Source: Eledone cirrhosa (taxonomy: Eukaryota). Taken from it: a stretch of 64,000 nucleotides of DNA. Each line of letters starts with the position of its first letter. Within the stretch, counting starts at the first letter, position 1. The stretch lies in contig OZ024740.1 of assembly GCA_964016885.1 (NCBI GenBank), forward strand, positions 47,802,001-47,866,000, in the 5' to 3' direction. The position numbers and the translations under genes were made by a program. The notes beneath the pieces were generated by a model. The model had not been told where the DNA came from. It worked only from the letters and a program-made list of their open reading frames with translations, and did not search any database. Positions 1-64,000 of this stretch are shown piece by piece.

Positions 1-184
1 AACTTTGACAATATATGAACAATCATCTGGTTGTGGAACCAACCAACCAACCGGAAATTTATAATAAATTGAAGTAAAAGTAACTGGTGCGTGTGTTTCT
101 TATTGGCAACATGACCCTCCCAAAGTATAACAATATCGGTTTCAACACACGTTTTCAGATAAAGAATCTTGCTAAACAAATTCA

Positions 185-185
<1 letters not shown>

Positions 186-261
<76 letters not shown>

Positions 262-321
262 ATATATATATATACAATATATATATATATATTCAATATA
301 TATATATATATATATATATAC
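186..321. repeat. (TA)n microsatellite
   Basis: Direct TA run with a few interruptions; it generates the YIYI ORFs at 87-426. Confidence 0.98.
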
Positions 322-344
322 AATATATTATTCTGGTTGGAATC

Positions 345-510
345 TCCTGCATTTTTTCAGGGTATGTCAATATTTATTTATAAAACTAACCTATATTATA
401 TTTTATCTCATGAAAGAGCACCATAGTTTGCCTTGGTGGCCCTTGAAATATGTATAATGAAATAAATATGGTTTTATAAATATAGTTTCCATTTGTTAAT
501 ATATTGTGTA
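345..510 (+). mobile_element. Penelope-like pseudo-LTR fragment (family A) with degenerate hammerhead
   Basis: Reverse-complement homolog of 14536-14670. TATTTTAT-CTCATGA-stemII-GAAA-TATGTA-TA-ATGAAATA at 399-464; core reads CUCAUGA instead of CUGAUGA. Confidence 0.7.
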
Positions 511-524
511 TATATATATATATA

Positions 525-3025
525 TCATCATCACCGTTTTACGTCCGTTCTTCCACGCTAGCATGGGTTAGACGGGTTGTCCTGTTGTGGGCAGTGTCTG
601 GTCGGCTGACCATGCCTTGCTCATACAGGAACTGATCTGGCTTGATTTCTACAGCTGGATGCCCTTCCTAACACCAACCTCATTTACAGTGAGTGCTGGG
701 TGCTTTTTCGTGGCGCCTACACGTCCACTTTACAGTGTGGGCTGGGTGCTTTTTTGCCGTGGCACCTCCACGACCACCTTGCGGTGGGGGGTGTGGGGGC
801 ATATTGTTTATATGCTTCAGCATGTACCCATGGGAGGTCGGGTACCCTGTATTACTGCCTGACGCCAGAAGTCACGGTCGTGTGTCATTGACTTTGAGAG
901 GTGTAGTTGGGTAAGGTCGGCTTTTATCACCTCATCCCAAGTCATCTTGGGTCTCCCCACTCCGCGGTTTCCATCAACTTCTAGTGCTCTGCACCTTTTT
1001 ATGCAGCTGTCATCCTTCATACGCATCACATGTCCATACCAGCGTAACCGCCTCTCCTGCACGCAACATTTGATTCCTCTTATGCTCAGTTTCTCTCTCA
1101 ATTCCTTTATGCTTTGTCGTTCACGTATATTACTGTTACACATCCATCGGAGCATGCAGGCTTCGTTTCTCTCTAATCTACGTAAGTCTTCCACCTTCAG
1201 CGCCCAGGTCTCACTACCATGCAACATCGCTGTTCGGATACACGCATCATACAGTCTGCCTTTCATTCTGAGGGAGAAGCCTTTTGCAGCTAGCAGTGGT
1301 AGTAGTTCCCTAAACTTCTTCCATCCCGTTCTTACCCTAGTTATTGTACTTTCTGAGCACCCACCTCCGTTGCTAATTCGGTCACCTAGGTAGCAGAAGC
1401 TGTCTACTGTTTCTACAGGGCCCTCCCAGAGATTGGTGGTACTTGTTTCCTGTGGCTGTTTGCTTTCTGTTTCAGCACAGCTGCTGCATGTGAATCCTAC
1501 ATTCTTAATTAAGCTTCCTGAGATCCCGCTACATCTCTTGTGTACCCATTGTTTGCATTTGGGGCAGAGAATGGAGTTCCTACCTACACCTTTCCTACAT
1601 ACTGAGAAAGGCCATTTCCCTGAGGGGATCTGGGTTCTGTTCTCTCGTCTACTTACAAGGACCTTAGTCTTTGTCATGTTGACTTTGAGGCCCTTTCTCT
1701 CTAGTCCCTGCTTCCAGGTTTGGAATTTATTCTCTAGTTCTACCATAGATTCAGCTATGAGTGCGAGGTCATCAGCATACAGGAGTTCCCATGGGCATCC
1801 GGTCTTAAACTCCTCCGTTATTGCCTGCAGGACTATGATGAACAGGAGAGGGCTAAGAACAGAGCCCTGGTGGACCCCAACCTGTACGCCAAATTCCTCG
1901 CTATACTCATTGCTAATCCTAACTTTGCTGACTGCTCCCCTATACATGGCTTGTACTGCTTTCACAAGCCATTCATCTACTCCTAGTTTTCTAAGAGCCC
2001 ACCAGATTACTGCACGTGGAACTCTGTCAAAGGCTTTCTCAAGGTCTACAAATGCCAAGTAGAGTGGCTTACTTTTAGCTAGGTACTTTTCCTGTAATTG
2101 CCTCACAAGGAAGAGGGCATCAGTGGTGCCTTTCCCTGGTACAAACCCAAATTGCATCTCGTCTGTATTCACCCGGTCCCTAATCAGCTGTGCTATAACT
2201 CTTTCTGTTACTTTCATGACCTGGTCCATCAACTTTATACCTCTATAGTTTCCTCTATCTAGTGCATCGCCTTTACCTTTGTAGCAGTTGACAATGATGC
2301 TACTGCACCAATCTTTTGGTATGGCCCCTTCTAGTATTACCTGGTTAACGATACGTGTGGTTATAGTGTGACCTACAGACCCAGATGCCTTCAGCATCTC
2401 GGCAGCTATACCCGATGGACCGGTTGCCTTCCCTATCTTCATATCTCTGATTGCCTTACTTACTACGCTGCCGCTGACTTGTACTGCTGGTCCCTCTATA
2501 GGGTCTACGTGGGGTAGGGTCTCTTCTTCCCATGCATTCTCCTCATTTAGTAATCTATCATAATGACTCTTCCATGCATCTTTCTTCTCAGCACTTGTGA
2601 GGGCAAGCTCACCTTTATCATTCCGGATACACTTCTCTCCAATGACATCACAACTATCTCTGACACACTGCCTCGCAATCTTGAATACCTCCTGTTTCTG
2701 GTCCTCACGTTGTAAAACATGCTTGAATTTTCTATCCTCTGCTTCCCTCCTAGCTAAGTATACTTGTCGCCTAGCTTCCCTCTTGGTCTCTATGTAATGT
2801 ACCCTGCTCCCCCCGTTCTTCCATTCTTTCCATGCCTGTCTCTTGGCCTTGACTGTTTCATCTACCTTATTGTTTCACCACCAAGTCACTCTCCTCCTGC
2901 TTGAGGTCTTACTCCAGCCACAAACCTCATCCGTCGCCTCTAGTAAGTTATTTTTTAGGAACTCCCAGTTCTCTTCTACGTTAAATGTCTCTATCTGTTC
3001 TTCTTTACTGTCGTAGGCGTTGAGT
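525..3025 (-). mobile_element. RTE-clade LINE, 5'-truncated, (GAT)n tail
   Basis: RT ORF 817-2442 with upstream decayed coding sequence to about 3025; (CAT)n on + at 525; 3' UTR related to copies at 18942, 36093 and 41438. Confidence 0.93.
817..2442 (-). CDS. RTE reverse transcriptase (partial ORF) with PHD-like Cys/His insert
   Basis: Motifs NYRGIKL, QFGF, FVDLEKAFDRV, GVHQGSVLSPLLF, LLYADD, FCYLG, RLRWYGHV; CxxC...CxxCxxxxHxxC...CxxC-type insert with the first Cys mutated here. Confidence 0.92.
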   Translation of the reverse strand: MKIGKATGPSGIAAEMLKASGSVGHTITTRIVNQVILEGAIPKDWCSSIIVNCYKGKGDALDRGNYRGIKLMDQVMKVTERVIAQLIRDRVNTDEMQFGFVPGKGTTDALFLVRQLQEKYLAKSKPLYLAFVDLEKAFDRVPRAVIWWALRKLGVDEWLVKAVQAMYRGAVSKVRISNEYSEEFGVQVGVHQGSVLSPLLFIIVLQAITEEFKTGCPWELLYADDLALIAESMVELENKFQTWKQGLERKGLKVNMTKTKVLVSRRENRTQIPSGKWPFSVCRKGVGRNSILCPKCKQWVHKRCSGISGSLIKNVGFTCSSCAETESKQPQETSTTNLWEGPVETVDSFCYLGDRISNGGGCSESTITRVRTGWKKFRELLPLLAAKGFSLRMKGRLYDACIRTAMLHGSETWALKVEDLRRLERNEACMLRWMCNSNIRERQSIKELREKLSIRGIKCCVQERRLRWYGHVMRMKDDSCIKRCRALEVDGNRGVGRPKMTWDEVIKADLTQLHLSKSMTHDRDFWRQAVIQGTRPPMGTC

Positions 3026-3039
3026 AAAATATATATATA

Positions 3040-3418
3040 TATAAAAGTGAAGAATAACATGGTTGACAGTACAAACAAGGAAATTTATTTACAGTCTTAC
3101 AATTGTTTCCATTATAGAATTGTCTATAAATTGCTAAATACTGGAGACAGTATAACTCAATTTACAATACATCTAAGTCCAATCATTTCATCGGAGACTG
3201 TTGTAAATAAATTTCCTTGTTTGTACTGTCAACCATGTTATTCTTCACTTTTTTATTACTCCAAGATATATTTACATAGGAATACAAGCGAAGTCATAAA
3301 ATCGTCACCAACGTAAACTTCTTGTTGAGTCACACAGCACCGTACGCTTAAACTGTCCATAATAAATAGTTTTCATAGACTCTTATCGGATTACCTTTAA
3401 CGATTTATTGTTATCCTA
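3040..3418. mobile_element. Non-coding Penelope-like (family B) fold-back pseudo-LTR element
   Basis: 3043-3097 is inverted at about 3200-3252; sequence homologous to termini of the PLE at 57690-60842; flanked by (TA)n. Confidence 0.8.
3091..3201 (-). ncRNA. Type I hammerhead ribozyme, degenerate core, long stem II insert
   Basis: Minus strand ACAGTCT-CCGATGA-(~78 nt)-GAAA-CAATTG-TA-AGACTGT: 7-bp stem I, palindromic stem III, GUA triplet, U4>C change in the core. Confidence 0.7.
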
Positions 3419-3436
3419 TATATATATATATAAATG

Positions 3437-3474
<38 letters not shown>

Positions 3475-3477
<3 letters not shown>

Positions 3478-4525
3478 AGATAGAAAAATGCGTACAGCAA
3501 AAAAAAGTAATATTGTTGGAATATAAACCTTTAAAAATACAGGACAAGAAACTAAAATAAAACTTTAAAAGAATAGGACAAGGATCTAAGATAAAACTTT
3601 AAAGAATTGGACAAGAAATAAAAAATTTTACAATAATATTAGTGGCAAAATTTTTATTGGAAAAAATCGAGTTCCACATTCATAGGCTCTGGGTTCCACA
3701 TTCAGAGGTCGTCGTCAGACCGGGGGATCATTTGATCCTGGTTTGAACACCAATTGGGCCATAACCATACCCCTATTTCATCATTCGGCGACACGCCTCA
3801 TGTGTCATGCATAATGTGAATGGACCCATGGGCCCATGAGCACAGATCTTGAGCAGCAGCGGACGGTCTTGTCGTTCCGCTCATCCTTGATCTTGACCAA
3901 CCTGTCCATCTTCTCCTTGCATCTTGTCCTTGAGTTCAAGTCCGGCAGTCCAGATGAATGCGTGCCACAGCTTTCTGGTACAGGAAGGGGGAGCAGGAGG
4001 ACTGGAGGGATGACGGGACAGAGGACCGGTGGTTGAGGGAGGTGCCGTAGTCAGTGGTCAGAGTCGACATCTTGTCCCGGTCGTCTTCTCCATCTTCGTC
4101 TGGTGTTGCGGGACCAGAAGTGCATTCTTGGAGGAGACCTGCAGCTGCATCGGCCAATTCTTCTTGCAATGGTCATTCTGACGGAGCAGAACTGCTCAGC
4201 CAACCAACCCCAACCAGAACCAACAGCTCAGGGACAACGCACAATGAGAGCATGACAATTATTATGCACTAATCAAGAAGATACTGGGGCATAGCACAGG
4301 AAACGAATAAAAAATTTTTACAAATAATAATATTGTAACATTTTTTATTTCTTGTCCAATTCTTTAAAGTTTTATCTTAGTTTCTTGTCCTATTCTTTTA
4401 AAGTTTTATCTTAGATTCTTGTCCTATTCTTTTAAAGTTTTATTTTAGTTTCTTGTCCTGTATTTTTAAAGGTTTATATTCCAACAATATTACTTTTTTT
4501 TGCTGTACGCATTTTTCTATCTGGT
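3475..4525. mobile_element. Foldback-like non-autonomous DNA transposon with ~185-220 bp TIRs
   Basis: ACCAGATAGAAAAATGCGTACAGC... at 3475 is mirrored at 4525; arms contain ~30-bp GGACAAG-containing subterminal repeats; GC-richer ~650 bp core. Superfamily not assigned. Confidence 0.85.
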
Positions 4526-5436
4526 CTACTATTTTTTAAGGCAATGCAAGCAACAACTATCTAATAATTAAATGATCATAGTGAATTACTGACAAGTGAT
4601 TGACATTTTAAAGTTCTTTTGAGTATAATTGCAATCTAGTTGAGGCAACTGGCTTAATGACAAAGCTAGTAAATCATGAATGCATTTGAGATGATTAGTG
4701 CATAATAGTGAATTGGTGAAACTTGTGCATTTCAATGGTGTGAAATTTTGGTCTGGTTGTTGTCATCGGTGTTTCGCAGAGATGCCGGCACGAACAAAGG
4801 TGTCAGTGACACAAAGTTGTCTGCTTGAACAAAGGTGTCAGTCAGACAGACAGTCAGACAGTGTCACAGTCGGTGCGACAAAGCGATCGATGCGATTAAA
4901 AAAAATTTAACTCACATGTTTACCTATATTTTCACAAACTATTGATAGATTGGTACAAAAAATAGCTTTGATAATAAACATAAATTTTTAACGAAGTATT
5001 TAAAAAGCATTTTAGCAGTGAAAAGTGAAGTAATGTTTCACACTGACGCAAGTAGGGCCGTTCAGAAATGACGTAGTCAATTAGGAGGAGGGGATTCGGC
5101 GATTTGACTACATTTGACTAACGTAATCACAATCACAAGAGTTCCGCCGAAAAAAATTCGTCATTTCTGGATTACCTCCCCTAGCGTCACACTTACTACT
5201 CACTCACTTGAACACAAGATTTATCAGCAAACTTTGATTATAAACTTTTTCCCGCTGGACCAAATTTCTAGATTTTTGAGCCAAAAGATGCGTAATGATC
5301 TACTGTTCATGCTCATATAAGTTTTATCTCAGTTAAATAAAGTAGAGCCGCGCTGTACTGTCGTAAACAGACGATTGCCAACGAAAACACGACCACAATA
5401 TTACTAAACGGACTACCGTCCGTTTAGGATATATAT

Positions 5437-6182
5437 ATAGCCGTATTGCCCGCGCCTTGCTGCGTTTCACACATCAGCAATCAAACGATGTTGTCTTTCT
5501 TCTTGCAAATATATGGCGAAATCTATATTGTTCGTCTTTTTTGATGCTCACCAAAAGTTTCATTTTGCGAGATTCTGTTAGCCTCTGTTTTCGCCTGGAA
5601 AGTCATTCTTCCATCTTATAACTACTTTCATATTTCCGAGACTCTGTTTGCCTCTGTCTTTGGCTAGAAAGTCTTTCTTCCCTTAATTACGGCTTTCAGA
5701 TTGACGACGAAGCTTCATCCTTTTTGCATGTGGGTTATTTGCATAACTGGATTTTCTTTTCCGTGGCATAATGGATGTTTGAAAAAATGTCTAAATTAAC
5801 CAAATTTTACTATAAAAGAGAGGTGCTTTTTTTGTTGATTTACGTTTAATTGATAGAAAACCCCCGTGATAATAGAGGTTCCAATACTCAAGTTATGGCC
5901 TTCCAAAATGTTCACTATAGGAGGTTTACCTCCTTTAGGGTGTCTTAATATTATTGAAATTTGCTGAAATGTTGTGAATAGGAATCATCTCTTGTCATTT
6001 ACCTATGGTTTAAATTTTATATAAAAGATTTTCAGCGAGGGTTTGTGGCCCCGGGGAACCCTTTAATTAAATTGAAATATACTTATCCAAGTACCCTGGG
6101 CAATGTAGTTTCAGAATATATATGGTTATGGGGGTCTATCTCCAGAACCATAGGAGGAGTTCGTGAACTTTATATATAGAGA
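5437..6182 (-). mobile_element. Non-autonomous Helitron retaining putative RepHel N-terminus
   Basis: Minus strand starts TCTCTATATAT and ends CGCAGCAAGGCGCGGGCAATACGGCTAT (CTAG variant); ATG at 5769 gives MPRKRKSSYANNPHAKRMKLRRQSES. Ends are shared with 6183-7890. Confidence 0.75.
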
Positions 6183-6602
6183 CTAGCCGAATTACCCGCG
6201 CCTTGCTGCGTTTCACACATTTCTTTTTATAAGAAAATTTGATTTTAAATCAGAGATATCATTTATGGAGAAAAACTCTGCATTTCAATATTACTGAATG
6301 TAAAATGTAATGCATGAAAAATTGGAAAACATTTTTTGTAATATATCAAATCAAAATTACATTATTAAATCTTATTCTTATTTTGTTTCTTGTAAATAAT
6401 TTTTTTCAAAATATCAATTCAAAACTTGATCATTTCATTTTTGTGTAAAGCATTATTTTCAAATTAGAAATTCAAAGTTTAATTATTTATTTTTTAACAT
6501 ATAAATACATGAAAATATATTTCATACTTTGTCCTAATGAAGAACTTCAGAGTAAACAACATTTTTTGTCTTTCTTTGATTGGCTAAAATGTAGAGATTT
6601 TT

Positions 6603-6866
6603 TTAAGTTCCAGTCCTTGAAACGGCCACATAAAACATTCCATGACTTAAACATGGGTTTGTCAGATCTATACCTATAGTTTTGAAAGTTTGACCTTGAC
6701 TCTTATTGATGCTCATGGCAAAGCATGGCCTCATTGGGAACTGCAATCTCTTAAATGTAAAAGGCAACTCGCTATCTCTTGGTATTAGTGGAATCCTCAG
6801 AATGAGAAGAGCTTGACCTTTGAAAGCCCCGAATATAATGGTTGCTTCAATCAAGTACTCATGCAA
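6603..6866 (-). pseudogene. Helitron PIF1-like helicase C-terminal fragment
   Basis: RIPLIP..LPFTFKRLQFP...FAMSINKSQGQT...HGMFYVAVSR, which matches SF1 helicase motifs V and VI of Helitron RepHel. Confidence 0.92.
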
Positions 6867-7006
6867 TCTTGTCCCATTTATTGGACAACATTTTCACTAT
6901 AGGGGGTTTAACTCCCATTAGGGTGTCTTCTTAATATTGAAATTTGCTGAAATTTTGTGAATAGGCATCATATCTTGTCATGTTATGTGATTAGTTGATT
7001 ACCTAT

Positions 7007-7674
7007 TATTTGTGGGGAAAAGAAAATCTACACGTATTACATGTATGTATATAAAGGCAGATAAACGGAATGTATGTCTATTAAATCCCATAGACTGCAA
7101 ACGTTCTCTGGGCAGATTTTTTAAATAAATTTCAGATAAACCCACTGCAGCCGCATACATCTCCAGCAACAATAACTCTTCATAAGAGACAGTGCAAAAC
7201 AGATTTTAGTAATAAAAATTTCTAAATCGTAAACAATTCTATTTCAAACAACACTACAGATATTATTGTCTTCCTGTTTCTTCTACAACTACAACGGTAC
7301 GCGATGGGGCCCACCCACACCCCGGCGGACAGAATGGAGAAGGCGTTTCCTCAGAGGACGGCAAGGGAGACGCGCTGGAAAAGCCACTCCAACTCGCGGG
7401 GCTCACCAGCGGCTGGCCAGCTCAGCGCCTATGGTGGTGAGTAAGGAGGTAGCCCTGGGGCCGAGGACACCAGAGGTCCCCACTGCCAGGAGTGAGTATC
7501 TGACTAATAAAATGACAAGTCAGTCAATCATATCGGTGGCCTCCACACAGCCCCGGCGGACAGAATAGAGAAGGCGTTTCCCCGGAGGACGGTAAGGGAG
7601 TCGCGCTGGAAAAGCCATTCCAGCTCACGGGCTCACACCTGCGGCTGGCCAGCTCAGCGCCTATGGTGGTGAGT
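7007..7674 (-). mobile_element. CRE-clade retroelement 3' fragment with internal ~125 bp duplication, inserted in a Helitron
   Basis: Minus translation TSGVLGPRATSLLTTIGAELASR..PRELEWLFQRVSLAVL*GNAFSIL, the REL C-terminal motif also seen at 31.7 and 48.5 kb; 7320-7444 repeats at 7552-7675; the Helitron resumes at TATGGTTTAAA. Confidence 0.75.
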
Positions 7675-7874
7675 ATGGTTTAAATTTCATATAAATCGAA
7701 GGGAAAAAAATTTCAGCGGGGGTTGTGCCCTCGGGGAACCCTTTGATTAAAATGAAATATACTTATTCAAGTACCCTGGGCAATGTAGTTTCAGAATATT
7801 TATGGTTATGGGGGTCTATCTCCTAAACCATAGGAGGGGTTCGTGAACAAGCAAACAAACAGACAGGGACTACA

Positions 7875-7930
<56 letters not shown>

Positions 7931-7936
7931 TTCATA

Positions 7937-8153
7937 CGAGGGGCTGCTGAAAAGTTCCTGGCTTTAAGGGTATTTCAGAGAACTGGTTAGAGGCCAAACC
8001 TTCCGATTTCTTTATACAGGGCTTAGAAAAACTGAAGGACCGCTGCAATAAGTGTGTGAATCTAAGAGGGGAATATGTTGAATAAAATCATAATTAACTG
8101 ATCCTCCTGTATTTTCTTTTACCCAAAGCCAGGAACTTTTCAACATCCTCTTG
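7937..8153 (+). mobile_element. mariner-derived MITE
   Basis: TIRs CGAGGGGCTGCTGAAAAGTTCCTGGCTTT / AAAGCCAGGAACTTTTCAACATCCTCTTG, TA on both flanks, residual transposase end GLEKLKDRCNKCVNLRGEYVE*. Confidence 0.88.
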
Positions 8154-8369
8154 TATATATACATACACATGTACTTGCACGCATGTGTGTGTCTGCACGT
8201 GTTTAAAATGAAGATGAAACGGGGCGGGCCTGGTACTTCATAGACCCACTGCACCTCGATGTGTAAAAAAAATATTTTTTCTCTCCTAAACATGAGCTAT
8301 CACATTTGTGAGGAGAGGGAAACTTCAATTGTATTGTGTCGATTAATTTTGGTCGGTCGAAGTCTACAC

Positions 8370-8580
8370 ACTAATTAGAACCACGAGCCAATAAAGGATC
8401 CTCTATGTGGTCACTCAGTGTGCTATAAATAGCAGTCAATTCACTCGCTATATTCTACCATCTTTAAAAAGGAGGAAGATGTGTTTGAAAATGTAGTCTG
8501 AAAAAAATTAAAAAACTGGCTGGTCATGGGTAGAATGCCTTTGATCATAAGACTGCTCGACCTGCGACTAAACAACCAGT
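8370..8580 (+). repeat. Old dispersed SINE-like repeat
   Basis: Degenerate similarity to 31045-31220 (-), 26610-26700 (-) and 54330-54540 (+); AAC-rich 3' end. Confidence 0.5.
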
Positions 8581-9753
8581 TCAAACAGGTCATGAATCTG
8601 TCTGAAGCACTTTGTTTATATTATTCACGAGCTAAGAAATAGTATAACCATGTCTACCTAAGGCTTCGTGTTACTGTAAAAAAACACGGGCAATAATACT
8701 AATAATAATGGCACAAGTTCACAAATTTATGCTGGAAAGGGATAAACCATTACGATATTAATGTCTTTCTCAATGACAATAATGATTAAAATAAAATGCA
8801 ATAGAATCGAGTCGGCGCTTAGCGCGCCAAGCTTCCATGATGAATAAAAAAAAAATGTATCATCACGATGACTGATACGTATTGTAAATAATGTACTGTT
8901 ACCCGTTGGAGCAACACTAAACACTTGGTTTTCGTTTATTGATTCAGGGGAGAATATACACTGGAGTAATTTCCCGTGGCTTTCTCCAGAACCATGGTAT
9001 GATTTTTTTCAGTTCGTCGCTGTACGAAACACATGTTAATCCATATATTGTACCTTTTGTCTGTAACAGTAAATTGCATAACACAATGGGTGCTGCAAGT
9101 GTGTTAATCTCTCGTAGATACTGGATATTTTTTTACTATGCTAGATAGAAACGGCAATGGAAAATGAGAAATAATTTTAAATGTTTTGACACCAGTGCTT
9201 GTTTCTCATTATATAACATATCTATTTTTATTTTATTATTTGTTAGAAATATGACACTAAAGTACTTCATTCATTACTTTCGAGCAACATCAATGTAATG
9301 CAAGCAAGCGGTTTCTTAAATAGAATCTAGGATAGATTTTACTTACCTTCTGCGTTAATTTAAGCATGTGGTATGTGTATCAATGGGAATTTTTATGCGT
9401 TTTTTTTTCCTCTTTCGTAAATGAATATATCACTCGATTACTTAGAAAATAACTAATTCTATATACATTAAAAAGTAATGATAATTTTAAAAAACGGCCG
9501 GTCGGCCATATAACTTAGGTAATATTCCTTATTAACTTGAAATAATTGTACGAAAGATAACTCTGCTATTAAGTTAGCAAATTTCTAATCTAAACCTATA
9601 GATTGGGTAATGTCAAAGCGGTCGGTGTAGACGTACAACGTTCAAAGGTTTGGTTCAAAGGTAGAGCATGGATGAAACAAATACTGTACTTAAGTCATGG
9701 TACTGATAAATGTTTAGGCAATAAAACAAGGACTTCTTACTTAGACAGAACGA

Positions 9754-10103
9754 CAAGTTGTCCCCCGGTATTCGCAAGGGTTACGTTGAGAGCACCCGCG
9801 AAGAGTGGAAAACCGCGAATATTGGACGTGGTTCATAAAAATGCCTATAAGCGTCAAAATATAACGTAAAATATAATAAAAGAGGGAGTGTCTTATGCGA
9901 AGGGGCGTCCAATAGACCGGCAAATACGGTATATTGTTAATAATTTAGCGTCAAAAAATATATACTGCCACGAAAAAAGCCATAAAATTTCGCGAAAGAT
10001 ATTTTCGATTCCGCGAATATGCGGTAGTTTCCACGAACAATTATTTGTTTGGCTCTAAGGAATTCTGCGAATAGCCGGGATCGCGAATGCCTGGGGTACG
10101 CTG
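9754..10103. mobile_element. pogo/Tigger-like MITE
   Basis: Imperfect TIRs CAAGTTGTCCCCCGGTATTCGC / GCGAATGCCTGGGGTACGCTG and repeated CGCGAA subterminal motifs. Confidence 0.6.
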
Positions 10104-10367
10104 CATATATGCGTGTGAGTCCCGGGTTCAATTGGGAGTAACCACAGTAAGTAAGGTGTTCAATACATTAGTTGAGTGTAAACAACAAATTTAATATAGA
10201 AATAGCTTCTACAGGACTAGAACTGTTTCATTCAAAGGAAATCATATATATATATATATATATAGGAAAATGTATGACTCCGACGGCAGAGCTCAAGCCG
10301 TTTCGACGGCTATTTCTGGACTAAAATATATATATATAAGTAAGCAGGATCGAAGTCAATGTAACAG

Positions 10368-11040
10368 CATATTAGAATCGTTTCAATATTGATCAACTCA
10401 GGCTACAACCATACTGACCAGGGCCCAACTCTGCCTCCACATCTAATCGGATATGGGAGTTTATATGTGCAAATATACATTGAAACTGTTGAAAGAGGTC
10501 AACGGATCCCTTTATATAGCCTTATTAATGAGTTTAGGGGATGGAATAAAGTTAGGTAAACAAATAACTAATAACTTACATTTAAATAAAAACGAAATAA
10601 AAATAAAAACGCAGACAAGATAAAAGGGACAGCAGGGAAACGTGAAAAATAAGGAAATAAAAAAATAGTAACAGAAAAATATAAAGAATAAAACAACCGT
10701 TACATTGATAGCAGCAACAACAACACCAACCACAGAAACTACAATAAAAGCAGGTACTTTAATGCCAGCTATATGTCCCATAGCGGTCATGGTGGGGAGG
10801 GGTTGTGTGGATGTGATGGTAGGCAGAATATATTGATATCAATATCAACAACACAACATCAGCTAGATCAGTGTTAATTACAGCTAAAGCACTCCTATCA
10901 ATATATGTCAACAAATGGTGTTTTCCACCCACTTCTGAGGACAACATCTTTACAACCACCACCACCACCACTACTAATGATTACAGTATCAACAAGGCCA
11001 ACTCTTTGTTGGGTTCAGTTGTATTGGTAGTAGTAGTAGT
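10368..11040 (-). repeat. Left arm of near-perfect ~670 bp inverted repeat
   Basis: Reverse complement of 13820-14491; ORF track gives identical peptides at 10512/14068 and 10759/13887. Confidence 0.95.
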
Positions 11041-11180
11041 GCCAAGTGCTGGGTCGCAATAATAGTTGTGATATTATTGATAGTAATGTGAGCGAGGCTT
11101 CCATGAGTCTCATTTAGGTATCCTCTTCAGTGGGACATTTGGAAGTATTCACATCAGATACATTAGTGTATCCATTAGAC

Positions 11181-11468
11181 CAGTGGTCACCAACCTTACA
11201 GACCTCACGAACCACTAAATTCATAATTTTAAATCCCGCAGACCACTACTATGAATTTTTTAAAAACGATAAATACATTTGTAAAATAATGATCAGAGAA
11301 CTTCCATTTTATTAATATGAAATGCACCTATTAAAATATAACAAAATTATAAATGCTTATGTAATCATATAAGTAATTATATTATTAATCAACAAAAATT
11401 GTAAAGAAAGTCCAAATTTTTCTGCGGACCACCAAAATTTTCTCTTGGACCACCAGTTGGCTACTCTG
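11181..11468. mobile_element. hAT (Charlie-like) MITE
   Basis: CAGTGGTCACCAAC... / ...GTTGGCTACTCTG with exact 8-bp TSD CATTAGAC at 11173-11180 and 11469-11476. Confidence 0.88.
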
Positions 11469-11547
11469 CATTAGACTATGCCAGCGGTGCATGCAATTGT
11501 AATGCCTTGGATCAGTTGATAGGACTGTAGCATCAGAGTAGTGAATC

Positions 11548-11995
11548 TATGAAACATTAAATAGTGAACATATACTAAGACATGTAGTAATAGAACATGA
11601 AATAGTGAACATAGGTAGTGAGACATGTAGTAATATAACATGAAATATTAAGACATGTAATAAAACATGAAATATTAAGACATGTAGTAATATAACATGA
11701 AATATTAAGACATGTAGTAATATAACATGAAATATTAAGACATGTAGTAATATAACATGGAATATTAAGACATGTAGTAATATAACATGGAATATTAAGA
11801 CATGTAGTAATATAACATGAAATATTAAGACGTAGTAATAAAACATGGAATATTAAGACATGTAGTAATATAACATGAAATAGTGAACATAAATAATTAG
11901 ACATGTAGTAATGAAACATGAAATAGTGAACATAAATAGACATGTAGTAATAATACATGATGTAGTGGAGATAAATACTAAGACATGTAGTAATA
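11548..11995. repeat. 30-bp minisatellite (CATGAAATATTAAGACATGTAGTAATATAA)n
   Basis: Tandem units, near-identical at 11620-11880; degenerate units continue between the SINEs to about 12300. Confidence 0.95.
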
Positions 11996-12918
11996 ATTGT
12001 TTCTACTTTTGGCACAAGGCCAGCAATTAACCAGTGCATTACTGGTACTTTATTTTATCGACCCCGTAAGGATGAAAGGCAAAGTTAACCTCAGCGGGAT
12101 TTGAACTCAGATCATAAAGGGACGTAACTCTATGCTTCAAAGCATGGTGTCCGACTCTCTTCCGATACTGCCAATCCACCGCCAATACACAAAATAATAA
12201 ACATAAATAGACATGTAGTAATAAAACATGAAGTAGTGAACCATGAAATAATAAGACATGTAGTAATACATGAAAAAGTGAACCATGAAATATGAAATAT
12301 GCATTACTGGTACTTTGTTTTATCAACCCTGTAAAGATGAAAAGCAAAGCCAACCTTGGCAGAATTTGAACTCAGAATGTAAAGGGCCATAACTCTATGC
12401 TACAAAGCATGGTGTCTGATGCTCTACCGATACTGCCAATCCACCGCCCTATGAAATATGAAATAATTGTTTCTATTTTTGCCAGCAATTGCCCAGTACA
12501 TTACTGGTACTTTATTTTATCGACCCCGTAAGGATGAAAGGCAAAGTTAACCTCGGCGGGATTAGAACTCAGATCGTAAAGGGACGTCAAAGCATGGCGT
12601 CCGACCCTCTACTGATACTGCCAATTCACTGGCCTTATGAAATATGAAATAATATGAAATAATACCATGAAATAATACAGGAAATGGTAAGACAAGGTAA
12701 AAAATAATAGTTTCTGATTTAGGCACAAGGCCAGCAATTTTAGGGGAAGGGAAAGTCAATTAAATCGACTCCAGTGTCTTACTGGTGCTTTATTTTATCA
12801 ACCACATAAGGATGAAGCGCAAAGCTAACCTTCACAAAATTTGAACTTGGAACGTAAAGAAGCGTATGCTGCCAAGCATGGTGTCTGACGCTCTACCGAG
12901 ACTACCAATACACCGCCC
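11992..12918 (-). mobile_element. Cluster of four tRNA-derived Nin/Deu-domain-like SINEs (11992-12184, 12300-12449, 12463-12635, 12705-12918)
   Basis: A box TGGCAGTATCGG, B box GAGTTCAAATCC, body CTTTGCCTTTCATCCTTACGGGGTCGATAAAATAAAGTACCAG, ATT tail. Confidence 0.9.
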
Positions 12919-13559
12919 TCTGTCATAATATAAGAAATAATAATAATAATAACAGTAAAAGAAAATAATTGTATTAGTGAAACAATAATAGTAGTAAACT
13001 GTGATTTAGTAAAACGATAAAATAAAACAAAACAATACTCAAATAGAGTGGTCCATAGAGGTTACTTAGTACATAGTGTGGTCCAATGATGGGTATATAC
13101 CATAACAACTGGTTAATCGTTTGTTGGGGTCTTATGCATGAAGCATAGAGCTGAGATTATTGACTATCGGGAATGTCTGCATCTGAGTATTATTTCAGAT
13201 TTCAGATTTATTGGGTTCTTTTTTAATTTTATAATTTCCATGGTACCACTAGGCAGAGCCAGCACGTTATCTGGCCTGGTGAGTAAGGCACTGCATGTTT
13301 AATTATACTCCAGCTTATCCTAAAGTTGGTTTGCACATCTCTGAATCTCTAAATCAATCCCCAACTTCATACAGGAACATTTGTTCCTATTTTTTAATGA
13401 GTTAGTGAGGTTGTAGAAATGGGTTATAATTTCTTCGAGGTTTGGGTTGATGGAAAATAAGAACTTCACCATATGCCGATTGATAAACCTATGATACCTG
13501 TGTGAGGGAGAGAGGAAGATTCTTCTAAGGCCTTGAAGAAGGTGCCCAGGATGTTTGTA

Positions 13560-13770
13560 CATATCTGGAGTAGGGACTATGGATAATTTCCAGAAATCCC
13601 TTGCTTGGCAGTGCTACCAAGGGGCACTGCCGGTTCGAGATAAACTCTACAGGCACGGAAGTGCTGTCAGATGGGCCTGGCCGAGATGTACACAGAGTAA
13701 CGAAAGCATTCTGCATGCACTCGTCCAGTGTGCGTTCATTACTGACTTGTGGAGTTATATTGATTATACC
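13560..13770 (+). pseudogene. L1/Tx1-clade C-terminal zinc-binding (zf-RVT-like) fragment
   Basis: LAWQCYQGALPVRDKLYRHG...PRC...ESILHALVQC...LW. Confidence 0.7.
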
Positions 13771-13819
13771 ACGACTATTATTGCGACCCAGCACTCATAG
13801 TCTATGTAGCTCCAGATGG

Positions 13820-14491
13820 TACTACTACTACCAATACAACTGAACCCAACAAAGAGTTGGCCTTGTTGATACTGTAATCATTAGTAGTGGTGGTGGTGGT
13901 GGTTGTAAAGATGTTGTCCTCAGAAGTGGGTGGAAAACACCATTTGTTGACATATATTGATAGGAGTGCTTTAGCTGTAATTAACACTGATCTAGCTGAT
14001 GTTGTGTTGTTGATATTGATATCAATATATTCTGCCTACCATCACATCCACACAACCCCTCCCCACCATGACCGCTATGGGACATATAGCTGGCATTAAA
14101 GTACCTGCTTTTATTGTAGTTTCTGTGGTTGGTGTTGTTGTTGCTGCTATCAATGTAACGGTTGTTTTATTCTTTATATTTTTCTGTTACTATTTTTTTA
14201 TTTCCTTATTTTTCACGTTTCCCTGCTGTCCCTTTTATCTTGTCTGCGTTTTTATTTTTATTTCGTTTTTATTTAAATGTAAGTTATTAGTTATTTGTTT
14301 ACCTAACTTTATTCCATCCCCTAAACTCATTAATAAGGCTATATAAAGGGATCCGTTGACCTCTTTCAACAGTTTCAATGTATATTTGTACATATAAACT
14401 CCCATATCCGATTAGATGTGGAGGCAGAGTTGGGCCCTGGTCAGTATGGTTGTAGCCTGAGTTGATCAATATTGAAACGATTCTAATATGC
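13820..14491 (+). repeat. Right arm of near-perfect ~670 bp inverted repeat
   Basis: Reverse complement of 10368-11040; followed by AATAAA and (TA)n. Confidence 0.95.
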
Positions 14492-14498
14492 CAATAAA

Positions 14499-14535
<37 letters not shown>

Positions 14536-14537
<2 letters not shown>

Positions 14538-14810
14538 TAAATGGAAACTATATTTATAAAACCATAATTATTTTATTATATATATTTCAAGGGCAACCAA
14601 GATAGATTATGGTGCGCTTTCATCAGATAAAATACAGATTTGTTTTATAAATAAATATTGATATACCCGGAAAAAAAACAACCTCAACGGTTTAAATTCG
14701 TTGGATAGTGGAGATAATTGAGGGTGATACAAATGTGTATATATATAATAAAATAATTATGGTTTTATAAATATAGTTTCCATTTATTGTATATATTGTA
14801 TATATATATT
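14536..14810. mobile_element. Penelope-like family A fold-back pseudo-LTR
   Basis: 14536-14585 is inverted at about 14740-14790; homologous to 345-510. Confidence 0.75.
14569..14634 (-). ncRNA. Intact minimal type I hammerhead ribozyme
   Basis: TATTTTAT-CTGATGA-AAGCGCACC..GGTTGCCCTT-GAAA-TATATA-TA-ATAAAATA: 8-bp stem I, full core, palindromic stem III, AUA triplet. Confidence 0.85.
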
Positions 14811-14924
14811 GTATATTTACTCTACTAAACTGTTGAGTGCTTTATATCAGTTATAAACATTTTTAAGCTTGTTGAATCCCAAAAAATGAAATATAACCTC
14901 TGCATATATATATATATATATATA

Positions 14925-15642
14925 CCCAACAATACTAACTCCTTTAAACATAATAACAGAAAAAGAAAAATAATCTGGTTCACCCCACCCCCCTACTCTT
15001 TATCAGTTAAAACTAATGTAGGCAAAAAATTCCTAGAGCTCTTAGATAAACATTTCCCTAGAACACATAGATACTATAAGATCTTCAATAGAAACTGTGT
15101 CAAAATCAGCTACTCCTGCGGTCCCCCTATTAAATCTTATATCCTCAATAAAAAAATACCCAGAGAACATCAAAATTGCTCCTGTAGAGTCAAAAGTGAA
15201 TGCCCATTGCAAGGTAAATGCAACACCAAAGCCATTGTATATGCGGCTAAAGTGACAACCACCAGCAACAACCTACCAGCCACCAGCGAACGATATGTGG
15301 GTATGACACAAGACAAATTCAAAACGCGTTATTACTCACATGTCGTATCTTTCCGACATCCTGAAAAAAGATTTACAACAGCTCTGGCTAGCGGAATATG
15401 GGATTTGAAAGACCAAGGTATCCAATATAAATTAGATTGAACCAATCTAAAGAATATGCAAGAGGAACAAGAAGATGCGCACTTTGCATAAGTGAAAAAT
15501 ATTGGATTTAACAGAACCTTAAATCACCAAAAGCCTGCCTAAATGCAAAAACAGAAATTTTCACCAGTTGCCCACACATGAAATCACACTGGCTTTCCAG
15601 CTCATATAAACTTAACTCACTTACAGATACTTATCCTCCATA
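14925..15642 (+). pseudogene. PLE C-terminal linker plus GIY-YIG endonuclease (frameshifted)
   Basis: RKRKIIWFTPP..S..VKTNVGKKFL.L.DKHFP, KISYSC, CSCR..CPL.GKC..AIVY.A, YVGMT..FK.R..H..SF; after the frameshift RCALCISEK...LN...SCPH. Confidence 0.9.
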
Positions 15643-16098
15643 AACTCTTGCTCCTCACTTTCCTTAAATTACCCTCTTTACAGACTTCTCTTTCTGATTT
15701 ACATTTATTTTTATTTTTAACTTTACTTTTACTTCACATCCACCAGTGACCCCCCCCCCCCTGCTTTTTTATTCACTTACTTTATATCTTCACAATTTTA
15801 TATATTTTATATATTTTACTTCCTATTTTCTTTCACTACCTGATTACTTATGTCACTTGTGTTTTCATCTCCAGATATATTCTGTTGTCCCTCAGCCGCT
15901 TTTATGTATGTTTACTTGCGTATAATTTGTACTCATTTATTCATACGGGTGGTTTTTATATTGTATGTATGCGTGTAAGTGTGCATGTGTGTGTATACGT
16001 GTTTGTATATATATATACAAATGCATTCGTATGTGCACGTGTATGTGTATATGTGTGTGTGTATGTGTGTTTTTATATCTATGTTTTTTACATATATA

Positions 16099-16237
<139 letters not shown>

Positions 16238-16993
16238 TCGCGTGCGTGCGATTAGATGTACATGTATGTATATATATGTGCTTCGTGTGTATATATGCGC
16301 GCTTTTGTATATATATGTACGCATGTATGTGCTTTTGTCTGTACGTATTTATATATATATTTATATATATATATATGTGTGTGTACGAACCTATGTATGT
16401 TTACTATTTTTCTAGTGTTTCTTTATAATTGATAACCCCTCCCTCTTACTTTCTCTTTGACTTAATTATTTTATTCTCATATATTTTTTCATTTTCATAT
16501 TTTATATTATTTATATATGTATCGACCTTCAGCCTGACACTGCTTTGACTGATACATTCCCTTCTCTGTATATATCACTTGCATGTATGTGGTTGCGCGT
16601 GTGTGTGTGTTTATACGCGTGCTTTCATACTTGTATGTGTATATATTTCAATCCTTAGTCCCTGAGTCTGTATGTACGTTAACTCTATTATCTTACAATT
16701 TCTTTTTTTCAACATATATTATATACGTATTTGTGGTCACACATACACTGATATGCTTGCCCTCATGTATGTACTTACGCACACATTTTTTCACTATACA
16801 CATGCATTTGTACATACACACATATGTACATTTGTAGGTGCATATACACACATTTATACACATACCCTTACTATATTTCCTTATTTTATTTTTATATATC
16901 TCTTGCATTACTTTTATTTATATATTTTTTTGCCCGTTAAACTTTTGCCTTTCTTGAGGAGATTTTTCAAATATTTCACTATGTTTTAAATTG

Positions 16994-17068
16994 CCTTGTC
17001 TGACGAACGAATGAGGACGTTTCTTGTATTCGTCTTATTCGGGAAACCTCTGGTAATGAGGTAATTAT
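16994..17068 (+). ncRNA. Type I hammerhead ribozyme (family C)
   Basis: CTGACGA (17000-17006), ~11-bp stem II CGAATGAGGACG/CGTCTTATTCG, GAAA, stem III CCTC/GAGG, GUA triplet; stem I weak. Confidence 0.75.
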
Positions 17069-17579
17069 ATTGTATATATATTTATATATATGCAGAGGTT
17101 ATATTTAATTTGTTGGGATTCAACAAGCTTAAAAATTTGTTGGAATTCAACAAGCTTAACATTTTTTATAACTAATATAAAGCACTCAACAAGCAGGCCG
17201 GTCGGCATTTTTCTCTCTCTCGTCTACGATTTCACAGAACTTATGTTTACCGAATTCACAGACTAGACCCCTTCTTCCTCCCGTTAGACCTGTGCGAAAT
17301 TCCTTCCTTGCTCACATTTCAACCAGGTTTGATGGTCTTTATTCTCTCTCGTTCACGATTTCACCGAATTTAAATTCATAGAAATTTGGGATTTGACTCT
17401 TTCTTCCTCACTTTTCGTTGCTTCACCATTTTTGTTTGTTTACACTCGTGTCCCCTTTATTTACGTGTCCCAACGACTTCTTTTAGCCGTTGCCCGCACC
17501 AACCGGAGGTATATGGTCTTTAAAGCGATGAATAACCAATGGTGGTTGGAAGATCACTGATGAAGGACTAACTTTATTC

Positions 17580-17610
<31 letters not shown>

Positions 17611-18941
17611 CTGTTGAGTGCTTTATATCAGTTATAAAAAATTTTAAGCTTGTTGAATCCCAACAAATTAAATATAACCTCTGCATATATATATATATAT
17701 AATGTATAATAAACAATAAAATATAATTACAGGACTTTGGATACCAGCTGAGGCTGTGCCCAAATATTCCTCCTCTTACACACAGAGGACAAAGTGTTGA
17801 CTTCACTTTCTCCCTGCAGTAAAAGGCCTTGATTAAGGGCTGCTGGATACCAACAAACTTCACCTGCCTATTCAAAGCAAGTGTGAAAAGAATCACTGAA
17901 ATGGGATTTTCAGTGATAATATCCTTTTTGAGTTTATGTTTTGTGTCACCCTGATATTGTAGACCACACTAAGACTCTAAGACAAAATAAGTTGCAATAA
18001 TCAAAATTGGTGTCTCTGTACCTCTCTGGAATATTGTGCCTCTTCAACCAATTTGAGAAGTATGGACACATAGGCATTTGTGAAGCCCAGTTGCAGCATT
18101 GCCAGGCCTCACTAATTGATGGTTTTTAACTCTTCCTCATTTCATCCCTTCTGCACATCTCCACTAATGAGCAATTTTCCTTCTCTGCATCATCACCACC
18201 ACCTTCATTTAATGTCTGCTTTCCATGTTGTCATTAGTTTGATGGGTCATTATTGTCTATAACCAGGTTGGTTGGGAAACCACATCTTGTCTCTTATGTT
18301 TCATGTTTAGCATAGTTTCTATGGTTGCATGCTCTTCCTAATACCATCTACTTTACAGAGTGTATTAAGTGCATTTTATCATGACACTAACATTAACACT
18401 TCACAAAGTGAGTGATTGTATTTGATTGTGACATCAGCACTACAACTTCACAAAATGTAATGGATACATTTTATCATAGCACTAACACTACTATTTTATA
18501 GAGTGTGCTGGGCACATTTTATAGTGGCACCAACAATACAAATTTACAGAGTATACTGGGTGTATTTTACCATGGCACTAGCACTAGAAAATTTGTCAAG
18601 TCCATCATAGGACTTTGTCTCAGTTTGCCTCATACCATTGTGATACCAATATTAAAGAGGTTGCTTTGTTCCCTGCTGGCTAAAGGAATCTTTCCACTTC
18701 ATGTTGTCTCTAGTCTCTTGCCCTAGTTACTTTCAGTGTTACAGTACTTGTACTGGTGGAGAAGTCATTTGTAGTACAGTAAATCACCAGTCAACTCGAT
18801 CCTGTGTCATCTTCTTCTTGAGGTCATTCCTTACAACTTCATCTCATGTCTTCCTTGGTCACCCTCTTTGACTAGCCCCATCTACTTCAAATGCTCAAGG
18901 TTTTTTTGTTTTTTTTTATACAACCTTCACTCTCTTTATGT

Positions 18942-19598
18942 ATCATCATCATCATCATCATCATCGTTTAACGTCCATGTTCCACACTTGCATGGGTTTG
19001 GACGGGAGTTTTCCCACTTGAGGCAAGAGTGGTTGTCATTGCTCGCATAGGACTGTCTGGCGGGTTTTCTACAGCTGGATGCCCTTCCTAACACCAACCA
19101 CATTTACAGTGTGGGACTGGGAGGTTTTTACTGTGTTGCCTACACGGTCACATTACAGCGTGGACTGTGTGTTTTTTTGTCGTGACACCTACACGATCTC
19201 ATTTGTTTCGGCCTGGATGTTGTGGCACCAACGTAACTTTACATTGAAAGGGGCGGTGTGGATGGGGTGGGGGGGGGGGGGGGTGTATTTGTTAGAGATG
19301 CCTACTGGCTGTAGTAGGTTTTACTTTGTATTTAGGTAAGACGGGTCTTCTCTATTACTGAGTACCGCCAAAGGTCTTGGTCCAGTGACATTGTCTTGGA
19401 GAGGTGTAAGTGTGTGAGGTCGGAATTTATCAGCTCGTCCCAGGTTTTTCTGGGTCTGCCTATTCCGTGGCTACCATCTATCTTTATTGCCCTGCACTTT
19501 GTTATACAGCTGTCGTCTTTCATGCGCATCACGTGACCATACCAACGTAGCCTTCTCTCGAGTAAACAACATCTGATCCCTCTTATTTCTAATTTTGT
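18942..19598 (-). mobile_element. Young RTE 3' fragment with (GAT)n tail
   Basis: Near-identical to 36093-36760 and 41438-42095; ORF end MRMKDDSCITKCRAIKIDG. Confidence 0.92.
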
Positions 19599-19685
19599 TC
19601 ATATATCATATATCCATATCAACACAGATGTCTCTTGCATATTACATCTAATTTCTCAGTTCACTTGTGATCAGGCATTCTTGTA

Positions 19686-19877
19686 CGGGTGGATTGGCAG
19701 TATTGGTAGAGGGTCAGATGCCATGCTTTGCAGCATAGAGTTACAGTCCTTTACAGCATGAGTTCAAATCCCGCCAAAGTTAACTTTGCCTTTCATCCTT
19801 ACGGGGTCAATAAAATAAAGTATCAGTAAGGTACTGAGATAATTGCTGGCCTTGTGCCAAAAGTAGAAACAATTATT
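19686..19877 (+). mobile_element. tRNA/Nin-type SINE
   Basis: Full-length family match with A and B boxes and ATT tail. Confidence 0.9.
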
Positions 19878-22800
19878 ACACATCCAGTAGAGCATGCATC
19901 TTTCATTTCTTTTCAATTGTTAAAAATATTCTGCATTCATGGTCTATGTTTCACTGTCATGTAGCATAGCAGTTCAAACACATGCATCATATAATATGAG
20001 AGAGAAGCCCTTTGCTGTCAGCAGAGGTTATAACTTTCTGAATTAATTTCATTGTTTTTATTCTGGCTACAGCACTCTTAGTACACCCACCACCTCTGCT
20101 AATGAAGTTATTACTTAGGAAAAGCTATCTACTACTTTTAGCGAACTTTTTGAGTATGGGGCAGTTTATTTCAAGAGTACCCTTACTGCTGACTACTCAT
20201 GTGCTCTTGTCAGATGTGAAGTCTACCTTTTCTGACAGCCTACCCATTATTCCACTATATCTCTTATGTGTCCATTGTTCACATTGGGTACAGTGTATAG
20301 AATTCCTACCTACTCCCTTTTGGCATACCAATGTTATTAGAGTTCTATCCTCTTTTCTACTTACTTAAAACTTAAAACTAACCAGATATGCAAGTCATTG
20401 CTAGGTTTGTTTTGAGGCCCTTTTATTCCAGATTTAGCTTCCATCCAGGGAACTTCTCTAATTCATTTGCAGTTTCTGCTGAGTACGAGATCATCAGCAT
20501 ACAGGAGTTCCTACATTTAGCTAGTCATGAATCCCTTGCTGACTGTACGCAACCTGCATAGCCCTCACAAGTCATTTATCTATCTTTAGAATCCTAAGGA
20601 AACACCAGATTACAGAATCTGGAATTCTGTTAAAGGCATTTTCCAGTTCAACAAATATGGGTTTACTTCTGCAGTTGTCTCACCAAGATGACATCAGTAG
20701 TGCTTCTCTTTGGTATAAAGCCAAACTACATCTGATCAAGATGAATTTTGTTGTTGCTCTTTCTGTAACTTTCATAGAGCAACCCAACAATTTGATGCCT
20801 CTATAATTTCATCTTTCTAATGCAGTTCCTTTGTCCATATATCAGTTGACAATGATGCTACATTGCCAATCATTGGATATGACACTTTCCTGAACTAGCT
20901 GATTTACTATGTGAGTGATTTACTCGTGTTCTACTCTGTTGGATAATTTAAGCTTCAGCAAGGACTTCTGGTAGGTCAGCTGTCTTCCCTACCTTTATAT
21001 CCTTAACTGCTCTATCTACAAGGCTGCTGTCCTTGATAGCTGGTCCTTTGGCTGGTGTACACCATCTTTCATATATTCTCCTCATTTAGCAATCTTTCAT
21101 AGTAACACTTCCATGCATCTTCCTTTTTAGCATCAGTAAGAGTAAGTGTGCTGCTCGTACACACTTCTTTTGCGCAGTGTCTTGGTTCTTTTTAGTACAC
21201 TGTCTTGCAATTCAGAACACCTTGCTGCTCTGACCCTTATGCTGCAGAACATTGGCAGACCTCTTACTTTCTGCCTCCTCTCTTGCTATACAGAACTATC
21301 TACTTGGTATTGTTCCCTACCTCCCCATCTTTCCAGATTTTCAAAGCCTATCATTTAGCTTTAATGATCTTATTTACAGGACTGTTCCTTCCATCTGGTT
21401 GGTATCTTACCCATCCACGGATCTCATCTGTGTCCACCCTGTAGGTTGTCTCACAGGAGTTTCCAGCTTCCCTCTGTATTATAGGTCTCTAATGCCTTAT
21501 TGAGAGCTTCCTCTAGCATGTCATTAAGCCTATGGCTGTTTTATGGTTTTTAAGCTTCCATATTTCTCTCCAGACTTTTATGTTTCTGTGTGTATCAACC
21601 TTGTACTGATAAGTCACTAATTAGTAATCTATGTTGGATGATGAATTCTTCTCCAGATCCTGTAGAGCAACCCCGGACAGTTCTTGTATACCTTGTAAGA
21701 TATCCCACATGGTCCCAGTGCTGAACCTGCTCTTATGTTTTTGACACCTCCTGGATCTCTTTCCAGCTGACCTCCTTTCTATCAAATTCCAGAGCTGATG
21801 CAGGCAGATTAAGGGCTTACAGTGGCTTAAGTCTTGCTCCCAAGATTCATCACTAAAAGTGTCTCTGAGGTTACAGTAGATTTCAGCCTTTGAGCAGGTG
21901 AGCTAACCACTTCACTTCTGTCCTAGTAGTTGATTCATAAACCCACATTGGTTTGCTAGAAAGGTGACTTGCTTCCTGTCCCTCTCCTTCTGCTTTCGGT
22001 GTGCATATCTTTATCATTTTAAGTATATTATGTATATATATATGTGTGTACTTACACATATAAACCACAAATTCTATGTGTTTGTCCATATTCCCTCCTA
22101 TCACCTCCCTCACACATTTTTCCTTATCTCCTTCCTCTCTGTCTGGTCTTTGAGTTCATTAAAACATTTTTAGAAGAGAGGAAGATGGACAGATTGCAAG
22201 GTATTTATATATACTCTCTGATAAGCTTTCCCAGTTCATTTCCATCCAGCACCTGCCGCAGGCTTAAAATGTTCACTTAGCTCACATTTTACAATTAAGT
22301 AAATAAATTATTTCACCTATACTTTATATAAATTGAATTGACATTCCCTTTTATATAAATGGATTTTATTGTTACAAAACTGTGAAGATAGGAGAGAAGA
22401 GCAGATTGCAATATTCTTATTAACATCACAATTATGACTATTATTTTAATCTATGTAAAATATAGGTGAGTCATTTTATTTACTAAATTGTAAAATGTAT
22501 GCGAAGCAAATATTTCAAGCCTGCTGCAGTAGTAATAGAGATAAGCAATTAAAAGAGAGAGAGAGTAATGGTCTGTACGGGTGGTGTCATGGTGGGAGAA
22601 AGGAGTAGAGTGATAAGGTGTGTGTGTGTGGGGTGGGGGGGGTTCATATTGGTCTAATGACATTCCTCCTTACACTAACAGCATGGTGCAATGAATAGGA
22701 GAGTGGGTGAGAGTCAGAAATTAAAGATTTTATACTTTTCAGCTACCATCAATTCCACCATTTTAAGGTTTATTCCACCATTCTTACACAGGTGGGCAGG

Positions 22801-23645
22801 TTTTCTCCAGCACCACAATCGTAGGTTATGGATTATGTCCCAAATAGATATGCATTGTTTACTTTTAATTAGAAATAACAAAAGATATTATGACATTTTA
22901 GAATGATTAGGAAGATTTACAGTTTGTAGTGTTGATAGAGTTGAGTTCAATTTCTGTGGGCTCAGTGTATATCTTGCTTTATTGACTACATGATATTCTG
23001 ACCATCAGTGATGTCCTAGTGGCCAAATAGAGTTACAAGTCAAGACACTATTATCTTGAGTTTAGTGGACCATTAAACAAAAAGAATCAAACATAATATT
23101 TAAGCACATAATCATAATTAATCAAATAAAATCCAATTGCTAAACTATACAATTGATTCTTTAGGCAATCAAGAATGGAAGTAAGCTTCTAGTGAAATGA
23201 ATTTGTAATTTCCAGTTTTTCTTTAGAAATATTTTCCTACATCTATCACACACCCCTTTCTTATGACATCTCATGAGATATCAGAGTTGTCAAAGAGTCT
23301 ACATATTTTCCACAAAGCCAAAGCAAAAGGACAAAAAAAAAAAAAATGTTCATCCATGAAATCTAGTAATCTTTCTTAAAGCTTGAAAGCACTCTAATTT
23401 CGTATACTATACCATACATATTAAACTCCCACATTTTAAACTATGCTTAACAAAAATGTTTTCTCTGATGAGAAAGCTTATATTATTAACTACTCCACAT
23501 ATTATGCAATATCCTCCTCTTCTTTCCCCTCTCTCATCAAGACTTTGTCATTCACACACACTAGCATTGCACATCCATCACAACATACTCACTTCATTTC
23601 TCTCCATCCTTTGCATTTACTACCCATGTTCCACACCATGTACAT

Positions 23646-25260
23646 AGCAAGGATCCATATAAGTGGTTGATAGCTTCAGCTACCTCTTAGGTAACCTAAT
23701 TAGCTGCGGAGGAGACTGATCTGAGAGCATAGAAGCTAGAATAAGAATAGGATGAAAAAGTTCAGGGAGCTACTACCACTGTTAACTATAAAAGGTTTCT
23801 CTCTATGAATGAAAAGCTGGTTGCATGACACCTACATAGGTGTCATGCAACCAGCTCCCTGAACTTTTTCATCCTATTCTTATTCTAGCTTCTATGCTCT
23901 CAGATCAGTCTCCTCCGCAGCTAATTAGGTTACCTAAGAGGTAGCTGAAGCTATCAACCACTTATACGGATCCTTGCTGGGATTGGAAAAAGTTTATTCC
24001 ACTGATGCTCTCACTGCCAATTATCCCTGTGGATCTATTACATACAAAGTCTACATTTTCTGTTAGTTTACCTGCTATCCCACTACACCTCTTGTATACC
24101 CAAGATTTACATTGTATATGTCTTATAGAATTTTCACCTACTCCTTTTCTACATATCAAGCAAGGTCACTTCCCTGATAGAATAAGGGTCTTCTTTCCTA
24201 CTTAGTAAAACTTTACTCTAAGCCCTCTTGATTTTAATTCTGTTTCCAAAGCCAAAATTTCTTCTCTAGCATTTCACAGATTTGGCTATAAGAACTGGGT
24301 CATCAATATACAGAAGTTACCATGGACAGCCAGTCTTAAATTCCTCTATTCTGGCCTGAAAAACTATAATAAACAGGAGTGGGCTGATGACTGAGTCTTG
24401 ATGAACATATTGAATTCCTACCTAAACTCATTACCTACTCTCACCTTACTGACAGCTCCTTTGTACCATTCTTCTACATCTAGTTTCCTTAGTGACCACC
24501 AGATAATGGTACCCTGTTAAAGGTCTTCTCCAGATCAATGAAAGCTAGATATAGTGGTTTACATTTAGCTCAGAACTTCTCTTGTAGTTATCTTACTAAG
24601 AAAAAGGCATCAGTAGTACTCTTGTCTGGCACAAAACCAAACTGAACCTCATCTAATTTAACTCTTTTTCTAATTAGCTGCAAATAAATAAGATTGCTCA
24701 GGGTAGACATGGGCTCCATAAACCATGAGGAAGGCAATCCACCCAGGAGGGCAGTTATTCCGAATAAAATAAGATTGCATGGGGCAGATATGGACTCCAT
24801 AATCCATAGTGACTCCATAATCCATAATCCATAGTGCTGGTGGCATGCAGAAAGTACCCAATCCATGCTGTAAAGTGGTTGGTGGCAGGAAAGGCATTCA
24901 TCCAGAAAACTTTGACTAGCACAATGTATAATATTAAAGATAGCAGGGAGCTAAAAGAGAAGCTTGACAATAGATATAAATAGCATGCAAAGAAGCTGAA
25001 AACTGGAGGTTTGCCAATGTCTTGCGACATAAGGTTCAGAGATGTAAAGTGTTCTACATTGCAAAACAGTGTGTCAGTGAAAGCCAAGATGTTGTTGGGG
25101 AAAAGTGTGTTTGAAATGACACTGGTAGCATTTAGCATCACTGACTCTAAAAAGATAGAGGCCTGGAAATGCTATTATGAGAGGTTGAGAAATGTGGAGA
25201 ATGAGTAGAAGGAAAAGAGATTACCCTCAGCTGACCTTACAGGGGAACCAGCCATTGAAA
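23646..25260. mobile_element. Decayed, rearranged RTE fragments
   Basis: Minus-strand RT remnants at 23853-24685 (CRKGVGENSI..WVYKRCSG; QFGFVP), a fold-back at 23646-23979, and plus-strand RTE pieces at 24830-25260 (AWKCYYERL). Confidence 0.75.
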
Positions 25261-25557
25261 CAGGCTTCAGAGAGATGTTAGTACAGCACGCTTTAACTAT
25301 AGCTTAGTTTTCAGATATTACTGGACATGTAACCTGAAAAACTTGATTTAAAAATTATCAAAAGTTTCAAGTATAAAAAGTATAAAATATTTCTTAAAAT
25401 AACCAAGAATTTGGAAGAATTTAGTAATATAACTGATTTTCTCATTATTAATCCTTTTGTTACTATATTGCTAATAAAAGACACTTACTATGCATTTCAA
25501 ACAATTTTTTAAATAATCAACTTTCCTACTACTAAGCTGGTGTTCCTACACAAAACA

Positions 25558-25751
25558 ATAATTGTGTCTACTTTTGGCACAAGGCCAGCAATTATCCCAG
25601 TGCATTACTGGTACTTTATTTTATCGACTGCGTAAGGATGAAAGGCAAAGTTAACTTCGGCAGAATTTGAATTCAGACCATAAAGGGCTGTAACTCTATG
25701 CTGCAAAGCATGGCATCCGACCCTCTACCAATACTGCCAATCCACCGCCCC
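25558..25751 (-). mobile_element. tRNA/Nin-type SINE
   Basis: Full-length match; flanking duplication TACACAAAACAATAAT. Confidence 0.9.
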
Positions 25752-26709
25752 ATACACAAAACAATAATGGAAGGTCCCTAGAAAATCCGGTGCTGGAGCT
25801 CCCATTGAGGTCTAGTCTTCTTAGATGTTATGTTTGCCATTTCCTGAAATTTAAGGTTACTTGGTTAGAAACTGGAATATACTGTGTCACAAAATGTGTG
25901 CGGGGGCCAGTTTTTTCTTCTTTTTTTTTCAGTTACTCTGCATAACCACCTTAAAACAAACAACATCATAGAACCAATGGCAGCTTTAGGTGGTTTGGTA
26001 TCAGAAGGTTTGAATCCAACTGAATTCATGATTATTTCAAAAAATAATTGAAACACATATGTAATTAGTAATATGATCATGAAAAGGGTTAAACTTGCTT
26101 CTCCTCCTCTAGCTAACATTATACTGCCTTGTTTCTTAGATATCTGTACTAAGCATTATATTGAATCTTTCTTATCAGTCATGCTTTCTCTTCAAGTAAT
26201 AACCTCTATTGATTCAAACTGAACATTAACTCTATTATTAACTTTAAGAAAAAAAAATCAGCTGATATTAATTACTCAGAGACGCCATCCATGGAAAACA
26301 ATAGCTAAGTTATTGTGGGAATACTTAATGTAATGAGCATATCAAAAATTTAATTAGAAATACCTATGTGATGAAGAAAAGACAACGCTAGCCCAATAAC
26401 TAATATTATTTTAATGATTTCAGCAAGTACAGAATCCAGTTATTTCTGTCCTAGCCCAGGGTGGCCAAAAAATAAAATAAAAAAGTTATGGGCATTGCTC
26501 TCGTTCTTCAAACTAAAATAAAAACTACTTAAAAAACTGACATTGCTTTGTATTTTGGAACTTTAATTTTCCGAATAAATACACACATGCAGTGATTTTT
26601 ATTATTATTAGATGCTATTAGTCCTATGTGAATCCTGATTCAGTAGGCTATGTGATCAAAGACATTCCAATTGTGATCATACCATCGTTTGGGGTGTAAC
26701 AGAACTATA

Positions 26710-26865
26710 GGGTGCAAGCATAGCTGTGTTGTTAAGAAGTTTGTTGCTTAATTACATGATTTTAGGCCCAATCCCATTATAGAGCACCTTATTTTCTACC
26801 TTAACCTTGGGTTGACCAAAAGCTTTGAAGGAAAATTTGATAGACGGAAACATTGAAGAAGCCTG
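26710..26865 (+). mobile_element. Decayed second tRNA-derived SINE family
   Basis: Degenerate tRNA-like head and ...aatttgatagacggaaacattgaagaagcctg; related minus-strand piece at about 29830-30030. Confidence 0.5.
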
Positions 26866-27375
26866 CTAGAAAGATCATTCTTGTTCTTGGGTGTCAGACA
26901 TAATCCACCATTCAGTTTAACACTACCATCTGGCCCTTGGATGCACTCTGTTGCAAGCATTTGAGCCAGATCTTTGGCTAGTGTAGTCTTTGGTTTGAGG
27001 ATACCTTCTCTCAGCAGTAATGGAGGCCTTCCTCTGACACAACTATTAAAATAAAAAGAAACAAAAATTATCTGTCTATTTTTTCTTAATACAGTAAAGT
27101 GAAAGTTGAAAGTATCTGGCTTCTATTTCCAGTAGGTGAAGCACCAAAGTAAAGGCTCCCTAATCAGCTCATGTTTATTACTTAATTATTTGGTTGTCTG
27201 TGCAGAAGAGTGTTATCAAATTATTTGACTAAATTATTAAAGAATATGATAGAGAATAAGAATCACAATTAAATAATGTTTTGCATTACTGGCAAAGTTG
27301 AATTTTCCAAAGCTCAAAAATAACTGAATTAATATTATAAATAGAGTCTGATATGTATTTAATTTTTATTATAAG

Positions 27376-27505
27376 TCCCTTTACGATCTGAGTTCAAATC
27401 CGGCCGAGGTTAACTTTGCCTTTCATCCTTACGGGGTCGATAAAATAAAGTACCAGTAATGTACTGGGTAATTGCTAGCCTTGTGCCTAAAATAGAAACA
27501 ATTAT
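27376..27505 (+). mobile_element. 5'-truncated tRNA/Nin-type SINE
   Basis: B box through tail matches the family; a more decayed copy lies at 27722-27860. Confidence 0.85.
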
Positions 27506-28311
27506 AATTCAATGATTCAATTTCATTATAAGAACTCTCACAGAAATGTCTATTTTTGCATACATTTAAACTCAAAAATATACATTAATGAATTAGCATT
27601 GTTAATGTCCTTAGAAAGGAAATGTTTAATGTCTTCTTTTCTCTCTAATAAAAGTCAAATGTTCCTTGTTTACGTAAAGATCAATTTGTATTTCCCAGAA
27701 TAGCAGGATTGTATTTACTTACAGCCTTTTATGTTCTGAGTTCAAATACTGTTTAAGTTAATTTTGCCTTCATCTTTCTGGATAAGTATTGGAGTTAATT
27801 TAATCAACTACACCCCACTTTAAAAATGTAGCCATTTGTCAATTCAAGACATCAATATTTCCTTAATACAGTAGATTGATCCAGTAGGTACAGAACCATA
27901 CTAGATGTCCTCATAGGTTAATACAGAGATAACCAGCTCAAGCTAATACAGTTAATGTTCAGTTTGAATTGATAGATAGTTGTTGTTATTATTATTTACT
28001 ATCAGACCAGCCCCTACGAATACTGATGAAGTAGACCTGTTATTGTCCAGTAGAAGTGATTAACTTACCTAAAGCTGTAGGGAAGAACATCTAGAATGAA
28101 AACACTGCAAAACCTACTGCTTTTGTATCTTCCCAAACAATAAACTTTTATTCATACTCCTTCACATAAATTCACTCCACTATGTAACAAAGAGTTTTCT
28201 TTAAAAGTATTGTCAGGACCGACTCACATGTTTCAGATCCAATACACCAATGGTTCAGTGAATTTTGCAAGCCATTAAAGCATTTATTTGATTTTACAAA
28301 AGGAACATATA

Positions 28312-29634
28312 CGAGGTGCGTTAAAAAAGTATCCAACATTTTTTCCTGCCAAAACTAATGCTGCATGGGCAAAATCCTTTGGGTGGAAGGTAATGCCTCT
28401 TTTCGCACCAGTAGGCCACATTAGTTCCCAGCTGTAACACCTAGAGTACAGACATATAGAGCACGCTTGTCAGATTTTCATTTTCCTGCAGATAACAGAA
28501 CGCATCGAACAGAGATATTACATTAAGTTTGGCTAAAAGCTTGGTGGTTCTCAAGCTCAAACTATCTACAAAATTTAGCAGGCCTTTGGTGGTGATGCCA
28601 TGTACATAACTCAGATCAATGAGTGGTACAACTGCTTCAAACATTGCTACACTTCAGTGGAGAGCGAGGCATACTCAGGCAGGCCATTCACAAGCCGAAA
28701 CGAGGAGCTAATTGAGAAGTCATAGAAGACCATAGTGTAACAATCCATGAAATTGCTCACAAAGTAGGAATAAGCACAAGATCAGTGCATTCCATTTTGA
28801 CGAAGGATTTGTGCATGTTGAGAGTGTCGGTGAAATTCATCCCCAAGATGCTGGCAGAGCAGCAGAAGCAATTCTACATGGAAAACGGTCAGGACATGCT
28901 GGACTGTGCAAACCATGACCCAGACGTCATGAAGACCATCATCACTGGTAATGAGACATGGGTTTATGGTTATGAACCAGAAACTAAATTCCAGTCCTCG
29001 CAATGGAAGCATCCATCAACACCAAGGCCCCAAAAAGCATGACAGGTTTGCAGCAATGTGAAGGTAATGACGACCTGTTTCTTTGACTCCTGTAGTATGG
29101 TGCATCATTAATATGCACCACAAGGCCACACAATTAATAAGAAATACTACCTGGAATATGTTGCCTTTGTGATGTTGTGCGTCGAAAGCAGCTGGATATG
29201 TGGCGGCGAAGAATTGACAACTTCACGTCAATGTGCCCGCTCTTCTGCCCACATAATCCAAGCTTTCCTGGTCAAGGACAACACACTACTTGTTAGCAGG
29301 CTCTCTACTCTCTTAATTTGACACTGTGTGACTTCTGGCTTTTCCCTAATCTGAAAACCACGCTCAAAGGGAAGTGATTTGAGTCGCGAGTGGAAATTAT
29401 GAGAAAAGCTACAGTGGATCTTTATAGCATTAGAGAAAGCATATCAGAGCTATTACCAGCATGGCAGAACTGCTGAGAGAAGTGTGTGAACTCCTGAGGG
29501 GGAATATTTTGAAGGTGATTAAAGAAAATTTGTGAAATGTACAAAATTGTTTTTTTATACCCGCACAACCCTCTCAGAACGAGTGGGCCAAGAAGAAGAT
29601 ACCCAAAGGTTGAATACTTTTTGAATGCCCCTCG
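28312..29634 (+). mobile_element. Full-length decayed mariner transposon
   Basis: TIRs CGAGGTGCGTTAAAAAAGTATCCAAC / GTTGAATACTTTTTGAATGCCCCTCG, TA flanks; IITGNETWVYGYEPETK.QSSQW and YS..L..CDFWLFP motifs with stops and frameshifts. Confidence 0.93.
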
Positions 29635-30030
29635 TATATATGTCCATTGCATTCATATATGCATAAATACACTTACATAAATACTTATACATAAAGGCTT
29701 GAATGATCACAACTTAAACAAGAGAGGTTCATTACTTTTTTAGTAATTCCTTTTTATTCTAGGATAATAAAAATTTACAAAAACTTCTTGAAATTTAAGG
29801 GGCAAACGGATGTGGTAAGGATATTAGAGAACACAAGGTCTCCATCAGTTGTTTGATCATTGGAACAGCCTACTGATGAAACTGCATATTCCACAGACAC
29901 ATGTACCCCTAACAGAGTTCTCAGGAAAATTCAGCATTAGTAGGTGACAAGGCTGGCCTTTTGAATTACAGGTACAGTCCATCCAACAGGCTTCCAAACA
30001 GTTTCCATCTACCTAATTTCATTCACAAAT

Positions 30031-30224
30031 GGGCGGTGGATTGGCAGTATCGGTAGAGGGTCGGACGCCATTCTTTGACGCATAGAGTTACGGCCCTTGC
30101 CATTCTGAGTTCAAATCCCGCCGAGGTTAACTTTGCCTTTCATCCTTATGGGGTCGATAAAATAAAGTACCAGTAATACACTGGATAATTGCTGGCCTTG
30201 TGCCAAAAGTAGAAACAATTATTT
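30031..30224 (+). mobile_element. tRNA/Nin-type SINE
   Basis: Full-length match to family. Confidence 0.9.
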
Positions 30225-31479
30225 AACCTGATGAAGAATTGTGAGGTGGTGTCGTAATTTTTTCAAACCTTTCTAGACTGCTAATGTTGATATTTTTAAT
30301 ATTCTATTTGAACATCTGCATGGGCAGAAAATGTGGGAGGGGGAAGAATAGCTAATGATTGGAATTTAGTGCATGTTTTGAAAGATTAGATACACTGGGA
30401 AGGTCTGGGAAGAAAAATAGACATGGACAGACGATTGGCTTCAGTAGAAGTAGTATGCAACTTACTATTGCATAGAAGCAGAAGTGCTTATAGTAGCAGT
30501 AGAAGAGATAAAGAGAATAAACAACATGTCAGTAGAATAGTGGTCATATTGATAAGGAAATATTTGTAAATTCACAAAATAATATTTTTTATACACTCTG
30601 GAATGTTTGGGAGTGTAACTGCAGAGTCCAAGATAAATGCATTTTAGTTTTATTCAGGAACAAAAATTAAATTAACTAGCAAATAGTTTTATCGCCCAAC
30701 ATGGCTGAATACAAAAAAATGTAAATCTGAGTTTTTCGAATATTAATAATAATATTCGATTCGTTTGCAATTATGCAAACAGCCTCTTAAGTCATGTCAG
30801 TAGAATGACTCTGACATTCTTGCTCTTGTGTTGGCATATAAACAGAACGGCAAACACTAATGTTTCTGAGTTATTGCCCTTCATCAGTACAGTATACTGT
30901 TTACCTGCCAACTGTCAGAGCTAGTGAAATATATTTTCTGGAATATGAATTAAATTATTTGTTTAAATACATACAATGTACATTACATGAAGTAATACTC
31001 AGAACAAAAACTAACATCTATATAATGTGTTTAGATGGTTAATTTGTTGTTGTTTAACTCTAGGCTAGTTAACAGACATACGATCAAAAGTGTCTAGGAT
31101 TACATTAACCATTAAGTTACCCCACTTTTTTTTAAAGACACCCGGGTGTGATTTAAGGAAAACTTAGCTGTTAGTTACAGCAGGACAATAAACCGTGTAG
31201 AGGCTTTTTCGTTAGTTCGTGTTTAGTTTAGAAGTACCACGGGAGTTACCTCCCTTCGTCAATAAAAAAACTATAGTCATAACTACATATAGTTCAAAAC
31301 TACTAAACATTGCAATATATCAATCAATACAGGAATTTTCCATGGGAGTTTAGTTCTTGTTGTTATATCGCTGTCCGCTTTTTACATTTTATCTTGCCGT
31401 GAAATTTATCGACTGGTGTTGCTTTCGGACAATGCCGACGATAAATTCCTATAAATATCTAAAGGTCATAATTATTTTA

Positions 31480-31832
31480 TTCATAGTTGTATAAAAAAAA
31501 CATAATAATATACTGCTTACTGAACGAAAATACAAACGAATATTATATATACAAAGGGAAGGGAAGGGAAAAAAGAGAAAGTAAACACACAAGCAGGTAA
31601 TACACACATCTAGGGCCACGTACAACAAAGGGCAAGCGAAAGGGGTGGACAAATGAGCCGCTACCAGAGTAAAAGATAACAGTATTGCGAGGAACACTAG
31701 GAAACCTTTCTAATAATTTTTTAGGCAAGCCAGCACGCTCGCAGCGTTACCTTGGGTGATGGCGAGGCTGATACACTGAAACAACCAAGCACTCTCACGA
31801 GCATCACCAGTTACCTCTGTTAGGCGAGCCAT
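31480..31832 (-). mobile_element. CRE-clade 3' fragment
   Basis: ARLTEVTGDARESAWLFQCISLAITQGNAASVLACL followed by a pyrimidine-rich 3' UTR. Confidence 0.7.
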
Positions 31833-32186
31833 ATTGATAAATTCTTTTTTGTTTTCAATATTTGCATGAACATTCTTAATAGTGTCTTCATTATATTCCT
31901 TCTCGTAAATTTTACCTTTAAAAAACATTTATGACGGGCGCGGCTCATTATGTTTTTATTTCGTGAGCGCACTTTCTTTTATCGAATTTATTTGAATTTA
32001 TTAAAATTACATGTGAGATAACTGTAAAGTTTTTTTTTAATATTATAAATCTAATATCGGTAAATCCTGGTACAATAAACATGCACTGAATAAAGAAGTC
32101 AATTCTGTTTTGAGATGTTAAGATGTTAGTAGCAACGAAGCCTCGAAATAAACATCTATGTATGTATGTATGTATGTATGTATGTA

Positions 32187-32815
32187 CTGGTTTTATAATT
32201 TCACAAAGTTTTCTCAATAGAGAGAGAGTCGGTTTCTAACATAGACACAAGACTCTCTCATTGGAATTTACACAACATCAACTAGGTAGATATGTATGTA
32301 TGTCTGCATGCAAGCATGTGTAGATATGGATGTTATTGTATGTGTGGATGTGTATGTTTTGAGTTGTATGTGTGCATGTGTATATGCTTTGTATCTGTAC
32401 ATGTGTATATGCAGCTATTAGATGCAAAATTTTTGGAATGTTTTACATAATTTTACTGTTCCATTAATTGATTGTACTTGTAATTTCCTAACTAGTTGTG
32501 TTCTTTCTGTTCCTGTGAAGCCTAGCTTCTCAAGATTTGTATTGGGGCAGTTACTAACATATCCCAGTGCCCCAATAATCACAGGCATAAATCTGAATGT
32601 GTAATCAGGGTGGAGTATCTGCAGATTTCTCATCAGTTCTGCATAAATATTCTCCTTTTCACTAATCTTTGATATTATATTGGCATCTGCTGGGCAGCTA
32701 ATTTCCACTACTGTGCATGTTTTCTTCTCCCTGTCCCATATCATAATATCTGGTCTGTTATGCCTGCATTTTATTGGGGTTTTTACTGGAACATTCCACC
32801 AGTACTCTTTCATAT

Positions 32816-32817
<2 letters not shown>
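32187..32817 (-). mobile_element. R4/Dong-like REL retroelement 3' end (D1)
   Basis: HNRPDIMIWD..CTVVEISCP...K..EK...Y..L...PVIIGALG; (TATG)n on both sides. Confidence 0.88.
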
Positions 32818-32849
<32 letters not shown>

Positions 32850-32879
32850 TGTATGTATGTATGTATGTATGTATGTATG

Positions 32880-33483
32880 GTCACCAGTTGGTGCTACTGG
32901 TAACATGTATTCCAGTACAACCTGTCCCATGGTCGGGTCGTTGGCGACTAAACTGGCAACCCCACCAAGGTTTCTTGGTGAGGAGGGTGATTTGGGACAT
33001 CCTGCAGGACTAAAAACAAAACCTCTCAAAGGGCAAAAGAGCTCTTAAGAGTCAATGGCCATCCAAAATCACCAGGAGAGATGACCCCTTAGCCTTTGTC
33101 AAGGCAGAATTCTAGGAGAAGGAAAACTCTGATATAACACCTGCAACCCTGATGGTATCCAATGATGTTGACTTGTTCTTCTTTTTGGTAAATATCATCT
33201 TAGTTAACAGAGTGGGACTGGCTTTGTGCAGTGCCTTTGCTCACTATAAAAGCTTCACGGCACAGGCATTGCTTTATATCTGGAGATCTCTCTGCACTTG
33301 TCGTCACATGGTACCATGGGCCCAGCACTATGTGTCAATAATTGTCACAAGTGCAGTGTTTGTACCAGAGTTTTCAAGTCGCTGGCTGGACTAAAAAGTC
33401 ACACTCGTTCTGTGTATCGGTAGGGGTTCTCCTACATGGATATAAAGTAGTGGCCGTACTCGAAAACGAGTTGGCAGCCACCA
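32880..33483 (+). mobile_element. Bipartite non-autonomous RTE derivative (N1), (TATG)n tail
   Basis: Last ~185 bp matches the 3' end of the RTE at 52918-53079; 5' part resembles an RTE 5' UTR (CTAGGAGAAGGAAAACTCTGA); four copies in the window. Confidence 0.82.
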
Positions 33484-33509
33484 TGTATGTATGTATGTAT
33501 GTATGTATG

Positions 33510-34308
33510 TTCTGGTTTTATAATTTCACAAAGTTTTACCAATAGAGAGAGAGTCGGTTTCTAACACAGACACAAGGCTCTCTCATTGGAATTTACGCAA
33601 TATCAACTAGGTAGATATGTATGTATGCATGCATGTGTAGATATGGATGTTAATGTATGTGTGGATGTGTATGTTTTGAGTTGTATGTGTGCATGTGTAT
33701 ATGCTTTGTATCTGTACATGTGTATATGCAGTTATTAGATGCAAAATTTTGTAATGTTTTACATATTTTTACTGTTCCATTAATGGATTGTACTTGTAGT
33801 TTCCTAACTAGTTGTGTTCTTTCTCTTCCTGTGAAGCCTAGCTTCTCAAGATTTGTATTGAGGCAGTTACTAACATATCCCAGTGCCCCAATAATCACAG
33901 GCATAAATCTGAAGGTATAATCAGGATGGAGTATCTGCAGATTTCTCATCAGTCCTGCATAAATATTCTCCTTTTCACTAATCTTTGATATTATATTGGC
34001 ATCTGTTGGGCAGCTAATTTCCACTACTGTGCATGTTTTCTTCTCCCTGTCCCATATCATAATATCCTGGTCTGTTATGCCTGCATTTTATTGGGGTTTT
34101 TACTGGAACATTCCACCAGTACGCTTTCATATTATGTACATGGATGTCTTCCACATTGTTGTAGCTTTTAATGTGTTTATTATCGGGGCTATCTTTTTTA
34201 CGAACTGCATTGTACAGTGTTTTGGCCACTATATCATGCCTCATAGGTAGATAGTACCGCGATGACATCTTTGGACAGCTGCAGATGACATGGGTGATAT
34301 CCTCGATA
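33510..34308 (-). mobile_element. R4/Dong-like 3' end (D2)
   Basis: EDITHVICSCP...RHD, REL motifs, shared 3' UTR; TATG on both flanks. Confidence 0.88.
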
Positions 34309-34404
34309 TGTATGTATGTATGTATGTATGTATGATGGAAGGTTCTCCAGAAACTTGGTTGCCCTGATAAGTTCCTTGCTATAGTTAGGTCTTTCCATGA
34401 CGAC

Positions 34405-35832
34405 ATGAAGGCTTGGGTTAATGTCGGAGGTAACATGTCGGAGCCTATCTCAGTAAAAAATGGAGTGAAACAGGGGGATATTCCAGCACCGACCCTGTTT
34501 GCCATATACTTTGCAATGGTTTTCTGTATTGCATTCAGGAATTGCGAGCATGGTGTTTACATCCGATATCGAACCTCAGGCAGCATATTTAACATCAGGC
34601 GCTTTGCTGCAAAGACAAAAGTATTTACATCAATCATAAGAGACCTCTTGAATGCAGATGATTGCGATCTTGTAGCGCACACAGAGAGTGATATGCAGCA
34701 CATTTTGAATGCATTTTCTGATGCTTGCACTGCCCTAGGATTGACTGTCAGTCTCAAGAAAACCGTCGTCATGTACCAACCTGCCCCTGGTAAGCAGTAC
34801 ACTGAACCAAATATCTATGTGTGTGGTAAACGACTTGGAGTGGTTGATCAGTTTGTCTACCTGGGAAGCACTGTCAATCGATACAGCAACCTTGACAGTG
34901 AAATCTCACTTAGGATTAGGAAAGCAAGTGATGCTTTCGGAAAGCTAGAAAGGCGACTCTGGGGTCGGCGAGACATATGCAGGAGGACAAAGGTAAAGGT
35001 GTACAGGGCATGTGTGCTCTCTTGTCTTCTTTATGCCTGCGAGATCTGGGTCACATATCGACACCACCTTAAACAATTGGAGTGTTTCCATCAGATGTGT
35101 CTCAGACGGATCCATGGCGTTCACTGGAGGGATCACATCAGTGATGTCGAGATTTTGGAAAGCTCTATGTGTGACAGTATAGAAGCTCTTGTGCTTAAGC
35201 AACGACTCCGTTCGAGTGGTCACCTTGCCAGGATGAAGGATTCTAGAATACCAAAACAACTCTTTTATGGAGAGTTGGTTAAAGGAAAACGACCGCCACA
35301 TAAACCAAAAAAGAGGTATAAGGATTCCTTGAAAGCCTCTTTGAAAGACGCTAACATCTCTGCTGATACATGGGAGAATATTGCTGCTGATCGTAATAAA
35401 TGGAGAAAGACTGTATATGAGGGAAAAGTTGCCTTTGAGGCATCTCGAATCGCATACGAGAAAGTAAAGCGGGATGTGAGGAAGGGCATTGCTGTTGCAC
35501 TTCCAGACGGCGAGGGTCCTCCTATGGTGCTGACATGCAGCGTTTGTGCGAGACTCTGCCTAAGCAAAGCTGGACTCGAAAGTCATCTTCGCAGTCATAA
35601 AGTAAGACCAGTGGTTGACTAACAGGCTGCTGTTGGAGATGCTACTCATCATGCTTGCCAAACATGTGGTAGAGAATGTAAATCAGCAGGAGGGCTCAAG
35701 CGACATGCAAAAGTACACGAACTCCAGTCACAGCCGACTATTCCCAGTGAATGTTTTGGTTGCCGACTCTGTGCAAGACATTTTAGATCATTGGCTGGGC
35801 TAAAAAGCCACATTCGATCGCAGAGCTGTTAG
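34405..35832 (+). pseudogene. RTE RT C-terminal half plus three C2H2 zinc fingers
   Basis: GVKQGDIPAPTLF, LLNADD, FVYLGS, RIPKQLFYGEL; CSVC..HLRSH, then after a frameshift CQTC..HAKVH and CRLC..SHIRS. Confidence 0.88.
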
Positions 35833-36007
35833 TTGCTATCGTGTGTGTGTGTGTGTGTAGATATGCTTATGTGTGTGCGTGCGTGTGTATATATATATGT
35901 ATATGTATATTATTATTGTTGTTGTCATTATTATTATTGTTGTTATGATTATTATTATTATTATTGATATTAATGTATGTGTGTGTGTATATGTGTGTGT
36001 ATATGTG

Positions 36008-36038
<31 letters not shown>

Positions 36039-36092
36039 TTTTATTTTTATTTTCTTTTTATTTATTTATTATTATTATTATATATATATATA

Positions 36093-38233
36093 TCATCATC
36101 ATCATCATCATCAACGTTTAACGTCCGTGTTCCACGCTTGCATGGGTTTGGATGGGGGTAGTCCCACTTGAGGCAAGAGTGATTGTCTTGCTCGCATAGG
36201 ACTGTCTGGCAGATTTTCTACAGTTGGATGCCCTTCCTAACACCAACCACATTTACAGTGTGGGTCTGGGAGGTTTTTACCGTGTTGCCTACACGGCCAC
36301 ATTACAGCGTGGACTGTGTGTTTTTTTGTCGTGACACCTACACGATCTCATTTGTTTCGGCCTGGATGGTGTGGCACCAACACAACTTTACATAGAACGG
36401 GGTGGTGTGGATGGGTGGGGGTGGTGGGACGGGGGGGGGGGGGGGTATTTTGTTAGAGATGCCTACTGGCTGTAGTAGGTTTTACTATGTATTTAGGTAA
36501 GGCGGGTCTTCTCTGTTACTAAGTACCGCCAAAGGTCTCGGTCCAGTGACATTGTCTTGGAGAGGTGTAAGTGTGTGAGGTCGGAGTTTATCAGCTCGTC
36601 CCAGGTTTTTCTAGGTCTGCCTATTCCGTGGCTACCGTCTATCTTTATTGCCCTGCACTTTGTTATACAGCTATCGACTTTCATGCGCATCACGTGTCCA
36701 TACCAACGTAGCCTTCTCTCGAGTAAACAACATCTGATCCCTCTTATTTCTAATTTTTTCCTTAGTTCGTTTATGCTTTGCCGTTCACGTATATTACTGT
36801 TACACATCCAGCGGAGCATGCAAGCTTCGTTCCTCTCTAGTCTGCGTATATCCTCTGCACACAATGCCCAGGTCTCACTGCCATGCAACATTGCTGTTCG
36901 TATGCAGACATCGTACAACCTGCCTTTCATTTTTAGGGAGAACCCTTTAGCAGCTAATAGTGGTATAAGCTCTCTGAACTTTTTCCAACCAGTTCTGACT
37001 CTAGCTACTGTACTTTCAGAGCACCCTCCCCCACTGCTGATTTTATCACCCAGGTAACAGAAACTGTCCACTATTTCTATAGAACCCTCTGCGCAATTGA
37101 AAGAGCTAGTATTTTGTGGGCACTTGCTGCTACTTATTGCACCAGAGCACCGGCCACATGTAAAATCTATGTTCTTAGTTAGCTTACCTGTGATCCCACT
37201 ACATCTTTTATGCACCCATACTTTGCATTTAGGACATAAAATGGAGTTTCTACCTACGCCTTTCCTACACACCGAGCACGACCATTTCCCAGAAGGGACC
37301 GCCGCCTTATTTTCTTTCCTACAAACTAGAACTTTAGTCTTAGCCAGGTTAATTTTAAGGCCTTTTGATTCTAGGCCGTGCTTCCATGTTTGGAATTTCT
37401 TCTCTAGCTCGGCCATTGATTCCGCTATGAGTGTCAGGTCGTCTGCGTATAGGAGTTCCCATGGGCAGCCGGTCTTGAACTCCTCTGTTATAGCCTGAAG
37501 GGCAATAATAAATAGTAGGGGGCTGAGAACAGAGCCCTGATGGACGCCAACTTTTACGCTAAACTCTTCACTATATTCGTTGTTAATTCTAACCTTGCTG
37601 ACTGTTTCTTTATACATGGCTTGTATAGCTCTCACAAGCCATTTGTCAATGCCTAGTTTTCTAAGAGCCCACCAGATAATGGAGCGGGGGACTCTGTCGA
37701 AGGCTTTCTCCAAGTCGACAAAAGCTAGGTAGAGGGGTTTACCTTTAGCTAGGTACTTCTCCTGTAGTTGTCGTACAATGAAAAGAGCGTCTGTGGTACT
37801 TTTGCCTGACACAAACCCGAACTGCATTTCATCTAGATCAATTCTCTCTCTGATTAGTTGCGCTATTACTTTTTCCGTGACCTTCATGACCTGGTCGATT
37901 AATTTAATGCCTCTATAGTTACTCCTATCTAGGGCGTCTCCTTTACCCTTATAACAGTTAACGATGATGCTGCTATGCCAGTCCTTCGGAACAACCCCAT
38001 TCTGTACGACTTGGTTAACTATGCGGGTGACCATGATGTGTCCCACCGTGCCAGATGCCTTCAGCATCTCAGCAACTATTTCCGAAGGCCCAGCCGCCTT
38101 ACCCGTCTTCATATCCTTGATTGCCTTACTTATTATACTCCCCTCGACTAACACTGCTGGTCCCTCTATTGGGTCGATATGGGGGAGACTGTCTTTCTCC
38201 CATTTATTCTCCTCATTTGGTAGCCTTTCATAG
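36093..38233 (-). mobile_element. RTE LINE, 5'-truncated, (GAT)n tail
   Basis: Open RT from about 38233 to 36493 (LLYADD, PHD-like insert); flanked by (TA)n; the ORF-track N-terminus is read-through from flanking repeats. Confidence 0.93.
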
Positions 38234-38357
38234 TATATATATATATATATATTTTTTTTCTTTCTCCTCGTGCAATGGCCATACTCGATAACGAGGGGGC
38301 AGCCATCATGTATGTATGTATGTATGTAAGTATGTATGCATGTATGCATGTATGCAT

Positions 38358-38625
38358 CAGTGGCTAAGGGTAACCTGGAAAGCAGGGCATGCAGTCTAAT
38401 CGCCATGGCGGAAGTGGGGCTGTGCAGCCTTACCCCCCCCCCCCCCCCCCAATTCCCTCTAAATGACCCTCCCGGTCAAAGCCGCATGTAGTGTTATCTA
38501 GTGTGTGTGTGTGTTATCTTTTTATGTGTCTACGATTTAGTAAGCAGCCAAAATTCTGCTTACTTCAACCGACGCATTTGATCAACTCAAGATTCTATAA
38601 TGCATGCAAGCACCCTTCGTCCCTG
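38358..38625. mobile_element. Putative hAT-like MITE inside TATG array
   Basis: CAGTGGCTAAGGGT vs reverse complement CAGGGACGAAGGGT (11/14); flanks GTATGCAT / GTGTGTAT (6/8). Confidence 0.5.
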
Positions 38626-38670
38626 GTGTGTATGTATGTATGTATGTATGTATGTATGTATGTATGTATG

Positions 38671-40655
38671 TTCTTCTGGTTTTATAATTTCTGAAATGTT
38701 TTACATATTTTTACTGTTCCATTAATGGATTGTACTTGTAATTTCCTAACTAGTTGTGTTCTTTCTGTTCCTGTGAAGCCTAGCTTCTCAAGATTTGTAC
38801 TGAGGCAGTTACTAACATACCCCAGTGCCCCAATAATCACAGGCATAAATCTGAAGGTGTAATCAGGGTGGAGTATCTGCAGATTTCTCATCAGTCCTGC
38901 ATAAATATTCTCCTTTTCACAAATCTTTGATATTATATTGGCATCTGCTGAGCAGCTAATTTCCACTACTGTGCATGCTTTCTTCTCCCTGTCCCATATC
39001 ATAATATCTGGTCTATCATGCCTGCATTTTATTGGGGTTTTTACTGGAACATTCCACCAGTACTCTTTCATATTATGTAAATCGATGTCTTCCACATTGC
39101 TGTAGCTTTTAATGTGTTTATTATCGGGGCTATTTTTTCTACGGATTGTATCGTACAGTGTTTTGGCCACTACGTCATGCCTCATAGGTAGATAGTACCG
39201 CGATGACATCTTTGGACAGCTGCTGATGACATGGGTGATATCCTCGATGTTAGTTCTGCCGAGTCTGCACTTGTTATCACATCTAGGTGTTTTGCCTGCA
39301 TCCTTATCTCTTTTGTGAATCAGGTATTTCGTGTTAATCTCCTGTTCTTAGATTGCAAAAGCGTATCCTTCAAAGTGGGAACCAATATAGCAGTTGTTGG
39401 TCCAAGATAGACTACTTTCCTTATCTATATTACTCTCACTCTGGAGCTTCCTGGCAACATATCCATGCATGATTTTTTGCTGATAGTCATGCAGTTTTTC
39501 ATCCATGGATTCACTGTGATACTGCTGAGCGACTTTCCTGGGTGTGAGTTTTTGATTATCACACAGGGAATATCTCTCGAGGAGTTCCTTCCCAACTCTC
39601 ATGATCTTATCTGTTTCATGCAGATAGACTTGCTTGAGAAACGGGCTCCTACGCTTCGAGGTTCGTAGATGTTGTCGGAGAGATATGATGTGACATTCAA
39701 ATGTTGTCTGGACTGATGTTAGGCCTCTGCCTCCCTGCTTACGTTTCAAGTAAAGGCGGTCTATGTCACTGTTGATGTGGAAGTTTCCGGTGTTCTTCAG
39801 TATTTTTTGAGTTCCAACATCAACTGCTCGGATTTCGTCTATCGTCCAATTGAGTATTCCAAACGTTGGTGTTAGGACAGGCACAGCAAACACATTGTGA
39901 GCCACTGTTTTGTTTTGCGCAGAGAGTTCCAATTACCAGATCTTTCTTAATCAGGTTTAGTATCTTTATTACAGATACCATTATAGGATATGTTCTCATC
40001 TAGCCCCAGGTATCTGTAGCAGTCCTCATCAGATATCGGTGAAACAGTTAGGCCATTGATGACAATGTTGCTAGATTGGGTTGTTGTTTTTCCCCACTTT
40101 ACAGTCATGTATGAGCATTTATCTTGGCCAAACTCCATTCCTATATCCTTTGAGAATGTTGTAACCAAGTCAAGATGAATAATATCACAGAGAGACTGTC
40201 CCCCTGAAATATACCCCTGCAATATTTTATTTTATCAGTGAAAATAGAGTCCTCCCTCTCTGTCTTTAACCTTAGGATAGTAGCCCAAGAAGAAGACAGC
40301 ATCTCTATGGCTCTGACAATAATGTCTGGGACTTTAGAAAGTTGGAATGCCTCTATCATCCAAAAGTGGGGAACAGAATCGAAAGCTTTCCTGTAGTCGA
40401 GCCAGACTGTAGCCATATTCCTCCTAAGTTGTCGCACCTCCGACATCGCAGTTCTGTTGATTAGGAGTTGTTCAGCACATCCCGAAACTCCTTTCTTTCC
40501 AGCTGCTTGTTCATCTTTGATGATGTTATTATTTTCACAGTGATCTTAGAGGAATAGGTTCAAGCAGGCTGTATATATCTTATACATCAGGTTCTGGCAT
40601 GCAATGGGTCGGTAGTCTTTTGCCAAGTGGGTGTCTTTGTTCTTGGGGACCAGTA

Positions 40656-40657
<2 letters not shown>
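38671..40657 (-). mobile_element. R4/Dong-like element with RT, CCHC and REL domains (D3), decayed
   Basis: DYRPIACQN..YK, EQLLIN, WLDYRKAFDSVPH, GIFQGDSLS, GMEFGQDKC, YRYLG, GGRGL, C.LC..H..SSC, RHD, RPDI, VEIS; catalytic YxDD region and most of the 3' UTR are deleted. Confidence 0.9.
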
Positions 40658-40686
<29 letters not shown>

Positions 40687-40721
40687 TGTATGTATGTATG
40701 TATGTATGTATGTATGTATAT

Positions 40722-41079
40722 AACTCTGATATAACACCTGCAACCCTGATGGTATCCAATGATGTTGACTTGTTCTTCTTTTTGGTAAATATCATCTTGG
40801 TTAAGAGAGTGGGACTGGCTTTGTGCAGTGCCTTTGCTTACTATAAAAGCTTCACGGAACAGGCATTGCTTTATATCTGGAGATCACTCTGCACTTGTCG
40901 TCACATGGTACCATCGGCCCAGCACTAAGTGTCAATAATTGTCACAAGTGTAGTGTTTGTACCAGAGTTTTCAAGTCTCTGGCTGAACTAAAAAGTCACA
41001 CTCGTTCAGCGCATCGGTAGAGGTTCTCCTACATGGATATAAAGTAGTGGCCGTACTCGAAGACGAGTTGGCAGCCACC
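40722..41079 (+). mobile_element. 5'-truncated bipartite RTE derivative (N2)
   Basis: Matches 33125-33483; TATG on both flanks. Confidence 0.85.
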
Positions 41080-41437
41080 ATGTATGTATGTATGTATGTA
41101 TGTATGTATGTATGTATGTATGTATGTATGTATGCATGCATGTTCTTCTGGTTTTATAATTTCACAAATCTTTGCCAATAGAGAGAAAGTCGGTTTCTAA
41201 CATAGACACAATACTCTCTCATTGAAATTTACACAACATCAACTAGGTAGATATGTATGTATGTCTGCATGCATGCATGCATGTGTAAGTATGGATGTTA
41301 TTATATGTGTGCATGTGTATGTTTTGAGTTGTATGTGTGCATATGCATACGCTTTGTGTCTGTATATGTGTATATGAAGTTATTAGATGCAACATTTTTG
41401 GAATGTTTTACATAATTTTACTGTTCCATTAATGGCT

Positions 41438-44400
41438 TCATCATCATCATCATCATCAACGTTTAACGTCCGTGTTCCACGCTTGCATGGGTTTGGACGG
41501 GGGTTTTCCCACTTGAGGCAAGAGTGATTGTCTTGCTCGCATAGGACTGTCTGGCAGGTTTTCTACAGTTGGATGCCCTTCCTAACACCAACCACATTTA
41601 CAGTGTGGGGCTGGGAGGTTTTTACCGTGATGCCTACACGGCCACATTACAGCGTGGACTGTGTGTTTTTTGTCGTGACACCTACACGATCTCATTTGTT
41701 TCGGCCTGGATGGTGTGGCACCAACATAACTTTACATAGAAGGGAGGTGTGTGGATGGGGGGGGGGGGGGGGGGGGGGGGTGTATTTTGTTAGCGATGCC
41801 TACTGGCTGTAGTAGGTTTTACTTTGTATTTAGGTAAGGCGGGTCTTCTCTATTACTGAGTACCGCCAAAGGTCTCGGTCCAGTGACATTGTCTTGGTGA
41901 GGTGTAAGTGTGTGAGGTCGGAGTTTATCAGCTCGTCCCAGGTTTTTCTGGGTCTGCCTATTCCGTGGCTACCGTCTATCTTTATTGCCCTGCACTTTGT
42001 TATACAGCTATCGTCCTTCATGCGCATCACGTGACCATACCAACGTAGCCTTCTCTCTAGTAAACAACATCTGATCCCTCTTATTTCTAATTTTTTCCTT
42101 AGTTCGTTTATGCTTTGTCGTTCACGTATATTACTATTACACATCCAGCGGAGCATGCAAGCTTCGTTTCTCTCTAGTCTGCGTATATCCTCTGCACACA
42201 ATGCCCAGGTCTCACTGCCATGCAACATTGCTGTTCGTATGCAGGCATCGTACAGCCTGCCTTTCATTTTTAGGGAGAACCCTTTAGCGGCTAATAGTGG
42301 TATAAGCTCTCTGAACTTTTTCCACCCAGTTCTGACTCTAGCTACTGTACTTTCAGAGCACCCTCCCCCACTGCTGATTTTGTCACCCAGGTAATGGAAG
42401 CTGTCCACTATTTCTATAGAACCCTCTGCGCAGTTGAAAGAGCTAGTATTTTGTGGGCACTTGCTGCTACTTATTGCCCCAGAACACCGGCCACATGTAA
42501 AATCTATGTTCTTAGTTAGCTTACCTGTGATCCCACTACATCTTTTATGCACCCAAACTTTGCATTTGGGACACAAAATGGAATTTCTACCTACGCCTTT
42601 CCTACACTCTGCGCATGGCCACTTCCCGGAGGGGACCGCCGCCTTATTTTCTTTCTTACAAACTAGAACTTTAGTCTTAGTCAGGTTAATTTTAAGGCCT
42701 TTTGATTCTAGGCCGTGCTTCCATGTTTGGAATTTCTTCTCTAGCTCGGCCATTGATTCAGCTATGAGCGTTAGATCATCTGCGTATAGGAGTTCCCATG
42801 GGCAGCCGGTCTTGAACTCCACTGTTATAGCCTGGAGGGCAATAATAAATAGTAGGGGGCTAAGAACAGAGCCCTGATGAACACCAACTTTTACACTAAA
42901 CTCTTCACTATATTCGTTGTTAATTCTAACCTTGCTGACTGTTTCTTTATACATGGCTTGAATAGCTCTCACAAGCCATTCATCAACACCTAGTTTTCTA
43001 AGAGCCCACCAGATAATGGAACGGGGGACTCTGTCGAAGGCCTTCTCCAAGTCGACGAAAGCTAAGTATAGGGGTTTACTTTTAGCTAGGTACTTCTCCT
43101 GTAGTTGTCGTACAATGAAAAGAGCGTCTGTGGTACTTTTTCCTGACACAAACCCGAACTGCATGTCATCTAGATCAATTCGCTCTCTGATTAGTTGCGC
43201 TATTACTTTTTCCGTGACCTTCATGACCTGGTCGATTAATTTAATGCCTCTATAGTTACTCCTATCTAGGGCATCTCCTTTACCCTTATAACAGTTAACG
43301 ATAATGCTGCTACGCCAGTCCTTCGGAACAACCCCATTCTGTATGACTTGGTTGACTATCCGGGTGACCATGATGTGTCCCACCGTACCAGATGCCTTCA
43401 GCATCTCGTCAACTATTTCCGAAGGCCCAGCCGCCTTGCCTGTCTTCATATCTTTGATTGCCTTACTTATTATACTACCCTCGACTAACACTGCTGGTCC
43501 CTCTATTGGGTCGATGTGGGGGAGACTGTCTTTCTCCCATTTATTCTCCTCATTTAGTAGCCTTTCATAGTGACACTTCCAAGCTACCTTCTTATTGGTG
43601 TCGGTGATGGCAAGTACGCCGTCATCGTTAAGTACACACTTCTCCCCGACAATATCACTGTTTTCCTTGACACATTGCCTAGTAATCCTGAACACCTCAC
43701 GTTTTTGGTCCTCACGTTGTAGAACATGCTTGAACTTTCTTTCCTCTGCTTCCCTTCTTGCGAAGTACACTTGTCTCCTAGCTTCCCTCCTGGCCACTTG
43801 ATAGTCTTCTCTGCTTCCCCCATCCCGCCATACTTTCCAAGCCTGCTTTTTGGCCTTAATTGACCCCTCCACCTTACTGTTCCACCACCATGTTACTCTC
43901 CTCCTGCCTACAGGCCTGCTCCAGCCACAGACTTCGTCTGCCGCCGTCAGCAGGTTTGCTTTCAGGAATTCCCACTGTTCCTCTACCTTGTACGTCTCTA
44001 ATTACTCTTCCTCACTGTCGAAAGCATCAAGTAATATGCTTTGGAATTTATTTTTGGCTGTGGGGTCCTTTAGCTTCCATATTTTTCTCCTGAGGATAGT
44101 CCTCTTCTGTTGTCTAGTACGTCTCGTCCTGACTATTAGGTCGCTAATTATCAGTCTATGTTGGGAAGTGCATTCTTCATGGGGGAGGGATTTAGTGTTT
44201 ACGACAGTCACTTTGTCACGTCTTCTGGTAAGGATATAATCTACCTGGCTAGTATGTTCCCCTGATCTGTAGGTGATCAAGTGATTGTCTCGTTTTTTGA
44301 AGTTAGTGTTGCAGATAGTTTGGTTATTTGCGTCGCAGAATTCCAGGATTCTGGAGCCTTCCTCATTTCTAGTACCAAACCCATAGCCTCCATGGATTTC

Positions 44401-44827
44401 GTCGTAGCCGTCACAATGTTGTCCAACGTGACCGTTTAGGTCGCCTGCAATAATTATATAGTCACTGTCGGTTATTTGGGAGGTAGTGAGCATCAGTGTC
44501 TCATAGAATCTGTCTTTTATAGTGCTGGGCAGTCCGGATTGGGGTGCGTACGCGGATATTACTGTCACCGTAGTTCTATTGAGGACAAGTCTTATTTTAA
44601 TTATTCTGTCGTTCACTCTATTTACGTCTATTATCTTATCTGCCCACTTTTCTGCTACCATGATTCCTACTCCACCCAGCCCATTGTCGTTTCCCACCCA
44701 GAAAAGCTTATAGCATCGTTTTCTACCCACAATGTATCTAGCAGATCCACCCCTCCACCTGGTCTCTTGACTACAACAAACATCGACCTCCTTACGTTCA
44801 AGCATTTCTACAACCTCGTTAGAGCGA
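41438..44827 (-). mobile_element. Near-complete RTE LINE (APE + RT), (GAT)n tail
   Basis: APE motifs QETRW, SAYAPQ, GDLNGHVG, VDYIL, SQHRLI; RT motifs intact. Confidence 0.95.
41830..44805 (-). pseudogene. RTE ORF (APE-RT) with a single in-frame stop at about 44002
   Basis: ORFs 44002-44805 and 41830-43872 share a frame; DSEEE*LETYKV corresponds to EEQIETF in the sister copy at 3.0 kb. Confidence 0.88.
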
Positions 44828-45136
44828 CTAATTTCCTAACTAGTTGTGTTCTTTCTGTTCCTGTGAAGGCCAGCTTCTCAAGATTTGTATTGAGGCAGTT
44901 ACTAACATATCCCAGTGCCCCAATAATCACAGGCATAAATCTGAAGGTGTAATCAGGGTGGAGTATCTGCAGATTTCTCATTAGTTTTGCATAAATATTC
45001 TCCTTTTCGCTAATCTTTGATATTATATTGGCATCTGCTGGGCAGCTAACTTCCACTACTGTGCATGCCTTCTTTTCCCTGTCCCATATCATTATATCTG
45101 GTCTGTTATGTATGTATGTATGTATGTATGTATGTA

Positions 45137-45838
45137 TTGGTGCTACTGGTAACATGTATCCCAGTACAACCTGTCTCATGGTCGGGTCGTTGGCGACTAA
45201 ACTGGCAACCCCACCAAGGTTTCTTGGTGAGGAGGGTGACTTTGGACATCCTGCAGGACTAAAAACAAAACCTGTCAAAGGGCAAAGGAGCTCTTAAGAG
45301 TCAATGGCCATCCAAAATCACTGGGAGAGATCATACATGGGGACATTTGTAATCTGGGGGACAAAGAGGTTTTCATCTGTTCAGTCGGCCAGAGCCTGCT
45401 CCAGGTTTAGGGCCACGTCAGGATCTGCCGTCTTGCTAAGGACCTCGCCTTTGTCAAGGCAAAATTCTAGGAGAAGGAAAACTCTGATATAACACCTGCA
45501 ACCCTGATGGTATCCAATGATGTTGACTTGTTCTTCTTTTTGGTAAATATCATCTTGGTTAAGAGAGTGGGACTGGCTTTGTGCAGTGCCTTTGCTCACT
45601 ATAAAAGCTTCACGGCACAGGCATTGCTTTATATCTGGAGATCTCTCTGCACTTGTCGTCACATGGTACCATGGGCCCCCCACTATGTGTCAATAATTGT
45701 CACAAGTGTAGTGTTTGTACCAGAGTTTTCAAGTCGCTGGCTGGACTAAAAAGTCACACTCGTTCAGCGCATCGGTAGGGGTTCTCCTACATGGATATAA
45801 AGTAGTGGCCGTACTCGAAAACGAGTTGGAAGCCACCA
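45137..45838 (+). mobile_element. Bipartite RTE derivative (N3) with ~115 bp foreign insert
   Basis: Matches N1 except 45331-45447, which is the reverse complement of about 47722-47832. Confidence 0.85.
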
Positions 45839-45865
45839 TGTATGTATGTATGTATGTATGTATGA

Positions 45866-45972
45866 TAATAATAATTGTTTCTACTTTTGGCACAAGGCCA
45901 ACAATTATCCCAGTGCATTACTGGTACTTTATTTTATCGACCCCGTAAGGATGAAAGGTAAAGTTAACCTCG
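45866..45972 (-). mobile_element. 5'-truncated tRNA/Nin-type SINE
   Basis: 3' half of the family, abutting the (ATT)n tail of the CR1 element. Confidence 0.85.
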
Positions 45973-46580
45973 ATAATAATAATAATGAAATTATTGTGTA
46001 CAGTGCTCAGGTGCACTACATCTCATCAAGGTGTATGTATAGTACATAGAATAATATACATATGTCAGGGAAGTGAATAGTGTATGAGTCATGAAATACA
46101 TGTCTATGTATGGAGGGTGAATATTTGGTGTAGTGTTGGCGAATCTCAGGAAGCATGGAGGTTTTAAATGATGCAGTGTCTCGACAGCTAATAACTGATG
46201 CAGGGAGTTTGTTCCATGCTTCAGCAACTCTGAGCGTGAAAAAATGTTTCCGAAAAGCATGGGAGCCGTGCTGTTTTCTGACTTTGTGGGCATGCCCACG
46301 TGTTAGACACATGGAAATCAAAAAGGTGCTCAGGATTGTTGTTGGCAAGATGGTTAATAATTTTGTGGGACGTTGGAGCTTCAATGTATCCATGCCCAGG
46401 GAAGTAAGGCGTTCAGAGTATGGTAGATGCCTGATGGAGGGTATTCGCTTGATTGCACGTCTCTGAACAGTTTCTAGGTGGTTAATGTTCTGAGCAAGAT
46501 ATGGATTCCAGACTGGTGATGCAAATTCTAAGTGTGGCCGCACCATAGCTACATACAGCTTTAAATAGATAGCTGATGTA
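45973..46580 (-). mobile_element. CR1-clade LINE 3' end
   Basis: LYVAMVRPHLEFASPVWNPY...LETVQRRA.K....Y.ERL..LG...RGH..K...FFTLRV...WN.LP; (ATT)n tail. Confidence 0.9.
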
Positions 46581-46959
46581 TGCATACGTAAGAAAAAGTC
46601 TGGGAACTCCGCATTGTTTTCATTATATAGTGAAAGAAGAATATAGAATGAGATGGGACTTTTTCTATCCACATTAAAAAAATAGAAGGGGAACTATAAA
46701 ATATTGATTATTGATTTGATAGAGTATAATTTCTAACCATCTTTATACAATGACAAATTCTGCATGTTTACTAATATCAAATTATATTTTACAGAAAATT
46801 CATTTGGATAATTCGGTCAACGACCATCCAGTATTGGCCCAGGCCATATCTAACTTAATAGCACCACCATACAATAGAATTTTTAAAGAGAGCGTGATTG
46901 TTATATTTGATGCACGTGGGGATGACATGAGTGTGTCAGGGTAAAATAGTGGGAGGTGG

Positions 46960-47065
46960 TAAGCGTCCGTGGTGTCAAGGAAAAGATTATCGCCCAAATT
47001 TATCAGCTAGAAAGAATATATTCTTTGAGAACAGCAAATTGAAATTGGAAGAAATATATAAAATG
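46960..47065 (+). pseudogene. Possible Merlin/IS1595-like transposase fragment
   Basis: LSARKNIFFENSKLKLEEI resembles the S.R..T.FE.S.L motif; short and unconfirmed. Confidence 0.3.
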
Positions 47066-48860
47066 TCAGGTTCGACCCTGCGGAGTGAGTTGGGGGGTCA
47101 ACAGTGTCACTCGTGCGCCGCGCGCAACAAAGGTAGGAACTGCTCCAACTGTAACAGTTTCTTCTACATTTCTTGCGTCAAACTCACTCGGCGCGCTTCG
47201 GAATCACTACATCGGTGACACTGCCCGCGATGCCTATCCCCCTCAATGCCATAGGTAGACACAGGTGTCCGGCTCATCGGAGATCTGAACCTGCTTAACC
47301 CGGACGAGGCCTTGGTAGTGATCGCCCGCCTCAGGCAGTTGTCGAGAGACATCACCAGGATTCCAAAAGCTGCCCGCACTCTTGCAGCCGAAGCGCCAGC
47401 GTCGTCTATTGATCGAGCACTTGACTCGTGCGGCCCGCAAGACTGGACTAAGCTGTTCACTTTCGCGACCCTCACACCCGAGATCCCGATGGCAGAGAAC
47501 CCAACGTCGGAGGAGGGATCGGGCCCCTCACGCAAATATCACCTCGGTGAACTCGACTCCACGATCTGTCGCTGTGCAGAACTCATCTGCAATATTAATT
47601 TCGACAGCACCGGCTGGCAACAGGTGAAGCTCTCAGTGAGGTTCGATGGCCTAGGCCTCCGATCCACTTCGGATCTGGCACTGCCGCCCTACCTCTCCTC
47701 AACCTTCTCCAGCCACACTCAGCGAGGTCCTTAGCAAGACGGCAGATCCTGACGTGGCCCTAAACCTGGAGCAGGCTCTGGCCGACTGAACAGATGAAAG
47801 CCTCTTTGTCCCCCAGATTACAAATGTCCCACATAACTGGGACGACATCAGGTGCAGGTCTTCCTTCAGGTGGATCGAGTCTGGCATGGACCAACACTAC
47901 CTCGCCTAACACCGATCTGCTTCGCAGCCAAACAGCGCTGCGTGGCTCAATTCGGTGCCCTCCTCATCAACCGGTACTCTTCTTAATGATGAGTGCACTC
48001 GCATCGGAGTGACGCAACACATCGGCCTCCGCGTATGTGCGCCACACACATGTCGTTGTGGGGCTGTCGTTGACGAGTTTGGCCTGGCCTCACTGTCATG
48101 CCACCAGAGCGCAGCACGGTTCCCTCGACATACCGTTCTCAACAACATATTGAGAAGGAACCTGCATGCAGCTGACTTCCCATCACAACTGAAGCCAGCA
48201 GGCCTTGACCGCAGAGAAGGCAAGCACACCGACAGTATTACCCTTTTCCCATTCGAAGGAGGTAAATCCTTCATTTGGGACTCGACATGCTGTGACGCGT
48301 TCTCCGCCTCCTACTTATTCGCTTCGACCACAAACCCCGGTACTGTAGCCTGCAATGCAGAGTACAGGAAGACACGCAAATACCGGAGCATGTCCGGTTG
48401 CTTTCTCGTTGCACCGGTCACCGCTGAGATCTCAGACGCCCTCGGATTCCAGACAGCCAAGCTCATCCTCAAAATCGGAGCATCAGCAACCCGTCTGAGG
48501 AAGGAGCCCCGCGAAATGTCGCTGTCCATTGTCCGTGGAAACGCCTTTGCAGTTTGTCCGCGGCGCGCAACCGAAACACCGCTCCTATCTAGACGCAGTC
48601 TGTCACCCTCTCCCCTTATCCCTCTCTTTCTTCTATTGCCTAATAGTCCTTGCTCTTCCCACCTTTTTCTTTTTATCTATGGCATTTATAGTCCTTTACT
48701 TTCATATACAGCCAGATCTGCTCTTCGTTACTTCTTCTCCTTTTTTCATTACTTAATTTTGTCTTTATCTTTTTTTAAAAATATTTCCATCATTGTGTAA
48801 CTTCAGTCTGTAAAATATAGTTGATATAATATATTTAGTATAACAGATAAAATAAAATTC
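47066..48860 (+). mobile_element. Internally deleted CRE-clade retroelement (PHD, partial RT, CCHC-like, REL)
   Basis: CHSC...CSNC..FY.SC...*HCPRC; RIPKAAR; FDGLGLRS; WLNSVPSSSTGTLL; C.CG..VD..G..LSC...RH..LN; WDSTCCD; AE.RK..KY; SIVRGNA. Confidence 0.85.
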
Positions 48861-50130
48861 CGTTTATATTTTATCTCCTTCATGGAAAAACAAATTACAT
48901 ATTATACATTAAATTGTACAATAAGAATACAGAAAGAATACAGGATTTAACTGAAGCAGCCAGGATGTGACATACGGTGCAGGACAGCAGCATTTATCGA
49001 AAACACTTCATTTAGAAGGGAATTTATACATACTTTGAGATTTGGAAGTTTGAGAACTTTTAAGCGACGTTGTAAATATATCGTGTTACATATTGTTTAT
49101 AGGACTAGTAAGAAATTATCAATAATTAATGAAGAACATCCTTTTGATTGTTAGGGTAATCTTTCGAAGTTTCCACTTTCAAACTTCCCCTTAAGAGTAG
49201 CGTAGCCAGAATGTGCGCCGCCAGGAATAGCTCTTCAATCTCCACTCCCCATATACAGCATATCGCACAATGACTCCTTCTTAAAGTGCTTTTCCTTATA
49301 GAATTCTCGCCCGGCGCAGACCACCCCTCACCGCTCTCCTCTAGATACTATCTCTTGAACTTCTAGAGTTTTTGTTAAATTCATGCAGTGATCCGCTGCT
49401 CCACTGGATCAATTTATCTGATGTTAGCAATCGTAGTAGTGTGCCTCTGTAACCACACTGACAGTGAACAAACTTTATGCAATGTGTCATACAATGGGCT
49501 TTAATGGCAAAATTCAGTAGAAACTGTTTCAAAGAAGAGTCTTTTCAATAAATTTTCATAATTTTTTCTGTCATTCCGTCATTACATTTTTAAAATGAAA
49601 ACACAGCAGTTCACTATTTTGTTATATTTTTTTAATTTGTTCCCAATGCGATAGTTACTCACATGGTGCCCAGACACGGTCTAATTAAAATGTACATTCT
49701 AACAATTCCGTTTAATATAGAGATGATCTACTGTAAACAGAAAACAATTTATCCACAAATGACTGAAAATTATTAATTCTACGATTCGCTTACTGCAAAT
49801 TCTAATCTGTGATTAAAACTGTGCCAAATTGTCATCATATGAGGGTATTGATACTGGGGCAATGTTGCAACACCAGGTTTGACACCAACTTTTACGCTCG
49901 CTCTGTCACTAACAAATGCTACAAGGTTCTATCCCAAGTAAGCATCATCAAACTTATCGTCGTAAAAAGCGAAGGGACCTACCTTTGCGTCTCCAGTCGT
50001 GTCCGGACTGAATCTCCCTGAGTGATGCTCAACTGTTTCGCGTCTGGCCAGAGAACATAGCAAAACTCACACACTCATACGCACCAGTCATTATAGGACG
50101 TCCACACTCTGCCTCTCCATATAGAGTCTA

Positions 50131-50451
50131 CAGAGGTATGCAACATATTCCATTGGCGGGCTACTTTTGAACATTGGAACAACTAGTAGGGCCATTAATA
50201 TTTATTAAACACTATTCCAAAGATTCACCACGACTTCTTTCCATAACATGGAACTGGGAAATTATAACACACATAACCCTATCAGTGAAGCCCTTTACTA
50301 TAGGTCAACTAACAGAAAATTGTATTACGGTTATGACAAAAATTCTAAATAAGCCTACACGGTAAAAGTTAAAAAAACGGTCATCGCGGGCCACTCTGAC
50401 TGGTCTGGCGGGCCGGATTGTGGCCAGCGGGCCGCCTGTTGCACGCCTCAG
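50131..50451. mobile_element. hAT (Charlie-like) MITE
   Basis: CAGAGGTATGCAACA vs reverse complement CTGAGGCGTGCAACA; GCGGGCC subterminal repeats. Confidence 0.6.
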
Positions 50452-50558
50452 AGAGAGACCCGTCCCGCACTTCCGATGTGATGTCACTGGCTCTTCACCA
50501 CCGGCAAGACATCCCCTGCACTTCCGACACCCTATCCCCACACTCCCCCGTGATCTCA

Positions 50559-51188
50559 ACTGTTCCATTAATGGATTGTACTTGTAATTTCCTAACTAGT
50601 TGTGTTCTTTCTGTTCCTGTGAAGCCTAGCTTCTCAAGATTTGTATTGAGGCAGCTACTAACATACCCCACCAAGGTTTCTTGGTGAGGAGGGTGACTTT
50701 GGACATCCTGCAGGACTAAAAACAAAACCTGTCAAAGGGCAAAAGAGCTCTTAAGAGTCAATGGCCATCCAAAATCACTGGAAGAGATGACCCTTAGCCT
50801 TTGTCAAGGCAGAATTCTAGGAGAAGGAAAACTCTGATATAACACCTGCAACCCTGATGATATCCAATGATGTTGACTTGTTCTTCTTTTTGGTAAATAT
50901 CATCTTCGTTAAGAGAGTGGGACTGGCTTTGTGCAGTGCCTTTGCTCACTATAAAAGCTTCACGGCACAGACATTGCTTTATAACTGGAGATCTCTCTGC
51001 ACTTGTCGTCACATGGTACCATAGGCCCAGCACTATGTGTCAATAATTGTCACAAGTGTAGTGTTTGTACCAGAGTTTTCAAGTCGCTGACTGGACTAAA
51101 AAGTCACACTCGTTCAGCGCATCGGTAGGGGTTCTCCTACATGGATATAAAGTAGTGGCCGTACTCGAAAACGAGTTGGCAGCCACCA
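50559..51188. mobile_element. R4/Dong fragment (-, 50559-50669) fused to bipartite RTE derivative N4 (+)
   Basis: Junction ACATACCCCA|CCAAGG; ACCCCA is shared by both parents. Confidence 0.85.
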
Positions 51189-51208
51189 TGTATGTATGTA
51201 TGTATGTT

Positions 51209-51458
51209 TGCATCCAATGATGTAGACCAATTCTTCTTTTTGGGTAAATGCGTTCGATGTTCAGAGAGTGGAATTGGCCTCTTCAAAGCCTTTCCTCACC
51301 TAAAAAAAGCCTCAAGCACAGGCATCGCTTGATATGTGACATCTTTTGCGATGTATGACATTGCTGGTCATAAGTGAGTCCCTAGCAGGACTAAAATCGT
51401 GATGCTCATGCTTAAGTATGAAGCGATGGTATTACTCGAAATCGAGTTGCAGCCACCA
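51209..51458 (+). mobile_element. Diverged second subfamily of bipartite RTE derivative
   Basis: Shares ATCCAATGATGT..GAGAGTGG..GCACAGGCAT and the terminus CTCGAAATCGAGTTGCAGCCACC-(TATG)n. Confidence 0.7.
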
Positions 51459-51483
51459 TGTATGTATGTATGTAGGTATGTAT

Positions 51484-52059
51484 GTTCTTCTGGTTTTATA
51501 ATTTCACAAAGTTTTCCCAATAGAGAGAGAGTCGGTTTCTAACATAGACACAAGACTCTCTCATTGGAATTTACACAACATCAACTAGGTAGATATGTAT
51601 GTATGTCTGCATGCATGCATGTGTAGATATGGATGTTATTGTATGTGTGGATGTGTATGTTTTGAGTTGTATGTGTTCATGTGTATATGCTTTGCATCTG
51701 TATATGTGTATATGCAGTTATTAGATGCAAAATGTTTGGAATGTTTTACATATTTTTACTGTTCCATTAATGGATTGTACTTGTAATTTCCTAACTAGTT
51801 GTGTTCTTTCTGTTCCTGTGAAGCCTAGCTTCTCAAGATTTGTATTGAGGCAGTTACTAACATACCCCAGTGCCCCAATAATCACAGGCATAAATCTGAA
51901 TGTGTAATGAGGGTGGAGTATCTGCAGATTTCTCATCAGTTCTGCATAAATATTCTCCTTTTCACTAATCTTTGATATTATATTGGCATCTGCTGGGCAG
52001 CTAATTTCCACTACTGTGCATGTTTTCTTCTCCCTGTCCCATATCATAATATCTGGTCT
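51484..52059 (-). mobile_element. R4/Dong-like 3' end (D5)
   Basis: RPDIMIWD...PVIIGALG and full 3' UTR; TATG on both flanks. Confidence 0.88.
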
Positions 52060-52148
52060 GTATGTATGTATGTATGTATGTATGTATGTATGTATGTATG
52101 TATGTATGTATGTATGTATGTATGTATGTATATATGTATGTATGTATG

Positions 52149-53079
52149 GGGAAATATCAAACAGGATACAGAAAGCCAGTGATGCTTTTGGAAAACTGAA
52201 CATGCGTCTCTGGTCTTAACACGGAATTTCGGTAAAGACAAAGCTTGTGAGACGTGTGTGGTCTACCGTAGACAGATGAAGCGACTTGAGAGGTTCCACC
52301 AGTACTACTTACGTCGGATCCTCGGCATAACTTGGCAAATGTTTGTCAGTGACGTCGAGGTTCTGGACAGAAGTGGTTGTGATAGTGTCGAGTCCTTGAT
52401 TTTGAAACATCAGCTGCGCTGGACAGGCCATCTTGTAAGGATGAATGACAAGCGAATGCCGAAGCAGCTGCTTTATGGCGAGCTCCAAATGGGAAAAAGG
52501 AACGCGAGCAAACCCAAGATGTGTTTTAAGGACTGCATCAAGGGGGAGCTCAAAAAAGGTAACATCCCTTGTGAGCACTGGGAAGCATGTGCTAGCGACC
52601 GATCGCAGTGGAGGAAAGCAGTGGCTAGTGGCAAGAGTCTATTTGAGGAAACAAGAAGAAGGCACGCAACACTAAAAAGAGATGTCCGGAAAGGAATCCA
52701 TGTTGGCCTTCCCGAAGGCACTGACAGACGGCCTGACCTGACATGTGAGACCTGTAATAGGGTTTGTCTGAGCATGGCAGGTCTAGAGAGTCACCTGAGA
52801 GTGAACAAGAACAGGGAAGCAGGCACCTGTGGAGCTATAAGTGTTCATCAGACGACGACATGTAATGTTTGTGGAATGGAAGGGTATGCAGGTCGAGTAG
52901 TGATCTCACACGACACCTTGTCGTCACGTGGTACCATGGGCCCAGCACTAGGTGTCAATAATTGTCACAAGTGTAGTGTTTGTACCAGAGTTTTCAAGTC
53001 GCTGGCTGGACTAAAAAGCCATACTCGTTCAGCGCATCGGTAGGGGTACTCCTACATGGATATAAAGTAGCCACCACCA
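52149..53079 (+). mobile_element. RTE (BovB-like) 3' end with C2H2 fingers (R2), parent family of N elements
   Basis: QLRWTGHLVRM...RMPKQLLYGEL; CETC..SHLR, CNVC.., CSVCTRVFKSLAGLKSHTRSAH; TATG on both flanks. Confidence 0.88.
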
Positions 53080-54009
53080 TGTATATATGTATGTATGTAT
53101 GCATTTATGTATGCATTTATGAATGCATATATGTATACATGTTTGTATGTATGTATGTATAGGAATACATAGAATGTGTTTCCGGTTTTTAAAATGAGCG
53201 CATTCCACTTGTGATTCCTGTCTTTTCTTGTATACAGGGAACTTAGAATTACTTTATTAAACATGTCATTTATGAAGACAACAGAGAATAATTTAAGAGA
53301 TATTGAGTAAAACAAAGTTCTATTTTTAATAGAATGCATACAAATAAACGCAATTTATATTTAAAAAAAAGAAAAAGTTGGAGAAGACACGCCTACTCAA
53401 TCACACACTACAAGGGGAAATGGAGTTTTCCTCTAATAATATTTGAGGCATGCCAACTCGCAACATTGCCATCGGTGATAGTAATGCGAAGGCACCACCT
53501 GATATTTTAATTTCTATTAGATCGAGTAACCATATAGACGTTCCTTCGAGTATTTGTTCTACCTTTTCTTTCTGAATTCTAATCACACCGAGGTCAACTT
53601 TGTCTTTCATCTTTCCAGTGTCGATAAAATAAAGTACCAGTTAAGTACTGAAGTTTATCGACTTTTCTCTTGTCCTAAATACTGGCCTTGAACCCAAATC
53701 GGATTAATTTTTATTAGTAAAAAGTCTTTGACTTCGTTTTGAATCCTGCTCTAGTTATTATTTCTTTTTACTGCCATCACCAAACACTCTTGAGAAAGAT
53801 AAACATGTTGCACTTCCCTTCCCCAGTCCTTAGTCTGCTTTTAAACTTAATTAAGATTTTTTTTTTAAATCGATGTTGCTTTCATTCAGATCAAACAAAA
53901 TCAGTTGTGGCCGACCAAGGAAATAATCCTGAATTATTAGTTGGATTATCTTCTGGTCTTCATAATTATCTTAAATGAATTAACTACCTTATGTTTATTG
54001 AACAATGGC

Positions 54010-54010
<1 letters not shown>

Positions 54011-54081
<71 letters not shown>
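54011..54081. repeat. (GA)n microsatellite
   Basis: Direct repeat. Confidence 0.98.
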
Positions 54082-54084
<3 letters not shown>

Positions 54085-54119
54085 ATGGCTTGTGGAGTGA
54101 GGTGTCTGAGTCACGAGTA

Positions 54120-56122
54120 TAGGGTCGGACGCCATGTTTTGCAGCACAGTTACGTCCCTTTACGGACTGAGTTCAAATCCCGCCGAAGTTAACTTTGCCT
54201 TTCATCCTTACGGGGTCGATAAAATAAAGTACCAGTAATAGACTGAGGAAATTGCTGACCTTGCTGAAACAATTATTACAAAAATTATGTTGTCATTGAG
54301 AAAGTTACATAACTCTGCTTGCCCCAGTTTGTCTATCTGACAAAAGCTCCACACAAAATTAGTAGCCAAACGTGAATAATAGTAGCAAAATCTTCCTCAA
54401 ACCACGCCACACTGTCTTAAAAAGGGAAGGACATATTGGACAAAGTAGTTTTAGATGTACAATAAAATTGAAGCCTCATGACTTAAACACCTTTGAACAT
54501 AGGTCAACTCAAACAGGATTGAATCGAACTAACAAGAACAAAATTCGCTCTCCTACTTAGTATTGCAGCCCGTTGTAAATATTATTTGGTTAAATAAAAA
54601 CTGTTCTACTCATGCAAACTTGGATGTAAAAAGAAATGAAAGTAAAGAAGCAAAAAAAAAAGGGGGATTATTTTGGTTATGATTCTAATTATTTCTTTGT
54701 ATCCATATCCAAGGTTGGTAGATTGACAGTATCGGTTGAACGTCAGACAACATGCTTCACGACATAGAGTTACAGCCCTTTACGTTCTGAGTTCAAATTC
54801 TGCCGAAGATAACTTTGCCTTTCATCCTTACGAGGTCAATAAAATAAAGTACCAGTAACACACTGGGTCGATTCAATCGACTTTACTTATCCCCCAAATT
54901 ATTGGCCATGTGTCTAAATCAGAAACCATTATTTCTTTGTATTATTGGCAGTATCGTTAGAGGGTCGGACGCCATGGTGTGCAGCATGGAGTTACGGGCC
55001 TTTACGATCTGAGTTCAAATCCCGCCGAGGTTAACTTTGCCATCCATCCTTACGGGGTCGATAAAATAAAGTACCAGTAATGCACTGGGATGATTGCTGG
55101 CCTTGTGCCAAAAGTAGAAACAATTATTTCTTTGTATTTAATGCAGTGGATTGGCAGTATTGGTAGAGCTTCTGGCAAGATGCTTTTCAGTATTTAGTTA
55201 CGACTTTCTACGTTCTGTGTTCAAATCCCACCGAAGTTAACTTTACCTTTCATCCTTGCGGTTTTGATAAAATATAGAACTAGTTAAATATTGGGTCGGT
55301 ATGAGCGACATTCCTGTCCTCCCAAATTGTTAGCATTTTACCAATGTTAGAAATAATTATTTCTTTGTATCTTTTTCCAGCAAATATTCAAATTATCCAA
55401 GTATCTCTCAAACTTGGTACTTTACATATAGCTGATATGGTGCTTTGGCTCAGTTGAACCCAGATTATTTTTTCAGATGATGATCATGCGCATCCAAAAG
55501 TCCCACCCGTCTTAGGAACCCTGAAAAAATAAAGAGTTATGGGCGTTTCCCTTCTATCCTGATGAAGCAGTAAATAAAATAAAGTGTTTTTATCTGCAAC
55601 GTCAACATCCTCACAACAAACATTACTTCAATTAATAGGAACACTACACAGTGTTAAGATAGAGATGTAAGGTAAACTTATGGGGCTGTTTTCTTAGTAT
55701 GCTACCATGTCTAGTCTTGTCACGAAAAGTAGATAGTGTGGTCAAAGCACACGTTTTTCTCTTTGTGTTCAGAAAATACAAGACCTGCTTAGCTAGTTTC
55801 AGCATTTTTAATGTTTCATCATAGATCAGTCACGATTTTTTTCTAATCATAAAGAGAATATGATCTTAAAACTATTTGATTCAAGCCAGCCCAATATAGT
55901 ATAATGCTTTTGAATATAAAGTTGCAATAATAATTATTGGCAGTATAGGTAGAGGGTCGGACGCCATGCTTAACAGCATAGAGTTACAGCCCTTTATGAT
56001 CTGAGTTCAAATCCCGCCGAGGTTAACTTCGCCTTTCATCCTTACAGGGTCGATAAAATAAAGTACCAGTAATATATTGGGGTAATTGCTGGCCTTGTGT
56101 CAAAAGTAGAAACAATTATTAT
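54120..56122 (+). mobile_element. Five tRNA/Nin-type SINE copies (54120-54278, 54712-54932, 54944-55128, 55146-55361, 55937-56122)
   Basis: Family matches; long and short 3' variants; a decayed copy also lies at 53575-53715. Confidence 0.9.
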
Positions 56123-56254
56123 GGATATGATAACTCCATAATAATTGTTTCTAAAATTTGTCCTGGAAGCTCCAAGTATTCAGATTATTTCAAAGCTAAG
56201 TGAAGAGTTTATTTTGAACAATGACTAACAGTATAGAAATTGTGATAATGGCTT

Positions 56255-56792
56255 TACTGCAGTTATGACTACGACTGAACTGCAGTTATGACTATGACTG
56301 TACTGTATTTATGACTATACTGTAGTTATGACTATGACAGTACTGTACTTATGACTATGACTGTACGGTAGTTATAATTATGACTATACTGTAGTTATGA
56401 CTATGACAGTACTGTGGTTATGATTATGGCTATACTGTAGTTATAGCTATACTTTAGTTATGACAGTACTGTAGTTATGACTATGACTGTACTGTAGTTA
56501 TGACTATGACTGCACTATAGTTATGACTATGACTGTACTTTAATTACAGCTATACTGTAGTTATGACTATACTGTAATTATGACTACAACTGTACTGTAA
56601 TTACGACTATGACTATACTCTAGTTATGACTATGACTATACTTTATTTATGACTATGACTGTACTGTAGTTATAGCTATACCGTCAGTTATGACTATACA
56701 GTAATTATGACTGCGACTGTACTGTAATTACGACTATGACTATACTCTAGTTATGACTGTACTATAGTTAAGACTTTCCCTAACTGTACTAT
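56255..56792. repeat. Minisatellite of 17/23-bp units (ATGACT[ATGACT]GTACTGTAGTT)
   Basis: Tandem degenerate units. Confidence 0.93.
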
Positions 56793-56794
56793 GA

Positions 56795-56940
56795 AGGCGT
56801 ATGGCTTAGTAGTTAGAGCATTGGGCTTGCAATCGAAAGGTTGTGAGTTCAAATTCGGACCGGGTGATGTGTTGTTTCCTTGAGCAAGACACTTTATTTC
56901 ACGTTGCTCCAGTTTACCCAGCTGTAGAAATGAGATGATA
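56795..56940 (+). mobile_element. tRNA-derived CORE/V-domain-like SINE head
   Basis: TGGCTTAGTAG A box, GAGTTCAAATTC B box, TCCTTGAGCAAGACACTT body. Confidence 0.7.
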
Positions 56941-58084
56941 GGATTGGGGTCTCTATCATTATATTACCCAAGACACCTCCAACGAGATATACCTTGGAGG
57001 AAGCCAGCTAAACCTGCATATGTGTGAGATGTCAACCCCCCCCCCCCCCCCGCCCCACACACACACACTGTAGTCAGGGATACGATTATACTGTAGACAT
57101 GATCAGAGTAGTCAATTGTTATGTGCTTCTGGTGTAGTGTTGAAATGACTGAATGAATAGTGTTAGGATTACTAACAACACCATAGAACAACCCACTTTA
57201 TTATACTATGTCTAGTCCTTCTTCCCAGAATGCTGGCTTTCTTGCATTCCCCATTCCCTCTCTACACATGCTTCTTCTTTAGTAATTCAATTCGTGATAT
57301 CTTTTCCTCTCCACATAAGTAATTCTAACTAGGTATTTGGTGTTTACTACATTAAATGTGTTAATACAAATTTAACCATTGAATTATATATTTCTGAATT
57401 AGGTGGGGTGGGGGAGGGGGATAATTTGGACAATTTAATTGTAGTGAATAGTTTAGCTCTTTGCACTCTAAAATGGTCAGAAAATATCGATATGCGATGA
57501 ACAAAGAATGTACATAAATTGTCGCGCATATCCAAATAGATGTGTGATTGGTAGTTTGGGGAGAAAATATAATTTTAAAAAATATGTCTGTGCCCTTTCC
57601 TAAGGGGTTAATATATCGAGCTTCTTCGCATTTGGTAAGAAATTGTTATTATACCCAATTTATTCATCTCCTATATATATATATATATAATTGAAAAAGT
57701 GAAGAATAACATGGTCAACAGTACAAAAAAGGGTTTTATTTACAGTCTGACAATTGTTTCACTGATTAAGTTGTCTAAAAATTGCTGAACACTTGAAGTA
57801 GTGCCACTCAATTTCAAATACGTTGTTAGTTTAACCAGATCATGGAGATAACTGCTGTATGTCCGGTAATTTTACGAATTCAAATTACAGCATCAATAAT
57901 AATATTAATAATAAAGATAGAGAGAGAAAAAAAGAAAGAGAAAAGAAAAAGGAGAAAGGAAAACAGAGAAAGATATATAGAGAAAAAAAGACAGAGATAA
58001 AAGAGGATAGAAAGAGGAGAGAAAAGGATAAAGAAGAAATAAAGGTAAAATAATGATATCAACAATAAATGAATAAATAAAGAA

Positions 58085-59606
58085 GATGAGCGCGAGATTC
58101 TAAGGGATATTCTATGTGCTATGGAGTTAATTATGGATCGAGGGTGATTAGAGTTATAATTAATGTAAGCTAAATTTTCATTATTTTTATGGAAGGGTTC
58201 TATTAGTCCAGTGTTTAGGTTAAGTGATGCATCTAAGTTAGCTTTTTTAGAGTTGAGCTCAAAAGTGATGCTAAGGCCTAATTTATTAAAGAATGTTCTA
58301 ATCCTTTTCCGTAATCTTTCTAAGTTTTGATTATTTAGGTTTTTAGCTAAAAGTAATATATCGTCTCTATAAATTCCTCCTTGTAGGTTATCAAATTCCT
58401 TATGTAAGATATGTGCTATATATATTCCGACAATGTCCGTTACTTGGGCTGAATCGTTCTATCCCATAATTATATCAAAGTTATTTTGTCTGTTTTTTCT
58501 TTCCCAGTAATTATTATTGAACCTAATGATTGTTCTTCTAGCAGTTAGTATTATTTTAATTTCATCTGGTGATAGGTCAGAGTTTTTTGTGCAAAGGTTA
58601 CTGCCTTATTTAGGGTGACTGGGGAAATAGAAGAGTAGTAGTCATTGATGTCAAATTGTATGAAGTCGGAAGATTCTCTATTGTCTAATTTACCAAACCA
58701 ATCTATTGCTTCGTAAGTGTTACCCCAGAGCTTAATTATTAGTTTTTCTTTAATTTGTGGTATTATTCTATCTAGTATATACTTGCTAATTTTGCCTATA
58801 TCAGATTTTGATGGACATATTAATCTAATAGTAGGGTCAGTTTCGAAGTTGAATTTATGATCCTTCAGATTAAAAGTGGGTTTACAAGGGGCTAGAGGTT
58901 CGGTTCTATCTATTTTAAGTTTGTTTCCTATGTTAAGTCCTTCCTTGTTAATGTTATTCAGTGTAGACTCTGTAGTTTTGTTGTATTTTTTATGTAATTC
59001 CCGGCGTATAATGTTGTTGTATGTATTAAGGCTCATGGTGTATACGTTTGATGTTTTGTCTGCCTTTACTATAATACCGTTGGTGTTACGTGATTTTTTT
59101 AGTAGTGCATTGATGTTATTTTGCAGTTTGTTATGATGCGTTCGTTTTTTGAATTTAGTTTCTTTTATCATGTTCATGAGGTCAATTTCAAAGGCATCGA
59201 GTTGTGGGTTGTTCGGTGGATTTTTACAGGATTTGAACCCATATTTTTCGTTGGTAGACCCATCATTTCTATCATTAGGTGGATTGGCAGTATCGGTAGT
59301 GGGTCGGACGCCATGCTTTGCGGCACAGTTACGTCCCTTTACGGATTGCGTTCAAATTCCGCCGAGGTTAACTTTGCCTTTCATCCTTACGGGGTCGATA
59401 AAATAAAGTACCAGTAATACACTGGAATAATTGCTGGCCTTGTGCCAAAAGTAGAAACAATTATTATGTCCTTTATCGTAATGATATGCTTTCCATCGGA
59501 TTCTACGGATAAAGTCATTAGTTCTTTGTATCATACCGAGCGTGTATTCCTTGTTTGTAGGTATAGGTATGTTTTTTAAGGACATTCCTATGTAGTGTCT
59601 TTCCAT
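58085..59606 (-). pseudogene. PLE reverse transcriptase, frameshifted and SINE-interrupted, no GIY-YIG seen
   Basis: SLKNIPIP, FIRRIRWKA, YGFKS, VKADKT, LKDHK.NF..P..RLI.P.KS.IGKISK.ILD, QFDI.DYY.SI, GIYRDD. Confidence 0.9.
59277..59466 (+). mobile_element. tRNA/Nin-type SINE inserted into PLE ORF
   Basis: Family match; the PLE reading frame continues on both sides. Confidence 0.9.
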
Positions 59607-61426
59607 GTTAGTGCCGTGCGTTATATTATTTACTCAACCTAATGGGAGCTTGGCATATGGGATAACAAATTATCGTTAAAGGTAATCCAGTTAGAGGTTA
59701 TGAATACTTCGTATTATGGATAGTTTTAGCGTACGGCGTTGTTTGACTCAACAAGAGGTTTACGTAGATGGCGAGTTTGTGATTTCACTTGTATTCCTAT
59801 GTAAGTTTATCTTGGAGTAATAAAATTGAAAAAGTGAAGAATAACATGGTCAACAGTACATTTTATATTTTATATTTTATTTATATTTTATATATCTTTA
59901 TCTTTCATTTTCTATCTTTCTATTTCTCTCCCTAAATTTATTTCATCTCTGACATTTTATCTTATATTATTTTCACTTCTAATATAACTTACAACTAATT
60001 AATCAAATAATTAATTAATTATATAATTAATTTATTAAAATAACCAATACACACATAAATATATTTAACATTTTCATGTTTATACCTTCGTATCTCTATA
60101 TTTTAACCACCTACACCACAAATACTGTCAATAATCTTACTATGTTTACTTTTCTTCGCACATATAAATATTTTTTATTTATTTATTTATTTTCATATTT
60201 TGTATTGTTTTGTATCATATTCGTTTTATTAGTATTTATTCATAACACTTGTTTATTAGTATTTATTCATTTGTTTTGTATCATATTCGTTTTATTAGTA
60301 TTTATTCATAACACTTGTTTATTAGTATTTATTCATTTATTAGCATTTATTCATTTATTGTTGATATCATTATTTTACCTTTATTTCTTCTTTATCTTTT
60401 TCTCTCTTCTTTTCTCTCTGTCTTTTTTCTCTCTATATCTTTCTCTGTTTACTGTTCTCCTTTTTCTTTTTTCTTTCTTTCTTTTCTCTATTTCTCTTTC
60501 TTTTTTCTCTCTCTATCTTTATTATTAATATTATTATTGATGCTGTAATTTGAATTCGTAAAATTACCGGACATACAGCAGTTATCTCCATGATCTGGTT
60601 AAGCAAACAACGTATTTGAAATTGAGTGGCACTACTTCAAGTGTTCAGCAATTTTTAGACAACTTAATCAGTGAAACAATTGTCAGACTGTAAATAAAAC
60701 CCTTTTTTGTACTGTTGACCATGTTATTCTTCACTTTTTCAATGTTATTACTCCAAGATAAACTTACATAGGAATACAAGTGAAATCATAAACTCGCCAC
60801 CTACGTAAACCTCTTGTTGAGTCAAACAACCCTGTACGCTAAATTGTGTAATTTTTTGTTGGTGTGCAAATGAATAAATTGTTGCTGCGTACGACTTGTG
60901 AGCAACCAACATAGAGTTGACCGTGGGACAAACATGTAGTAGAGAGATCAAGTCCAACTACCTTGAGGGAATGACCCTGAGATTTGTTAATTGAAATAAC
61001 AAAACTTAGTTTGACTGGAAAATGAAGCCTCTTAAATTCAAATGGAGCATCTGTAGCTATGAGAGAAATTTTTGAAATAAAGACATTTTTTTTTTCAATA
61101 TTGTAAACAAATAAGTATCAACATCCAAAAGAAATATGTATTAATCACTATATTTGTATGCAGTGTAAATTAACTGACACACACATACACTCACACACAT
61201 ATACTTCTCGCTACATATGTATATGTATGCGTAGATGTGTGTGTTCATACAAACACACACAGCTTATAAAAAACAGACAGACATACATTCATACAAACAC
61301 ACACATAGGGTTTCACCCCCAGCGTTTCGTTATGTCAGTCGTCGCAGAAATCTATGTATACTCACACACACACAGTCGTGACAAATGTATATGTATGGGT
61401 AGATGTGATTGTGTGTGTGTGTGTGT

Positions 61427-61511
<85 letters not shown>

Positions 61512-61704
61512 TGTGTGTTTAATTCTCTGTGTATCTGATTAAATATTTAAGTGAAGATGTGTGTGTATGTAACTTACTAAGATGTAACGTACGTAACGAA
61601 AGCGCAAACACACACACACTCACAAACACATGCACACTCATATACAAAATGTGGCGTCATCGTGTTGTAAAATATCCGTTTACTTAGTTGCTTATAGTAG
61701 ATTA

Positions 61705-62655
<951 letters not shown>

Positions 62656-62894
62656 TTTTAAATAAAGTGTTATATTGTTTCAATCCAAATGAAAATAAAA
62701 ATTACATGTTGTTTACATTTTAATATTTGATTTGATTTGGTCGAGCCATTTGAGAATGCATAAGGAAGAGACAGACAGAGAGAGAGACAAATAATTATAT
62801 ATATACAGAGATAACCATGTACACATAAATTAATTTACACGTATATAGACATATGCATTCATTCGTGTACACGCGTACACACACACACATACAC

Positions 62895-62930
<36 letters not shown>

Positions 62931-63149
62931 ACACACACACACATATATATATATAGAGAGAGAGAGAGTGAGAGAGACAGATAGAGTAAGTAGAATCGAA
63001 GTCAGTGTTGTAGTATATGTACAAACTAATTTACATATTACAATTGTTTCGATATCGGTCAGTACAGGACACAATCAAAATGATGAGGTCCGACTCTTCT
63101 TCGACATCTCCTCATATATGTGTCTTTATATGTGCAAAGACACATCTAA

Positions 63150-63340
63150 ACTTGTTTCCACATTTTGGCACAAGGCCAGCAATTATCCCAGTACATTACT
63201 GGTGCTTTATCTTATCGACCCGTAAGGATGAAAGGCAAAGTTAACCTCGGCGAGATTTGAACTCAGAACTTAAAGGGCCATAACTCTATGCTGGAAACCA
63301 TAGTGTCTGACGCTCGCTCTACCGATACTGCTATTCCACC
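63150..63340 (-). mobile_element. tRNA/Nin-type SINE
   Basis: Family match. Confidence 0.88.
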
Positions 63341-63399
63341 AACATCAACGTTAAGAAAACCACCAACATACAACAATGGAATTACAGCATTACTATAAT

Positions 63400-64000
63400 C
63401 AAGAACAAAAGATGATGCCAACTTACACAGTTTGAAATTGTTGAGTTTTACCAGCCAATTTCTTAAAATTCTTACTAATGTACTGGAGTTGGGAAATATA
63501 TACTACACCTTCAATAACAACGCCATCGAAATTATTATACACGCTAAAAGATCTCTGATGATTTTCATAACGACCTTCTCTAAATGAAAGACATCAATTA
63601 TCTTTTTTATATCAGCATATCAGTTAAGACAGAGTTGAAATATGTGAGCTCGATAGATCACACACCCTATATATCTCTAAAGCAAAGCTCAAAACATTAG
63701 ATGCTGGATTGAAGATGAACTTGTTTTGAATTCCACATATATCTATAAATCAGATAAGATGTAGCACATTCAAGGCGTGTGGTCTTAGTATTTCAGTAAC
63801 AACCAACATAAGCAGAGTTAACTTCTTAGACGTTACATCATACCGAGAGACAGATAGATGTCCACCGTATAGAGATCTGAACGAAAAGATTATGAACATT
63901 GATAAGGATTCTAAACACCTACTATATTTAAAAATTTAATTACAAATATAGATAAAGGTGTATATAATATATCGTCGCTCAAGGAAAACTTAGATAAAGC
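63400..64000 (+). pseudogene. Highly decayed Naiad-type PLE RT fragment
   Basis: QFEIVEFY, IEIIIHAKRSL, ICEL, TNISRVNFLDVT, SKH remnants. Confidence 0.7.

Follow-up and report, generated by a model that had tools for sequence, protein, structure and literature searches.

The window analysed here, a 64-kb stretch of Eledone cirrhosa DNA, contains a cluster of retrotransposon pieces separated by (TATG)n arrays (Table 1). Element order, strands and array bounds in 32158..53162 are as described in the initial annotation, with 6 Dong-like pieces on the minus strand and 7 pieces of an RTE family with C2H2 fingers (C2H2-RTE) on the plus strand, and neither family has a match elsewhere in the window. 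All 20 perfect runs of at least 3 TATG units in the window fall within 32157-53157, and its plus strand contains no run of at least 3 CATA units. The description of the cluster as one microsatellite is right about the TATG setting and wrong about continuity, which is interrupted by 4.7 kb of unrelated DNA. Most pieces are bounded by TATG as claimed; this fails for Dfrag, which lacks a left array and is joined straight to N4 via a short shared motif, likely after deletion of an array once between them. The cluster also includes 2 minus-strand copies of a second, PHD-bearing APE-RT family that are not TATG-bound.

Table 1. Features of the cluster (positions in the window; element positions and identities as given for each piece).
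Feature	Position	Strand	Remarks
(TATG)7 array	32157..32184	+	3' end of D1, left cluster edge
D1, 5'-truncated Dong-like	32185..32821	-	REL endonuclease end and 3' UTR; 96.9% vs full-length D copy, positions 3465-4101
(TATG)15 array	32820..32879	+	separates 5' ends of D1 and N1
N1, non-autonomous RTE derivative	32880..33482	+	near full-length
(TATG)6 array	33483..33509	+	N1 and D2 tail to tail
D2, 5'-truncated Dong-like	33510..34307	-	CCHC knuckle, REL, 3' UTR; 95.4%, positions 3296-4103
(TATG)7 array	34307..34334	+	
R1, 5'-truncated C2H2-RTE, sister family	34336..35835	+	RT end and C2H2 fingers
PHD-bearing RT element, unrelated	36093..38234	-	(GAT)n end; inserted in R1 3' UTR microsatellite
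R1 3' terminus	38256..38308	+	pushed away by insertion; in L061 same end ~25 bp after R1
Degenerate TATG array	38308..38354	+	after R1
(TATG)10 array	38629..38670	+	3' end of D3
D3, longest Dong-like piece	38671..40656	-	RT to REL; frameshifted, two internal deletions
(TATG)15 array	40657..40719	+	
N2, 5'-truncated non-autonomous RTE derivative	40722..41079	+	positions 250-607, 96.9%
(TATG)13-16 array	41080..41143	+	
D4, 3' part	41143..41438	-	positions 3813-4106
APE-RT-PHD element, unrelated	41438..44828	-	inserted into D4; (GAT)n end; 29% identity to R2 RT
D4, 5' part	44829..45110	-	positions 3524-3805
(TATG)7 array	45107..45137	+	
N3, non-autonomous RTE derivative	45137..45837	+	109-bp inverted insert copied from 47722-47830
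(TATG)6 array	45838..45864	+	closes left sub-cluster
4.7-kb spacer	45865..50558	.	unrelated repeats, low-copy DNA; D, C2H2-RTE and TATG run all absent
Dfrag, internal D piece	50559..50670	-	positions 3720-3831; no flanking array
N4	50665..51187	+	positions 84-607; joined to Dfrag by short shared motif
(TATG)4 array	51188..51206	+	
N', related non-autonomous RTE family	51207..51458	+	3' part; 74% to N
Short TATG array	51458..51484	+	
D5, 5'-truncated Dong-like	51485..52061	-	positions 3528-4106, 97.2%
(TATG)17+4 array	52059..52148	+	
R2, 5'-truncated copy	52146..53081	+	RT end and three C2H2 fingers; autonomous partner of N
Degenerate TATG array	53082..53160	+	right cluster edge

The Dong-like pieces belong to a family of ~4.1-4.3 kb (D), beside which the genome contains a second, very young Dong-like family with intact ORFs (D', 4.0 kb), and copies of each are flanked by (CATA)n at either end. 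The 3' end of D has 6,347 genomic matches, of which 0 continue with TATGTATG within the next 8 nt; this bears out the earlier proposal that D is a REL element of Dong type with CATA/TATG arrays as its specific target. In our position-ordered samples, which cover the first 35 Mb of a single contig, CATA adjoins D at 51/52 3' ends and 37/52 5' ends and TATG at 0/52 on either side; several of the 15 copies lacking CATA at the 5' flank, not all of which were classed, are visibly interrupted. CATA adjoins D' at 39/39 3' ends and 37/39 5' ends. The junction of AAGAA with CATA is base-precise in 38 of 54 cases. D needs a long target and does not use bare 3-unit sites: 3-unit CATA within its own 3' UTR gave 2 pattern hits and 0 clean insertions.

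Both families encode a single long ORF with a non-LTR RT (RVT_1, E 9e-25); the 1,174-aa stop-to-stop ORF of D' is intact in 5 of 21 translated loci, and D at locus L076 reads as 671 + 551 aa, in the same frame and interrupted by a single stop. A CCHC knuckle and a REL nuclease (RH, PD..E..K) are present at the C-terminus, with C985 C988 H997 C1002 (CCHC), R1014 H1015, P1064 D1065 and K1096 kept in at least 90% of 59 rows, and the structure model (pLDDT 87) has R2 proteins as its closest matches (E 6e-34). A search for an APE domain gave no hit. At the N-terminus, a three-helix domain is predicted (pLDDT 82) most of whose top matches are DNA-binding domains of the Myb/trihelix type (Zeste, Z 6.1, rmsd 2.5, 64 aligned; TRF1, Z 5.6), every one below the noise level of Z 8; Foldseek gave nothing at E<0.001 and Pfam neither Myb nor C2H2. 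Published R4-clade Dong elements (Bombyx mori, DongAg, snail DongBg, ostracod Dong1/2) share the single ORF, RT, CCHC and C-terminal REL with D/D' and are described as having a Myb-like N-terminus without zinc fingers, to which the D/D' match is weak, and as inserting into microsatellites (PMC3812793, PMC7998251). A 5' HDV-like ribozyme is reported for Bombyx Dong (PMC3774820), whereas neither Rfam nor our own descriptor, unvalidated on known ribozymes, detected one in D/D'. In an RT tree rooted at the midpoint and read against unnamed relatives, as it contains no named R4, Dong or Rex6 reference, D/D' join a branch in which TAA-flanked elements stand beside uncharacterised insect proteins; these score far above R2 (32-35% identity and E of 1e-110 or lower, compared with E 1e-29 for R2). 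The TAA-flanked relatives, of which 14 of 29 loci examined end on (TAA)n, form the neighbouring branch, and D and D' lie on a separate, strongly supported one that also contains a (CTTA)n-ended relative (L284). Because their target is (CATA)n and not the (TAA)n of Dong, we file D/D' as a Dong-like lineage rather than as Dong in the narrow sense; (CATA)n would be a new target repeat for Dong-type elements.

The second lineage is represented by R1 and R2 (61% amino-acid identity). Full-length R2 elements of 4.07 kb have a ~430-bp 5' UTR, an APE domain at residues 60-289, an RT and three C2H2 fingers, and the APE-then-RT layout in a single ORF, with no ORF1, is common to many homologues. We place R1/R2 in the RTE clade on their anatomy and on motifs that we take to resemble those of this clade, no named RTE being among the 120 homologues listed. 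The placement also draws on an Octopus vulgaris RTE described with the same single APE-RT ORF and C-terminal C2H2 fingers (PMC9115989). Most RTE copies are of type N, a 607-bp internal-deletion derivative whose positions 1-422 and 420-599 match both ends of full-length R2 at 90-96% (in N1, 5' ~430 bp and 3' ~180 bp), like the bipartite non-autonomous RTEs Bov-A, RTESINE and WALLSI3, which retain both ends with the middle deleted (PMC5786205).

The 28,817 exact genomic matches of the C2H2-RTE 3' end motif continue with ATGTATGT in 9,136 cases, ATATATAT in 8,681 and ATACATAC in only 9. The 3' flank mirrors the 5' flank (TA-, TG- or TATG-type), alternating purines and pyrimidines occupy 38/51 5' and 43/51 3' flanks, and pure ATGT x3 follows just 8 of 51 sampled copies. 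Target duplications of ~12 bp (mode 12 bp) are informative in 21/83 copies, compared with 3.3 +/- 1.7 in 1,000 shuffled pairings; they begin directly after the last element base and are preceded by T in 20/21. The roughly equal continuations, the likeness of the two flanks and the duplications starting at the last base tell against the earlier claim that this family writes (TATG)n tails. A 3' tail of short tandem repeats is typical of RTE elements, not obligatory. The family is a tail-less TA/TATG-targeting element with a T^AT site, hence an "RTE-like variant", though the T^AT rule leaves part of the excess of G over C in its flanks (142 vs 31 in 20 nt) unexplained. Tail-less copies also occur in non-TATG contexts (L042, L165, L186).

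The fixed opposite orientations and co-localisation of both lineages extend genome-wide, which lifts the polarity of the cluster beyond chance. An RTE end lies within 5 kb of 13/27 D ends (shift null, 1.2), all 16 D-RTE pairs are antiparallel, and the strand of the neighbour across a D array is as predicted in 50/50 cases. Strict alternation does not hold as a rule: RTE-RTE and D-D neighbours are common elsewhere, most RTE copies are solitary, and RTEs account for 21 of the 25 neighbours of RTE junctions, antiparallel in just 2 of these 21. Mutual dependence is likewise not borne out, with 75 of 102 RTE junction sides lacking a family neighbour. Within the window, alternation differs from random order at p 0.008 in a test picked post hoc.

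It is very improbable that the cluster goes back to a single D-N unit duplicated in tandem or segmentally, or to mis-assembly at the arrays. Elsewhere, loci with local duplications do exist (L123 and L005/L006 contain identical pairs), and the data are compatible with the four window N copies forming a single clade (p-AU 0.54). Yet the window N copies differ by 2.5-4% and for every one of them a nearer relative exists elsewhere in the genome, three RTE families are intermixed, and thousands of dispersed sites show the same polarity; a single clade of window D copies is rejected (p-AU 0.023), and, as first noted by the initial annotation, the 5' ends differ (D reference positions 3465, 3296, 1724, 3524, 3720 and 3528). 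The window copies are independent insertions. Still less credible is random insertion without any enzymatic targeting, followed by survival or accumulation in microsatellite-rich DNA. Such passive accumulation has been argued for Drosophila Waldo-A/B near CA repeats (PMC3812793), but it cannot yield base-precise junctions, 0 in 6,347, a strand bias of 9 vs 9,136 or 39/39 in near-identical young copies; the strand bias refutes it.

Improbable too, if somewhat less so, is that the RTE writes and re-targets (TATG)n tails on which the Dong element lives, as the initial annotation had proposed to explain the alternation. The many ATGTATGT continuations would fit it, as would RTE 3' ends beyond 25/53 D 3' arrays set against RTE 5' ends beyond 12/37 D 5' arrays, and RTE repeat tails that seed microsatellites have been published (PMC2887409). 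However, ATATATAT continues almost as many ends, flanks are of one type on both sides of a copy with duplications starting at its last base, pure runs of at least 10 units are no more frequent at the 3' ends of RTE copies (8/83) than at their 5' ends (11/83), and no family neighbour lies beyond 21/53 D 3' arrays. N is moreover younger than D, and D' younger still (median pairwise distances of 0.054 for D, 0.040 for N and 0.000 for D', the D' set being best-hit selected). Tail-less copies outside TATG contexts largely refute this model.

Most probably, two unrelated non-LTR lineages nick opposite strands of one pre-existing CATA/TATG repeat, and independent insertions nest. The Dong protein would bind a long CATA-rich run upstream, probably via its Myb-like N-terminal domain (a weak match), its REL nuclease would nick the TATG strand, and reverse transcription would be primed there as in the general target-primed reverse transcription (TPRT) model. 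The APE nuclease of the RTE would nick a T-A step, and priming would need a DNA end ...AT to pair with the RNA end, reminiscent of a link between RTE 3' ends and the first target-duplication base for which pairing has been proposed (PMC6007223); the RNA may carry one or two repeat units for pairing only. The T-A nick would give this ...AT end on the CATA strand and in (TA)n, not on the TATG strand, and because it arises only there, RTE insertions would show their 1000:1 polarity together with equal use of (TA)n. By TPRT logic, the first nick should fall on the TATG strand for D and on the CATA strand for the RTE, opposite to the assay proposed in the initial annotation (nicking of (CATA)n by the REL element). 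Nests would grow by re-use of sites, since an array divided by an insertion still offers usable repeat to either side of it. As parts of this same explanation, tail-writing and mutual dependence are unnecessary for such growth, and the strict alternation in the window is a local accident.

The opposite-strand explanation accounts only partly for an excess of pure CATA at Dong-type 5' junctions. As a possible though doubtful addition to it, the Dong-type element itself might write pure (CATA)n there, by slippage or template jumping while its cDNA joins the upstream target, and the shared target would then be enlarged by this element and not by the RTE. Pure runs at D' have a median of 14 units at the 5' end and 3 at the 3' end (5' run longer in 32, shorter in 3, n=39; Wilcoxon p 1e-6), and the position-ordered sample of D agrees (p 0.018), but the best-hit set of D does not (p 0.16). 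At L365, ~32 bp of 3' flank are repeated upstream with 2 mismatches and 14 pure units lie between repeat and element, and at L247, in a minisatellite whose sister units each contain 3.5 CATA units, 18 adjoin the element's 5' junction and 3.5 its 3' junction; the systematic search for such displaced duplications was nonetheless not significant (D' 2/12 eligible, null 0.43 +/- 0.64; D 1/36, null 0.81). Among 30 long pure arrays, 8 abut the 5' end of a D or D' copy, yet 10 of similar length (13-22 units) have no family element. A long upstream footprint with a short duplication would also yield the same asymmetry, and bare 3-unit sites are unused. A young Dong-like REL element that switched to (CATA)n, lays down long pure CATA runs in a telomerase-like manner at its 5' junction as it inserts and in this way makes landing pads for a tail-less, microsatellite-specific RTE acting on the opposite strand is an unlikely prospect; if true, two unrelated groups of retrotransposons would have a self-expanding target in common, and it would be one source from which the genome's long tetranucleotide arrays arise.

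Nested target-specific elements on opposite strands of one repeat have precedents, and our findings extend rather than overturn the known picture. TRAS and SART of Bombyx mori are two target-specific families in opposite orientations on (TTAGG)n (PMC7265360); the D/RTE arrangement works like TRAS/SART without being a member, since TRAS and SART are both APE elements at telomeres, whereas D and the RTE pair REL with APE from distant groups at thousands of sites of a dispersed microsatellite. Waldo (ACAY) and Mino (AC) come close in target, ACAY including ACAT and with it the repeat CATA/TATG (PMC3812793), but they are insect R1-clade APE elements and the single-ORF anatomy of D and the RTE is not R1-like. 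For O. vulgaris, Dong-R4 is listed as abundant and recently active, with 1,129 insertions averaging ~4.2 kb (PMC13282606). The available text of the octopus literature on both LINE groups names families and does not give insertion sites; our analysis supplies target sites for these two groups, which dominate octopus genomes and for which activity in the octopus brain has been proposed. In practice, D/RTE sites will defeat insertion callers and microsatellite markers. Among Dong-like elements, the switch from TAA to a tetranucleotide (CATA here, CTTA in a relative) is a natural series for the domain behind REL specificity, with near-identical intact copies at hand. The RTE-like family, finally, targets microsatellites strand-specifically and has no tail: RTEs in the literature end in a repeat tail of their own and act as seeds of microsatellites (PMC2887409), whereas this one inserts with strict polarity into existing TA/TATG runs, which reverses the usual view of RTEs seeding adjacent repeats.

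The cluster comprises six pieces of D, a Dong-like REL non-LTR retrotransposon family, all on the minus strand, and seven C2H2-RTE pieces, all on the plus strand, in the order that the initial annotation had described. Relative to full-length genomic copies, the 5' ends vary among the pieces of both lineages, and a comparison across the window revealed no copy of either outside the cluster. All 20 perfect runs of at least three TATG units found by scanning the whole window lie at 32157-53157, while one piece, Dfrag, has no arrays and is joined directly to the RTE copy N4. The annotation had also argued against simple tandem duplication, which holds for D, since a single clade of the five window copies tested was rejected (p-AU 0.023; 19 of 89 D copies were too short for this tree and left out). 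For the four copies of N, the short non-autonomous RTE derivative, a single clade was not rejected (p-AU 0.54), though every one of them has a nearer relative elsewhere in the genome.

Other features in the window (cells left empty where nothing applies)
Feature	Position	Strand	Remarks
APE-RT-PHD copy	817-3030	minus	(GAT)n end
APE-RT-PHD copy	18937-19596	minus	(GAT)n end
APE-RT-PHD copy	36093-38234	minus	within R1 3' UTR; (GAT)n end
APE-RT-PHD copy	41438-44828	minus	within D4; (GAT)n end
Spacer of unrelated DNA, 4.7 kb	45865-50558		splits the cluster
729-bp inverted repeat	10367-11077 and 13763-14491		arms 96.7% identical
48-bp unit	18438-18590 and 41592-41688		recurs from a tandem array outside the window
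109-bp segment	47722-47830, copied to 45340-45448 in N3		inverted, 99% identical, 2.3 kb apart
Broken ORFs	47255-48800		no Pfam match; apparently similar to the nuclease portion at the C-terminus of CRE-clade elements
ORF fragments	14829-15440 and 57880-59351		no Pfam match; taken by us to resemble Penelope-like elements

The APE-RT-PHD copies fall into two subfamilies that are 76% alike, and the family shares 29% identity with the RT of R2, an RTE piece of the cluster. The 48-bp unit is the period of a tandem array derived from the PHD-family 3' UTR at another genomic locus (L068:4475-7001). Between the arms of the 729-bp inverted repeat lie a repeat of 15/30-bp period and a series of ~190-bp SINE-like copies, and the whole structure may be a DNA transposon. 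The 109-bp segment in N3 looks like a templated repair insertion whose source is the element with the broken ORFs at 47255-48800.

R2 is a truncated copy of a 4.07-kb element with APE, RT and three C2H2 fingers in a single frame, and R1 and N' come from sister families. Because the first ~430 and last ~180 of the 607 bp of N match the two ends of this element, N is a bipartite non-autonomous derivative, a known RTE product (PMC5786205). The common RTE 3' end has 28,817 exact matches in the genome, and in a sample of 51 such ends 50 were assigned to N. A second non-autonomous family, Nb (L003:867-1481), combines a 5' part 88% like N with an R1-type 3' end and has the same polarity on arrays. 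Truncated N 5' ends cluster near position 200 (~193-209; for example in L161, L193, L250, L260, L262, L264, L270, L273 and L275), and N3 is broken at positions 207-217; this pile-up may reflect an additional start, cleavage at this site or a hot spot for microhomology.

Directly after the RTE 3' end we counted ATGTATGT 9,136 times, ATATATAT 8,681 times and ATACATAC 9 times. Among 51 position-ordered copies, the 3' flank starts with AT in 49 and consists of three pure ATGT units in 8, pure (AT)6 in 11 and mixed sequence in 27, and purines and pyrimidines alternate in 38 of the 5' and 43 of the 3' flanks. When these copies were combined with 32 ends from best-hit loci, a non-periodic duplication of at least 9 bp beginning at the first base past the element was found in 21 of 83 cases, against 3.3 +/- 1.7 (maximum 10) in 1,000 shuffled pairings; the duplications have a mode of 12 bp and are preceded by T in 20 of 21 cases. 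Since the duplication starts at the first base past the RTE, the flank is duplicated target and not a written tail. The proposal that the RTE family writes (TATG)n tails is therefore not borne out, also because 8,681 ends take ATATATAT, and long pure runs show no excess at 3' ends (8/83) over 5' ends (11/83).

The D 3' 18-mer has 6,347 exact matches in the 3.0-Gb genome, and in no case (0/6,347) does TATGTATG appear in the next 8 nt. D flanks were sampled from 40 position-ordered regions of the contig carrying the window, with one end that lacked an anchor (L117) dropped. Of the 52 copies sampled, 51 have at least two CATA within 40 nt on the 3' side and 37 have them on the 5' side, and TATG was absent from both sides; several of the 15 5' flanks without CATA belong to interrupted copies. 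In the related family D', CATA adjoins 39 of 39 3' and 37 of 39 5' junctions. CATA on both sides of Dong-like copies, often degenerate or compound, identifies the repeat as target and not as tail, and a target duplication was informative in 2 of 52 position-ordered D copies, a count without control. A three-unit CATA within D's own 3' UTR, sought as a known empty site, gave two pattern matches, of which one is a local tandem duplication and the other lacks the upstream host part. The bare three-unit CATA is thus essentially unused, and Dong-type insertion appears to require a longer run.

Pure CATA runs at D' copies have a median of 14 units at the 5' junction versus 3 at the 3' junction (5' longer in 32 and shorter in 3 of 39; p 1e-6). 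For D the 5' excess is significant in the position-ordered set (p 0.018) and non-significant in the best-hit set (p 0.16), best-hit sets excluding window copies and the query locus. Either the Dong-type protein requires a long upstream run and cuts within long arrays, or it adds units itself. In favour of the former, when the first 30 of 1,992 long pure arrays were inspected, 10 had no element of these families beside them and were of similar length, whereas the other 20 adjoin a family element, 8 of them at a Dong 5' end. That the element itself synthesizes CATA units at its 5' junction strikes us as rather unlikely; two loci (L365 and L247) count towards it, but a systematic test for displaced duplications was not significant.

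Full-length D copies span 4.0-4.3 kb, and one (L076) encodes 671+551 aa in a single frame. D' was first met at L079:3038-7001 (minus), also occurs at L201-L249 and L362-L380, and is absent from the window. It measures 4,025 bp and shares 45% amino-acid identity with D; its copies are 98.5-99.9% alike, its search yielded 1,394 candidates, and its 1,174-aa frame is unbroken in 5 of 21 translated loci, so that D' is, judging from its sequences, likely still active today. Other Dong-like copies 64-72% alike to D adjoin CATA arrays (L066:8-838 on the D strand, L020 and L009), and at least some of them are D'. RT motifs, CCHC knuckle and REL motifs are conserved in a 59-row alignment, and the predicted protein structure (pLDDT 87) best matches R2 proteins. 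Its N-terminus is predicted to form three helices with best matches to Myb/trihelix DNA-binding domains (Z 5-6, which is under the noise level of the tool; no Foldseek match with E<0.001), in agreement with the published Myb-like domain of R4/Dong elements (PMC7998251). Searches for an HDV-like ribozyme gave only microsatellite-driven miRNA matches with Rfam and none with a custom descriptor that was unvalidated on known ribozymes.

Among named sequences, the closest homologue to the Dong-like protein is one of the octopod Argonauta hians, with 67% identity, which makes an octopod the likely host. Of 80 metagenome relatives, we viewed the flanks of 29 picked for their length and for extending as far as the end of the ORF: 14 run into (TAA)n no more than 160 nt from the ORF, one ends on (AT)n and none on CATA. 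Another, L284, carries (CTTA)11 at its contig end, possibly another tetranucleotide target. In a midpoint-rooted RT tree of 52 rows without named reference elements, this CTTA element, D, D' and the Argonauta proteins form one branch (SH-aLRT 100) separate from all 14 TAA-labelled rows. The contig of a distant relative, L312, ends in bases that we take to resemble the 18S rRNA 3' end, which would be an rDNA insertion or a chimera.

The target of described Dong elements is (TAA)n and that of Waldo elements is ACAY, a motif that covers the CATA/TATG repeat used here (PMC3812793). Octopus Dong-R4 and C2H2-bearing RTE elements have been catalogued, the available text giving no target site (PMC13282606, PMC8967140, PMC9115989, PMC10294476). 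In the main texts and abstracts of the openly accessible literature searched, we found neither a CATA-specific Dong element nor a tail-less microsatellite-targeting RTE (for related background, see PMC4640811, PMC3774820, PMC13708176, PMC2887409). Two lineages on one repeat do have a precedent in TRAS and SART, which share a telomeric repeat and face opposite ways on it (PMC7265360).

Along the first 19.3 Mb of the contig, an RTE end lies within 5 kb of a D end in 13 of 27 cases compared to 1.2 under a shift null, and such pairs are antiparallel in 16 of 16 cases at 5 kb and 19 of 20 at 10 kb. Likewise, the neighbours over arrays of 53 D copies are 37 RTEs, all antiparallel, and 13 Dong-type elements, all parallel. 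The alternation seen in the window (its 13 pieces form 12 runs, which has p 0.008 if the order is random, for a pattern chosen post hoc) does not extend to a general rule, since neighbour identity roughly tracks abundance: the 102 RTE junction sides divide into 75 that lack a neighbour from these families, 21 that have an RTE (19 parallel, 2 otherwise), 4 that have a Dong-type element and 2 that lie at the locus edge. Median pairwise distances of 0.054 for D, 0.040 for N and 0.000 for D' (the latter from the best-hit set) place Dong-type bursts earlier as well as later than N.

In target-primed integration, the nicked strand is the complement of the element's sense strand. This strand would be TATG for D and CATA or TA for the RTE. 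On (TA)n and on the CATA strand, a nick between T and A would leave a terminus in ...AT, able to pair with an RTE RNA whose last bases are AU; on the TATG strand the terminus would read ...GT instead. This difference would explain both the RTE polarity and why (TA)n is used equally often. That RTE RNAs pair with the target through their ends has been proposed before (PMC6007223), and the model leaves part of the G-over-C bias of RTE flanks unaccounted for. Of the shared-repeat "ecosystem" that the initial annotation had envisaged, the tail-writing finds no support, and what stands, well supported, is that two lineages share strand-specific targeting of one repeat throughout the genome. As each insertion would keep the repeat on both sides, arrays could be used again and nests would form.
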